This document shows, piece by piece, positions 1-64,000 of a DNA stretch of 64,000 nt. Each line of letters starts with the position of its first letter. Positions within the stretch are counted from its first letter, which is position 1. Source of the stretch: Botryllus schlosseri (lineage: Eukaryota); NCBI GenBank assembly GCA_051294905.1, contig CM119375.1, positions 26,288,001 to 26,352,000 of the forward strand, read 5' to 3'. The translations under genes and the position numbers were made by a program. The notes below the pieces were generated by a model. That model was not told where the DNA came from. It did no database searches and worked only from the letters and a program-made list of their open reading frames with translations.

Positions 1-149
1 CAATAATTTTCAAGCTGGTTTCGGAATTGAATTGACATTTCTCATAACTTCCAATTTTCAGGCATCTCACGACTGATTTTCAGTCTTTACCGGATTCTGG
101 CATGATATGAAATTAACTCCGTATCTGAAAATAGTCCGTCGCATCTCAC

Positions 150-1257
150 CGACATCATTGGTTACTGTGAGCTGACAAGTGGACACGCCCTCCAGTTTTC
201 CTCCAATCGGATCTTCGAGCACAACGGTCACCGTTTCAAGCGGGTCTTCCAAAGGCACTGGTGGAAGGTGGATTTCGGCTACGCCTTCATTTTCCCCATC
301 CTCAAGCACGGTCTCACCTGCAAATAATATGGATGATATTAGAATGATAGCTACCCGACCATGGTCGTTAGTTATGAAGTATCGGCCTTTTTCAGGGAGA
401 AATCGTTTTAGAGACAGGAGCTCAACAAACGGACTTTTTGTGTAATCTAAAAATAGTACATTGAGCCGAAGCCATATGTTTGCTCCCGATTATTTGAATT
501 TTCATGACATTGACTTCATATTTGATGGAAGCAGTCATGACAGACAATGTTCTCTTCAATTCTCTAGCAGTTGCTGATATTGAAGTTCTGTACCTCAAAG
601 TGATTTTTCAATGTCTTTTCACTGTAGCGAATATTGTTTTTCATGGCCCCATGAATCGAAAAATAGTTACCCAAAGCATTTCAAAATATAATTCTATACA
701 TCGAAATGCCATACAAGGTTTTTCCAGCTGATACTGATCTCATAAGTTTGAAATCGTTTATAAAAAGGGGGAAAATGTTGGATGAGTGGTCCGCTGGAGG
801 TCAAGACACACTCCTGACGCGGACAACAAAGACCGATTTGCAGTAAATATTTGTTATCATCATTTTGTTTTGTGTGAAAATCAGACTTACTGTTTTTTTA
901 ATACTGTTGTTGATTCACAGTTTACTTTATGCATCGATATTACATTGTTATGTATTCCATGTATAATGTGGCAGAAATTTTGTTTAAGTGATTTATCAAA
1001 AATTTGTGGTTCGCCGAAGGCTTGCAGATTAGCGACAAGGTACCCTAAGTTAGCAGAGGTTAACAACCACTGACGTAATCGATTAGTGCGCGTACCGACT
1101 ATTCCCTTGTACGGAGAGTCTGAAGAGTCCGGAGTCAGCTTCCAAGGTACGATGACTCGCCCGTTTGAATGTTTCAGACGCTTTATCGGGATGTATGTCC
1201 TGGTCTGGCTCTGCAGAGCGTTCTGATAACTTTCTTCAAACGCGATAACCGGCAGTT
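150..1257 (-). CDS. Calx-beta 20 (D-like); gene continues left of the window
   Basis: [15 protein letters not shown]...[17 protein letters not shown]...[18 protein letters not shown]...[25 protein letters not shown]; ends at a phase-1 GTGAGA donor with no stop. Confidence 0.9.
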
Positions 1258-4200
1258 CTAAAACATAAAAAAAAATATTGAAGATGGTAACGATAAAACT
1301 GATAACTAACGCCTTCACCGATAACCCCAATATATTCAGACAGTATTTATAGATAAGACATCTAGCTTAGACGCGTTTCCAAAACTTCAGAGCATTTATT
1401 TGAACAGCTCTACGGCCATTGCTATGGTAGGACATGAAATAAACTAGAAAGGTTGGACCTCAATACAGTTGCAGATCGTACCTAACCCGACGTGCTAATT
1501 ATCCAGGTGCAATTGTGATTAATATTCATACTTGATATAAATATTGATAATGAAAAAACTCTACTCCATTCAGATGCCATTCACTTAGTGTTTTACCTAT
1601 GTCATTGTGCACGACCACGGTACAAGACTTGATGTCGCCCAGTTTGGCGTCGTGAGATTTCGGGGAATTCAGAACAACTTGGAAAGTTTCCTTTTCCACA
1701 TCGGTTGGCACTTTTGACAGCTTGATTTCCAGATGGGATTTCTTCTCTCCGTCATTGAATACCTCAACGCCAGTCAACTCATTGTAGTACGAAGCATCCG
1801 ATTCTGTCTTTGTACTCCAAGGGACACGCACACGACCTGGAAAGCGCATTAAATTCACACACTGGTACCATCAACGATATTTCTTTTTTAAGAATATACC
1901 AGCTTTGTAATGTAACTACTTAATAACCACAGAACCATAAGACACTGGTAAGAGTGCATTATATGGGGATAACTAGCCTACCTTTAATAGCACAGAGCTG
2001 GCATTTTTCTAACATTGAGATATCTATTTAATCAACCAGACAGAAATACCGCACTTTGAAAATTTAGCACTAAAAAGAAGCCAGTAACTACTCATACTTA
2101 AGGTTTGGAATATTTGATCTATGTTGTACAGACAACGTCTGTCATTGTGACAAGCTCCGATATTATATATGCAAATGCCGACAATTGTTTGTAATTTCAA
2201 GTACATCTCAAAATCAGGGTTTTAACCAAGTCACAAGGTTACGAGTCACAAGTCAATTTGACTTTTATAGTTTTGACTCGAGTCAAGTCCAGTCATTTTT
2301 AATTCACCACCGAGTCAAGTCCGAGTCAGGAAGTAACGGGTCGAGTCGGAGACATAGTACTAAGACTCTAGTCCGAGTCCAAGTCAAAGCGTTGACTGTT
2401 CAGTATCAAACACAAGTCAGGTTCAACACACATCTGTGAAACTCTTCAGTGATATCAAACGCCTCCGACTCATAATATACTATTTTTCTCACTGTAACAT
2501 GTTTATTATTTTTCAATTAACGGTCTTGATATACAAGACTTGAATAAGTCATATAGAATGTGTTAAATCACATAACTCAGTCGAGTCATGCACAATGACT
2601 AAATAAAAGTGGAGTCAATACACAAATTGACTCCAGTTGAGGTGAGTCATTTTCTATTATCCAGTAGGCTAAATGACTCGAGTCAACTCGAGCCAACCAA
2701 AATTTAAGACTCGGGTCTGGTCATGATATCCCTGCTTGTCCTTCACTGACCTTCGGTACGTTTCGATCTTGTGATTGGCAACGTTAGCACTTTATCGGAT
2801 TGTTTCACTTCGCAAACCTCATCTTGGAAACTGATGTGCCCGTACGGTACGTCGTTTTCAATGCTCACAGAGCATTCGCAATCTCCAGTCAGGAACGCTC
2901 CGCCAAGCGGCTGTCCTAACACCACTCTGCAAGACAGAATCATGGAATAAGGTAGCGTGCAAAGACAAAACACTCCCCAACACCAATTTTCCTTAATGCA
3001 GTGGTTGTTAGACGGTGTTCATAGACTCATTCATAAAATTTCCAAATTGATGCAAAGTAGAGTGGTTCAAATATTCTTCTTTTCAGATTTTATTAGCTAT
3101 TCGATAAAATTGTTAAGCGGCCTGAAAAATGATAGTATTGACGGAGGGCATTTTGATAATTAACAATTTAGAGACGTAATAATGACAACTCTCTCTTTAA
3201 CGCATCAACCTAAAGTGGGCATAAGTTATAGAACATGAACAGCCAATCTAAACTATCACTGATCTAATACCTATTATTTACATATTCCACATTTGCAGAG
3301 GCAATATCGCTATTTAACTATACGACTATTTCGTATAAATCGACCAACCTGATTTTTTCTGCCTCATTCTCTTGCGGTGATGTCGGAACATCGATTTCGA
3401 TGTGAGACTCGGATTCTCCATCGTTGAATTTCTCTTGACCTTTCATACCCTAAGGTTAGAAGCAGAATATTCGCATAGTGCAAAGTTAATCATCAGCTCG
3501 AGCCTGCATAATCGATCAGTGCTGTGCCCTATCCAACTTTTATTACATGAGTTGTTGATAGTAAATAGCTACCGTATGGGAAATCGTACAGGTGATTGAT
3601 TGCAGAACTGAGTTTGGTTGTGTTAGCTTCTTTGCACAACCTAGCTGTCAGAGCACTGTTTTATTACATAGGCATTGCGATGGATGTAGGAGAATTCGAA
3701 TTGCTCCAACTAACTTAAATAAACACGGGTTTTCATGGAACCAACACTTTTAGTAGGCTTTACAGTTCAGTGAACATTCTCTATTCAGATTAAAAGGTCA
3801 TGTTTCATCTCTGACAGTGGAATTTCGTACGTCATATACTGCTGAATGCCTTTTACATAAATCTTAACAAGTTTGTCCCAATGTTATGTCCTTACTTTTC
3901 TGTTGTACCCTTTGCACATGCCGCGATAAAGAACAAATTAAAATGTTTGAAGAAACTCTTGAAGGTATATAACTTCAATAAACAATTGAATAATATATTG
4001 ATATTGGAATATAACCGAATATTTCAAGCTGATGCTTGTCAGGGGTAATCGTCAGCAACTAGTAGAGAATTGAAAAGAACATTCCATATCATTGTCATAT
4101 TTGGTGTTGGTGGTACAATTGTTGATATACGAAGTTCTTTTCAATTCTCTACTAGTTACAGACGACTGCCCCTGACAACTGTTAGACGAAAATATTCGGG

Positions 4201-7200
4201 TTTAGTTCAATATCAATACATTATTCAACTGTATATTGAATTTAAATGTGGTTTACTACTATTATTTGGAAAAAGTGGGCTTTTGATGAAAACCTAAATA
4301 CTCTATTCTGGTACCTTCCTGTGTTTTCATAGCGCGATCAACAGTCAAACAAACAAAGCACCAGTTCACCTGATACGGACTGCCATAAGTAGCGTCTTGA
4401 ATGCTCCAAGGCACCACAACCCTTCCCGTAGTACCAGTCTTCCTGATAAGTTTCAGCTGCATTTTTTTCTGACTCTGGCGGAAGTGAATTTCCGGCTCCT
4501 CAAAGCAGATTTCACCATTTTCTGAGATTGATAGTTACATTCAGGTATTTTAACGTTGAAACATAGATGGTGGTTGATTTCCTACTAGGAGTGCGTCTCT
4601 TATATTGTAGAAGGCTAGGACCCAAAGTTGAACTCATTGTGCTTTGAAAATATTCCACAGAAGACCTTGTCGTGACCATCTAATACACTGAATCAATGAT
4701 GTTTTGTAGCAGTATGGACAAGTATTTTGATAAAGCTAGTACATCCAAACAAAGAGGGACAACACAACAAAAGTCTAAGCAAAATATTCAATGATCGGTG
4801 CCAAAGTAATAGAAATTTCATTGTGCATCTTTATGGTCATGTTAACGTGGCTTTTCAGTTTTGACTGGAATTAAACGCTGTAAAGGAGAGGAACTGCTTG
4901 GAATTTACTACTAAATGCGGCTCCGGTTATCCTCAATGCAATCTTGTTTAAGTCATACAAACAACTTTGGTCATAAGTGTGCCGCGATCGTTTTATGATT
5001 TTTTAATGTGCTACGAGCTGAAAAAGTTTGGGAGCCGCTGGTTTACATGGTATACGCCAGTTGTGCTAATAATATGATATATTTGGCAGATTTGAGTCTG
5101 AAATTATGTATACGCTGACTTAATCCTGGTTCTGATCGACATTAAATGAGTCTGACCTCTGACATGATTGGTGATAACTTCCGTCTTTGTCTTTTCTCCC
5201 AATTTAGCCCCGCCTTTTGTGTCGCCCAAACAGACGTTAAACGACGTGCTTCCACCCGAAGAATCGTTCTGTATTGGGATTGTGATCTTTTTGCTGAGAT
5301 AGAAAGATTGCTTTCAACAAGACTTACAATAACTACGATCAAATCTAGGAGCAAGCCAAGTCACAAATTAAGAACTTGAAGATCGTTACAGATATTAGAA
5401 TAGTATATTCGATTGTATGATGTAGTTCTGCACCTCAAAGAAACTCTTTTATCACAGATATTTCGATACTAAAAATGAATGACAAACTATTCAATTAGGC
5501 TACACAGTTGGAAATAGAAGTAATTCTGGAAAACCATAATCGAGTTCAAACTAGAAAAGAAAGTTCCATTACATCACACAACTGCTATATGTAGGTTAGG
5601 GTTGTTCAAAAGTAACCGTAGAAGCGAAGCTATTGGAGTTAATTAGAGCAAATCTAATAAATTCAATTCAATTTAAATTAAGTAAATAAAATAAAAATAT
5701 TGCTTTTAAATTTTACAGTTAACCTCATGTTTTCAATTTGTTTAAGCAACAAGCATAATGTTGGTAGAAACAAAAATGTCAACTTGTGAAGAAGTGATTA
5801 AGTATATAGCATCCAAAGAAAGCATATTTGCTAGCCTCATGAATTTTGCAATCAGTGTGAGTTATAAAGTTACAGAGATATTATAGGACAATATCTTCAT
5901 TTGTGAGCTTTGCAGGATGATTTGTAAATATCCATTTGATAATATAAACAATGTGCATAAACTTTTCAAATGCAATCACACCTCTTCTCTCCCGGTTCAA
6001 AGCTGAGATTTCCTCTTCCGCCTCGGTAATGCTTCCCTCGAACAGCTGTCAAGTCTTCCGCCTCCCAAGAGACGTAGCATTTGTTGTCTGTGGCCCCGGT
6101 GCGGACAACTGGCACCGCAACTTCCTTATCCGTTCCAGCGACTTCAACTTTCTCCGTTGCCATCTCAAGAGTTCCACCCTCTGAAAAGTATGTTGGTAAA
6201 TAAGACACGTTCGGTGACTGATTTGTAACGAGTGGAACATACATTTGAAGGCTCAAATTACTACGTGGCCGAAGAATTGAACAACTACAATATTTCCAGC
6301 TTTTCCAAATTACATTGGAATTAGAATTATCACTACACATTTTTATGCATCAGATTAAAATTAGAATTATAGAATTCGCGAAAACTTGAAAATTAAATTA
6401 AATTTCAAAATAGAAAGAAATACATCTAAAATCAAGTTCAGTTCATACCAAATCAGACTACATTCCCATAAGCACGATAAGGGAAAATATGTGCACACCA
6501 AGTTTGTATCGTGCTCTCCTACAGCATTTTCAGGAAATCATACTACATTTAAAATGAGAGCATCGACAAATTTCACTAATTAGATTAGAATTACATTACC
6601 GGTATTTCACCCTATTTAGTTGGAACTAGTCAACTAGATATATCTAGTTGTCCAAGTCTGTTAATGGGTAACTGGAAAAGTGACTTTTCGTGACATCAAT
6701 CAGGCACTGCAGATTATAGTTTTTGCGGATATGAGGTTCAATATGGTTCAAAGGAAATCAATTGAGAATGGCAAATAATTCAAACAGGGATACCAAACAA
6801 GACTGGTGATGAGACTAAAAATAAAATTATAGAATTAATATTATTATAATCAATATATAATATAAGCAAAAATGCGTACTTTATGGAATTATCCAAAAAG
6901 TAAACTTGCTTACCAATATCATTATTCACCGTCACCGTGGAAGTGGTCTCATCTCCCAGCGCCGCACCAGACCCAGTTGGCGTCATCAGTACCACGTCGA
7001 ATTTTGTGGTATCGGTGTCTTGCGGTGCAGACTCCAACGGGATCTCAAGCGTTTTCTGACCTTCGCCATCCTCGAATACCAACTAAATAACGATGCAGCG
7101 TCAGCACAGAGTCAGAAAACTAGAATTTTCCCAACTTTTCAGAATTAGATTAGAGTTTGAATAATAGCTACACTCTACACAGCTTGTTCCAATTTGGATT

Positions 7201-10200
7201 AGAATTACAATTACAGAATTCGCAAAAACTTGGAAATTGAAGTAAATTCCTATTTAAAAAGAAATACAACAAAAATTAAGTTCAGTTCGTATGAAATCAG
7301 AGTACAATTTCATAAACACAAGAATAGCAAATGCATGAGCAGCAAGCTTGGCTCGTTTCACGCTATATAGTTCTCCTGTAGCATTTTCATAAAAAACAGG
7401 AATTAGAATTAGATTAGAACTATATGAAGCGCATTTTGCTTTAATTGGTGTAATTAAACAACTAGAATTACTTAGTTGTAAGAGTCTGATGATTCGAGTA
7501 CTCAAATGTCAACAGAGTTACAATTCGATTCTGGCCATCCCTGATCATTAGATGTGTTGATATCTTACTTTTCCTTCAATCGAATCATAATTGCTTGGTT
7601 TCCGTGCCGCTTTCGATTCTTGTATCTGCTCCACAAACCAAGGCAATTCAACCTGGCCTTTACGTCCGCGCGTTCTCATAACAGTCACGAGAGCGTTGCC
7701 GGCGCTTTGATTTACTTCCATCTCCGGTGTTGCCATGATGAAGATTCCTGGGCCTTTTACAAGAATTTAAGGAGTAAGAATATATGATCAGAGATGGTCA
7801 AAGTAGTCAACATTTCTACCCAAGATGAAATTGAGGTAACGGTTTAAATTTCTACTCAATTACAAACAGAAATATTAATTTCTAAAATATTGCAAATGGT
7901 CTGAAAAGTACTCAAGTCAGCAGTCTGGAAAAGCAGATTTGCTCCCCCATTTCTAACTCAACCATAGACAGTAGGGTTGCCATATCTTTCGAAATCCGTA
8001 GAGGACACATTTTACAGGCTGAAAAATTACTACAGCGATCGAGAAAACGGGTGATTTTGAAATTTATACAGTTAATGTCATTGGGTTGACTAAAAAAAAG
8101 GTAATTTTTCAAACTCGACTCCTGAAATACCCGTCTTTTGTCAATTCGGCCCACATTTCGAGTAATTCGTGGTATTTCAAGCTAAAACCGAGTAATAATT
8201 GCCAAAAAGGAGGACATTTGGGCGAAGGGATGACATTTCTCGACTAATTCAAAATGACTAAAGACTCTACAAATACGTAAAATCTTAAAAAATACATTAG
8301 CTGCTTCTGTGATGGCTATTTTATGTGGTATTTATGACGATCCCAGGCATTAAAGAAAGAAAGAAAGAAAGAGCAAGAAATAGGGAAGAAGAAAGATTAA
8401 CATAGAAGAAAACTGTGACATCGGGCGTAGGCCGAGGTGGATGCCAGTCTAAGAGACGACAAATGGTCGTTCGGCATCCTCTTATCTCCTCATTACATCA
8501 AATTGTGTGTCTTGTATATCGCATTGTACATTGTCTTGGGCAGATGAAAATGAATCTGTCGAATATTGAATCTAAACATTTCCCAAAACTACCGTGTACT
8601 TATCAAAATCGAAAACACAAAAGACAAGTAACATTGTTATAAAATATACTAGGAGTGGAAGTAGACTAAACTACTAGAGAAAAAGATCTAACCGGCTAAG
8701 TTATCAATGGCGACAGTCGCTTGCGCGTTGGCACTCAGCTTTCCAGGTCCCTGTATCGAATGCAGTTCCACTTGGAATGAAACTCGATCGCCTGTGGGAT
8801 CGTTCAGAATGGGGATGAGGATATTTTTGGCGTCCTCGCCTGCGTTGAAATCAACACTGCCCCGCTCTCCGATGTAGTGCTGAAGGTCTATGGCTGTGTC
8901 GTCTGAGAGTGGAAGTTCAAATATATGCCTTTTATGCAACCATAAAGAAAATAATGCTGGTTCCGTATTTTTTCGATTGCAACTGTTTTAATTTTGAATA
9001 TTTGACTGGATTTGAAAAAAATAGTATTTACAGTGAGAAAATGAATGTTTTTTACTCAAATAATTCAGCTTCTATGCGTTGCAATTGAGCCAACTTTGTT
9101 ATGCGTCATATTTTTAGACAACCTAACAATTTCATGAGGTAGCCAGTAGTCTTTGAAATTTTTCCTTTTTTCGAAATAAATCCAAAATTCTCTCTTATAG
9201 CTACGATTCTACAGGAAGAAATTGAGCTAAATTTGTTGTAGGCCTACAGCATGTTTTTAGTCAACCCAACAATTTCATCAAGTAGCCAGTAAAATCTGAA
9301 AAATAAGCTATTTTTGAACAACATTACTATTCACTCATACATTGAACACTCCAACAGCAGGTTTTAACTAAAGCAGTAAAAGATAGGGTTGTTTCAAATT
9401 TTCTGGCTATTTGATAAAATTCTTAGGTGGGCTAAACAAAAACGCTGTACACCAAATTTGGATCGATTTCAACGAGTTTAAGCTATTAGAGTTGGATATT
9501 GGTTGAATTTACCTTCAAAAATTCCTGTATATCCCATGAAATCGTCAAGTTATTTACTAAAACGATGCATTGAAAATTCAGCACAATTCCTACCAGTAGA
9601 AACAAAGTTAATGGAGTTTAAAATCTTGGATGAGAAAAGTAGTATTTACGGTAGGTAATTATAGAATTATTATTGACAAACTCAAAAAAAATCACTTCCA
9701 CAGGTAGTAATTTAGTCAAACTTGTTTTGCATTGGTTTTTTAGAAAAATTTGAAAAATTTTGATTTCGATATTTTCATAATAAATTTAAAATATTCGAAC
9801 TTAAATAGGTTCACCTCTAGTCGTTGGAATTGAATCAAATTTGGTGTTCTTGTTCTTTTAATCATCCTCACAATTTTATTAAATGGCCACAAAAATTTGA
9901 AAAAAGATATTTTTTAACAACCCTAACCAGCATACATACCATACAACACAAGACTCACCAATCATTTGGTAACACACAGTTACAGATCGTCCCTTAGGGC
10001 CTTCGCGTACAATGGGGAGAAGTAAATTGTCGACATCCCCTCGTGTTTCAAATAGCGGTTGAGGGAATCCAATAGTGCACTCCACGTCATTCACCAGCAA
10101 AATTTCGGCCTGATTCGGCTCGCCAAGCTTACCGCGCCCTCCAGGTGGTGATAATGATAAGGTGTAGCTGAAAGATTTGAAAAGAACCATATGTACGTCT

Positions 10201-13200
10201 ATTCGCCTCAACAATTCAAATTTTTCATGCCAGTAACGTTATATTGGTGATACGACTGTTGATAGAGAAAGTTATTTTGAATTATCTACTAGTTGCTGAC
10301 GAAAAACCCCTGACCAGTGACAAACAAAAATATCATTTCCAAATTAATATATCATTCAATGGTTTGCAGACCTGCATGATGCACATTGCACAGATAGCCG
10401 AAAAGCTAAAAATACTTGATCTTATTTCAATATGAATATATTATACAATGATTTTCAGAACCGCATGCAGACTGCTATGTCGATCTCAAAGAACTTTTGT
10501 TTACCACTTTTTAAGAGTTACTGGGGCGGAATCAGGAATTCATGCTAACAAAATAAAATATAGAGTGTACTTCTGCAATGTCATCTATTTATAAACTATT
10601 TCGCAAGCACTTTTTAAACTTTGACATTGTCAGGCTATATGTAATTTGCATCAGTGCTCAAATATAAAACGATACCTTTCTTGATCGTTTTCGGAATCCT
10701 TTGGTAACGGCACTTCTATTTTGGCAGTTGTTTGTCCAGGGTTGAAATCAACGACACCGCGCTTGTTGTCCAGCATCGTAGGTACGATGGAATTCGACTT
10801 GATCTGGATGTAAACGGAACCAACCACAACATAAACATTCCATCATAGTAAAGTTGTGGGCCTAGTTTGGATTGCTTCTAAAGCCTGGGTTCTTAACCTA
10901 GCATTCGCGGACTAGTTTCAAGCAAGGCATAGTATCGTATGGTATGGCATGAAATAAAATTTCGGTATGGAATATGGTAATGCGAAAGCATGGTATGGTA
11001 TGGAAATTTCCAAGTATGGTATGGAAATTATTAATTAATTTCATCCAAAACAACTAGAATGCAAAGGCAGGAGAATTTCCTTACTGCAAAATTAGTATAG
11101 TATCTCATATATTGGGTAAATGAGAAAGCATGTAAAAGGTATCAAAAATGGTATGGAAGAATATTGCTATGGTACAGAAATTTGTGAGTGTGGTATGGAC
11201 GCACGCAGTGAGGCAGGTATGGATTATGGAAATTCCCGTTCCATACTATGCCCCGGTTTCAAGGCTCCAAGAAAAGCCATTGTTAAAGCTATATAACTAC
11301 ATTGTTCTTATTTATAAAATCTGGCCTTATTTTACAGTTTTGACTCATGACCATATTATCTCTCATATTCAATGCTACAGATGTAATATGCATTATAAAA
11401 ATTCAAGAACCCCTGTTCTTTGAAAAAAAATCATGAATGATCTTAGTCTTTGATTATGAGAAGCCAGGTTACTACTTGGCAAATCTTACTTTCCATGAGA
11501 GGGAAGCTTCACCTTCAGCGCCATTGGTTCTCATAACGGTAACGCAGCCACGCCCCTCACTTTGACAGAATGAGTAACTTTCTGATGACAAACTGAATGT
11601 ACCCACACCTGAAATAGATGATGCATGGAGATCAGATTATATGAACATATGATCTATATCAGTGTCCAGTTGCAAACTTTTTATCTATGTTGTAACTATG
11701 AAGATGTAACAAATGATTTGCATACCGGACACAAAATCAAGTATTTTACAACGCAAATTTTCATGACTGGCTGTCTAGTAATGAAAATGAAATTGCAAGT
11801 TTTCATTATGATTACATTTAGAAATATATAATCAATCTCAGAAAATCTATCAAATTGGCATGTAAAATGCAAAATTACAGATTCTGAACCATTATTCATT
11901 TATACCAAAATCTTTGTGTTTAGCATAGCTTCATTGGTACACCTTAGGTACATGTCAATTTATGCAGGAAAAATCGGTAAATTAAATTCATTTTGTGAGA
12001 ACAATGATATGCTAGCCAAAGCTAGAGCAAAACCGCCTCGGAGCATGCTGATGTTGAGTGCTCAGCGTAGCAAACCATGGATACTTACTTATGTCGTTGT
12101 TGACTGTCACAAAGCAATGCCTGGCATCACCGAGGCTGGCTCTTCCTGTTTTCGGATTTTCAAGCTCTACGATAAATTCATCTTGTTCCGCGGATTGCAA
12201 ACCTTTAGGTACCTGAAGTTGGACGCCTGAAAAGCAATAATTATATAATATATATGCATAAGAAATGGAGTCCAAATGTTAAAATTTATGTTATTATGAT
12301 CAGAGGGAATTTACCATTTTAGAATAGGCCTACCTACCTTCAAGTTCATGTTCGAAAGACCGCAATAACGATTCGTGGCCAACTAAACAATACATAATGT
12401 GATTTTTGGTGGCAAGTTTCAGACATTAGCCTGCATGAGTTTAGACGTCTGCCTACGAATAGGGGTGGAATTGTGTCTAAAAGCATTCATCGCACATACA
12501 TAAATGACGGAAAACATACCTTGCTCCGCTTCACCGTCTTTGAATGTGATAGTATCATTCATTCCTTCATATCGTGACCTTGGTTTACCCGGCGCACTGG
12601 CTATTCGCCACGGCAACACAACTTTTCCTGTCTGCCCTTGCGTTCTTATGACCGGAATCGTCAAGGTTCCTTCGGACTGTTCACATTCCACGTATGGTTC
12701 TTGGAATTCAATTACACTTGGCACTGAAAGGAAGTTCAACCTAGTCAGAACGGGCGGTGATACTCTGACACGCCTGGCCTAGGCCAACATACAATGATGA
12801 TATCAAGTTCGATAAGTGAAATGAAGATTTTATTTGGCCCCAACCTATGGATATGAGACTGATTCTGTGTAAAATGACGTAAGGGAATTGCTAAGCGCCA
12901 TTGACCAATCATGCACCACCAATTGCTTATTTCACAATGGTAGATTGTGAAAATTCAACAATCTCACATCGGCCAAAAATGGCAAAGTTCAACTATCTTG
13001 TTCATGATGTCAACACATATCATGAAATGCAGAGAAATAATGCAAAAAATAAGAATGAGCATAGTTTTATTACTTTGATACAAAAGTAGATAGTTATAAG
13101 ATGATTTTTAAATTTACAAGAGAAATGGAGATTTTCAAATTTTTTTGAAATATCAGGTGGCTCTTTTTTAACACAAATGCCAAAACCACTAAATTTCGTG

Positions 13201-16200
13201 TGAAGCGTTTTTTAGGAAACCTAACTATTCTTTCATGCGACCATTGAAATGTAAAGAAAATTAGGTTTCAGACAGCAGGTTTGCAATCACTCGAGTCATG
13301 ACTCGAGTAATTTTGTAAAATATGGAAAATGACTCGACTCGACTTGACGCAATTCATGTATTGAGTAGACTTGTGCTAGAGTCATGACTCGAGAATTGGA
13401 TGGTTAAGACAGGCATTTCGTTCTAAATTCGAAGAATAAAAGCTACCACTTTATTCGTATTTCGTCTGTCAGAACTGGTGTTTGTGAAATAGGGACAGAA
13501 ACTGTTGAAAGTGAGGAAAATTCCTATATCATGAATGCGAGGCATTTAATATCCCCCAAACAGCGTATAAAACTGATTTTGAACAGGATTGAACTTAAAA
13601 AGGAACAGTGAACACCATCACTTGGACTCTGATTTGACTCGGTGGTGAATTGAAAATGACTTGAGTCGAGTCAGAAACTATAAATATAGAATGGACGTGT
13701 GACTTGGCTACGACCTTGCTGAACAGTCTCAACATGGTTGTGACTTTAACTTAGCTGCACACATCCGTCAAGCAATCGTAGTGTGACGTCTTAAAATTCT
13801 CACCAATATCATTGTTCAAAATGACGATGGTTTCGTTCTTTTGAAGCGACGCGCCTCCAGTAGGCTCGCCCAGCACAATATCAAACGTCGCAGAGTCCTC
13901 TTCGAAGATGTGAGGTTTCATCGGCATAGGCACCATGATTTTTTGCACCACTTCGCCATCGCGGAACACTAGATTTCCGTCATCCGGAATGTAATGCATT
14001 CCACCTGTATGGTATTAAGGTACATGTTGACACAAATCGATATACTATCACATGTTACAGGCAGTTTGTACAAGTCTGATCTCTGTAGTGTAATATGTTC
14101 GAATTTACTGTTATAACCTCACTGTGCACAAAATAGATCAAATTATTCCTGACAGCTGCAGTAGACAGGGCGATCTCCAGATCACTTTGCTGCAGATTTT
14201 AGTGCAATTTTTGTACCTAAACCCTTGATATGATTAGATTACATTCAATTCAAAGATACGATCACAGACTATATCAACCAATTGTTGATATACTTATATT
14301 CAATACTTATATATCATCCAATTGCACATTGAAGTTCTTTACCTGCAAGAATCTCTACATCCCAAACTGTACATTTTATATGAGAATTCTTTTGCATTGA
14401 TCTTACTGTGACTGATAAATCTTTTCTGTGTCATGGGTAGTTTGAATTACATGTTTGAAGCTTTTGGCGATGATGAATTGAATGAATTTTGCTTCGTCTC
14501 TCACTCTGGCAATCGATGAATGTTATTTATGAAGAAGGACTTACCAATGGCACTGCGATCTCTTGTGAACCATGGTACCGACACAGTACCATCAGCCCCG
14601 GAGCTTCTGTGAACTGGGATGAGTAGTTGCTTGTCATTGCAGCTGAATTCATATGTGGGTTTTGCAAATCCGAGAGCACCAGCATCTAGTGAAGTATTGA
14701 CGAAATTCATAAGTATGCCGGAAATTTGACAAATAAAAGTATATTGAATAATATGAATGAATAAAATAAACTTTCTGTATATTATACGGCCAGTTACTAT
14801 CCATATTTTTGACTTCAGTACTGCTAATAATGTGTAGTAGACATAGGTTATTATTTATTTCGAAGGAATATTACAGTATGGAACATGTCTATTTCCAATA
14901 GGGCTACACCCGTGACAATACCTCTGTCTTTCAAAACAGTGATCACCGTTTCGCGAACGCCAAAGTTGACTTTGTCCAGCGGGTCGACCAAACTGATCTT
15001 GAAGTTTGCGTCTCGGCCCGGGAATTCCTGGTACAGTATGATTTCGATGGCAGCTTCGCGCTCTCCATCTTCGAACTGAACGATTCCTGTGAAAAGATCC
15101 ATGCCTGATAGTCAAAGCGAGACCTTTGCAGGTATTTTCTATGATATATTATATGAGGTTCATGAAGGTACAGAACTTCAATATACAACTGTATATATAT
15201 ATATATATATATTGATTTACACACATATTTTTGGCTGGTACGAGTCAGGGGTGATAGTCAGCAACTAGTAGAGATTTCAAAAGAACTTTGTATATCATCA
15301 ATTGTATAACCTAATATGAAGGCTTTGATATACAAATATCTCATGAAATCTCTTATCCCAGACGAGTGTCAGCCGGAAATATTCTGGTTTATTTCATTAT
15401 CAATATGTCATTCAATTATATATTACAAAGGGATAATTCTAGTATATGATAATTGTGGAATACTGGACTACAATGCAATAGCTAACAGTCTCAAACATTG
15501 ATATCAACACGGAACACAACACGTGGTGAAATTACAGTCAGCGGCGCTTTTTGGTACTAGCAGGAGGTAGGAGTCAGAACTGCTGTTGCGAAATTAGTGA
15601 CGCATTAGCGATCTTGAGTCGTGAATTTCATTAATAAAAAGTCACTACTCGGTCTGCGGACGAAATTGTCTTGAATCCGCACCAAATTTCATTCGCATTT
15701 TCTTTTTTCAGAAATATGTCACAAAACCACACCTTCTCCCCAATCAATATCCTCCGATGCGTATGCCCGTTGCATTTCGTCTTCGTCCGATGAAGAAGTC
15801 CGTCTCTCTCTTTGAGCCGAAATCGACCTCTTAGCTGCACGTTGGGAGATATTGGTAGTTTCGTATCGGAGGATCAAGATACCGTCGGTATCCGATCTAT
15901 GCACTGGCACCAACGCGGATCCTTGGGATTGGGCGAAGTGATGGCGTTTACGCAAGAATTCAACGTAGGTTTCTGGAAGGTTTGGATAAGACTTTTAGTA
16001 ATTGCAGTGGTTCATTGGGTAAGACCCATTTAAGCTTGGCTACTGAGAAGATATGATAAATAATTTTGTACGCGCTTAATGCATTTCGATGTCATATATT
16101 TACAGAGTTGTTCAAAGCGGTCAGACTTGCAACTCAAGTAGAGGTAAAAGTCTACGAGTAAGCTGTTACAAATGTAGATATGCAGATTTGGTCGAAAGGT

Positions 16201-19200
16201 CACATAGGCTACTTTTAGCTGGTAATTGAGATGGCTATTTCCAAATTGCGAAGATTATTATATGATGTGCTCATTGTAATTGTAAAGTAAACTGCAAATA
16301 AAGAATTTTAAATCAAGCAAGCTGATGATATCGTGCATTGGTGCCCCATAGCAAGATTCTCCACCAGACGAAGTTTTTAGTAATGTAACAAATCTCTCCA
16401 TTGAATTGGTTGTACATTGGGATGTCAAATTCTACAATGTCCGACATCAAAATCTTTCAATGCAATGCTCTCAACTCGACGAATTAAAGCCTAATGAGTG
16501 ACAAACATCTCACACAATTATCGCATCAAAACAAATATTATATTTCACTTCATGCCACAAAGTTTTCTTCTGCCCGCACCCATGATTGTATCATGTAGTT
16601 GTCACATGATATTTATATCCGTAACGATTCAATGCATGCATAACATTTTATAAAAGCCATAAACGCTATTATAAAAATTTTCTTTCGGCGAGACACTATT
16701 AAGTATGAACCTTTCAAATTGTATGCCAGGCCATTAATGAGTTGAATTATCAAATTATTTATAAAATTGAAGCCGCATGCAACATGAATTTGCCGAAAGC
16801 CAGGCAGTTATGGCAGCACAATGATATGAAGCACCCAATTATAAGGAAAATTGAAGCAACGTATTATGTTAGCGAATGAGTGATTCCCGTGGATACCTGG
16901 AGCTGCAGCTTGCTGGAACTGCTCAACATATCTCTCTGGAGAAATAGAATCGGAATATAAACAAAACAAATTAACAGCTGAATTGATTGACGGTAATATT
17001 ATATATTGGTCTTGACATCAACAACGTTTTAAAGCACTTACGTTCTGATGGTTCAAGTATAACCTCCGTGCTGGAGACCTCGCCAATTTGTCCTGGTCCC
17101 ATGATTTCCGTTATGCCGACGGTGAAGTTGGCTGTTCCATTTGTTGGTGATTTTATGATCGGTATCAAGATATCTTTGCTGGTTTCGCCAGGTTCGAAAA
17201 CAAGGTTTCCTGTCACATAGCAGGAATATATTATGGGTCCATGACGCCGTGAATATTGTCAGAATTGCAACATACATACATACAACATTTGTGTAGCCAT
17301 CACAGACCAGCAATAATAATTGCTTCATTAACACCCATCAAACTGACTAAATATTCTGATATATTCTAAACAAAACTTTCAGGATGTCACAAGTGATAAT
17401 GTCATGGAACACCTATAAAGGTATTTATCAGAATAACAATCTGCTTCGAGTAGACTAATATAATTTCTACAGAAATATTGTTACTGTGGAACCATTTGAT
17501 ATAATTAACTCTGTGTAAAGTTTTCATTTTCTTTATGCCATGGATTATATTTGAAAAAATGATACAAACATGAACATGACCAAGATACGGCCGAAAAAAG
17601 ATGAAAATTTTACAAAACTTGATTTTCTATCAATTTGAAAAAGTGATCTCAAAATTTGAAAAATGGACATAAGCTTCTTTGATTCCACTGTGACGATATA
17701 CTGATAGTACTGATGTTGCATAGATGACTAACTACTTCTTTTCATAACATTGCCAAATTAATCTCTTCCTCGCAAATACAAAGGCAAAAGTAATATTACC
17801 GTTTCCGCCAACAAAATGAACTCCATTCTGTGCAGTGCCGTCTTGTGTACACCAGCCAACGCATGTCATATCGTTGACATTGCCATGTCTGACAACTGTG
17901 CCTCGGATGACTTCGGCCGATTGCATACACAAGGTAGGAGATGCCATTTGTATGGTAGGCTCATCTGAATTTGAATATCGAGGTAAAATTCATCAATTTA
18001 AATAATGTTTTTCCCGAAATAACCATTTAATCTGGCTATTGATGATTTTCAGTGTTACCAACATCCACATGTGCTTGTGGAGTAACAAGTTGGAATAGTG
18101 GTGCAAACACACCCAAGAACTACTTTCTACTTGGAAAAAAATTCGCAGGGTAGGAAATACCTAATTTCGGATGATAAAAGAAAACTGCAAATCTTGACTG
18201 ACTTCAAACAAAGTTTCATCAAATTAGGGTACGGAAATAATCAAGATATGTTGGACACCGCATCAGACACTACTGCACTAAATGTCATGGAAATAGCCGA
18301 AGCATTACTGCAAAAATTCAACGCTATTTCGATATCGCTGGATAATAGCATACCTGCTTCGCCAATGATAGAAACCACGGTCTTGCTGGCGGCTCCTAAC
18401 TTCCCTCCTTCCTTTGGCTGCAAAAGTACAAGCACAAACGACGTTGATGGCACGTCTTCCAGTCCAATCTCGACACTCGCACTAATCTGGCCGTCCTCAT
18501 AAAGCAGGTGGCCTTCCGCTCCTGCACGAAAGTATCATAAAAATTAGAAATTTGATACAAACAACTGACAATACAATTGGTTGGCAACTTGAAAACATTA
18601 CACAAAACAATTCATCAATGTGATTCGGCCAGTACCAATGTTCTAGGCAGATATCAGTACAACTCTACTAAAAACAATAAAAATCCATATACTGTAGATC
18701 GCCAAAGAAAATTTCAAAAGTTTAAGCAAGTAATTTGGTTGCACATTGTACAGATTAATAGGTATAGTCGGATGGATATAATCAGACAATTCTAATTAAA
18801 CTAATTAGAGGGAAATGTCGGTAATCTAATTCTAATCTAATTTGTGACACGTCACTCTGCTATCATTGCAATTTTAATCTAAATTTCGGTTTTCCTGAAA
18901 ACAGGGCATGGTATGGTATGGAATGGAATGGGAATGGGAATTTTCCATACTCCATACCCGCCAAATCGTTCCATACCATACTTGGCAATTTTCCATACCA
19001 TAGCAACATTCTTCCATACCCTATTTGATACTTTTTCCATACTTTCGCGACTTACCCGACCTCTCAAGTGATATTCTATTTTTGTTATGTGGAAATGTTG
19101 CGGCGTTTTTATTCTAATTATTTTGGATGACATCATCCATTTAAACAGCCCTGATGCACCAATGATGCACAGTTTCTTTATATCATATGTCGTCAGCAAT

Positions 19201-22200
19201 GTATGTTGCCTAATCGTCGATGACACACGGGATTATTTGAAAATCACAACAGAATCGCATGGCATGTAAATCTAGTGTGGTAACGGACTGCTAGCAGTAA
19301 CATCATCTACAAAATTACATAAACCAAAGGTATAGTGACATTAGAAGATTGGTTCCCAACCCTTTTTTCTTTACTCACAACTTGAAATCTATATTTCCGC
19401 CCTGCAAAATTGCTCCCTCCAGTAAAATTTGGTCAGACTTTGGTCTGTAAAGACTTGCTATTTGTGAAAGTCAAGACCCCAGAATTGAACAGCACGCAAT
19501 GAAATGAATGAGCAGTGAACTGGTGACCGTAAACGCATGGTTGCGCCCCCGTCAAATGTATGCGTAAGCCGGCAGAAAAACAGGAAGGGCTTGAAATATT
19601 TCCAAATGTAGCGAGGTAGCATCAATTTACATGTGTAAATGCCAAACAATGCATGGGCGAGATAAATGTCCTGCTGTTAGATATGACCCGCCATAAGCTA
19701 CACTTTCGCACGCTACATAACTCAAAAGAAATATCTCATTTCGTCTGTAACAAGTCCAGCTATGCTATCAATTAGGGAGTCCGCGATCTACCTGAATATA
19801 CATATTAACTATTATTATAACGAATCAGGTGATTTCTATCACACCATTTCGCATGCGACTGAAATAACAACGTATATGCGGGAGATCGCGTGCCGCTGTC
19901 AAGTCGATTCTCGCTAATTGGAGGCATTGATAATACGAATCGCTGAATTGCAAATGAGATAATAGGCCTAAACATTAGAGATACGATCGGCCTTTCATAC
20001 AGATGTTTAATAAACAAGGTTAATAACGTAAAGACCCTAAATCGAAACCACTGCATTAGAATATATCTTAGAATATAAATTTACATCCCTACAATCATTT
20101 TGAAACAGCGGAATAAATATCTATTTTCCCACCAATCTGTGGGCCACACATTAGATTCGTTAGGCAAGATCAGGATGTCTATTCTGTCATCATAGATAAC
20201 CAAATTTCAAGAAGTTTAATGGATGTTGGAGGCCGGCATATCGTAATGGCTCTCCAAGACACGCTATATTTATGTTTGAATTACAATGATGGTTAAGTCA
20301 AATAGATATTGCGTGATGATCATCCTACCAAAGCGCATAAAATTATTTTCAAGTTCAACAAATTGATAAAAACATTTATGTAACTTTTACATTCTCAGAA
20401 TCTAGGATTTTAAAACTCTCTTGGTAGTTTACAGACTGGAAGTGCAAGTTGAAATGCAAGTTGTTACGCGACAGCGGCCGAATCTCATTCGTTTATATGA
20501 TATTTAGATTTGATTTGATTTGAATATTACTTAATAATATTATCTTCCTTCATATGCTCGTAACGCTACTTTGTTGTCTCAAAATAGATGTCGACCGGGG
20601 TGAGTGAGTGATAAATCGCAATTTGAGATATGAACATAGACAGTCGGCGATTTTCTGAGGTTTGCAATCAATTTGACAAATCGAAAGTACGATCACTGCA
20701 ATGATTCTGGCAAAACTGGCTAAGTATGGAAAAGTATGGAAGTATGGAAATAACATTCCATACCATACTCGGGAAATTTCCATACCATACCATACTTGCA
20801 CTCTTCCATATTCCATACCGAAATTTCGTTCCATACCATACCATACCATACCATGCCCTGCCTGAAAATGCAACAGGAAAGCTGTATAGTGTGACGCAAG
20901 CCAGGCTCATTTTACGTACATTTGCCATTTTCATGTTTATGAGATTGAACTCTGATTTGCTATGAATAGTACTTGATTTCCTTCTGATTTGAAATTTGAT
21001 TAAATTTCCAAGTTATTGCAAACTCTAATCAAACTTGGAAAAAAACCGTAGTTATAATTCTAATCCTAACATAATTTGGGAAAGTTGAAAATTTTCTAGT
21101 TGACAGAATCTGATTCCGACAGTTCTTCGTTAACGAAATATCAGTCACCTTCAAATGGAGATTGCTCGCGACCAGGCGGCGACTCTATTCTCCAGGGCAG
21201 ACGGACAATGCCGTCTGTGCCATTTGATCTGACGACCGGTATCATACCGCACTCCATGGCCGTGGTTTTGAACACGTAGGACGGCTTGCTGAATTCGAAA
21301 GTGCCGGGCTCTGTTCGGGGAGAAATAGTTTTTTGAACAGCCCTAGTGGATAGCTTCGCACTACATGTTTTACAGGATGCAACACAACCAATCGACACTT
21401 ACAGTCTTCTGAAGTGGAAAATAGTAATGAATCTGTAATTCTCATTGATATATGGCAAGGAGCGTAGAATTTCAGTACTATAAAAAAACACAATGTAGAT
21501 GTTTTGACATACCGCGGTTACTGATAATCGCCACGGTTGCCATGCTGAGCTGTCCGAGTTTGACGTTTTCACAGCCATCCGTGTTGAGATACACACGGAA
21601 TGTTCTGGGATCCATGGTCTGTCCGGATAACAGTATCTCCAGCTCGGATCTCGTGGAATTGGGAGCGAACATCAGGACATCCTGACGAGAGAGATGGATA
21701 GGATTCAGTACACAAGAATTGGGAAAGAAAATCAATATTATTAGGATTATTTGCTTATTATTTAGTTATATTACTTTGTAGACAAAGCTGCAGTGAAGCA
21801 GTCTGGCGACCAACAAGTCTACTACAGCTATTAGGAGTGATTGATTGAGTAATGAATTGAAAATTGAAGAAATGAAATGTTTGATCCAGGAACTCGGAGA
21901 CAGTCAATAAAAAACATGAGAATATGGGTATTTACTAGGAACAAGAAACAGATTGAAATTTGAGATGGATCTTGATGTAATTTACGAGACTTGTGAAACT
22001 AATTGGAGATTTGGTCATCTATTTTCCAATGATCCTTGTAGTCAATTTTGAAAAAACATCAAACCCCACTGGATACGGATTTGAACTAGATTTCAAGTCT
22101 AAAACACTGGAAGATTCCATAAGATTGACACAGTTGCTTATGCAGTTTGAACGTTTTTCACACACAGTAGCTTACGGATAGATTAGTAACGTGAATATAC

Positions 22201-25200
22201 CAGGCGGTATTTCACAGCAATTCGATTGTTTACCCTGCATTGTTGATAATCGACCCCCTGTTTCGCGGTGTCTTCCTCCGTGTACCAATTCACTACAACC
22301 TCTTCTTGGCAATCTCCCGTGCGCAATATAGGAATTCTGATGCTCTTCGAAGTTCCTATCACCGGATAGGACGATTTGCCGAATTGCACCACGCTTTGAT
22401 CTGACATGAAGAAATGTATAATTGTGTAACGTTGAAATCAAATATCAAAAATTATAGCCCCGTGATACACAGCGGATAACAGAGCACCTGAAAGAGATAT
22501 CTGTGAAGATATGATGATTCCTCTCGCCGAATACAATCAACCGCTATAATTAATGGACGTTGAAGACATCTTTTCTATCTGCTACACTTGAGTTGTGCCT
22601 TTGTTTAAATATTACACCATTCACCACAAATATTATAATATAAAGCTTCAAAAGCAACCCGCCTGTTACCTGAGAGAGATGCACTTTAATCTAGTAAAAA
22701 TATTGTTCTCAATGTTAATTTTCAATCGTTCAGCACAAGTTTTAACATACCATTACCGTATTATTATTCACTATTTCTCTATCATTAAATATCATTCATA
22801 TTCCATTCAATCATATTTATGTTACTCTGAAATATTGCAGAATATGATTGAAGTGAGCAAATCAAAAAATACAAGTGGCGAACGAATTGATCGTTTCAGA
22901 ATCACAGAATGGTTCGGCGACTACTTTCAAACACTTTGTCTGAAATCTCGACGACTTTCCTGTGAACTTCTTGCGCGCTCATTATTGTTTTTATCAATAA
23001 TCTACATAGTGAGAGATAAAATGGTGCATTTTTGAGATTTTCCAAATTTTGTACAATCCTAACACACATCCCGTTGTTGTTTATAACGGTGTTGAAATCG
23101 ACAGTTATCTTACATCGAACCAATTATGGAGTTGTCAACGATCCCTAAAATACAGTAATATCACTCATATCCGAGTCAACACTAGGAAACGCAAACTTTG
23201 TTGACTTCAATTCAATATGTAATTCTACCTTCTCCGCCAATGATTCTAACGGCAGCCCTCCGTGTGCCTGTCTTGGCTCCACCAGTCGCCCGACCGAGTT
23301 CAATGAAGAACTGTTTCTCGGATTGGTCTTCTTCGAAATGTGAGGGAAGCACATTGATTTCCACGTCTTTCACAATCTAAATCCAGATCACAGCATAAAT
23401 GTAGAGGCCCCGTATCCGTAATGGCAAAAATTAATGAGTCAACAGAGTCAGTTGTCAAGTCCATATATTACTGAGTCTACAACACTCTTTACAGGCAGAA
23501 TGGTATTATTGCATAATAAACCGATGTAAAATGATAGTATCATAAGATAAATAGTTTTGAATAGTTTTCCAATCCAACACACCTTGCCCTACAGATTTTA
23601 CTAAAATAAGTACTGGTACAATGCTGGTACCTGTCCTAACGAAACGAAACGCCTACTTTGCAAAGGCGAAAATAGTATATATGCTACATGAGAAATTCAC
23701 ATGCTAATAAATCAATTTAACCACGTTCTCTGAAGCAAAAAGTGATAATCCTTAACAAAGATTTCTCGATCTAGCAAATTCACAACAATCTTCTCTTCGG
23801 GTATTGAGCAAAATACAATCTTGCAGATTGAATCGCTGAACTGCGTTTTTGACAGAATAATAAGGTCTGCTGTGGATTGTGAAATTTTGAGTTGCACCAC
23901 TTGCCTATGTTATTAGGTTTGTTCGAAAATACCCTTTTTTCAAATTTGACTGGTAATTTAATAAAATTGTTAAAATGTGCTGTCCATCGAATTTAGCTAG
24001 ACCTGTAGAAGCGTAGCTGTAGGAGTGGAAAATTTGAATTTATTGATAGAAATGATTTGCAAATTTCACTGGCAATTTTGGATTTGAAAAAAAATAGTGT
24101 TTACATTCAGGAAATTCTATCATTATTAATTATAGAAATACCCACTATCCCTTACTGTTTCTATTGTCTATTTTTAGACAACCTGACAGGTAGCCAGTCC
24201 AATTTAGAAAAAAGTTATTTTGAACATATCATTTTTTGAATATACTATTTTAACAGCTTCTTGGAGGTACAGAACTTCAATATACAATTGAATAGTATAT
24301 TCATATTGAAATATTCGGGTTCATTTCAATATGAATTATTCAACTATTTTAACAGTACTTCTAAATAAAAACACGGTCAATTCAATTCAAGATTCACATT
24401 CGAGCAATCTCACCTCATTATTGCCGAATCTTATAGTGCCGCGTTCTCCAACAAAATCGTGATTGCACTTAGCAGAACCATCGACAGTGAACCATTCCAC
24501 CTCGACTGCTCCGTCCATTCCACCGAGCCGATGTACGGGAATCGATACCACGCCATCTCTTGACTTGAACGAGTAATTTGCTTTGGAGAAGCCCAGAGTT
24601 CCGGGATCTGAACGTTACAGTATCATACAAGCATTTAGTATTTTCAGAATTTACAAGAAATTTCTGGCGCAGACTTCAAACTACTGGATTTTCAAAACAC
24701 ACAGTAGAACCAACAAACTTTGAAATTCGGAACTATCTAACCCAGTGGTTCTCAACCTTTTTGTCTTCGCGGACCCCTTTCAGACCGTCACGGACCCCAC
24801 GAACCCCCACGAACCACTGATCTAACCGAAAGACAACTACTAATAACTGATAATACGAATTACTGAATTGCAAATAAGAAATATTGGTTATAGGATCGGC
24901 ATTTCAAAAGGACGGAGTTTCAAGTTCGAAATGGAAGAATTTCGTATGCCGAAACCCACCCCCTGGCTACGCCATTGTCAGTGGTGATGATTATGAGCTA
25001 GCAATGGCTGCAAGACCATCACACAACAGAACACGGATATCACGATTCAAATCAAACGACGACACATGTTTTCTAGTTGCTGTACAACTAAACTCTTTTT
25101 TAAATGTGCAGTTGGAACTAGAGTGAGAAATACTCACTTTTCAAAATTCACAACTAGAACTAGAACTACTTAAAACACTAGCAGTTAGTTGATCGTCAAC

Positions 25201-28200
25201 TAGCTAGTGCAAGTCTGGTAGAAGCATAACAAAGCGATGCATTACCAATGTCATTCAGAATGACGATTTCTGCCTTTTTCTTTTTCAGATTGATGTCGTC
25301 CATGTTGCTTTCGTCAGTCCAGTACACGCTTTGCAGAATTAGCTTCATGGATACTTGCGGCTCGCTGATTTCCATCTCGCTCATGTCCAATTGAATGCTG
25401 CCTTGATCAAATCCATCCGGTATATTGATCTATTGGAAATGCAATACTGGCGGTTATCGAGGATCTAGGGATCTAACACGTAGAAATTTAAACTGCAAAA
25501 GCAACCTGAGAATACAAGGCAACTCTTCTATTACTATCTGTAACTGCTCACCTTCCCCATGGGCTGGAGCTGTCCGTCTTCTGAAGAGGAGCTCGATATT
25601 GAACCAGTCGAATATCGGAAGCTGTCGGTGAAATCTTTAGCTCGTTTGGGAGCACATGTCCATTCCACTATGCAGTCGCCGTCTCCCGATGATTTATGAA
25701 CCGGAATATTGACGGTCTAAAATGGAAGCATCTATAAATCAATGGTTCTTAACCTTCAGTAACTTAGAGAAAGCCTTACGCTAATCTGCAAGTATTTGGG
25801 AATCGCTAATGATTGCTTAATCACAAGACAATAGAACCACCACAGTACACATCAAATACATTACTATAGAATACCAATGCACAAAATGAACTGGGCATCA
25901 ACAGAGTATTAAAAGGACAAAACCAATAAAATATCATTTCCACGCAAACAAAAAACAGAATGATGAGTATTCATCACAAATCTGTACGACTTCCGATGTT
26001 TTCTTTCAAACACTATTTTGAAATGCAAGGCTTCGCCATGGAAAGTGCCATCGTATTGTTTGGTCAAAATACAGCACCAGTTGTTCAATTGAAAGTGAGC
26101 TATTAAGATAAAATCGAAATTTCATAATGACGGGATTTTGAGTTCGAACCCAACCTCACGATGTGTCACCACAAGTCACAATTTTGCAATTGATTGCAAG
26201 TAATTGCCTGCAGCCAATACAGAAGTGATATCACAAATCATATGTCTAACTTGAGTGCGCATCTTGACCTACTGCGGAACCCGCGAGAATGGCCCAAGGA
26301 GCCTCGGTCAAGAACCACTGGCTTAGCATGGCCAGCCAACCTATAAATTCACAATAGTCACCTTTGCGCTGCGCCTTACGATGTACTTTGATTTCAAAAG
26401 TTCGACCGTACAAGCTCCAGATGGTGCAGCAGCCATTACCGGCACGATGGCGTCTGTGCAAGTAATGCAACTATTACATATGCCACGATTTTAAAAAGAG
26501 TTGGACGACTAGAAAATTCTCTGCTTTTCCAAATTGGATCAAAATTATTGCATTTGGAAACGAAATACATCAAAATTCAAGTTCAATTTATATCGAATAA
26601 AAGTTGGTTCTTATAAGAATGAGAATATTAAATGTCTGTACACTGAGCTTGGCTCGTTACACACAATACAGTACTCCTGTAACATTTAGAGAAAGACAAA
26701 AATTTAAATTAGAATTAAAATTAAAACATATAAACAGTTGACGAATTAGATTAGATTTGAATTAGTGTACCGGCACTTTGTTCTAATCAATCTACCTAAA
26801 AAACACTTGTCTAGTTGTCAAGTCTGATTGTAAGTGGAAAGAGGTGTTTACCTATTTTACTGCAGATTACAGCGACTTCTGCGCATCCGTACTCTCCAAT
26901 TTTAGGTCCCCCTGGTGTTGACTTCAAGGTTACCAAAAACGTAAGAGGCAGACCAGTTGATTTAGGATCGTTATAGATCGGTATTCCCACTTCCTTCGCT
27001 GCTTCTTTCGCCTCAAATACGATGCTGTTCATTCCGCCTTGAATTAAATTGGTGAGACATTTCATTAAAGTTTTTCACAATATTGCAGCATTATCCAGTT
27101 CACATGTCCCAGTTTGTGGGAACAATAATTACATGCATATGAAATGATGTACTTCCAGCCTTCAATGCACGTTTACGAATATAAGTGCCACTGTGACGTA
27201 AGGTATTTAGGACATACATCCCAAAGATTGAAGTATAAACAGCACATTCCACGCCAGTGCAAGCATGTTTCGAGAACAGACACTTACAACGATTTTCAAG
27301 CATGCACTTCCTTGATTAGTCAACATGCAAGCAACAACCTATCCTGTGTAAAAAACTATAATGGTGACATGATCTATACGATCTCTGTTTCATTAGAAAG
27401 TGTTAGAATTGACAATTATTCAGTTGACCAAGCACATTTTACGGAAACAAAAAATATCATCTGTACAACCGGGGCCCCGGTAGGCCCCGGTACAACCTAC
27501 AAATCTCTCTCTAGGTCGCTTTATTTGGTGTATGTCCTCCAACCTTTTTATGTCGAACATCGGTATTATTACACACATATTTCAAAGTTTCGTGTTTCCA
27601 TGGTTCCAATGTGAATTCCATGGTTTGTAATCGTGATTGTTACGTCATACATCATATTGGTATCCTTTTTGAAATTGTTTGAACCATTTTAGTTTGCTGA
27701 TACCTCTTAAGAAGAGGTCTTATAGTCGAGACAAAATGTATTCTTGGAATGTATATTGTGATTAAAGTTGAGATACTATAAAAAGAATGGAGACGACGCG
27801 ACTTGGAGAAATGCTCACCTTATTAATAACAGGCATCACTGTACACAGTTGCGCACTATCCATCGTAAATGTACATTGTACATGTACAACTAGCTGCATT
27901 TAATACAGACACGCAATTTCTTATCAAGTTATATCTAGCAATGTCGATACATTATATGTACATGGAATGGCAATAATCCAGTAGCATCCAACATCAAGGA
28001 ATACCTCTGTAATGAGTGCCGCTGACAGCAGTTCCATCCGACGTTTCGTACATGACAAATGCAGCCGAGTCCAAGTTGTTTTTCCTGGAAACCAGCAACG
28101 TAGCCATTCCAGAAGTTGCAATCGCGTCGATGCGTGGCTGCGCGAAGCTCACAAATCCCGTGTCTGAAAAAAGAAGACGCTGTTTTACGACATGAACAAC

Positions 28201-31200
28201 ATATGTCCTAAACTAGTTGCCGATGCCACACAAATGCAGGAGGAAGCCTTGAGCTTCAAAACAGGCCAGTGGTTCGCAGCCATTCATGACCTGGGAAACA
28301 CCTATGATATACAATCCTTCCCAAATTAGATTCGAATGGGAAAGATAGCTGCAGATTTTTTCCAACTTAGATTAGAATTAGAATTACTGAACTTGCAAAA
28401 ACTTGGAAATTGATCTAAATTCCGAATTAAAAACAAATTTTGTTATTGCGTATGTGTATTATTTTATGCTCATAAATATGATAATTACAAATGTACACCA
28501 AGCATGTCTCGTTTCGTACTATACAGATCTCCTGCAGCATTTTCAGGAAAACCAGAAATTAGATTACAATTAGATTACCGGCGTGTCGTTCTAATTAATC
28601 TAATGAGACACCTAGAATTATCTGGTTTCTTCAGTCCGATTACAAGTGATGAACATCTGGCTACATGCACTAAAAATGTTGAAACTACTGACCAGCTATG
28701 AGGAACACCAGCTAACTAAACACAACCATAGAAGCTACCTTCCTCTCCAAAGACGGTGACAGTCGTTTGAGTTTTAACACCAAGCTTTCCGCCTCCGGTG
28801 GGCTTCATCAGGCTGATAACGAATGTCAGCATCTGTGCCGGCGGAACTTCCTTAAGGATGAGCTCCATAGAATGAGTGATTTCTCCGTGTGAAAAGTCAA
28901 CGGAACCCGTGAGGGATGCAATATCTGAAATGAACATAGAATATTGATAAATCTGTGATAACGGAAGATTTGCACATTGGCTGGATAAGGAATATATGAG
29001 ACTGATCAAATGAAAATACGAATTAGTAAACTCGAAATTGCAGAATGTATTTTGATGTCATTAAATGATCATATTGCTCCAGACATAGCAGCAATAAAAA
29101 AAATTAGTGCAAAGTTCCATGAGGTTGATGAGAAATATTTCTAACCGGATGGCAGTTGTTGGCTTGACTGTACAATCCATGGTATTGTGACATTTCCGTC
29201 AGTTCCCAATGATCGCACAAGAGGTATGTAGCTGATAAGCGGCCCTGGTGAAGTCTGTCTCAAGACAATGGAGTTCTTTGCAAATTCGAACACACCAGGC
29301 TCTGAAATAAACCACATATCAATGTATATGGCACAAATGTCCTGAGTAGCATTGATAAGATTATTCATGTACACCAAAAACTTTGATGAATAGATTAAAA
29401 GTAAACATCATTAATAATGCATAAGCTTGATACAGTCAACTATACACCTATAACGGATATTGCAAAAAATTCCATCAGTGAAATACAGCTGCAAGACTGA
29501 AGAAGGCTGAAGAAATAGCTTACCGTCATCTTCTATGATTGATATCGTGGCAATTTCTTGTGCAAGTTTGGTGTTCTCGCTGGGCTCGTACAAGCGAATG
29601 ATAAATGAACGGCCATGTTCGTCGTAGTCGTTGTTGTCGATAATTGGCACGTTAATAAAAGCTTCAGTCACCGCGTTTTCAAATGTCAAAATGCCCTGAA
29701 AGCAACGAGTAAACAAAAATGAGAATACATGTACAACTATAATCGGGAACGAGAATTAGGCAGGCTTGATTCCAAGATGAAAGCCATATCAGAATTAATT
29801 ACCATATGACCTTACAGCAACTTTAAACCACTGCAACATTTATTGATGCTAAATGTATATGTTCAATTTTTAACATATAAAGGTGCTTCATAATTTATTT
29901 GCAAGACTTGTGAGACTCCCTAGTTAATGTAAAGTTTCCTATATCTTTGGCACAGCCATGGGCCAATTTCAGGGAAGGCCATGTGTTCATTTGCTTTTGA
30001 GCCATTCTTTAATAATTATTAAACATCAGTTAGTACCTTACTTGAAGATGTTTTGACGAGTGTTACAAAATAACTATTCCAGGTCTTGCAAGGTTCAGAA
30101 ATACTGAAACCTTGGCCGTTGATGCTAATGAAGTGACTCAATATGGGATGTTTTGAATTTATATTTTATGAGATTCGGTACCTGTGATGCTTCATAATCC
30201 TTTCCACCATAGGCGGTGTCGTCTTCTGTACGCCATGCGACCATACAGGTAGCCTTTGTGCTTCTGGTTCTCATGACAGGTATTTGCGCAATACCACAGT
30301 TTTCTGAAATGAAATCATGTGAATAATCGATATAGGCCCAGAGCTGGTCAGAAATGAAGTATTTCTAGGTATATATTCGTTTTATTCCAGACCAATTCTG
30401 TCTTTACCACATTTTCAATGGTGCCTGTATCTACTAAGAGCGACTTACCCATGAAAGGATATGCTGCTTTTGCAAACTGCAATACTGAGCATTCTTCATT
30501 GCATAGTACTGTCACCATACAGTGAGAGAGATCTAGAGTGGCGCCGCCTTTGGGGTCTTCAAGTTCGACGTTGAAGGCTTTTTCAGCGTCATCGTATATA
30601 ACGTCCGGGATCAGCTCAATATCGACGTGTTTTGTAACCTAAAATGAAAAAGAAAGTAATTCAGAGGATGTCGAAGCTGTCACAATAAAAAACGAATAGG
30701 GAGTTGTATATCTTTTGCCCTTTATGTTTTTGCTGCATATAAACTGACTCATGATATACATATAGGCCTACATACACACGACCTGTGCAGATGCATACCA
30801 TAAGTGCATGATGTGCATATGCCGCTGGACAAGGAAGATGCAAAAATAGCCTTGAAAACTTGAAGCCATGGATACCAGTTTTACTAATTATGTCCTATGA
30901 CGCTTCACCATTATGCTATCTTGTCGGTTCATGTGCATCAATTCATATTTACCCCCAACTAAAACAGCACTAACCTCTCCATCATCAAATTCGATGATTC
31001 CCGACCCTCTCCGGTAATGCTTGCCCTCAATGGCAGTGATGTCACGCGTGAACCAACGCACTGACACCTTGCCATCCATACCGATTGTTCGATGAACTGG
31101 AACTACGGCAAACTGATCGTTTTCTTTGAACACGCAGCTCGGTTTGGGGAATCCAATAATGCCAGCATCTAGTATTCACAGATTAAGATTTAACAAACAA

Positions 31201-34200
31201 ACAAACAAACCTCAGAATAACATGAAACAATAACTTCATATATTATTGACGAGAAGCTTTCTGACTTACTCCAGACTTGTACAAACTACTGAATTTTCAT
31301 ATACGAAGCTAGTATTAGAAGTAACAGCCTTTAAAAATGTAAACTAAACTTAAAACACCGCTAACTAATAACTAATAATACGAATTACTGAATTGCAGAA
31401 GAAAGAAGTAATGTTGAAGATAGAATGGGGATTTCAAAAGGACGTAGTTTTGAGTTTGAAATGTGGGTATTTCGACCCCCAAAGCCCAGTCCCCATCTGC
31501 GCCACTGCTCGTAGTGATCACTCCTGGCAAACAACGGCTACAACAACATCGCAGAACAGAACACCGGTATCATGATTCATGCAAAACAATGACATATGGT
31601 TTTTCTAGTTGTGTGGTAAGTAATTTGTTAATGTACCTATACCTATACCTATACCTATAACTAGAGCTACTCAAAAAACCATGCGTTAGTTGACCGCCAA
31701 CTAATTAGATTATCAGTTTGAAGAAGTCTGACAGACAGCATCAGTGTAATAAATACTTTAATTAATGAATTAATGAACAATATAAAGTTTGGATATCATA
31801 TTAAAATTTTACTATGAAAAAGCGCACGCCGATACACACCTTCATCTTTTATGACGATGACTTTGGTTCTTTTCAGGCCGAGCGCGACTCCTTTTTCTTG
31901 GTTGTAAAGTTCAACCCAGAACATGATTTCACGTCCGGTAAAATTGTGTATCAACGGAATTTCGATGCTTGCAAATTCATCGTTGTCTTCAAATCTAAAC
32001 AAGGATATCGTTCAAATTACTGCTATCCTTAACAGAGTCAATATAAAAATATGTATAGGGACTGTAGATTGTAATTCAAGCGATGATGTATACGTGTTTC
32101 ACTATCACGGACCAATCCAGTTCAATCAAGAGCCTGTAAGTTCAGGATAGGGATTCGCTTTGGCAAGACCTTGAAAAAAACATAAACACCAAGTGAAGAA
32201 AACGTCACTTCACAAATTTAAAATCCAGAATAACGCAGTGACAAAAAATCTGGATACTAGATATTATATGTTTCAAATATTAGATGAATACATCAGGGTT
32301 TTCATTGAAGATGCAAGCTCGGTTTCATCGGATGGGCTCTGGATAAAATGACCAACATTGCAGTAACGATGACTTACGTGAGTTCACCACTTCCCCAGTT
32401 ATATTCTCGGTAGTCATAATCAGTCTCATCCACAGTATGCAGTTGGCTGCGATTTCCATTGGGCTCGCTGTAGGCTTCGGAACTTTGACTGGTTGCAATT
32501 AGCGGCTCCATTTCGATTGTCTGTCCGCTGGCGCCCTGAACTCTGCAAGTTGTATGTGTATTGTGAAGATTGGTTTTTGAAGATTACTCATTATAATATA
32601 GCGTTAATGTTTAATACCGTAATTAGACACACAATTTTACAATTTTAATTTATCTCTGCTCAAAAAGCAATCCATTTGATCATGGAATGGGGAAACAAAA
32701 TCACCGAAAGACTTGATAACATATTCTCAGCCAATGGAAAAGTCAGTGGGGACTGTAGCCTACCAATTTATGTATGTGAGTTAACATTTATATGAAAGTA
32801 CCTGACTATAGTACATGCATCGCATACAAACTTGAACACATATCGTTGTTATATTTTACATTAAAAGGACACCACAGTGTACATATAGTATAGACAATGA
32901 GTTCTTAACCAGAGTTCACACACACAAACCACAGGGGCGCACTGCTGATCAAGACAGACACACACACACGACTCATACAGAAGAAGTTACACCGACTAGC
33001 TTAAAATATTGAATAGCATCTTTTTATTTTGTTTGAAAACAATCTTTTAACGGTTTCGTTCTTCTAACATTGTTATTGAATCAAGTACAGTGTGCACCAG
33101 TATTATATAGTATTGTATGTGTTAGATGTGTAATGTAGTACATTTTTGTTCTTGTGACCGGTCCAATATTTGGGCTTCGGCAAAAGCTTGCAGATTACTG
33201 TAAGGGTTCGCCATAGGCAGAGGTTAAGATCCACCGCTACAGACTCCGTATCACAGCGTTGGCATTTCAATTTTCATTAAATAGCAATCGTGCGGAGGTT
33301 TACTTCACAAAATCAAGCGGATATACAGCAAATTCGAAATGACGGATGAATACATAAATTTTTAGAATTTTGCTCGTATTCACTCACTGTTTGACCTGAC
33401 GACGTTTTCTAGTCATCGTTCCCTCGACGCCTTCATTCAAAACCTCGAAATCGTCATCAGCAGCGGATCCTGGGAACACAATATTTTTTTCAGCACTGCC
33501 GCCAACAAGGGGGCCGACTTATGGAATGAGAAATTCGGTGCTGCAAGACTTATGAATAATGATATATCCCAAAGCAATTAGCATATACTTTGCCCAATGC
33601 AACAGTGTTATCGCTACATTCGATATTTTGCTATACCTAGCTTCAACGACATTCACAAAAGTTGATTAACTACAATCAAAAGGAATCCAACCGGAACACA
33701 TGAAATGTTTTACATACCAGCGTAAGTCTTCCATTTCAGAGTAGATTTTCCCTCCAAGAAATTTCGACGTACAGGAATAACTGCAAGCTTTGCACTTCTT
33801 CGTACCAGGTATTTTGCCTTGATGAACTCAACCACAGTACCTAAACAAATCATAGCGATATTATGAAAGAGATATGAACAAATTGTACATACAGGACTAA
33901 GTTGGGTTAAGATGCAAATTTTTTCACAAGATTTCGCATAAATAAGAGTACTGGAGAAATATTTACAGCGACATGTCATGTTACACTATATCAGGAATAT
34001 CACAATATCATTATTTTCATTCTATATGTACTGACGCTGACATAGATACCTCAGAAAAGAGCACAGATTACTTGAAATAACCCTTGGATTAGGACAGCTC
34101 TTGTTTTGTTGAATCCAGGATTAGGTCGAATCATTATATAATATTCAAATTTTCGGAATTTTCCGAACGCCAATTAATACAGATTTTTGGATTCGATACA

Positions 34201-37200
34201 CAATCAGAAAACTCAGTCAGCTTCAGTTCCTTGTTCCAGTTTTTGTAAAACCATGCTAATATTGCCACCACGTATTTATGATTTTATGACTTGATGATAC
34301 CAACATGCCAGGAGTTTAGCCATAACAACAATTTTTCTCACATGACTGAGCACTGAATCAACTGCTACTATTAGCAAACTGACAGTATTGGTGGTGGACA
34401 GCTGGTATATATATTCTTTTTGGAAGTAGACATGGTTGGCTATGCGAAATGAAGTGTACCAAATAATCATAGCAAAAATACATACCAGCCGCAATTCCCG
34501 GCAGGAGCGGTATCATGGCGGCCTTGGCCAGTTGGTCTATGTTGTAGTTTCTCTCTTCCTGGCGATCGATGATATACACACAGCATCTCCAGCAGCATAA
34601 CAGGATCAATCCGATGAGAAGCACGAGCAGGATTATGAACAGGATGATGAGAAGCGAATATTCCGACTTGCAGCCTAAAGAAAATTACTTACCGATATAA
34701 TTGACAGCATATAAGTATTTATATGTGCAATTCACACATAGGCGCTCAGAGGTCACTGTGGCTATTCAAGTATAGGTAAAACGATACAAAGTTAGGCCAA
34801 CATTACTGCATGTTAAAAATGGTTTGAAATATCATTTGATAACTAGCTCTAAGGAGAAGGCTGGGTAGACTTTAGGACAAATTCAATGATTAATATTTGG
34901 TTATCACAAGCAATCACTTCCAAATTTCAAGTTTCTGGTTATCACCCAGTTTTACACAGCTGTCTGGCAGATGTGAACATTTTGATTATGAGAATGATGC
35001 AAATATTTGAGTGTCATTGTGTTGTCAACGCCTCATCAATGGTAGTTGGCGTATTTTAGTCAACCATAGCTGTATAATATCACAATATCCTTGTATTAGC
35101 TTTTATCATGATATCAATGCCAGTTAAAACAGTGTTGCCAAGGCTAAACCATACATATTTGCATGTATACAAATCGATTATATCACAAATGGATTACGGT
35201 GTGAACCAGGTAAGGCAAAAAATCTCTGCCACTTTTTACAAGAGGAATGGAGGCAAATTGAACAAGATTTGGCAAGGGATAGCTAGCTGAGAAATGAACA
35301 AGTTTATTTCTTACACAACATCATCTTCCCGAACTTATAACTCTCGAACTTATGAACTTCAACTTATTCATATTATACACTATACACTGATAAGATATAG
35401 TCCACATACGCTTTTCCTTTTCTGCAGCTATATCCAATGTTCCGTCAGCGGTTTTCCTGTATTTGAAATAAAACTTGCAGTTGTCCGTTTCGTCCAAGGC
35501 AGCACACATTTCTTGGGAAGTCTGTTGTGCACTTTCTGCAAGGATACAATCACTTTATTAATGTCAACAAATTCAAAGTACAGGCCAAAGCCTTCAGTAT
35601 GTAGATTTCTGCAGGGTGTCTGTTTCCAGGGATAAAAACAGCCTGCATTTAAAAAAAAATAGATCAAGTACCAGTGTCTCGCTAATGTGACACTTTTTCA
35701 GTTGGATGATTTTAGTCTAATGAGTGCTGTTCATTGAAAGATACTGCAGATTCGTAGCATGATCAGAAATTGACAGGAACTGTTCCTAGACACAAACAAC
35801 AACTGCCATCATATTTAATTAGTTATTCGTGGGTCAGAGAGAGCCACAGGAAGGCTAGCCAGGAGCTGCGTGCGGTTTTAATAGCTGCGGTTGGGAATCA
35901 CTGCTCTACAGCAATGCCTTTATATACCAAACTGTATAAACTGATATTCAAGAGAATGAAATTGCTTACAAAAATTGTACAATTAATGGCTGTTAAGGAA
36001 TAACTTTTTTCCGGATTACGGGTTTTCACTGATTAAATTGTTAGGTTGCCCACAAAAATGCTGCAGACCAAATTTGGCTCAATTCCAGTTGGTAGGCTGG
36101 ATGTGAACAATCTAGGATGCATTCATGGATGATAATGTCATTAATCTTTAGGTCCACACCAGGGTTGTAATGACTCGAGTCATGACTCGACTCGAGTCCG
36201 ACTCGAGTCACGATTTTTGGATGACTCGACTCGACTCGAGTCATTTTCTCAAAATACGAAAATGACTCGACTTGACTCGAGTCAATCTGTGTATTGACTC
36301 GACTTGGACTCGAGTCATTGCGCATGACTCGAAGCAAGTCATTGACTCGAGATTCAGCCGGCCAAGACCGACATTTCATTGTAATTTCGAAGCCAACACA
36401 CTATTGGGATTTCGTTTGTTGGTACTGGTGCTTGAAAATGCGACCAGAAACTGCTAAAAGCGAGGAAAATTGATATATTATAAATTCGAACCATTCAATA
36501 TCACCAAACAGAGTTTAAAAAGTGGGTTTAGGAAGACTTTAACTGGAAACTGAGCAGTCAACACAATGACTTGGACTCGGACTCGAGTCATAATACCATG
36601 ACTCGGACTCGATCCTCTGTTCGGTGACTTGGACTCGGACTTGACTCGGTGGGAATTGAAAATGACTCGACTTGACTCGAGTCAAAAATATAAAAGTGAG
36701 ATTGACTCGTGACTCGGAGCCTTGTGACTTGGTCACAACCCTGGTCCACACAGACTACATTGTACTCTATGGAGTTCTGATGGATTTTACGTCATTTGAG
36801 ACCATAATTGCTAATATGACTTGCAGATTTGAGATTCTTCGTTTTTTCAAATGGATCATGAGTTGAAATGACTTGCTAAACCATACAGTTGTTTTGACCT
36901 GGAGTGATCGAATCTTTTTCCGCTGCGATGATATTGTCCACCGGTATGCCCTCTTGCGCGCAATATTCGTCGCATGTTGCGTTTTGAGGTCCCGTTCCAA
37001 AAAAATTGCACTGAATGCATTCCTGAATTCTGGCGCATGTCGGGCAGTTCTAAATGGATGAAAAAATATTACATCTGCAAACATGTTTTAATTGGCGAGT
37101 ATCTGATTGTAAAGAATTCATGACAAATTTGACTAAATTCCAACCGGTGAAAGAAAAGATACTGAATCGAAAAATTTTGTTTGCACAAATTGTATTAGAT

Positions 37201-40200
37201 CGGAAAATTCTCCAATTATTAATCAATGGAATTTCCTACTTCCTACTGATGGGTTTGAATTGAGCCAAATTTGTCATGCGTCCTTTTTTAACAACTCGAC
37301 AATTTGATGAAAATTTTTTTCAGTAAATTCAAAATTTGCTTATCTCTAATAGCAGTATGGAATCTATCTGAATTTGATATAGAGTGTTTTGATAGCGAAC
37401 CTAACAATTTTAGCGACTATCAAGTAGTATTTAAAAAAGATGTTTTGGAACAACACTAATGTCACTGTTATATCAAGCGTTAATAATAATATTGCTAGTA
37501 GGCCAAGATGCTTAATTGATAGACTGACCATCTTTGAAACTCTCTCACTGCAAATACGCTTTACAACCAAACCATATCTCACCTTGACACACGTGGCGCA
37601 AGTGGCGCCACCAAACCCGGTATCAGGATCACAGACGCATCTGCCACAGACACAGGATCCACGACCGGAGCAGATTTGACCGTCGGTACCCATGCATCCA
37701 GCAGTACTGCTTTGGCAACTGCAATCATGTCCCGTCCATCCCGCGTCACACTCACAGCTGCAGTCGCACCCGCCTTGAAAAACTTGTCTGAAAGAAAATA
37801 AGCCAATGCTCAATGTAATATGACACGGAGGGAGCAATGGTAAGGTATTTGCTCGAATATCTTTGGAAGAACTAAGAATTTTGAGGGGAATTCTCAAACA
37901 TTTCGATTGCTGAAGAGTATATATGATCAACAAAATTGTGTTACGAAACTGCACAGAATATTTGGAGTCTAAAGAGGTTAATGATGGAGAAAGAGCTCAG
38001 CGGGTTTGAACATTCAAGGTACAGCAGTATTCATAGAATAACTAAACATAAAACCAGCAAAGAGGATATCGTGTCTGATTCCCAACCAGATTGATCCATA
38101 TGAGATCATGAACCATGTAAATAACATTTGTATCAAATATGCATGTCTTTAATGGAAACGATTTTCAGGGTATTTACAGAGGAAAAAAAATAATTGATGA
38201 ACTTATTAATGAAATGGACCGAATTGAGAATAACTGAAGGACTCAATGTTGTTCAGTCCTATTCACCATACCACTTTCTCATCGATCTAATCAAATGCCA
38301 CATACAAGGAAGAAATGACATGATACAGACGATGACCGTGCACTTACTTTCCCCTGTTAGAACAGACAAGGCCAGCTCTCTTTGGACAATCGGCGCATTC
38401 GCAATATTGACCGAATATTCTCTCTTTCTTGTGCCTGTGGCCGGGATCGCAGAGACATCTGTCGTTTCTACACACGCCCCGGTCTATAAGGGAGACGCAC
38501 AAAAAATATGATAGCTGAATATCTACGGTAAATCTCTTCAGTTCAGGGGTTCCCAACCATGGGCCCCATGAGCCTTATCAGGTAGCCTTGTAGAAATATC
38601 CAGCTGTAATGATCACTTAGTAAACTCCACTATAAAAAAAGAATTAATTTGAAATTTAATAAAATGCTACCTAGTACAGCGATAAGCTACTTCTTGATCT
38701 TGAGTTTAGATTCTTACCTCAACTATTACATTGACTGATTATGTAATAACTAATAATTGTACTACCATGATCATTGTGTGTATTTATATCATTTTATCAT
38801 TCTAACTAGGTACCGATTACTGTATAGACCAGTTTTTTAAATTAAAATCAGCATCTTCCTTTTTTTCAAAAGATTGAAAGGAGTAGTGGATCCCACGATT
38901 TTTCAAAATTTCCGGAGGTGCTACGCTGTAAAATTGGTTGGAAACCCCTATTTTTGTTTCTCACTTGAGCATGTTCCATCCCCACATCCGGGTGCCAAGA
39001 CTGGAATGCTACAGCTCGGTCCAGTCCAGCCAACGTTGCACTCACATATGCCACAGACGTACGTTCCTTGGGAAGTGCATTTCGCGCTGTTTGGCTGTAT
39101 GATGATCGGTCGTATAGTAACAAGAAATATGGAGGAAAGGCACAGTGAAGCAGATTTGTACAAACTACCAATGTAATTAGTTGAAGGTTTTCTAACTACT
39201 GTTTTTTTTTGATAGTTTTAGCTCCATTTCCAGTTGTGCACTATAAAAAAAATTAGTTGCCAAACAACTATAAAACATGTGTCATCGTTTGGCGTGAATC
39301 GTGATCATCCGATGTGTGATGCTCTTGCAGCCATTGCTAACTCAGAGTCATCATGCTAACAGTAGCATAGCCAGGGGTGAGTTTCAAACTAGAATTCATG
39401 ATGTCCAAGTGGAAAGCTGGTCCGATTGCGATAAAATATAAATTAATGAGTTGCTTTGGAATAGAATCCAGGTTGTGTGTTGTCGTTATTCTCCTAGTTC
39501 CAGTGGCAAGCTTTGAAGAGTGAAAAGTACTAGTTCTAATTCTAGTTCTAGTTGCGGGGTTTGAAGAGTGAGTAGTTCGAGTTCCAGGGTTTGAAGAGTA
39601 GTTATAGTGCTAGTTTCTGTTGCCTGGTTTGAAAAAAGAGTAGTTCTCGTGCGAGTTCTACCGTAATGTTCCAAGTATAGTACGCCCCCATGTATAATAT
39701 GCACCCTTAAAATGGCATGCAAATTCTGGGAAAAAGCCTGTACCCATGTATAGTACGCACCCTGCATTCGCAGTACATGAATAGCTGTGTTTTAGTACGC
39801 GATGTTGTTCTGTTTTGCGATGTCACTGTCGAACAATCATGACATAACCATCGCTAATCATTATGCAATTAACTGCATTGTCTCTAAACAATAGTACAGA
39901 GTAGCCAAAGCCTGCGAGGTTGGCGACGCGATAGTTCGGGCCAGCGACACGACGTCTTGCGCACGAGGCCTATTACAGATGCGATTGCTAATCATTATGC
40001 AAGTAACGGTTTTGCCTCTATCGATAGTAGATAGCAGCCAAAGCCTGCGAGGTCGGCGACGCGACATCTTGTGCACGAGGTCAGATGCGATTGCTCAGGC
40101 CAACGGTTATGTCGTGCACACCACGCATGTTGGAGGTGCGACTGATTACGCAAGCAATTATATTTTGCGCACATGGCCTGTCGATGAAATAGCGAGGATT

Positions 40201-43200
40201 GCCACGCGCGCGTTCAGCAAACAATGAATGACCTAATTTCGCTTGCGTGCAAACGGCAAACCAACTCAGCAGGAGATTGCGTACTGTGCAGACGACTCTC
40301 GCTAATTGGCAACACGCTTTTTGCTAATTGGTAGCGCACGTTACACTGATAATACGAATTACTGAGCACGACGGCTGAAAGTGATACGCGATTGGAAACA
40401 AACATGAAGAAAGGTGTGATTTCAAGTTTTTTATCAAGGGAGATTTTTTTCAAGCGTGTTGTTCCCATGTATGATACGCACCCCACCGATTTTAGGGCAA
40501 AAAATCGTGAAAATTTTGCGGATTATACATGGAAAATTATGGTAGTTGCGGGGTTTGAAAAGAGAATAGTTGTAGTTGAGGGGTTCGGAAAGTGAGTAGT
40601 TCTAGCGCAAGTTTTCGTTCCAGGGTTTGAGAAGTGAGTAGTTCTAGTTGCGAGTTTTGAAAATTGAATAGTTCTAGTTCTAATCGCAAGTTTTAAAAAG
40701 TGTGTTTGCGTAGTTTTTGTTTTAGGTTTTTGAAAATCCAGTAGTTAGTAGGCCTACAAGTTCGCAGTGCTGCGTGCACCCACCACCGCATCTTTCACAC
40801 AATCGAACGCGCCGATCACGGAAGCTTTGAGGGAGATCTTCTCGTCGAAACGCCGGGTCTTGATATCGAACACTCCGAGATCGCAAACACCCAAGGGGCA
40901 TTTTTCACGGCTGGCGGCCAAGTACAAATCGTAAAGCACCTGAAATAAGATTTCAAATTGACAGGGATATGATTTGAGGATTCGAACTGAAATTCGGTCA
41001 CAATTGTAGCAATTCAAGTCGAGTAATGATGAATGATTTTTTCGACAACTGGAATCATACGCTTCTTGCCATTAAGAATTGATTTATCAACAAAAATTAT
41101 GGTTTCGACACTTTTTTCCACTTTGTAAAGCTATAAACCTCGATTGGCCGTACCGCAGCATACAAAATATGTAGTACAAGGCTACATATGTTAGCGGAAA
41201 TAACATATCTGCGCAACCGTGATCAAACCCAAAAGTGCAATGTAATAGGTATTGTTGACAAAATACCAAATAATCGTTATTTCACCCAGTGCATTATATT
41301 CTTTGCAGACGCCGAAAAGGTGGATTTTTGACTTTCCACTCAAATCCTAACACTCGATTTTACTTGGCCCTGGTCACTACACTCGAATCATCCATCAAAA
41401 ATAATGCTTGATTTGAGTATTCCAATCAGTGTACCCTACATACCACGTAACGCCTGCATATGTATAAACACAATAGTCACCTTCTCTTTGGTGGTGAGTC
41501 CAGTCACTAAGGCACTGTCGGAATGTAAAAGCGACAAGCCCCCGGCAGAAGCACCACCTTCATTTAAACCTGCTCCGTTCAATGCAAACCCTCCGGAAAT
41601 CGAGGCACTTTCTCCATTGCTTGATGAGCTAGCCAATGCGCCGTCAGACCCAGCAATGGCTCCCGCCCCACCAGCTATATCATTTTGATAAGCTTGTTCA
41701 AATGCGGAAACCCACGCGCTATCGCTCCATATAGATCCGCCTGCAGCACTGCCAACAGAGCCGGCCGCCGTTTCGTTGAGTGTGTAAGTGTACCAAGGGC
41801 AGAGGATGTCTGTGCTGGGATTGCCAGTAACAAGTTCTTGCTGCCCTGTGGATAACAGGAAAGGATTTAAAATCAAGTCTCACCAGACTTATAATGAAGT
41901 TGTCTAATTAGAATGATTAAAGCAAAATGCTGGTAATCTAATTGTAATTTGTAAAATGTTTCTATGCTCTCATTTTACTTGTGATTTAATTTCAGGTTTT
42001 CTTGAAAATAATACAGAAAAACTGTATAGTGCAAAACGAACCAAGCCTGGTGCACAGACACTTCCTGTTCTCGTGCTTATGAGAATGAGTTCCAATTTGG
42101 CATGAGCTGAACGTTATATTTCTTTCTAATTCGGATATTAAAGGGGCACTGCACTCTAAGATTATGTGGTCTCGAATTGACGGGCAAAACGAAAGGAAAA
42201 TTTTGGCCGCAGCCGTTTTCTTTAGAACGCCACCGTAATGGAGCTGCAATTTATTGAAATTTTGATAGCAGCTTCACGCTCCAGCAGTCACGCAGTGATC
42301 GAACTTTATATAGTTGTCAGCCGATGCTATGAAGGAAATATGTCGTACACGCCCTATGTCCTAAGGAAATAGAATACACTAGGCCCGATTTTGACATAAA
42401 TCTCCTGACTGAACATCTTCCGATGAACGCGGTATCTAAACCACCTTGGCGTGTACCACATATTTCCTTCATAACATCGGCTGACAACGATCTAAAGTTT
42501 GATCTCTGCGTTTTGCCCTTCAATTTGAGACCACATCATTTTTAGAGTGCAGTGCCCCTTTAATGTAATTTCCAAGTTTTTGTGCATTCCATACTTATAA
42601 ATTCAATCTAATTGGAAAAAAGCTGAATATATTCTAGTCATGCCTCGACCAAAAAGCAGTCGATAATTTACAAGTCAAATATTATAGCAACCTTATTCGT
42701 TTCAAACATTTCACTTAAATGTGACTTGGGACTATCCCGTATTGCTGCGCAACACAGCTTCAGTCTGATAATCAATCGCAAAACTATTGACAATTTTGAG
42801 AAGGCGCTTTGAAACTCAAAGTTTGAAACAACTCAGAAATTAGGCCTAATTTTTAGCTTTAAATCGTTCTGGTAATCCACACTTCTTCAGTAAGCCTGCC
42901 AAGTATTTGCATATGGCACGATGGAGAAGAAGCCAATTGATCAAAGTCTTATGGTAACTCGCGCAAAACGCCAGCAAATCTACACGTCAATTTATCTGAA
43001 TAATGAGACAGGGTTAGGGGGAAGGGGTAACCAATGATTTACCAGAGATTTTCTTGTAGGCTTCCTCGACCAATGCGACAACGTTTGAAGAATCGGTGCC
43101 CAGAACGCCCGAAGTAGACCCCTTGAAATATTCGTTGGAGATTCTCTATAAAATGAAATTGATTGATTATAATAAACATTTGGCACATTTGTATAATACC

Positions 43201-46200
43201 CGAGATGGAATAGCCAGTGTACAGCACATTGAGGAGTCGTGTCATAAAACACTGCGACAGTATACCTTTGGATATAGCACTCATGACTCAAAATAATATA
43301 AAAGTTATTTTAAACTAAGATCCTATATAATCATGTATAAATTTCTACATAAATATCAAGAAAAGGATTTCAAGATGTTAGTGCAACTATGCAACAGGTT
43401 ATGAAATATAATTTTATCAGAATTGTAACATTTAACTAGAAAATTACAATTTCACAGCATAATTTTGAGACTTTTTTGTAGCATCACACTACGACTAGAG
43501 CACATTATCGGTAGATACCTTAATTACAGTGATTGGTGAGTACGAGCAAACAAAGGTAAAAAGGGATCACATGGTATCCGTGTTTTTACTTTACAACTTG
43601 TGGAAAAAATGGGCTATCAAAAAATCCCTCTTTTTCGAAACAAAAGCAAATGTAAGTTGGAATAGTTTTCCTTGCCTAGTTGCATCCTCATAAAGCAATA
43701 ATATTCTAGGATCATGCTACCTCATAAAGATCCGCGTAGACTTTTTTTACAGCGAAGATTGGAGTAATCGAGTTGCGTTCGACAGCTTGCACCACCTGGC
43801 TAATCGACGGATAATCCTGTTCTTCCGCTTTAGTGTACCTTTCAGAGCAAATTAAGTACATATCATTACATGGATAGGCAAAATATCAAAATATTAATCA
43901 ATCGCTGAGTCAAAATACCCTGCTAGTGAAGTGCTTCTGAAATGAATACACCAGATAGGCCTATATCAGGAAATATTGAATATACAATTGGAGTCAACTA
44001 ATTCAACTTATGTCAAAACCAAATTGTCCATGACAAGGGAGTATCAGCGTAATGATGCCAAAACCAGTATGTAATACTATATACTATGCGCATGCACAAT
44101 CAGAGCTGTTCAAAAATAACTTGTTGTTCGGTTGCCTAAAAAAACGCTGCACACCATTTTGGCTCAATTCCAACCTATCGAAATCATTGCTATAAGGAAA
44201 AAGGTTTTAAATTTATCTAATAAAAATAAGTATAACATTTTTTCGATTTTTATCGGCTAGTGGATACCCCATGCAATTGTCAGGTTGTCAGTAAAAACGA
44301 TGCACAACAAATTTGGCTCAATTCCAACCTATACAAGCGAACTCAGTGTTGTTCAAAATTTAGGATTACAAATCATAGTATTTACGGTGGGTAGATCTAT
44401 CATAAACATTCAGAGAATTTGACACTTCAATACTATTTTTTTTCAAATTCAAAATTTTCTACTTAAATAACTTTGCTTCTGCTGGTTGGAGCTGGGCCAA
44501 AATTGGTGTGCAGAGTTTTTTTAGGCAACCCAAGAATTCTACCAAGAAGTAAAATTTGAAAAACAAATTTATTTTTGAACAGCCCTACTGGCACATTGCA
44601 CAATGCACGTTTACCACATATCGTAACAATGACTTAAAAGAAAATGTGGTAGTGATGTGGTAGTCTTACTGACCATTTGATCAGCCTTAAGCTACCTAAC
44701 CATCTTACATAGTAGGTCTAGGCACTGGGATTAATGTGAATTTTAAATTCAAATCCTAGTCGAGTATTGAATAAAAGAATTCGAGTCCAGTATTGACAAT
44801 TGACTTTTTGGCACCATTGAGCACCAAAATTTCGACAATAAATTATTAATTATTAAATGAAACCTATCATTAACTGTTTCTCAACACCGAGAAGCAATGA
44901 AAACTTGGTTTTCTGGTGTCAAATATTATATGGACTGTAGCATAAGATAATCCCATCAACATTTCTATATTTGCAGAATAGGGTTCCCTTTATTTCAGTA
45001 GGCTATTTAAGAATAGCTGAGAACCATTTTTTAAACATTAATATGTATCCTGATTATAATAAGTGATTGCATGTTTCAGGATACATCCACATCATTATTT
45101 GATAATCTTACACTTTTCAGAAAGTCAGGTTATGTTCCTACTCATGACAATCAAGTAAATAAACGTTAATGTAATCTTGCACCAAAAGATCTGCGTGAAT
45201 AGCATTCTACACAAAAATGTAAGCCAGCCTTTGCCAACCACCATAGTAACTATGTACTATGCACGCATCTATCAGCAAAAGAAAATATATTGGCATTAGT
45301 AGATATACAAAACTGCAATAACACAACACCAAGAGTGATATGACATCTGCACTTGAAAAAAAATCAGAAAATAGTTGGAGATAACGGGCCGCACATTGCC
45401 TAGAGGCCTGACGTGGTGTCTTCTACCGTGGCAAAAATGTGCAAATCCAGCTTAGTGTATACAAAGAGAGCATGTAGTCTGTCATGAATGAAACTAGTCA
45501 ATATCGATCTTGAGACAGACAAAAAGAAAACATTGTCTGTTATGAATAAACAGATTTTAACGTAGCAGACTCCAAAGAAGCTTATATTACTAGAATTGTA
45601 TTTTAATACCTTGACACTGGAGGCAGGCACATAGACCTCGATTAATCTGACTTTGATTCATGACCACAAAAAGAGTGAAATTGACTTTGTCATCAACTTT
45701 TGAATATATATTGCTTGAACTACTCATTGAAAGGTTTTGTTATATTCCTCCTTCCAACACTCTTGGTCAATAATTATTTCAACTCCACAATGGTGTTTTG
45801 ATGGCAAGTCGTTATCAACAGTTCATTACTCTATGAACAGACTTGTACAAACTTCTGGTTTTTCAAAATGAGCAACTAGAACTAGAACTAACGACCATTA
45901 AAAATGTGCGACCAACTATATAAAATAGATTAGACTAGATTCTATTCCGAACCAACTCAATCATTTTTTATTTTATCGGAAGCGGGTTGGTTTTCAGCAT
46001 GAACATCAGTACAAGTTTATATGAGGGGGTTTCGACCCGCAAAACCTACCACTTGGCTAAAACACTGATAGTAGTGATGACTTTGAGCTAGCAATCACAC
46101 AACAGAACACCAGTATCACGATTCACACCGAACGACATGACGTGAGTTAATATTATGTTATTTGGGGTTCCCCAAGTTAATACAGGTTAACAACCACTCA

Positions 46201-49200
46201 TATATATATAATGTAAAGTCATAGCATGAAAACATAAAGATCTATCCATCATAAACTCCAAGTTCGAATACTCACACTCCGGCGGAGTTGGTGTGGCACT
46301 GTCCGTCATTCTTTTTCACAATTCCTGACAGGAGTCCGGCACCATCGTCGGCATAGTGGAAAGCTGATTCCGTAGCTATCATGAGAAGTCGTAATGCGTC
46401 GTTACGCCAGCCGACCAAATTCTAAAAGCATAAAACCTATTAAAGTCTCTTAATCCTACTGTCAAACTGCGCTCGTGGTAAATTCCAGAAGAATCGAAAA
46501 TACAATGTGTACTGTGAAGGTGAAAAATTGAGATTACCGAAGGGCGGTAATATCAAAGTATCCAAGCAAATGACATCATTAAACCAATATGCATAAAACT
46601 GGTACATAAATTTGGTACAATTTGGAAATTCCAGTGTATGGTTTGGGAGTCGTTGATTCATTTTTTTACTCCTGAGATGAGATTATGTTTCAACTTTACT
46701 CCAGAAATACCAAGAGGCTTCGAACTATGCATAAGACAGCCGAGTTCAAACGATGAATCTAACTTTGCGAATGAGCCAAATTTAAATTTGTGATCCGGCC
46801 TTGGACTCACAACAATGCGATCAGTGATTAAGTTGAGAATCTTCCCGATAGATACAACTTCTCACTTGAAACTCTTATTTTAATTTAAGAAGAGAAGATG
46901 TAGTTCATTATTTCTATTGGGTGCAAGGAGAATTTCATTATCAGGTACAATATGAATCGCCAACAAAGCCTATATCAAAATAATACTCCTAATTTGTATA
47001 GCTTTTAATTATTGGTCGTAATTTGAAAATATGCCGCACATAAACGTTGCTGAATTTACAATAAAAATTCAGCTGATTAATTCCAGCCCAACATGCATAC
47101 TTGGAGTGCCAGAAACACAACATTTCACATCTTCACCAAGATACGAATTAATATAGTCCACACTCACACGGCAATCTAACAGCACTGAAGACCCTATTAC
47201 CAGTATTAATTGTAGGAATGAACAGCGGTGGCATCATTGTACAATGTACAGTACAGGTCAATATATTTTAACAGCAGTTGGCCAACAGCACTATAACACT
47301 TTTTAAATACTGTGTTGGTTCCAAGCGAAACACATACTTGGCATTTAACAACTTGCAGCATGGCGTCCAATGCTCCTTCCGGTGGATCGAGATTTCCAGA
47401 TACAGTTTCATTTCTCAGCGTATCCTCAAACTTAGATACATCAGGTGTCAACGGAATAACGTTCTTGAACAGAAACGGTGCGTCTGTGTAATTTTTGTAT
47501 GGATGTTGCAGCCTGTAAGAAAATACACAGGTCAAGCAGAATAGACTAGCACAAATTACCAATCTTGTTACTTGGCCCACTAACCACTGTTTTTTTTTTA
47601 GTAGTTCTAGGTCTAGTTCTAGTTGCAGATTTTGAAAAGTGAGTAGTTCTAATTCTTGTTTTAGTTCTAGTTGCACATTTTAAAACGAATTCAACTAGAA
47701 AACATGGGTGTCCGGTCAATACCTAGAAAACCGTTACCGAGAATGACATTACCGAGAATGGACACCACTGAGAATGGACATTACAGAGAATGCAATGTAG
47801 TCAATGCAGGCATGTTATGCATGTTCAGGTCATCACGGCGTTGCCACATTCAGTGTCGATGCTCGGATATAAATTTCTCGACAATGTCCATCCCAGGAAG
47901 TTAGATTCTCGACATTGACCATTCTCGGTAATGGTTTCTTCGGTATTGGTATAGAACCAAAAACATGTGCCATTGTTTGGCAAGAATCGGTGTACCGGTG
48001 TTCTGTAGTGTGAATTTCTTGCAGTTGAGTCAAAACTACGAACAGTGGCGTAGTCAGGGGTGGGTGTTGGGGGTTGGAACCTCTTGCATTACAAACTCAA
48101 ATCCATGTCTTTCTGAAATGACGAATCTATCTCCAATATTCCTTAGCTCATTTGCCATTCAGTAACATTCATTATCAGTTATTGGTTGGTTGTGTTTTAG
48201 TTAGTTAGTCGCAGATTAGATGATAGTTCTAGTTCTAGCAGTGCATTTTGAAAATCCAGTAGTTTGTCCAAGTCTGAAGCAAAAACATCTCTCCTGGATA
48301 GCTGGAGTTGATGTAATCCAATATTTTAAGTGACAATAACACTTTCGCAGTAAAACTATCCATCCAATGTAAATACGGCACCAAAACTACAACAGATACT
48401 TGAGAGGACTCTTCAAATATTGACAGTATCATGATTAGTGTGTCATTTTCACTCAGTAACACTAATAATAAACATGCAGGATAGAACATATCTACACTCT
48501 GAGAATGTTTCAGTAGTGTTGTGTTGTCATTCTGCTGTTTTATACCTGATATGGTCGCTGTTATGCCATAATTGTAATCGAGTGTGTATACTTATGATTA
48601 TAACGTCCCAAGGATAAAATTATTTCGATATTTTGAATTTGGTTAACCGCAATTAAGGATGAGAATCGGTCGAAAAACTTGAAGTGGAATAAATTGGCAA
48701 TATGAAGATATTGTTTGTTGCTATATTGAAGTTGTGTACGTTCTAGCAGCCGACTATTCCATAGTGGCGACTTGTAAAGTGTTTCTAAATTTGCCCAAAT
48801 ACATAAAAGTACAGAAAGATCATCCTAATTTTATATCACGGTGAGGTACATTAGACTAGCTGTGATAATACATAAATTTGCAAGTATCCAGTAGCATAGA
48901 ACTTTGGAACTCACCGGTAGGGCGTCATTTGCGTCATGGGGGACTGAACTTTGTCAACAAACTTTCCGAATCCAAGTCTCACCGAGTCTTTCAGGCTGTC
49001 ATCGCCAGCGGCGGCATTCGTCAATTCGTTGAGTTTTTTCACTGCATAAATAATGTCAATACTGTTACCAGTGAATTTGGAATTTGGTGAATTTGGCATT
49101 AGAAATGTAATAACTACTATTATTATGAAGGCGATTCAGCAATATTGTATTAATAAATTCGAAAATGAATGTTTCACTGAATACAGGGCAAATAAAATGA

Positions 49201-52200
49201 ATTCTCAGATATGCCACTGCATGTTAATTTGGGACTTGTCATTTGGTATGTATTAACGTATTTGGGTTAGAGCTTAGATTAGGGTTCGGGTTAGGGATGA
49301 GGGACTTTAGCCGTGGTTCTCAACCAGGTGTCCGCGGACCCCTAGGGATCAGTAAACCCCTTAAATTTACAGAATAGCTGATAACCTAATTTGTTTATAT
49401 TTTAAATTAGAGAAATCATGAGGCAGTTTCGCTTGAAAACTGCTAAAACTCCATAACTCACATAAACAGAATGGCCTGAGATGAATTATTCTACTATGAT
49501 ATTAATAGTTAAATTGCCAATAGCCTACTGATACAAACATGTTGTTGTTTAGAGATGTTTTGGTGGGGTATTGGAAAAAAATTGTTTGCAAAAATCCAGT
49601 TTCTCCTGACCTGTGATATACATAACAGCTTTTCCAGAATAACTTCAAGATGAGCTGCTAGATAGAAATGACTACTCCGAACGTTTATGTTCACAAAAAA
49701 GCTGTTTCTCAATTTTGTTGTCATAAATGTTGCGATCATTCCCAGAGGTGTCGTCGGAGGCGTTGCGCGTTATCACATTCGCCACCACCTATCTTTGTGG
49801 AAATAGATTTTGAGCACACATTCATATCAAATAGACAGCACGGAAATTCAAGACACGACCGCACACCACATATTTCAAGAAATTTCTCTAGATAATTCGC
49901 ATTGAAATATTAAAAGACTTCCCAATACCTACATTAATAGTAGGTTATGATGTCATTTTCGAGAATGGTCATGGTCATTCTGTTGCTGTTTATCACTATC
50001 CTGCAGTTGATATTTGCACAGGACATATGACGGTTGCACGATAATAGCGCTAAATTTGAAGTGCAAATTTTGGGGTCCGCGGGGGTCCATGACGGTCCAA
50101 ACGGAGTCCGCGAAGACAAAAAGATTGACAGCCACTGGACTATGGTTACGCGTGAGGGTTGGGGTAGGTTAGGATTAGGATCTAGGTTCGTCAAGTGCCA
50201 AATTCAGCGGTAACCATCATAACTACGAATTTTTAACTAGCAAAATTATACAAACATCCCATGCAGCTCATCAACCGACAAACAAGGTTATCTATGTTAG
50301 CAATCTTAGCATTACTCAGAACCTGCATGAGATAAGCTAAATCCCACAACCAGGATGATGGATGTACTGATACCCTGTACAGTACAGTATAATCTAGGAC
50401 AGTGGTTCTTAACCTGCTGGCCACAGACCTGTTTGGAAAATTATGAAGATGGTTATCAGATTAGTCTTATCATTACAGCAAAGGAATCAAAAATCACAAA
50501 TTTAGTCAACATTTTCGACTCAGGGTGTAGGTGTGTGTCTGTGACGTAATAATAGCGAATAAACAAGTTAGGTGATGGCATATAACAATCCATCATTAAT
50601 AGCAACGGGACGGAATTTATTCTCTTCTTAGACACCCGCACAATATTCAGGCAATTGCAACATGACCACTAGGGTTGTCCAAAATTTGAAAAATTTCGAA
50701 AATGCTGCGTTGTAATGTCTTATTCTATAGATTATTGATTAAAAACATCAACAAGCCTGAAAGAAGCTCTCAGGAACGTCGTTAAGATTTCTTACAAAGC
50801 GTTTGAAAGTAGCCGTCTGCATGTGGGCGGGGAATCGATGAAGTGGGCGGGCAATCACGAACCTAGAATTTTGATTGGTTGGAACCTGTAATAATAAGCT
50901 ACTGATTGGCTGAAATACTGATTTTGTGATCATTGCTGGTCACGATTTCGTTCTACTCTGTTGTGTTGGTTTGCAGCCATTTCTGTTCGTGGCATTGGCG
51001 ATATGGTAAATTGACGTTGTTAATGCTGCCATCGACAACAGCATAACGATCCAGTAATATATTTTCTACCTGAACACTGTGTATAACAGTTTTGTTACTT
51101 CTTGCACAGGAGCTTGGCCAATTAAGATAAGAATGAACTAGATGCATGCATCGTGCTACCTTCGAGCCTTCTAAAACATACCAGTTGACAACGACTGTAA
51201 CTCATAAATTGCAAACCAGTAGTCAATTTCTCCTTATGGCTTGTTATGGTAAGTCGACGTCTCTCTCTAAAACGAACGCATATTACACTTTTTATTCAAG
51301 ATTTAACAAAGGCAAAAATGCTATTTACAAAAGGCATCATTAAAAAGTATATCGCAGGGTCAGTGTTGCAGATCACTGGCCTTTGATAAGAGTAGACTTC
51401 CTGCTGTCTCCAAAAATCTTCCTATGCTGTTCCACAGCTTGAAGCAAACTGTCTCTTTGCTGTTCATTGTCAGTCAAGATTGCAGCATAGTCTGTGCTTA
51501 GCTTGACACCTCTTTCTGCGGCATCATTAACGACTTTGACAGAACTAACGTAGCAATTCATTTTATTGAATGAATCTGAAAAGTGCCAATCATCAACCGG
51601 TTGACGCAGCCAATCCCCAGAGCATTCAAAAACTTCAAATATGTACCACGACTGGGGCCCAATAAGGTCAGACAACGTACTGTCCTTGTTGATCTGTATA
51701 GTTGCATTCAATGAGGGTGGGCCCCTTCTGAAACTGGAAGTTCGCTCTACTTGCAGGAGCGCCTTTGCCATATTTTCCCGGGTTTCCTTGCTTTCCGTCG
51801 GTGAAAACAAGGCGTATACAGCGGTTTCCTCAACAATATACCAGTCGTGCTTCAAAAGCTTTCGTGAAGCAGCTGTGGAAACTTGCTCATCATATTCCTT
51901 ATAACTCAACATGTGCTGAACGAATCTCAAGTCATTACCAGCTGCATCACGACCAATGCTTGAATCCACCCACGCAGGGATATAAAAGAGAACCAAAAAT
52001 AAATTGAAGCGGCGCAGCAGTTCAACTTCTTCAGATTTGTAATCTAATTGGTCGGCCCACATGAACATCTTTTGAGCATACAGAATTGTACCCATCCATC
52101 TCGCATGGTGTGCTGCACCAGGTTTGTGATGACGTATATCTTCATCTGCACCGAGAAGAGCAAGAGCATTAGTCACACATTGCTTGTAGTCATCCCGTGT

Positions 52201-55200
52201 GAAAAAATCTTTTCTGTTCAACAGTAGCTTGAACTTATCAACTATCATTGCAGCTCGTTCAGCAAAACATAGAGGAATAGTCAGAGTCTTGAATTGCTGT
52301 TCCCTGTCAAGACTGCTCCAGTTCCTTTTAAGGTGGGCAAACCATGCATTCTCTGGTCCAGTTGTGGGCTTTCCAAATAAAGATTTCCAAACGTCTTTCA
52401 CTACCAGCTCATACACATGGTGCCGACATGCATGGTAGAACACCTTCCTTCCTAGAAGGTCTTCAAGAATCTTTGCCGCACCCTTCTTCCAGCCGCTGTT
52501 GCTTGCTGTAGTGTCAAAAACCAAAGCTGTTACAGCATCTTTTATATTCCAACTTTCAATTATGTTGAAAGTGGTTTCTGCTTGCGTCTGACCTGCAGCA
52601 TTTTGCATCTTTTGAATGCCAAGTAGTTTTCCTTCTGAGTATTGAGGATGACAAGATAGGACAATTGACAGAGCCTCATACCGATTTCCTAATCTATCCT
52701 CTGTGAGCTTTCCATCCCAATGAATAGCAACATGTTGAGGTTTATTTTCTGCAAATTTTTCTGAAATATCCTTGGAAATTTCAAGACGATTTGTTTCCCT
52801 GGCTCTCTTTGTCGAAGATCTTGACAGAGAGAACATTGCTATGTCACCGCCACAAGCCGTAATAAATGCTCCGATCAGCATTGTTGCCTTGTTGTCTGTT
52901 ATTTGCAATCGATCCAGAGCTTGGGACACATGGGTATTATTCATAATATTTTTAGGTGCCATCAGCTTAATGGCTGTCGAGGTGCCAAGACCAACATCAG
53001 CATCATAATCAGAACTTGAACTCAAACTATCACCCTCTTTTGAAGATGAAGAAGATGCTAAAACAACATAGTCATCACTTGAGTCATGTTGAATGTTTTT
53101 AACAGTTCTATCCGCCATGGTTGCTGTTTTCTTTTCGATGTCTTTAGCGAGAATCTTGTCTCTTCCCAACATTATGCATTTGCGAGATTGCTGTTGATCT
53201 TCATAGAATGCAATGTCTTCGAGCTTTCTATCATGTGATAGATAAATGTCATTTTGTATTATTGCTATCGCATCTGTACTTCCAATATCCCACAACTTGT
53301 CCAAATCTTCCGTGAATTTTTTCCTCTTACCCTTGGGATCACTTTCCCGTTTCATGGTCGCCTTCAGAAAAATATATTTTTTGTTCAGTTTTTCAAGTAA
53401 TTTCACCGCATTTCCTTTAAGTATTGTGGCAATTCTCGCCATTTGCCACACTGTCATGACATCATGAACCACCACATTACATAGCTCACGAGTAGGGGTT
53501 GACTGAGGGCAATGGTCTTTCAGATGCAGAAAGTAACTCATTACTTCTCGCAAGGTTGGTAATCTCGAGCCACAGATGTAATCGCAAGCATATCCGACCA
53601 AGTAATGCTCAGATCGAGATCTTGTTCTTCTCTGTGGCAAGTGCACAGTCTTCCGCCGTTTTGCCTCTGCCATGACAGTAATATTTTTGCCTTCTATCAT
53701 AAATTACAGCTACGCCTAAAACATTTAAGTAACAAGTGTTACATTACGACTATTAACTCACCAACCCACAATGCCCTTGTACATAACCACAACCACTACT
53801 AACAAAATCGACCTCATCAGAACAGAAAATGCTGCTGCAACTAAAACATTGATCAAGGAACAAGTGTTGCATTACAACTATTGATGCATCAACCCACAAT
53901 GCGCTTTACAAATTCCCGTCTCTACTAACAGACTCGACCTCCGCAAAACAGAAACTACTGCTACAACTGATACATTCGAAGAACCACTGTTACATTACTA
54001 CTATTGACTCATCAAACCACAACACGCTTTTACAGTATTACAGCCGTCACCAACAGACTCAGCAGCAGCAAAACCTACTCCTTCTGTCAAACACGGTGAA
54101 GCACCCAAATCAGAGCTGACAGCCGCCGTCATCATTGAAGCATAACCGATTACCCAATCAAGAATCGTGGTTTCGTCATTGCCCGCCTAGTTGCAATTTT
54201 GCCGTCGGTGGCCCGCCCACTCTTTGGCAGCTACTTTCAAACGCTTTGTAAGAAATCTTAACGACGTTCCTGAGAGCTTCTTTCAGGCTTGTTGATGTTT
54301 TTAATCAATAATCTATAGAATAAGACATTACAACGCAGCATTTTCGAAATTTTTCAAATTTTGGACAACCCTAATGACCACTGGTCATTGACCAGTGACC
54401 AGTCGCATACCCACTGACCGTCAATCAATGTGTATCACAAGGTCTGGTTGAGGAAAAATGAGTGGATTGTGAATATCCTGTTACCCGTAGCTGTGTAAGA
54501 GGGAGTGGAGTCTAGGGATGGAGCCAATCATAAAACCAAAACCGGCAGAACAGTAATAATATATTCACAGCATCATATTTAATGCAACAATTTCATGGGG
54601 TTTGACAGCAAAATTTGAAAAAAATACATTTTTTATAATAAATCCAAATTTTTCAAACTCAAGAGTGTTCACATCTACCAGTTATAATTGAGTCAAATTA
54701 GGAGGGCAGCATTTTTTTAAGCCATCTAACAATTCAATCAGCAAATCCCTGGAATCCGAAAAAAACAATACATTTTGAACAACCCTAAATTGCAAAGTCA
54801 TGTTTACTTGTCTCTATCACGTCACAAATGCAGAATTCATTCCATATTAACTTGAAAACTAATCAAGGATTTGAACTATGTTTGCTCTTAATTGCCATCA
54901 ATATGAAACCATTGATGTTTATTTCATGAAATTCAAACCATAGTTTGCTAGATAGAACAGTGTTGAAACAAATCTATGCACATTTACTGCACCACATAAA
55001 TGTCGATTGGGACATCAATTTTAATTGGCATTTTACCGAGATCTTTTCCCAGGTCTTTCACATTTTCAAGATCGTCTTCCATACTGAATGAAACGTCCAT
55101 GAGGTAGTAAAAATCCACTGGATAGACGGGAGGCTCTTGTACAGAGAAAGGTACTCGCACTGTGTCACCAACTCTGATTTTAACCTGAATATAAGAGATT

Positions 55201-58200
55201 GGTTTTAATCAGCACATATATTCATTAAACAATACATCATTAAGAAATCAAATTGCAACAGAAACACAAGCTCTTTCATTTAATTTGTGGAACAATATCC
55301 CTACAAGAAAGATTGACGTGATGATCCACAGTCATGCGTACTGCGGCTTAGCCACATCATAAGTAAGACGGATGGTATGGTATCTCAAAATTTATCTTAC
55401 AGGCCAAAGTTGCATTATAATGAAAATAAAGAACTCCTAGTTTATATCCTGATACAATAGTTGATCATGATAAAGCCAAGTAAAGTTTTGTTGCAAATTT
55501 TGAATTTCATAAAGATGGAAAAACATTCACAAATCATAATCATGAAGTGTAGCAGAAAAGTGTCAAGTGTGTGTAACATTTACAACTATTTGAGGTAGGT
55601 ATCAAGTGATCAAGATGAGTCATATTGCAATGTCGATTTCTATTTGATTAAATTAGCTTCTACAAACCGGTGTGAAATTTGACCTGTTAGATGATTGAAT
55701 CACAACTGCTTCTTAGTCTTTATAGTTCATAGATTGTCAAAAATAATTTTACAACACAACTCTACAATCCTGAACACTTGACACCTATTAATACTGGAAT
55801 ATTGGAAACAGCTGGCATTAACAACAATAGTTATCCCCCTGTGAATATATTTACCATCAATGGAATTGATATTTATCTTTGAGAAGTAAATGTTTACATA
55901 TTCACCACCGCATTGGAGAAATGTCAGTGGAATGTGTGAAATGACAAGGCCATCCCATGTCCCATCCACATGGATCTGATTAGGCCTATATGACATGAAG
56001 TAGCCTATGTGCCAAAAATTATCATTATCAAAATGCATGATGATATATTCAAAGGCATGGTTGAATCTCAGACAATACGAATTTCAAACAAAAAAAGACT
56101 GAACATGGATCTCTCAAAAAATATTTTCATTTTAGCTGGACACTGGGCAGTGGACATGTATCAGCTTGATGGTCAGCATCGAATAGGACCAAGTGCTAAT
56201 AGCATGAACCTATCAGTATACAGTAACAGTATCCATGACTTGCTACGAACATTTCAAAAAAATATGCAGCTATCCAATGGTAATGATCATATCATCTGTT
56301 GAAATATGGCACCATTTATTAGCAATAGTCAGTGCGTTGAAATAGACAGGCATAGTGCACGAGATTTTCATGCACTGAGTAACCCAAAATGATAAGGTTG
56401 GATGATCAATGCACACATTGCAAAGTATTGTCAACACAAAATTACCTCAACAGAATTTAGCTTGGTAAGGCTGAGTTTTAGAAGTGAATTTGGGTGATAC
56501 TCACTTCTCCTGAGCTGAAGCTGAATCGCCTCAAGGAGGAATCATCAGCATTCGACTCCATGGATACAGAAGATTTGACAGAATATAACTCTGACTCGTT
56601 GCAGTTCTTCAATTTCAATTCCCCTTCGATATCGCATCGGGATCCAGAGTAGCTCTAAATAATGAAGTACAGTAACATTCATATTAACTGTGTGTGAGGG
56701 GTAGTTTTGGACAGTTTCACATTAAATTTTGAATTCTACACTGACATTCATATAATGATACATGTACCATATTTTATTGCAATTTTTCATTGTAGAATCA
56801 ATTGGTATAGAACAGGGATATATCACCGTCTTTATATATCCAGTGGTATAGCCAAGATGCCAAAATCTCCCTCTAAATGTTCGAATCGAGCACTAGACAT
56901 CATTTGATGTTACCACTACCTCATAAGGGCTAGTCTTGACGCTGTGTATTTATTGAAAAAGTTTCACCCCAGATAAATTGTCGTCCACTTTATATTTCCT
57001 GGTATCTGGTAATAGTGGTAATGAATAAACTCATTAGCATGATCAGGGGTGGACATTGGACAGCAACAAAGTACTTTGACTCTTTGGGCATTCATTTGTC
57101 ACTTCCATTATCATTTCATTAATTTCTCCACTGTAATTTCTCTAAATTAGACTTCATGTCTTCATTTATTTGATCAAGTTCAAAGTGACTTTCAGATTCA
57201 TCTATTCCTTTTTAATTTGAAAAATGACTGGTCAAAATAAAGTTCTAATTCTGAAATTGCATGCGCGGGGTTATCAATTTAGGTTACTCATAAAAATTTG
57301 TCTTGCTATATTGAAATTTGACGTAGACCATTAGCAAAAAAGTCATAATACCTCACAAAAGTTTATTGGTTTAGTACCTTTCTAAGCCTTGGCACTTGTA
57401 TACTAATGGTATATGAGTAGGATTTGGCATGATAACTTAAATTTCCATTGCAACAGCATCAATTTATACAATGAGAAACAGTATATTATGAAGATTAGGA
57501 GATTAAGAAATTTTACATGCTTTAATATTCGATGGGGGGGGGCATTGCTATCCGTAGACTTGGTATGTCTGTATAAATTATATAAGCTTCAGTTCCTGTA
57601 ACCACGAATTTTAAATGTGATCATGTGGCAAATGGATATCTGTGCCAAGATCACTATCTTCTGTGGTATGCTGAGACTTTGGTTTTAATCCCAGGCAGCT
57701 TCTTGCTGGCTGCATAGAACAAATAGTTGACATTCTTTCGCAAAAGGTGTAGCTGCCTTAATTCATTACGGCATTTAACCTATCCCGCCAAACCTTGATA
57801 TTATGTAGCTGTTCAGTATATTTTACAGCAAATCTGATTGCAAGGAAGCCTTCGTCCTCATGTTTTGATTTATTCACATTGATGTGGCTTTAAATGATTC
57901 CTGTGGCAGATCCAAGCCTATATCAATATTGATGTATTGTTATTGAAATTCCACAGGCATTGAGTCTCTCTTACTTCCACTCTCTCTCTCTCTCACCCCT
58001 TACTTAACTAAGTAACAGCTCACAAGCATCTAAGTTGCTTAATCATGATTGTCTAAAATAAAATTGAGGAAAATAAGACTAGGCGTGACCAGAAATTTTA
58101 CATTTTGAGCACACCAGGAGCACGCGGGATGTGCTCTGATACAGTCCGATGGCCGTTTGGCTAGAACGCAGACTGAAGATGCATTTGCAGCAGAGTAAAA

Positions 58201-58280
58201 TGCTGCGCCTCCTCCTCCTGATGATGAAGCAGATGAAGCGTACATCCATCCCGATCCGCCAGTGCATTGATCTTTTTGTT
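150..58280 (-). CDS. ITGB4-like: Multi-exon integrin beta subunit (beta-4-like) with a cytoplasmic array of at least 20 Calx-beta domains; partial (first exon not found, 3' end beyond the left edge of the window)
   Basis: 59 exons in transcript order: 58280-58102, 56654-56505, 55184-55037, 49041-48915, 47512-47338, 46421-46276, 43838-43721, 43145-43043, 41845-41481, 40939-40784, 39094-38965, 38483-38348, 37787-37583, 37049-36899, 35535-35410, 34674-34486, 33840-33718, 33469-33388, 32542-32378, 31994-31840, 31168-30975, 30638-30449, 30303-30182, 29695-29524, 29301-29146, 28924-28739, 28163-28005, 27037-26852, 26453-26362, 25716-25552, 25429-25246, 24607-24414, 23376-23229, 22400-22234, 21681-21513, 21310-21149, 18521-18354, 17964-17800, 17209-17042, 15972-15733, 15086-14922, 14685-14545, 14004-13804, 12723-12520, 12226-12089, 11608-11490, 10803-10676, 10167-9959, 8902-8693, 7753-7569, 7082-6914, 6180-5982, 5293-5157, 4521-4370, 3449-3349, 2926-2751, 1836-1597, 1257-1096, 317-150. 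Every junction is GT-AG with matching phase; total 9720 nt. Integrin beta identity is near certain; the beta-4 assignment rests on recalled motif similarity. Confidence 0.92.
1597..2847 (-). CDS. Calx-beta 19 (D-like)
   Basis: [35 protein letters not shown]...[19 protein letters not shown]...FQVVLNSP...[16 protein letters not shown]. Confidence 0.92.
2215..2734. mobile_element. GACTC-family MITE, diverged copy in reverse orientation
   Basis: Starts CAGGGTTTTAACCAAGTCACAAGG (reverse complement of the 36743 end) and ends ATATCCCTG; GAGTC arrays; no clear TSD. Confidence 0.8.
2848..4521 (-). CDS. Calx-beta 18 (D-like)
   Basis: [16 protein letters not shown]...[17 protein letters not shown]...[18 protein letters not shown]...[12 protein letters not shown]...CSVSIEND. 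Confidence 0.9.
3970..4245. repeat. Foldback-like dispersed element with about 55-bp imperfect inverted arms
   Basis: The left arm TTCAATAAACAATTGAATAATATATTG...CCGAATATTTC mirrors 4190-4240. The core GTCAGGGGT.AT.GTCAGCAACTAGTAGAGA recurs at about 15244 and 60968; arms recur at about 15170 and 24270-24340. Confidence 0.65.
5157..6180 (-). CDS. Calx-beta 17 (E-like)
   Basis: [12 protein letters not shown]...VAVPVVRTG...[41 protein letters not shown]...[22 protein letters not shown]. Confidence 0.92.
6272..6660. repeat. Dispersed family with CAGACTTG.ACAACTAG...CTAGTTGTC.AAGTCTG ends and AATTAG arrays
   Basis: Collinear copies at about 6272-6660, 7106-7488, 26496-26826, 28310-28620 (partial) and 18783-21112 (reverse, split by the 18902-20860 element). 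Shared core CTCCTGCAGCATTTTCAGGAAA. Confidence 0.75.
6914..7753 (-). CDS. Calx-beta 16 (D-like)
   Basis: [38 protein letters not shown]...[18 protein letters not shown]...[27 protein letters not shown]. Confidence 0.92.
8693..10079 (-). CDS. Calx-beta 15 (E-like)
   Basis: [11 protein letters not shown]...LPIVREG...VTVCY...[35 protein letters not shown]...[15 protein letters not shown]. Confidence 0.9.
9384..9925. mobile_element. Non-autonomous element with TAGGGTTGT termini (possible relative of the hATm-like transposon)
   Basis: TAGGGTTGTTTCAAA...TTTTTTAACAACCCTA. Related ends and internal sequence occur at 44101-44587, about 5597 and about 54787. No clear TSD. Confidence 0.65.
10080..11608 (-). 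CDS. Calx-beta 14 (D-like)
   Basis: [17 protein letters not shown]...[17 protein letters not shown]...[19 protein letters not shown]...[21 protein letters not shown]. Confidence 0.9.
10923..11255. mobile_element. hAT-type MITE (GTATG/CATAC-rich family), 333 bp
   Basis: Termini CAAGGCATAGTAT...ATACTATGCCCCG; 8-bp TSD GTTTCAAG on both sides; tandem GGTAT motifs. Confidence 0.9.
12089..12723 (-). CDS. Calx-beta 13 (D-like)
   Basis: [36 protein letters not shown]...TITFKDGE...[27 protein letters not shown]. Confidence 0.92.
13276..13718. mobile_element. GACTC-family MITE, diverged copy
   Basis: CAGGTTTGCAATCACTCGAGTC...GTGACTTGGCTACGACCTTG; collinear with the 36160 copy. Confidence 0.8.
13804..14685 (-). 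CDS. Calx-beta 12 (type B)
   Basis: [14 protein letters not shown]...[41 protein letters not shown]...[14 protein letters not shown]...ILNNDI. Confidence 0.92.
14922..15972 (-). CDS. Calx-beta 11 (type A, with Ser/acidic loop insertion)
   Basis: [28 protein letters not shown]...YET[insert][22 protein letters not shown]...[13 protein letters not shown]. Confidence 0.85.
17042..17964 (-). CDS. Calx-beta 10 (type E)
   Basis: TVVRHG...[39 protein letters not shown]...[15 protein letters not shown]. Confidence 0.9.
18354..21310 (-). CDS. Calx-beta 9 (type D; two exons separated by a TE-filled intron)
   Basis: [14 protein letters not shown]...[17 protein letters not shown]...[16 protein letters not shown]...[20 protein letters not shown]. 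Confidence 0.9.
18902..20860. mobile_element. Long (1959 bp) non-autonomous hAT-type element of the GTATG family, with about 1.65 kb of internal sequence
   Basis: 20-bp perfect TIR CAGGGCATGGTATGGTATGG; 8-bp TSD CCTGAAAA at 18894-18901 and 20861-20868. The ends match the two ends of the 10923 MITE in reverse orientation. Confidence 0.9.
21513..22400 (-). CDS. Calx-beta 8 (type C)
   Basis: [11 protein letters not shown]...[10 protein letters not shown]...[18 protein letters not shown]...[14 protein letters not shown]...[13 protein letters not shown]. Confidence 0.9.
23229..24607 (-). CDS. Calx-beta 7 (type B)
   Basis: [74 protein letters not shown]...[15 protein letters not shown]. Confidence 0.92.
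24670..25217. repeat. Dispersed composite family with CAGACTT ends and (CTAGAA)n arrays
   Basis: Related copies at about 31272-31730, 45838-46140, 47590-48277 (reverse) and 39500-40750 (reverse, split by the 39661 element). Shared motifs ACAGAACAC..GTATCA.GATTCA and GGCGTAGCCAGGGG. Confidence 0.7.
24743..24819. mobile_element. 77-bp Charlie-like hAT mini-MITE nested in another repeat
   Basis: CAGTGGTTCTCAAC...GAACCACTG; 8-bp TSD ATCTAACC on both sides. Related CAGTGGTT-type ends occur near 26300, 28267, 49312, 50130 and 50400. Confidence 0.85.
25246..26453 (-). CDS. Calx-beta 6 (type A, divergent, with loop insertion)
   Basis: [34 protein letters not shown]...; ends [10 protein letters not shown]; the N-terminus closely matches Calx-beta 1. 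Confidence 0.75.
26852..28163 (-). CDS. Calx-beta 5 (type E)
   Basis: [10 protein letters not shown]...ATLLVSRK...[19 protein letters not shown]...[19 protein letters not shown]...[15 protein letters not shown]. Confidence 0.9.
28739..29301 (-). CDS. Calx-beta 4 (type D)
   Basis: [13 protein letters not shown]...[17 protein letters not shown]...[16 protein letters not shown]...[18 protein letters not shown]. Confidence 0.9.
29524..30491 (-). CDS. Calx-beta 3 (type C)
   Basis: [25 protein letters not shown]...[51 protein letters not shown]...ATISIIEDD. Confidence 0.93.
30492..31168 (-). CDS. Calx-beta 2 (type B)
   Basis: [70 protein letters not shown]...[14 protein letters not shown]. Confidence 0.92.
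31840..33840 (-). CDS. Calx-beta 1 (type A, with about 70-aa loop insertion)
   Basis: [30 protein letters not shown]...[insert]...[21 protein letters not shown]...VELYN...[13 protein letters not shown]. Confidence 0.85.
34486..34674 (-). CDS. Transmembrane exon and membrane-proximal cytoplasmic segment
   Basis: [62 protein letters not shown]: a hydrophobic helix, W-R at the membrane boundary, a Cys cluster and a DRxE motif. Confidence 0.95.
35410..39094 (-). CDS. Integrin I-EGF1 to I-EGF4 and beta-tail domain (5 exons)
   Basis: [27 protein letters not shown]; CSNRGVC..RCLC...GQYCEC; CSNRG...[14 protein letters not shown]; [14 protein letters not shown]...GATCATC; CPTC..IQECIQC..FGTG....CDEYC; C....[11 protein letters not shown]. 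Exon 37049-36899 is not shown in frame in the ORF track. Confidence 0.95.
36160..36743. mobile_element. hAT-type MITE (GACTCGAGTC-rich family), intact copy
   Basis: Termini CAGGGTTGT...ACAACCCTG; 8-bp TSD GTCCACAC at 36152-36159 and 36744-36751; many internal GACTC/GAGTC motifs. Confidence 0.92.
39661..40542. mobile_element. Tc1/mariner (pogo/Tigger-like) non-autonomous element inserted at TA
   Basis: Imperfect TIR CCGTAATGTTCCAAGTATAG versus CCATAATTTTCCATGTATAA with TA on both sides. Removing it restores the host repeat unit AGTTCTAGTTGCGGGGTTTGAA. There is an internal duplication (GCCAAAGCCTGCGAGGT..., about 39903 and 40037). Confidence 0.7.
40784..41845 (-). CDS. Second half of hybrid domain, carrying a Gly/Ala/Ser-rich insertion (2 exons)
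   Basis: Exon 41845-41481 (365 nt) and exon 40939-40784 fit in phase between betaI and I-EGF1. VTGLTTKEK|VLYDLYL matches the hybrid strand that normally reads C.GL.IGD.V.F.V. Confidence 0.85.
42142..42559. mobile_element. TTAA-targeting MITE (Kolobok- or piggyBac-type), 418 bp
   Basis: 18-bp perfect TIR AGGGGCACTGCACTCTAA flanked by TTAA at 42138-42141 and 42560-42563. The superfamily assignment is inferred from TTAA plus a purine-start TIR. Confidence 0.85.
43043..55184 (-). CDS. Integrin betaI (VWA-like) ligand-binding domain (6 exons)
   Basis: [19 protein letters not shown] (MIDAS DxSxS plus ADMIDAS DD), [84 protein letters not shown]. Confidence 0.97.
51373..53700 (-). CDS. hAT-like (hATm-type) DDE transposase, 775 aa, intronless
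   Basis: Uninterrupted ORF with motifs LPTLREV, IHWDGK (D), [11 protein letters not shown] (D), ACRHHVYEL (CxxH), HHARWM and [12 protein letters not shown] (E). An AATAAA lies on the minus strand at 51291-51296, downstream of the stop. Confidence 0.93.
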   Translation of the reverse strand: MIEGKNITVMAEAKRRKTVHLPQRRTRSRSEHYLVGYACDYICGSRLPTLREVMSYFLHLKDHCPQSTPTRELCNVVVHDVMTVWQMARIATILKGNAVKLLEKLNKKYIFLKATMKRESDPKGKRKKFTEDLDKLWDIGSTDAIAIIQNDIYLSHDRKLEDIAFYEDQQQSRKCIMLGRDKILAKDIEKKTATMADRTVKNIQHDSSDDYVVLASSSSSKEGDSLSSSSDYDADVGLGTSTAIKLMAPKNIMNNTHVSQALDRLQITDNKATMLIGAFITACGGDIAMFSLSRSSTKRARETNRLEISKDISEKFAENKPQHVAIHWDGKLTEDRLGNRYEALSIVLSCHPQYSEGKLLGIQKMQNAAGQTQAETTFNIIESWNIKDAVTALVFDTTASNSGWKKGAAKILEDLLGRKVFYHACRHHVYELVVKDVWKSLFGKPTTGPENAWFAHLKRNWSSLDREQQFKTLTIPLCFAERAAMIVDKFKLLLNRKDFFTRDDYKQCVTNALALLGADEDIRHHKPGAAHHARWMGTILYAQKMFMWADQLDYKSEEVELLRRFNLFLVLFYIPAWVDSSIGRDAAGNDLRFVQHMLSYKEYDEQVSTAASRKLLKHDWYIVEETAVYALFSPTESKETRENMAKALLQVERTSSFRRGPPSLNATIQINKDSTLSDLIGPQSWYIFEVFECSGDWLRQPVDDWHFSDSFNKMNCYVSSVKVVNDAAERGVKLSTDYAAILTDNEQQRDSLLQAVEQHRKIFGDSRKSTLIKGQ
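53731..54090. repeat. Three diverged direct repeats of about 125 bp inside the transposon, upstream of the transposase
   Basis: Units start AACAAGTGTTACATTAC (53731), AACAAGTGTTGCATTAC (53859) and AACCACTGTTACATTAC (53982). Each is followed by similar CCACAA(T/C), CTAACAGACTC and CAAAAC(A/C) motifs. Confidence 0.8.
56505..58280 (-). CDS. Integrin beta PSI domain and start of hybrid domain (2 exons)
   Basis: Exon 58280-58102 reads [60 protein letters not shown]. Exon 56654-56505 reads [23 protein letters not shown]...[13 protein letters not shown]. This is the PSI Cys pattern (C..C...HP.C.WC...RC......C). Confidence 0.9.
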
Positions 58281-58442
58281 CTAGATGATGGAAGAGTTTG
58301 AAATGACATCACATGTACAAATAAATAAATACAAAGTTATTGAATTTTAATAATGTTCGAAAATTTCAAAATATTTATAGCAATTAGTCGTGGATGAGAC
58401 GTAGCCTTCTATTCTCAGTTCAACTTCTGTATAAGGTTTTGG

Positions 58443-58909
58443 CAGGATTGTAACGACAAAGTCGAGATTGTTTCAGTTACTCGACTTGACTCGAGTCATT
58501 TTCATGAATACGAAAAATGACTCGACTTGACTTGAGTCAATTTCTGCACTGTCCCGACCTGTACTCGAGTCATTGTTGATGACTGGGTCAATTCATACGA
58601 CTTGTGATTCGGATGACCAAGACAGGCATTTCATTGAGACTTCGAAAAATAGTAAAGTTACCACATTATTTGTATTTTGTCTATGTGTACTGACACTTGA
58701 AAAATTAGGATGTTTGAGGAGTATTTCTATATTATGAATGAGAGGAATTCGATATAATCCAAGCAGAGTTGTAAACGAGTGAGTTGGACTCAGACTCGAC
58801 ACTCAGCGCTTTGAATCGTACGTGGACCTCGGACTTAACTTGGGGGGAATTGATAATGACTCGATTTGACTCAAGCGACTCAGAACCTTGTCAATTGGTT
58901 ACAACCGTG
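58443..58909. mobile_element. GACTC-family MITE, diverged copy
   Basis: CAGGATTGTAA...TTGGTTACAACCGTG; internal GACTCGAGTCA motifs collinear with the 36160 copy. Confidence 0.78.
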
Positions 58910-61900
58910 AAGAGATTCACATGCGACGTATGAAGGACTGGACGTAACTATGATGCGGGCCAAGGTTTGATGCTTAGAAAGTTCGAGAATCTATGCATTA
59001 CATATATATAGAATATGGTCTTCTACTACACAGATACTTTCACGAATCGCAACCATACCGGATGAAAAAACATTTTCATAGTTACTATCATTTGCATTCT
59101 CAAGGTGATACGAATCCTCTTTAATGCAATATATGGAATTATGAGTAGAATCGGCATTTGCCTCATGCTAAATTACTAAATTACTTAATTGCCGAAATGC
59201 TCCATATTTGCAAATAAAATAAATCGAATGTAGGTTTGGTAGGCTACAAACTTAATGTGAACTTAGTGGGGAAACTACCCTGCAAGTCGGTAAATACAGC
59301 GACAGAGCGCATTCTCAAACATAAATACCCTCACGTTCACACCATTCCCGATTAACGGCAATAACGCAGATGCGTATCGACAGAAACTAATATATATATG
59401 GGTCGGGTCACACCATCAAACAGTGTTTTGATAATCCAAGGCTTACTACCAATACATACCTTCATTCTCTTGTGCTTTGACTACATAAAAACTCGAAACG
59501 ATGAACAAAAGATTAAACACACATAAACGACATATAATCATGATCAAACTAAATACAAATTCTGAAAGAACAAAGTGGATTTTCATTTCATTACAAAGTG
59601 TTATGAAAAATATAAGCTCGTCGGTTTATCTGAGACTTATTATAAAAGATGCATGCAAAAATCTAACACCCCTTGAATTTTTGCAATAGCACAATAATCG
59701 TTTCTTAGTTAGGACGAAATAAAGATATGGCTGCCAAGTTTACTTTACATTGTCAAGTACAGGCTGAGCCGAGAACCGAGTCCGTCGGATAGCTAGCTGC
59801 AATGTTTATCATAGCCCTTATGTTAACATTATGCCCAGACCAACATTTCACAGATCGATATACAACAAAATTTGAAATCACCTATTCAGCTATACAACAG
59901 CTATTGCAGGCAAATCGCATACTGCCGTCGATGAATGTTCTTCAACAAATTACTCGCAAATAGAAATACGTCCGTGGCAAAGACATAGTTGTAATTTGAA
60001 GCAACGCTTTCGTTTCCGGTCATTGCGAACGGTTACCGTACTGTTTTGAATTATATTTATTGAATTATATTTACTCTGATAAGATGACATGTATAAATTT
60101 CCCAATAATTATTGTGAAACTCGAGTGTTGAAAATCAGATGACCCAGTATTTCTGTTACTATTGTTGTTGTTAGAGATCATCTCTGTGGTAATTCAAAAG
60201 TTGCAGAGTCGATTCGCATTTTGCGAGACCAAGTATAACAATATTAATTAATATCTATCTGCCTACGATAGCATGACTTTTATTGTTATCAGATTGCAAT
60301 GTAATGGAAGTGTTACGATGTTCATATGATTTCCAGTAAATCGAGATATGATTGACAAAGTTTCCATCTTGCGGTTGGGAATACTTGAAATATAGGTCGA
60401 TATTTTACAGTTCAGCAGGTTTCCCGCTATATTTCCCTTATAACCTTAGGTATTAGTAAGCATGAGTGTGAGTAAGCCTGATATAGGAGTGCTAACAACT
60501 GTTTCTATGTTCACGTTTGATGTACATCTAATCACGTAAAGGCCGATGTAAATTTCACACTCGCGCCCACATCATTGTCACTTGATACTGTCATCACTAA
60601 ATATTTTGCGATAGATAATTCGAGCTATGAAATCATTCCATAACCATTACGATCATTATTTCCATTCGCAAGTCGCAATTTATTGAACCCTACCTACGTC
60701 TTAATGTCACGATTAGGCCTACATTTAAAACCTAATGCTTCCACGCTGGGTTATAAACAGCATACTGGTCGATCACAATTCAACTGACATCGTCTCAAAA
60801 AGATTGTGCAGTAAATAGATCGCAATGCAGTAGAATTACACTACAGAGAATGAGGACAATAAAACCAGGCGATTTATAGTCGTATTGACCCCGAGATAAC
60901 AGACTCTCTGACTTGATTGAATAGTATAGTCATATTGAAATGAACCCGAATATTTTCGGTGACACTCGTCAGGGGTAATCGTCAGCAACTAGTAGAGAAT
61001 TGGAAAGAACATTGTCTGTGCAAAGTATTCCGTACGTGCGGTCATCACATCTACAATATTTTAGCTCCGTAGACTGCCTTACAATGTTACGCTTTTCAAA
61101 TCGCTAATTGCTTCAACTATTTCATCAACATCATATCGACGCCATTTGATAGATTGTTCGCATCGTAATATTGCTCATATTTTATTATTTCTTCATTAAT
61201 TCCATCACGAATGAAGAGATTTGGTTAATATTGCAATTCTCATAACTCATAAGTCATAACTATATTCGTGGCGGTATCTGGAAGATCCGTTATCGAATTG
61301 GCCGCATTTCAGTCGCCTTGTAGCGGTCTGTACGAAGTAAGGAATCCCAAGGAATAAATTATGAAATTGTATGGGCATTGGGCACACAATATATGTGAAT
61401 TATCATCTTATATTACCACGAATATTCAGGAATACACTATTCATTTCCCAGTGCGAATGAAGCATATGAATGTATAGCTTTAATTTCTTATGCCTTATTT
61501 TGATCGCCAATCATACAATCAAATACTCTGGAAAATACTATATCCGAACGCAAAACAATAATTAAAAGTACGGCCCACAATGACACTGTACTGAAATTAC
61601 GACTTCACAATGATTGTCGGCTTACATTCTGCCTCTAAGATGTTGCGGAAATTACAACATACTACCATTATTGTGGAATTAGGATCGAAGTCGATATTTT
61701 CGGGCCCAGCCTTATATTCGTGAATATCGTAATGTCACAATATGAAATCATCGTTGCATCGTGAAATCATCATACACATATTCTCGCTAGCAATACCGAC
61801 ACCGACAACAGCTGCCGGTAAAGATGCATCATTGATGGATTCCCATGACAATTGACTTTGAATTTCAAAACTTGTATTCACAGCGGTAACCGATATCATA

Positions 61901-64000
61901 ATCTCAAACCGTACGTTACGTCATAATTTCCGCGTAATCGACAATCACTTTTGTTCACAGTATACAAATAAACCATGCAATCACTAATTAATACATTGCT
62001 GCGTAGGTATTGCTCCCAATGAATCTACGTTCTAACCATTATCCTATGGATAGTGAATTGTCATCAGAAATTGAATGACTGCTACAAACTTAAACCTTTG
62101 CCGTCTTTGACGTATTCTTTTCCATTAAATGCATTTAATTTGTTAATGCTAACAAATGTATTTCTATGGAATGACGTGATCTGTGAAAACGCCGAAACAG
62201 CCGATGCGCATCTGTGAGGGGTTTGCTTGGGCAATAGACATCGTTAGCTTCGCTTGCTTGTATCTTACAACTATCTAGATTGGAGTTGCGTGTTCAATAG
62301 CGCTTGCCACGCAATATTACGCAGAAAACCAGCTGAATCTGATGATAGCAATAGCTATGCTAACGCTATGAGTAGACTCAAGCTTTCGGAATCTGCTTCC
62401 GAACTGGATTCGCGGCACTTTCTGTATCAGCGCGCCCGAATCAACGCACACAAGTCGGATTAAAAATTCTACTATTGTTAGCTACCAGCACGGTCCATTG
62501 TTTAATCTTGAATCAACATCGTAAAATATGGAATATAATATTGAGCAAGGGCGTAACCCGCCCGCATAGACAGTTCAATGGGGCCTTCGTATCTAGCAAA
62601 ACCTGCCTCAAATACGGATACCAGAAAACCGACCGATTATGTGCTTACGTGCTTTACCGCCAGTGTATATTGGCATTTCTGACAACATTGACAACATTTC
62701 TAATCCTTTCGACACTTTCCGAGGAGTTCATGTAACCACTGTGGCTGGCGGTCGGATCTTACAGCTACATGCAGTCCACAAATGCAGGTTATCTATAAAA
62801 GTATTCGCTCTATTCAACTGCTCGGGCCCCTGAGTAGCTTTGGCTCTAATTACGCAATAGGTACCGAGTCTGACTTGATTAACAGTTTCTTTAAGTGCAG
62901 CGTTATGCTCGAATAGTAGTGACAACAAACAGCCGAACACTGTACTAAGCTCGAACGGGATATCCGTAACCTCCCTGGCTACGCGATCACCCTATATATG
63001 CGAACTAGTTTAATACTATGTCAGCATCATGCCATTGGGCAGATAACAAAACTCTATGCCTACTGTATGCAGTACCGTCGCAGTAGGCCTACATGACGCC
63101 GCCATAGAGGCGTCTGATGTAAACGGACACACCCACTAAAGCAAATATAAGTGCCGCATCGTGTATAAGATTGCCATATGTTAAATGTCATATTCCATCA
63201 CGATGTATACATATCCTGCAATATAAGCCATTGCAGACAGTATACGTAGCATACCATTCAGTTTTCAGGTACTGTGCGAACCGATGCGAACCAAGACAAG
63301 ATTTAACCCTGCCCCGGTATACGCCTATGTCAGAAACAATTGTTGTCGTCACTCCGCACCAATATATTTTGACAACGCGGTGGTCAAACTTGCGGCCCGT
63401 GAGAAGGCAGATGATGACCTTCTATTAATGTATTTAGTAAACTCTAAAAAAATGTAGATAAATCAGACCTTGTAAAAGAGGTCGTAACTTCGATGCGATG
63501 CAGATGCCGTGCGAAAAATAAGTTTCCTACACCTGTGCAGTCAGTGTGCGTAATGCGTATACGACGATATACTCGGCTGGATTTTCTTTACTGAATAATA
63601 AAATCGTCTTTTGGGGACAATCACTTACTACCGAATTCTGAATATTAGCATGAATTGTGATATGCGACACTTGGTGAATTCAGGACCGTATATTAAAATA
63701 TTCGGGCTGCAGGTTTGGGTTAGGTGAATGCTCGGGGTAGTACTATGTGGATGGACAAAGTCGCGTGTCCGACTTCGATCCTGTTTCTTAAAAATAGAAT
63801 CCGACTCAGGCCGCATAAAAAATATGAATCCAGCTCCGGTCAAAAATATAAAATAATATATCCACGACAGATCTGGTGAAATCCTGTATACTACTCTCGA
63901 CTACTCCGGACGCATCAGGAGAAGTGCGAATCCGCGCCCGGTGTTATCAGCAAAAGTATGAATCCGATTCGATCTGGGCCCGGCCAAAAATTACAAAAAA

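Follow-up and report, generated by a model that had tools for sequence, protein, structure and literature searches.

Evidence for an integrin beta subunit in Botryllus schlosseri with 20 or more Calx-beta domains in a giant cytoplasmic tail

Most integrin beta subunits have cytoplasmic tails of about 50 aa carrying NPxY/NxxY motifs that bind talin and kindlin, a pattern from which beta-4 and beta-8 both deviate. To our knowledge, beta-4 is the only integrin known with a long, domain-rich cytoplasmic tail; in vertebrates this tail comprises about 1000 aa with one Calx-beta and four FnIII domains, and the FnIII pairs, together with their connecting segment, bind plectin, BP230, and BP180. In Ciona, the subunit Ci_beta5 was named a beta-4 orthologue and placed with vertebrate beta-4 by Ewan et al. 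(2005), who mentioned as "data not shown" short beta-4/NCX-like open reading frames within 10 kb 3' of the gene and could neither connect these to the gene nor tell whether it has a long tail, giving no ESTs and no exon model (PMC1145181). A domain-pair survey published in 2024 classed the Calx-beta/Integrin_B_tail pair as a vertebrate-specific domain-shuffling event; the gene models that it used for B. floridae and Ciona contained no such pair (PMC11788884).

The minus strand of the 64,000-nucleotide stretch of Botryllus schlosseri DNA analyzed here (the window) carries integrin beta exons followed by a long series of Calx-beta exons (Table 1). The best explanation as a whole, to which we assign a probability of roughly 85%, is a single gene encoding a beta-4-type integrin beta subunit whose ectodomain and transmembrane (TM) helix are spliced in frame to the Calx-beta array; "beta-4-type" refers here to features of the tail, by which the subunit looks like a far longer non-vertebrate counterpart of vertebrate beta-4. 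The architecture as such, an integrin beta with a giant multi-Calx tail, is held with slightly greater confidence. An earlier note on this DNA had proposed that one integrin beta carries 20 or more Calx-beta domains as a giant cytoplasmic tail, and this proposal is upheld by spliced RNA joining TM and Calx exons, by orthologues in a single reading frame, and by topology and Cys composition.

Table 1. Features of the integrin beta/Calx-beta gene, in window positions
Feature	Position	Strand	Basis
Integrin-beta ectodomain exons (PSI, beta-I/VWA, I-EGF, beta-tail)	58.3-35.4 kb	minus	Pfam
PSI-domain exon, inside open stretch	58042..58308	minus	Pfam PSI_integrin, E 1.9e-5
Beta-I (VWA) exons	43715..55208	minus	Pfam Integrin_beta; tblastn collinear with P0162 and P0152
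Beta-I open stretches	54987-55208, 48914-49135, 47209-47679, 46275-46421, 43715-43885	minus	
Cys-rich I-EGF exons (~38999-39091, 38347-38481, 37586-37756)	37586..39217	minus	Pfam I-EGF_1, EGF_integrin, EGF_2; orthologue alignment
Beta-tail exons (36879-37049 and 35538-35409/10)	35409..37049	minus	Pfam Integrin_B_tail; RNA joint 34673/35409
TM exon, phase 1 in/phase 1 out	34486..34674	minus	AG/GT boundaries, hydrophobicity, kept in orthologues
Calx-beta exon 1, joined straight to TM exon	33718..33840	minus	RNA joint 33837/34483
Tail exons 2-5 (33469-33388, 32542-32378, 31994-31840, 31168-30975)	30975..33469	minus	RNA-validated
Calx domains 2-3, best conserved pair	29524..31168	minus	Sequence and fold comparison
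38 exons, remainder of domain 2 to domain 20	150..30638	minus	Predicted; only acceptor 30638 RNA-validated
Last in-window exon, C-half of domain 20	150..317	minus	Ends at phase-1 GT donor, frame open

The ectodomain has the composition of an integrin beta subunit: PSI, beta-I with its MIDAS, I-EGF, beta-tail, and a single TM segment occur in order, and Pfam places PSI_integrin, Integrin_beta, I-EGF_1/EGF_integrin, and Integrin_B_tail successively along 58.3-35.3 kb. Positions 4-212 of the Integrin_beta profile are covered in order (E 3e-10 to 1e-15), and the MIDAS DxSxS motif is intact, reading DVSFS in the first of the beta-I open stretches. When the orthologue P0162 (see below) was compared with solved structures, the best match was integrin beta-1 (E 2e-71), with no beta-4 chain among the matches listed. 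An Rfam scan of the window gave no match.

Downstream of the TM exon, a dynamic-programming exon chain, anchored on five RNA-validated exons and with exons 6 and 7 set by orthologue alignment, runs through 43 exons, all with GT-AG boundaries, in continuous phase and with no stop. From the TM exon on, it encodes 2412 aa within the window, comprising 20 Calx-beta domains and ending at an open donor at position 150. Of the tail exons, 1-5 and the acceptor of exon 6 have RNA support, exons 6-43 being predictions; exons 2-5 encode domain 1, in which there is a long acidic insert, and lead into domain 2. The Pfam Calx-beta profile matched eight of the nine open stretches tested downstream of the TM exon, with E-values down to 4e-11 on half-domain exons, and profile HMMs built from the repeats themselves detected, between 33835 and 154, 20 N-halves and 18-20 C-halves in regular alternation. 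The exon chain matches the earlier note's reading of 43 in-phase exons encoding about 2400 aa and 20 Calx-beta domains, with no stop before the window edge.

Calx-beta (PF03160) is a seven-stranded beta-sandwich of about 110 aa, and the assignment extends to the orthologue P0152, in which Pfam detects it at E 5e-87. Because the domains of the array are mutually divergent (pairwise blastp at most 77 bits), the array is not an assembly artefact. The tail shows the extended, Calx-beta-containing cytoplasmic region typical of beta-4, here with 20 domains after the TM helix. FnIII domains were absent from the 2412 aa in the window, the C-terminus lying beyond it, and in the orthologue loci L003 and L004 Pfam likewise gave none over the downstream parts tested, the C-terminus there lying beyond the fetched sequence.

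The best conserved part of the array is the pair formed by domains 2 and 3, with 47-61% identity to the orthologues. A phmmer search with orthologue residues 700-930 returned NCX1 CBD12 (E 6e-23) and the Calx domain of beta-4 (2e-10). An AlphaFold model of the orthologue pair consists of two beta-sandwiches (pLDDT 85), for which the top PDB matches found by Foldseek are all Calx-beta (NCX1 CBD12, E 8e-23); compared with human beta-4 Calx-beta (3h6a), the model gives a TM-score of 0.91 and an rmsd of 1.9 Å at 35% identity. We scored NCX-type Ca2+ ligands as the E after strand A, the D in T.DGTA, the acidic E-F loop, and the terminal DDD. At the first two of these positions both domains are acidic (E in ENC/END, D in T.D.TA). 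Domain 3 retains most of the ligands, including a partial acidic loop and a terminal EDD; domain 2 retains, besides these two, part of the loop and has no terminal acidic cluster. Across the array, most domains are without the full set and at least 12 of the 20 without acidic ligands. Of all the domains, this well-conserved pair would be the one most likely to engage in specific binding or to be regulated by Ca2+.

How such a tail might work can be outlined as follows. At basal contacts between cell and matrix, the subunit would associate with an integrin alpha chain and, having no NPxY motif for talin and kindlin, would reach the cell interior through its long tail, as vertebrate beta-4 does. 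The tail may form an extended, beads-on-a-string rod of beta-sandwiches, which at about 4-5 nm per domain would measure some 90 nm or more and could form plaques and serve as a linker or spacer to the cytoskeleton, with the membrane-proximal domains 2 and 3, resembling the Ca2+-sensing CBD12 of Na+/Ca2+ exchangers, as a candidate site for binding or Ca2+ regulation. This role as a hemidesmosome-like linker, spacer, or mechanical element is put forward tentatively. The same architecture could instead serve as a Ca2+-regulated signaling or scaffolding platform in the manner of the NCX CBDs, with no load-bearing role, as the conservation of domains 2 and 3, their proximity to NCX1 CBD12 in sequence and fold, and their acidic ligand positions would suggest. 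We consider this rather unlikely, however, given the many domains that lack acidic ligands and the homologous beta-4 Calx-beta, which according to Alonso-Garcia et al. (2009), as cited in PMC4030831, does not bind Ca2+; moreover, signaling alone would leave the need for 20 to more than 35 domains unexplained.

Integrin beta subunits with multiple Calx domains, which the earlier note had suggested seeking elsewhere, do occur: at least three kinds of orthologue are present on marine metagenome scaffolds, with ectodomain, TM helix, and Calx domains in a single frame. The lead was P0080, which turned up when a profile made from the Calx N-halves of the window was run against a representative library. 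It was the only true relative among the top 150 matches, most of which were bacterial proteins or other giants with many Calx domains; the integrin exons were matched by none of them. Two orthologues (P0152 at locus L002 and P0214 at L004) have one open frame leading from beta-I through EGF and TM to about 14 Calx domains, and in P0162 (L003) the frame runs from PSI through Calx, with 1427 aa more of Calx afterwards. Gene order is the same on a Tara Oceans scaffold (L005). A trypsin gene is a neighbor on an orthologue scaffold.

Beyond the giant exon, the orthologue loci contain further Calx exons, among them an open frame of 2223 aa or longer; their tails exceed 35 Calx domains and 4500 aa. 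Since these arrays run on past the giant exon, the tail of the window gene probably continues well beyond the left window edge. Protein searches with P0152 residues 1-700 and with an alignment including the window exons returned no named long integrin/Calx protein and none from the animal's own genome, and in the ESM Atlas no large cluster combined Integrin_beta and Calx-beta without fn3, vertebrate beta-4 aside.

One gene might nevertheless yield shorter products, if its mRNA often ended or were alternatively spliced within the array. One such point would be the apparently conserved phase-1 intron that follows domain 13 (12089/11608), which would leave domains 14-20 and beyond confined to some isoforms. 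In three orthologue loci (L001, L002, and L004) the giant exon stops at a GTATGT donor after a domain matching window domains 12-13, and phase 1-1 exons, being symmetric, would permit cassette skipping. The domain at the giant-exon end matches window domains 19-20 equally well and one-to-one domain orthology is limited to domains 1-4/5, so its equivalence to the intron after domain 13 is not certain. The proximal and distal parts are each covered by RNA runs, and none of the contigs described here bridges the two; against shortened products, the distal part (150-10000) has RNA-run shares of 0.11-0.15, equal to those of the proximal part, and the runs common to both include X1, X4, X6, X16, and X17. 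In the orthologues, moreover, Calx exons resume directly after the intron that ends the giant exon. Overall, we judge it improbable that the mRNA commonly stops or is cut short mid-array.

The junction between integrin and array is documented in RNA. A 2809-nt contig (X3 record 9; depth 43) joins beta-tail, TM, and Calx exons 1 and 2, lying on 35538-35409, 34673-34483, 33837-33717, and 33468-33388 and extending past both ends. The joint from TM exon to Calx exon 1 has GT..AG ends, and loose ends in runs X2, X4, and X6 read its partner exon; the joints of tail exons 2-5, with CT..AC ends, appear in X1, X2, X3, X4, and X6. The splice anticipated from the DNA letters is therefore real, and the RNA gives no sign of transcripts that end soon after the TM exon: depth is balanced over beta-tail, TM, and Calx exons, the intron that follows the TM exon has zero depth, and none of seven RNA runs contains an alternative continuation.

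These data also bear on whether two genes, a short-tailed integrin beta and a separate Calx-beta gene, are linked merely by rare read-through or trans-gene splicing. In-phase splicing alone is no proof to the contrary, as 19 of the 44 exons of the tail chain are phase 1-1 and could be shuffled or skipped, and the absence of the domain pair from the B. floridae and Ciona models surveyed in 2024 would fit a two-gene arrangement (PMC11788884). Equal depth across the joint and the silent intron argue against it, as does the uninterrupted open frame containing TM helix and Calx domains in at least three other kinds of genome, and we regard the two-gene reading as close to refuted.

Membrane topology supports the architecture as well. 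The TM exon, flanked by AG and GT, encodes a strongly hydrophobic 19-mer (Kyte-Doolittle 3.77) and a Cys-rich juxtamembrane segment of 16 residues (CCWRCC here); alignment shows the TM with the juxtamembrane LLCCWRxCV..DR and the first Calx domain to be conserved in orthologues. A short tail of about 50 aa with NPxY/NxxY talin- and kindlin-binding motifs is not what this gene encodes: neither the window gene nor the orthologues have an NPxY in the segment leading from the TM helix to the first Calx domain, and Pfam Integrin_b_cyt had no match in the tested tail stretches or orthologue. Each protein has one strong TM segment, followed by basic residues, and Cys makes up 9% of the ectodomain vs about 1.2-1.5% of the tail, which points to a type I protein whose Calx array is, by predicted topology, cytoplasmic. 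An extracellular array reached by another topology or a second TM segment, akin to the ADGRV1 or FRAS1 matrix arrays, would agree with the extracellular location of the long Calx-beta arrays known so far and with a weakly hydrophobic 13-residue stretch after the TM helix (KD 1.6-1.75), but is very improbable, as that stretch is proline-rich, too short, and missing from the orthologues (in which a Calx domain begins within about 12 residues of the helix), P0162 has a signal-like N-terminal segment, and the nearest solved relatives are the two known cytoplasmic Calx-beta proteins.

An integrin/Calx-beta fusion thus exists outside vertebrates in a far more extreme form, is expressed, and is conserved in several marine animals. 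The contention that the architecture was undescribed stands in part: our literature searches turned up no account of an integrin tail with multiple Calx domains, but Calx-like open reading frames 3' of the Ciona beta-4 orthologue had already been noted (PMC1145181), and automatic annotations may already hold integrin/multi-Calx models. The finding answers the question of the Ciona long tail raised in 2005 (PMC1145181) and contradicts the classing of the Calx-beta/Integrin_B_tail pair as vertebrate-specific, which probably came from split or truncated gene models (PMC11788884). It bears on the origin of the beta-4 tail and of hemidesmosomes, and raises testable questions about the binding partners of the rod and about Ca2+ sensing by the CBD-like domains. 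More speculatively, and with doubt prevailing, these genes could represent an unrecognized class of non-vertebrate cell-matrix junction, in which the cytoplasmic domain of an integrin is a titin-scale rod of at least 35 Calx-beta domains, longer than 4500 aa, whose CBD-like pair beside the membrane responds to Ca2+. Vertebrate beta-4 and the hemidesmosome would then have arisen from it by shortening, most Calx domains having given way to FnIII. If so, the integrin/Calx-beta fusion would be ancient and not a vertebrate domain-shuffling novelty.

Among described systems, the hemidesmosome subunit ITGB4 shares with this gene the integrin beta ectodomain, the single TM segment, the Cys-rich juxtamembrane region, the lack of NPxY, and a very long Calx-beta tail, and differs from it in that at least 20 Calx-beta domains occupy at least 2350 aa inside the window here, with no FnIII seen there. 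Like Ci_beta5, the subunit is a non-vertebrate chordate beta, with the splice now shown in RNA and the array counted. The CBD1-CBD2 pair of NCX1/CALX is likewise a cytoplasmic tandem of Calx-beta domains, and the motifs Y..LENC and T.D.TA..G.DY and the acidic loop are common to it and domains 2 and 3; unlike the present domains, which belong to a long array on an adhesion receptor, the NCX pair is part of a loop in a transporter with 10 TM segments, whose activity it regulates. Long tandem Calx-beta arrays are also found in ADGRV1 (VLGR1), FRAS1/FREM, and sponge aggregation factors, where they are extracellular and accompany a GPCR, CSPG repeats, and Wreath domains. We know of no other long intracellular Calx-beta array; the array described here follows a stop-transfer TM helix and is, by topology, cytoplasmic.

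The gene most likely encodes an integrin of the beta-4 type whose extreme cytoplasmic tail consists wholly of Calx-beta domains, and it is set in AT-rich eukaryotic DNA (GC 0.34-0.43 across the window). Running Pfam on stop-free minus-strand stretches identified the parts of the ectodomain (see table), with the MIDAS sequence DVSFS present among the VWA pieces. The transmembrane (TM) exon encodes a strongly hydrophobic helix (Kyte-Doolittle 3.77), followed by '[14 protein letters not shown]'. No NPxY motif occurs between this helix and the first Calx-beta domain, which makes the usual talin or kindlin coupling unlikely. Downstream of the TM exon, Pfam Calx-beta matches eight of the nine open stretches tested. 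Pfam, proposed in the earlier note for the 59-exon translation, recovers both Integrin_beta parts and Calx-beta from the open stretches.

Features of the integrin gene and of orthologous loci on marine metagenome scaffolds
Feature	Location	Strand	Basis
PSI_integrin	first domain in order within 58.3-35.3 kb	minus	Pfam
Integrin_beta VWA domain, five pieces, profile positions 4-212	after PSI_integrin, 58.3-35.3 kb	minus	Pfam
I-EGF_1/EGF_integrin	after VWA pieces, 58.3-35.3 kb	minus	Pfam
Integrin_B_tail, two pieces	last in order within 58.3-35.3 kb	minus	Pfam
TM exon	34674-34486	minus	AG and GT flanks; hydrophobic helix
L002 open frame	229-6795		large exon
L004 open frames	2826-9392 and 12725-19393		large exons
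L003 coding pieces	9980-13762 and 13838-18118		large exons

Public RNA runs labelled as the same species as the window join the two parts of this gene. A single 2809-nt contig from run X3 contains a beta-tail exon (35538-35409), the TM exon (34673-34483), and Calx exons 1 (33837-33717) and 2 (33468-33388), extending more than 255 nt further at each end; on the minus strand, its TM-to-Calx junction (33837/34483) has GT..AG ends. Two runs, X4 and X6, each include a contig that stops at Calx exon 1 and has 17 extra letters identical to the last 17 of the TM exon; where contigs stop at the TM exon (X2, X4, and X6), the 9-14 letters beyond it match the opening of Calx exon 1 apart from allelic differences. 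RNA and genome differ by ~3-4%. The predicted splice from 34486-34674 into 33718-33840 is thereby borne out, and further junctions connect tail exons 1 through 6. Because the beta-tail, TM, and Calx exons are covered to similar depth (~38-60 in X2, ~35-43 in X3) and the intron following the TM exon has zero depth, no short-tailed isoform is seen in the RNA runs examined, which argues against a transcript that stops soon after the TM exon. Run X18 was taken as genomic DNA, since introns are evenly covered. The distal region (150-10000) matches RNA runs with shares of 0.11-0.15, as does the proximal part, with several runs common to both; the distal tail exons are expressed, the run shares themselves saying nothing of linkage to the proximal part.

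A search of 1.84 billion representatives with a profile of the window Calx N-halves gave mostly giant Calx proteins that are unrelated; one hit, P0080, was collinear with the window, and from this protein we reached P0151, P0152, P0162, and their genomic contigs. On scaffolds L002 and L004, one 2189-codon open frame runs from mid beta-I through EGFs, beta-tail, and TM helix into ~14 Calx domains and terminates at a GTATGT donor with more Calx exons after it; a second open frame on L004 holds at least 2223 codons and at least 20 further Calx-like domains. On L003, one frame begins with a signal-like N-terminus and covers PSI, beta-I, EGF, and TM helix before reaching Calx; a 75-nt gap, 1427 more Calx codons, and two further domains follow. 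Gene order is the same on L005, a Tara Oceans metagenome scaffold; the cluster also includes an entry from a marine eukaryote catalogue that takes its name from run ERR1712066. The window and all scaffolds align closely in the TM and juxtamembrane sequence and in the first Calx domain, and domains 1-4 are one-to-one orthologous. Since the orthologues hold the TM helix and Calx domains in a single exon, a reading as two genes, an integrin and a separate Calx gene, is ruled out; together with the RNA junction, these single frames support the integrin beta with a tail of at least 20 Calx-beta domains first proposed from sequence. Judging from the second giant orthologue exon, the window tail likely also continues far beyond the window edge. 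Intron density differs greatly between the lineages: the orthologue is almost intronless on L002, L003, and L004 (exons up to 6.5 kb, gaps of ~75-170 nt between coding pieces), whereas the window gene has ~59 or more exons.

Using Calx HMMs built from the window repeats themselves and from the orthologue's domains, we found N- and C-halves in alternation between 33835 and 154, giving 20 Calx-beta domains (D1-D20). Exons were chained by dynamic programming over AG/GT-bounded open exons, anchored on five RNA-validated exons, with tail exons 6 and 7 adjusted by orthologue alignment; exons 6-43 are predictions. The final model has 43 exons past the TM exon, all GT-AG and in continuous phase, encoding 2412 aa with zero stops (median intron 590 nt), and agrees with the 43 exons, ~2400 aa, 20 domains, and lack of a stop before the edge described in the earlier note. 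With a phase-1 donor at the end of the last exon in the window (317-150), the reading frame is still open at the edge. All 20 domains are old and have diverged from one another (pairwise scores of at most 77 bits), with a faint five-domain super-repeat (D2~D7~D12, D4~D9, D3~D8, D1~D6~D11) in which D1, D6, and D11 are all odd, bearing Ser-rich or acidic inserts. The distal D13, D16, and D18-D20 form a second subtype without the T.DGTA motif.

Several other features lie in introns or between exons. An intact 775-aa ORF (51373-53700, minus strand) within an intron of the integrin part gave no Pfam match; the ESM Atlas scores it 0.98 against unnamed animal protein clusters with predicted structures similar to those of hAT-type transposases, and the ORF is probably hAT-like, either an element or a domesticated copy. 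A 147-codon Ala/Gly/Ser-rich open stretch (41439-41879, minus strand; '[29 protein letters not shown]...'), situated between the beta-I and EGF exons, may represent an exon, a low-complexity insert, or noncoding sequence. The intron separating the two beta-tail exons contains a high-copy repeat (36116-36500) with summed RNA contig depth in the thousands and many irregular joints and loose ends; translated motifs like TRVESSH... are repeated around 13.3-13.7 kb and 36.0-36.8 kb. In the intron between tail exons 5 and 6, both strands of a 47-nt stretch (30791-30837) have very high RNA depth, and hundreds of its reads run on at either side into sequence that is unrelated; the stretch resembles a piece of some abundant RNA, or of a repeat, from another locus.

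A single strong TM segment is present in each protein, and Cys content is 9% in the ectodomain and 1.2-1.5% in the tail; from the single segment and the Cys-poor tail, standard topology rules would place the Calx array in the cytoplasm. Across species, conservation is highest in domains 2-3 (47-61% identity). By sequence, the closest solved relatives of this pair in the orthologue are NCX1 CBD12, the cytoplasmic Ca2+-binding pair of the Na+/Ca2+ exchanger (E 6e-23), and the beta-4 Calx-beta domain (E 2e-10). An AlphaFold model of the pair (pLDDT 85) matches the fold of NCX1 CBD12 (E 8e-23) and superposes on the human beta-4 Calx-beta domain 3h6a with TM-score 0.91, rmsd 1.9 Å, and 35% identity. 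In an alignment of the 20 window domains, domain 3 retains most acidic residues at the NCX Ca2+-site columns, while domain 2 retains the first two together with a portion of the acidic loop, the terminal acidic cluster being absent; at least 12 of the 20 lack these residues.

Ewan et al. 2005 grouped Ciona Ci_beta5 with vertebrate beta-4, could not tell whether it carries an extended tail, and mentioned, as data not shown, short ORFs like a beta-4/NCX domain 3' of it (PMC1145181). A 2024 survey on B. floridae and Ciona gene models gave Calx-beta/Integrin_B_tail as a vertebrate domain-shuffling pair for ITGB4, a vertebrate-only listing that the window gene contradicts (PMC11788884). Our full-text literature searches turned up no account of an integrin tail with multiple Calx domains; automatic genome annotations may already contain such a model. 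The suggestion that the architecture is undescribed therefore stands in part, for the multi-Calx tail in the papers searched, and is tempered by the Calx-like ORFs noted near Ci_beta5 in 2005; long-tailed integrins of the beta-4 type are already known. By analogy with beta-4 in hemidesmosomes, we infer that the tail may form a long rod building, or extending to, a plaque in the cytoplasm; domains 2-3 could act as a specific binding or Ca2+-responsive module. Both beta-4 and the window gene are long-tailed beta integrins, but the tail in the window is, throughout its modelled 2412 aa, all Calx-beta.

What the first reader, a model, noticed from the sequence alone, without database searches (positions are those of the whole stretch)
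33718..55184. Beta-4-specific signatures, and a hint that the vertebrate beta-4 juxtamembrane segment is a relic Calx-beta strand
Seen: GFGKFVDKV, a specificity loop lacking the usual disulfide ([23 protein letters not shown]), TESAFHY..DGA.LL.GI, and CCWRCC after the TM. From my recall of human ITGB4: GFGKFVDKV, a Cys-free loop, STESAFHYEADGANVLAGI, and LCWKYCACC. Most other betas have TDA.FH instead. The tail start here, [22 protein letters not shown], has the same spacing as recalled human beta-4 [22 protein letters not shown] (LLP-x4-G-x-[MV]V-x-F-x4-Y-[ML][LV]R). Here that segment is strand A of Calx-beta 1. Inference: this is a beta-4 orthologue, and the ancestral beta-4 tail may have carried more Calx domains that vertebrates reduced.
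Basis: partly seen in the sequence, partly recalled or inferred. Interest (0 to 1): 0.72.

Follow-up and report, generated by a model that had tools for sequence, protein, structure and literature searches.

The report
Tunicate beta-4 integrin, giant Calx tail
This is the sea-squirt counterpart of integrin beta-4, the vertebrate receptor that anchors skin cells, with a hugely extended inner tail; comparing the two shows that the vertebrate protein has an extra folded domain next to the membrane that standard descriptions leave out.

Summary
The quoted motifs are real. They lie on the minus strand, and the two that span introns join at canonical GT..AG sites. The genome is a tunicate's: it has the CesA-GH6 gene and five integrin beta loci in the pattern described for Ciona.

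Beta-4 orthology is well supported:
- The gene is sister to ten vertebrate beta-4 in both trees (betaI domain and whole ectodomain, 100/99).
- An AU test on the ectodomain rejects placing it with beta-1/beta-7 (p 0.007).
- It shares a beta-4-only two-residue insertion, the GFG-K and TES residues, and a specificity loop without cysteines.
- Its last FN3 is sister to vertebrate FnIII-2 (100/98).
- A phase-1 intron sits in the same Gly codon (LLP-x4-G) as in burbot ITGB4.

A Ciona beta-4 orthologue was reported in 2005, so the orthology itself is not new.

The "relic strand" idea holds in a stronger form. The roughly 240 residues between the membrane and the annotated Calx-beta of vertebrate beta-4 form a complete Calx-beta sandwich split by a SEA-like insert. 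Profile comparison (E 8.5e-6 and 2.8e-4) and two AlphaFold models searched against the PDB agree. I found no paper describing this.

"Vertebrates reduced an ancestral Calx array" is not shown. The tunicate array of about 25 Calx domains has a five-domain periodicity that suggests block duplication, but the direction of change remains open.

The parts
58090..58188 (-). PSI domain exon (core). The true 5' end and signal peptide are not resolved.
   Evidence: Pfam PSI_integrin E 1.9e-5; junction enumeration
56505..56654 (-). Exon for the second PSI part and the start of the hybrid domain
   Evidence: Hit of an integrin-beta HMM built here; junctions 58090|56654 and 56505|55184
55037..55184 (-). 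betaI exon 1, with the MIDAS motif DVSFS
   Evidence: Pfam Integrin_beta E 3.1e-10; phase-1 donor at the same place as in burbot ITGB4
48915..49041 (-). betaI exon 2, with GFGKFVDKV and the start of the cysteine-free specificity loop
47338..47512 (-). betaI exon 3: rest of the specificity loop ([22 protein letters not shown]) and the SyMBS/MIDAS stretch NLDPPEG
   Evidence: phmmer against 1.84 billion proteins: the best full-length hits are lamprey, sturgeon, hagfish and teleost beta-4.
46276..46421 (-). betaI exon 4, with TESAFHY and the beta-4-type two-residue insertion (DGA-GL-LSGI)
43721..43838 (-). betaI exon 5
43043..43145 (-). betaI exon 6 (end of the betaI domain)
39098..43042 (-). Stretch that must hold the exons for the C-terminal half of the hybrid domain (about 90 residues). 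Not resolved; weak candidates at 42273-41995 and 41071-40757.
   Evidence: domain E-values 1.5 and 0.034 only
37583..39097 (-). Three I-EGF exons: 39097-38965, 38483-38348 and 37787-37583. The 38348|37787 junction is uncertain by a few residues.
   Evidence: Pfam I-EGF_1 and EGF_2
35410..37049 (-). Two beta-tail-domain exons (37049-36899 and 35511-35410), separated by an intron that holds a highly repeated element
   Evidence: Pfam Integrin_B_tail; RNA-like contigs map 36899-37051
34486..34674 (-). Transmembrane exon with the cysteine cluster LLCCWRCC and a 36-residue juxtamembrane stretch ending LLPGIAA+G. No NPxY-type integrin cytoplasmic domain.
   Evidence: RNA-like contig on 34530-34673
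33717..33840 (-). Calx-beta 1, N-terminal half (starts at G-TVVEF)
   Evidence: Calx HMM iterated on this gene's own repeats, positions 2-40, domain E 4.6e-8; joint 33717|33468 in RNA-like contigs and in 2 raw RNA reads
32378..33468 (-). Two small exons (33468-33388 and 32542-32378). They encode the end of the first half and a roughly 65-residue low-complexity insert inside Calx-beta 1.
   Evidence: Joints with GT..AG ends; continuous reading frame
31835..31994 (-). Calx-beta 1, C-terminal half
   Evidence: Own Calx HMM positions 59-114, E 3.2e-14; joint 32378|31994
145..31163 (-). Calx-beta domains 2-20, mostly one N-half exon plus one C-half exon each. Insert-bearing, Ser/acid-rich Calx domains recur at about 26.4/25.7 kb and 15.97 kb. 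The array continues beyond the window start with about 5 more Calx and four FN3 domains.
   Evidence: Pfam Calx-beta on several exons; 26 units with the own HMM; FN3 by Pfam in L003 and L001

Best explanation
The window holds most of a roughly 75-kb tunicate gene that is the orthologue of vertebrate integrin beta-4 (ITGB4). It is the counterpart of the Ciona chain Ci-beta5.

What it encodes:
- A normal-looking integrin beta ectodomain: PSI, hybrid, betaI with intact metal-site residues, four I-EGF and a beta-tail domain.
- One membrane span followed by a cysteine cluster.
- In place of the short NPxY tail of other beta chains, a giant cytoplasmic tail of about 21 Calx-beta domains, two FN3, about 4 more Calx-beta and a final FN3 pair.

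The last block runs insert-bearing Calx, ordinary Calx, FnIII-1-like, FnIII-2 orthologue. This is collinear with the vertebrate tail.

The comparison also re-reads the vertebrate protein. Its roughly 240 'unassigned' residues after the membrane are a full Calx-beta sandwich interrupted by a SEA-like alpha/beta insert. Vertebrate beta-4 therefore has two Calx-beta domains, not one.

Inferred function (not shown):
- With a laminin-type alpha chain it binds basement membrane outside the cell.
- Inside, the terminal FN3 pair docks a plakin-type linker to the cytoskeleton, as vertebrate FnIII-1,2 does with plectin.
- The Calx array acts as a long, mostly calcium-independent spacer rod.

Whether the array grew in tunicates or shrank in vertebrates is open. 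I lean towards growth by duplication of a five-domain block.
For: Gene and splicing:
- Pfam domains on the exons.
- Canonical in-frame junctions.
- RNA-like contigs and raw RNA reads on the TM, beta-tail and Calx exons, with three GT..AG joints.

Tunicate identity:
- Cellulose synthase lies 3.3 kb from a GH6 domain.
- There are five integrin beta loci: one beta-1-like, three in tandem, and this one. This is the pattern of PMC1145181.

Orthology:
- One betaI exon finds lamprey, sturgeon, hagfish and teleost beta-4 as its best full-length hits among 1.84 billion proteins.
- betaI tree (253 columns): sister to 10 vertebrate beta-4, 100/99.
- Ectodomain tree (709 columns): the same, 100/99. The AU test rejects a clade with beta-1/beta-7 (p 0.007, delta lnL 32).
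- Shared only with beta-4: a two-residue insertion, GFG-K, TES, and a cysteine-free loop with PF[SL]FKNVI.LT.
- The last FN3 is sister to FnIII-2, 100/98.
- A phase-1 intron lies in the Gly codon of LLP-x4-G in both this gene and burbot ITGB4, and four betaI introns are shared.

Cryptic vertebrate Calx:
- hhalign of 70 vertebrate segments against this gene's Calx profile gives two collinear hits: residues 3-56 to Calx 3-53 (E 8.5e-6) and 179-234 to Calx 55-109 (E 2.8e-4).
- Controls scored E 0.087 and 0.13.
- AlphaFold models have pLDDT 85.5 and 90.8.
- The NCX1 tandem CBD12 aligns over 218 residues, Z 15.8.
- In an exhaustive search of 48,161 chains, all eight hits with Z of 8 or more are SEA or Calx-beta domains. 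They include the beta-4 Calx crystal structure 3fq4 (Z 8.5, 104 of 109 residues, rmsd 2.2).
- Pfam SEA scores below threshold in 24 of 33 vertebrate sequences.
Against: - The TM-to-Calx-1 splice is inferred from sequence and from a conserved intron. It was not among the RNA joints displayed.
- On the betaI domain alone, AU tests did not reject two alternative groupings (p 0.20 and 0.16). In the first of these the constrained group still sat next to beta-4.
- This gene has a long branch (0.96 to 1.6 changes per column).
- The exons for the second half of the hybrid domain, the true start and the true 3' end were not found.
- The vertebrate two-Calx reading rests on predicted structures and profile E-values, not on experiment.
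- Pfam's own Calx-beta model does not score that segment.
- All functional statements (alpha partner, plakin binding, spacer role) are inference.
- Only about 6 of 26 Calx units keep an acidic cluster where calcium-binding Calx domains have one (a crude count).
Confidence: 0.85

Rival explanations
1. One reading: the common ancestor of tunicates and vertebrates already had a long multi-Calx tail. Vertebrates cut it down, leaving degenerate remains near the membrane.
For: - The tunicate Calx repeats are very old: median pairwise identity 24%, maximum 42%.
- Tunicates have Calx domains between the two FN3 pairs, where vertebrates have a disordered connecting segment.
- In the FN3 tree the split between FnIII-2 and FnIII-4 predates the tunicate FN3-d / FnIII-2 split, so some domain loss in one lineage is needed anyway.
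Against: - The vertebrate membrane-proximal Calx is a complete, confidently folded domain, not a remnant.
- The connecting segment shows no Calx signal (E 0.087, same as the control).
- The Calx domain tree does not pair the vertebrate domains with particular tunicate domains.
- The array shows a five-domain periodicity (permutation p 0.01 for period 5 only; best pairs C04/C09, C02/C07/C12 and C01/C06/C11). This is what tandem block duplication leaves behind.
- Fast tunicate evolution can make young repeats look old.
Confidence: 0.3
2. Two genes read as one: a short-tailed integrin beta that ends soon after the membrane span, followed on the same strand by an unrelated giant Calx/FN3 protein.
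For: - The TM-to-Calx-1 joint was not displayed among the RNA joints.
- Reading through the donor gives a stop after about 50 codons, so a short isoform is possible.
Against: - The junction is a canonical GTATGT...AG splice that keeps the frame.
- The same intron position and phase occur in burbot ITGB4.
- k-mer depth is similar on the TM and Calx-1 exons in the same runs.
- The TM exon has no NPxY-type cytoplasmic domain.
- The far end of the tail carries an FnIII-2 orthologue, a beta-4-specific module.
- There is no start exon or signal for a separate gene.
Confidence: 0.06
3. Convergence or long-branch artefact: a fast-evolving tunicate beta chain of another clade gained Calx and FN3 domains on its own, and is pulled towards beta-4 in the trees.
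For: - Both this gene and the beta-4 stem have long branches.
- The betaI-only AU tests are not significant.
Against: - A site-heterogeneous model (LG+C20 by PMSF) still gives 100/99.
- The AU test on 709 columns rejects the beta-1 grouping.
- There is a shared two-residue indel and a shared loss of the loop disulfide.
- The FN3-d / FnIII-2 tree is independent evidence, 100/98.
- An intron is shared.
- The three other tunicate-specific paralogues do not go to beta-4.
Confidence: 0.04

Closest known systems
Vertebrate integrin beta-4 (ITGB4), the hemidesmosome receptor subunit
   Same: - betaI domain with the beta-4-only residues and indel, and a specificity loop without cysteines.
- A cysteine cluster after the membrane span (LCW[KR].C).
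- No NPxY tail.
- A cytoplasmic tail built of Calx-beta followed by FN3 pairs, including an FnIII-2 orthologue.
- A shared intron at the start of the first Calx domain.
   Different: - About 25 Calx-beta domains instead of 2.
- A second Calx block instead of the disordered connecting segment.
- No detectable FnIII-3/4 orthologues in the 60 kb searched downstream.
- The insert in the first Calx is a short low-complexity stretch, not a SEA-like fold.
- One extra betaI intron.
Ciona intestinalis integrin Ci-beta5 (Ewan et al. 2005, PMC1145181)
   Same: - A tunicate chain that groups with vertebrate beta-4.
- The same five-gene repertoire: one beta-1-like, three lineage-specific, one beta-4-like.
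- The authors saw short Calx-like ORFs within 10 kb downstream.
   Different: That paper could not establish whether the long tail exists. Here the tail is laid out (Calx array plus four FN3), partly backed by spliced RNA contigs, in a different and much larger (495 Mb) tunicate genome. I could not retrieve the Ciona protein for a direct comparison.
Na+/Ca2+ exchanger regulatory domains CBD1-CBD2 (NCX1, Drosophila CALX), the founding cytoplasmic Calx-beta tandem
   Same: Cytoplasmic Calx-beta sandwiches in tandem. The vertebrate beta-4 model aligns to NCX1 CBD12 over both domains (Z 15.8, 218 residues).
   Different: - No exchanger membrane domain.
- Most units here lack the acidic calcium-site cluster.
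- From my own knowledge: the solved beta-4 Calx domain is reported as calcium-independent. The PDB titles only show that it was crystallised with and without calcium.
Giant Calx-beta array proteins (ADGRV1, FRAS1/FREM, sponge aggregation factors)
   Same: Long tandem arrays of Calx-beta domains that form rod-like adhesion molecules.
   Different: Those arrays are extracellular. This one is cytoplasmic and attached to an integrin.
SEA domain (MUC16, TMPRSS)
   Same: The insert in the vertebrate membrane-proximal Calx has the SEA-type alpha/beta sandwich: Z 9.0-9.4 to MUC16 SEA domains, and sub-threshold Pfam SEA hits in 24 of 33 sequences.
   Different: - It is cytoplasmic, inserted within another domain and below Pfam's cut-off.
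- The autoproteolysis motif was not examined.
- It is absent from the tunicate gene.

Membership tests
Integrin beta-4 orthology group | The ectodomain groups with vertebrate beta-4 to the exclusion of beta-1/2/7, beta-3/5/6/8 and invertebrate chains | tested here: met
   Support 100/99 in the betaI tree and the ectodomain tree. AU rejects the beta-1/7 grouping, p 0.007. The betaI-only AU tests were not significant. Beta-8 was not sampled; beta-6 entered the betaI tree only, as a broken gene model, and beta-2 only as a partial sequence.
Integrin beta-4 orthology group | Specificity-determining loop without the conserved disulfide, plus the beta-4-type residues and indel in betaI | tested here: met
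   Alignment of 59 chains: a cysteine-free loop with PF[SL]FKNVI.LT, GFG-K, TES and the two-residue insertion occur together only in beta-4 and this gene.
Integrin beta-4 orthology group | Long cytoplasmic tail with Calx-beta followed by FN3 pairs, and no NPxY-type integrin cytoplasmic domain | tested here: met
   Pfam Calx-beta and fn3 on tail exons. There is no Integrin_b_cyt hit on the TM exon ORF. The last FN3 is sister to FnIII-2, 100/98. Continuity across the TM/Calx-1 splice is inferred, not seen in RNA.
Integrin beta-4 orthology group | Four FnIII domains as two pairs that correspond one-to-one to FnIII-1,2 and FnIII-3,4 | tested here: inconclusive
   Four FN3 domains are present as two pairs. 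Only the last is clearly orthologous (to FnIII-2). The other three sit on long branches on the FnIII-1 side, and none groups with FnIII-3 or FnIII-4.
Integrin beta-4 orthology group | Binds the plectin/BP230 actin-binding domain through FnIII-1,2 and pairs with an alpha-6-type chain | not testable with these tools
   One lead only: the arginines at the positions I recall as human R1225 and R1281 are present in the last FN3 (NR-LVF and YR-SLLVEDL; sequences). The residue numbering is from memory.
Calx-beta domain (claim about the vertebrate beta-4 segment between the membrane and the annotated Calx-beta) | Sequence profile match over the whole domain | tested here: met
   Two collinear hhalign hits cover model positions 3-109 (E 8.5e-6 and 2.8e-4), against controls at E of about 0.1. 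Pfam's own HMM gives no hit.
Calx-beta domain (claim about the vertebrate beta-4 segment between the membrane and the annotated Calx-beta) | Calx-type beta sandwich fold | tested here: met
   Two AlphaFold2 models (elephant pLDDT 85.5, lamprey 90.8). VIA Z 8.3-8.6 to NCX1 CBD1, CALX CBD1 and the beta-4 Calx structure 3fq4, with 104-113 residues aligned across model residues 2-238. The only other hits with Z of 8 or more are SEA domains. These are predicted structures, not solved ones.
SEA domain (the vertebrate insert) | Pfam SEA gathering score, or the SEA fold | tested here: inconclusive
   Fold match Z 9.0-9.4 with 111-120 residues aligned. The best Pfam score is 22.8 bits against a cut-off of 26.4; 24 of 33 sequences score below threshold. 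File it as SEA-like fold, not as a family member.

The most novel reading that the evidence does not exclude
The last common ancestor of tunicates and vertebrates already had a beta-4 with the cassette [membrane span - cysteine cluster - insert-bearing Calx - Calx - FnIII-1 - FnIII-2]. Under this reading, the vertebrate 'linker' of about 250 residues next to the membrane is a folded two-module unit (Calx plus a SEA-like insert) with a function of its own in hemidesmosome assembly or signalling. Tunicates multiplied a five-Calx block to build a cytoplasmic rod that, at about 4 nm per domain, would be roughly 100 nm long. That would be a way of spacing the cytoskeleton from the membrane not known in any other integrin.
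Probability: 0.4. Interest if true: 0.65.

Novelty: new variant of a known kind. Interest (0 to 1): 0.55.

Why it matters
1. It settles a question left open in 2005: whether the tunicate beta-4-like chain really carries a beta-4-type tail. It shows a tail of unusual size.

2. It contradicts a 2024 survey (PMC11788884) that lists the pairing of Calx-beta with the integrin beta-tail domain as a vertebrate invention.

3. It changes the domain map of a human disease gene. [quoted passage not shown] Reviews describe five globular cytoplasmic domains (PMC4452579). The data here predict seven: a second Calx-beta and a SEA-like module in a region usually drawn as a linker. This gives a structural frame for variants and for binding studies in residues about 740-990.

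4. The conserved FnIII-2 orthologue, with both plectin-contact arginines apparently kept, suggests that the integrin-plakin link predates vertebrates. That can be tested in tunicate epidermis.

Tried and rejected
- **Amphioxus origin.** Rejected: at most 53% identity to a Branchiostoma floridae beta chain, and no close match to any retrieved species.
- **hhalign against the vertebrate canonical Calx alone.** Only the C-terminal half scored (E 0.018), because the profile was too shallow. The diverse profile from this gene's repeats was needed.
- **Specific kinship of the vertebrate segment with Calx-1.** Not found: Calx-1 ranks tenth (domain E 2.0) among the Calx halves hit by the vertebrate N-part HMM.
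- **Vertebrate SEA-like insert in the tunicate tail.** No hit.
- **Connecting segment as a decayed Calx block.** No signal.
- **Calx domain tree to pair vertebrate and tunicate domains.** Deep nodes are unresolved, 24/30.
- **betaI-only AU tests.** Underpowered. One constraint merely dragged the paralogues to beta-4.
- **Exons for the second half of the hybrid domain.** Not found convincingly.
- **Full-length tunicate orthologues.** They could not be fetched, because the length window of the search for homologous proteins excludes proteins of about 4,700 residues, and the 120 rows shown for a lamprey query were all vertebrate. The third search was left unused for that reason.
- **The look-up of encoding contigs for a seahorse isoform.** Failed; burbot worked.
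- **Pfam on the 776-residue intronic ORF.** Nothing found.
- **Literature.** No paper in the searchable library combines beta4, SEA domain, Calx and integrin, or ascidian integrin tails with Calx-beta apart from the 2024 survey. This does not prove that none exists.

Full report
**Observation.** The window has no N and about 38% G+C.

- GFGKFVDKV at 48973-48947
- TESAFHY at 46373-46353
- CCWRCC at 34597-34580

The two longer strings cross introns. Both junctions are canonical and keep the frame:
- 48915|47512 joins ..QMTPY-R-LQHPY.., phase 2.
- 34486|33840 joins ..[13 protein letters not shown].., phase 1; the donor is GTATGT and the acceptor is ttag.

Pfam recognises PSI, Integrin_beta (six exons), I-EGF, Integrin_B_tail and Calx-beta on the stop-free segments. 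The gene itself starts further upstream (PSI exons at 58.2 and 56.6 kb) and runs past the window start.

**RNA.** I laid two RNA-like contig sets and two raw RNA-seq runs on 31500-37490.
- They cover the beta-tail exon (36899-37051), the TM exon (34530-34673) and the Calx-1 exons.
- They give three joints with GT..AG ends on the minus strand: 33717|33468, 33388|32542 and 32378|31994. Two raw reads span the first and one the second.
- These joints revealed two small exons that I had not predicted. They encode a roughly 65-residue low-complexity insert inside Calx-1.
- With these exons the frame runs without a stop from the beta-tail domain through the membrane span into a complete Calx-1.
- The TM-to-Calx-1 joint was not among the rows shown, so that one splice remains inferred.

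**Whose genome.** The assembly is 495.5 Mb.
- A cellulose-synthase match lies 3.3 kb from a glycoside-hydrolase-6 match on the same strand, with a second GH6 copy nearby. From established knowledge, a CesA-GH6 fusion is found only in tunicates among animals.
- The genome has five integrin beta loci. In the tree, one is sister to vertebrate beta-1/2/7, three tandem copies form their own clade, and the fifth is this gene.
- That is exactly the repertoire described for Ciona, where Ci-beta5 was called the beta-4 orthologue. The authors noted Calx-like ORFs downstream but could not determine the tail (PMC1145181).
- It is not amphioxus.

**Is it beta-4?**
- A single 58-residue betaI exon, searched against 1.84 billion representatives, has these as its best full-length hits: lamprey beta-4 (59% identity), a sturgeon protein, a hagfish integrin beta and teleost beta-4.
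- I assembled the betaI domain from six exons. I built a tree with 10 vertebrate beta-4, beta-1, -2, -3, -5, -6 and -7, the four paralogues of this genome, and 30 invertebrate chains. The gene is sister to vertebrate beta-4 with support 100/99.
- On betaI alone, AU tests of two alternatives were not significant (p 0.20 and 0.16). In the first, the constrained group still sat next to beta-4.
- With the whole ectodomain (709 columns) the clade is again 100/99. The AU test rejects a grouping with beta-1/beta-7 (p 0.007).
- Discrete characters agree. Only beta-4 and this gene have Lys in GFG-K-F, TES instead of TDA/TDS, a two-residue insertion after DGA, and a short cysteine-free specificity loop ending PF[SL]FKNVI.LT.

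**The tail.** An HMM iterated on the gene's own repeats finds 26 Calx-like units.
- Twenty lie in the window. One of the 26 is doubtful.
- Beyond the window start the order is: one more Calx, two FN3, one insert-bearing Calx, three ordinary Calx (two of them in a single 276-codon exon), and a last FN3 pair. Pfam supports this.
- Four Calx units (at 33.8, 26.4/25.7, 15.97 and -6.8 kb) carry a Ser/acid-rich insert after the third strand. Three of them form a clade (95/93).
- The repeats are old: median identity 24%, maximum 42%.
- The best pairs lie five units apart. A period of five is the only one with excess in-phase identity (permutation p 0.01 among six periods tested).
- In an FN3 tree, the last tunicate FN3 is sister to vertebrate FnIII-2 (100/98, 46% identity). 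The other three sit on long branches on the FnIII-1 side.
- The C-terminal block is therefore collinear with the vertebrate order cryptic Calx - Calx - FnIII-1 - FnIII-2.

**The vertebrate juxtamembrane segment.** Reviews describe five globular domains in the beta-4 tail (PMC4452579). Pfam annotates nothing between the membrane and the Calx-beta at about 988-1106, apart from weak SEA scores.

Sequence evidence:
- By eye, the segment starts like Calx strands A-C (G-x-MVGF..Y.L....LDTP.LR.G...G...V.WKV).
- It ends like strands E-G (G.VEFQEGVE.VDVRVPLFI..EDDDEK.L.VEA.DVP.G.A.IG.R.VNITIIKE).
- A profile of 70 vertebrate segments, compared with the Calx profile of this gene, gives two collinear hits that together cover the whole domain: residues 3-56 to Calx 3-53 (probability 83%, E 8.5e-6) and 179-234 to Calx 55-109 (E 2.8e-4).
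- The connecting segment and FnIII-1,2 score E 0.087 and 0.13 as controls.

Structure evidence:
- AlphaFold2 on elephant 751-1112 (33-sequence alignment, pLDDT 85.5) folds the two distant halves into one sandwich, with an alpha/beta module in between, followed by the known Calx-beta.
- NCX1 CBD12 aligns over both sandwiches (Foldseek E 3e-16; VIA Z 15.8, 218 residues). The insert matches MUC16 SEA domains (Z 9.2-9.3).
- A second model of the lamprey segment alone (pLDDT 90.8, pTM 0.87) was searched exhaustively against 48,161 chains. All eight hits with Z of 8 or more are SEA or Calx-beta domains, including the beta-4 Calx crystal structure itself (Z 8.5, 104 of 109 residues, rmsd 2.2).
- Pfam SEA scores below threshold in 24 of 33 vertebrate sequences.

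The segment is the first half of a whole Calx-beta domain with a SEA-like insert. I found no paper that says so. It may nevertheless be visible in public structure-prediction or domain databases that I could not query.

**Is the vertebrate segment the counterpart of Calx-1?**

For:
- I mapped all 40 introns of burbot ITGB4. The intron before G-RKVGF is phase 1, inside the Gly codon four residues after LLP. That is exactly as in this gene.
- Four betaI introns also coincide.
- Both first Calx domains carry an insert after the third strand.

Against:
- The vertebrate N-half HMM hits many tunicate Calx halves better than Calx-1.
- LLP is absent in lamprey and hagfish.
- The introns inside the domain differ in place and phase.
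- The inserts are unrelated.

A tandemly duplicated array keeps the original upstream border on its first unit and the original downstream border on its last. This fits both the shared intron at Calx-1 and the collinear last block.

**Direction of change.** Nothing here shows that vertebrates reduced a long array. The periodicity favours block duplication, but the repeats are deeply diverged and tunicates evolve fast. I put expansion in tunicates at roughly 60%, vertebrate reduction at 30%, and the rest on mixed histories. The FN3 tree implies that FnIII-4-type domains existed before the split and are missing or unrecognisable here. So losses occurred on the tunicate side too.

**Function (inferred).**
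- The MIDAS, ADMIDAS and SyMBS positions are occupied as in beta-4: DVSFS, DD, NLDPPEG, and Glu in TES.
- The chain should pair with an alpha subunit and bind matrix.
- The membrane-proximal cysteine cluster matches the region that, from my own knowledge, is palmitoylated in vertebrate beta-4.
- The last FN3 keeps the arginines at the positions I recall as the plectin-contact residues R1225 and R1281. That is a lead, not a test.
- Few Calx units keep an acidic calcium-site cluster. The array is more likely a spacer than a calcium sensor.

**Verdict.** The beta-4 orthology is solid but already known in outline. The tail architecture and the hidden Calx-plus-SEA-like unit of vertebrate beta-4 are the new content. 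The claim of vertebrate reduction is unproven.

Noticed in passing
window 51376-53703 (minus strand), inside the 6-kb intron between betaI exons 1 and 2: An uninterrupted 776-codon ORF on the gene's strand with no Pfam match. It is probably a transposon- or virus-derived gene, or a nested gene.
   Followed up: partly
window about 35900-36900, in the intron between the two beta-tail exons: A repeated element with enormous coverage in RNA-like contigs (summed k-mer depth up to about 78,000, against 10-50 on the exons). It shows many internal joints and variants, and raw RNA reads map to both strands. This looks like a highly expressed, high-copy repeat family.
   Followed up: no
window 41439-41879 (minus strand): A 147-codon Ala/Gly/Ser-rich open frame in the stretch where the missing hybrid-domain exons should be. 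It does not look like integrin sequence.
   Followed up: no
window 33388-32378, 25713-25540 and 15973-15722; L003 about 2958-3269 (-6731 to -7042 relative to the window start): Four Calx domains carry inserts rich in Ser, Asp and Glu (for example runs like SSSSSEDE) at the same loop. These may be casein-kinase-type phosphorylation clusters, spaced five domains apart in the first three cases.
   Followed up: partly
G000:C9:15025585-15029521 and 15068570-15068854: Cellulose synthase next to glycoside hydrolase family 6, apparently in two copies. This is the tunicate hallmark gene and may be duplicated in this species.
   Followed up: partly
G000:C1:16170000-16354000: Three integrin beta genes in tandem, two of them nearly identical in betaI. 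They form a lineage-specific clade like the ascidian-specific chains of Ciona and Halocynthia.
   Followed up: partly
L012 (burbot ITGB4), exons for residues 756-991: In the vertebrate gene the N-half of the cryptic Calx is one exon, the SEA-like insert is four exons and the C-half is one exon. The three blocks (N-half, insert, C-half) are separated and flanked by phase-1 introns; introns inside the insert have phases 0 and 2. This is the pattern expected if the insert arrived by exon insertion into an intron that split the Calx domain. An 11-codon mini-exon encodes ACLALLPCCGA.
   Followed up: partly
P0004: A 1994-residue protein from a 22.8-kb metagenome contig matches the betaI exon in eight separate stretches. 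It was not examined.
   Followed up: no
PMC11788884, Table 1: A 2024 survey lists Calx-beta with Integrin_B_tail (ITGB4) as a domain pair that arose in vertebrates. This tunicate gene has the pair.
   Followed up: partly
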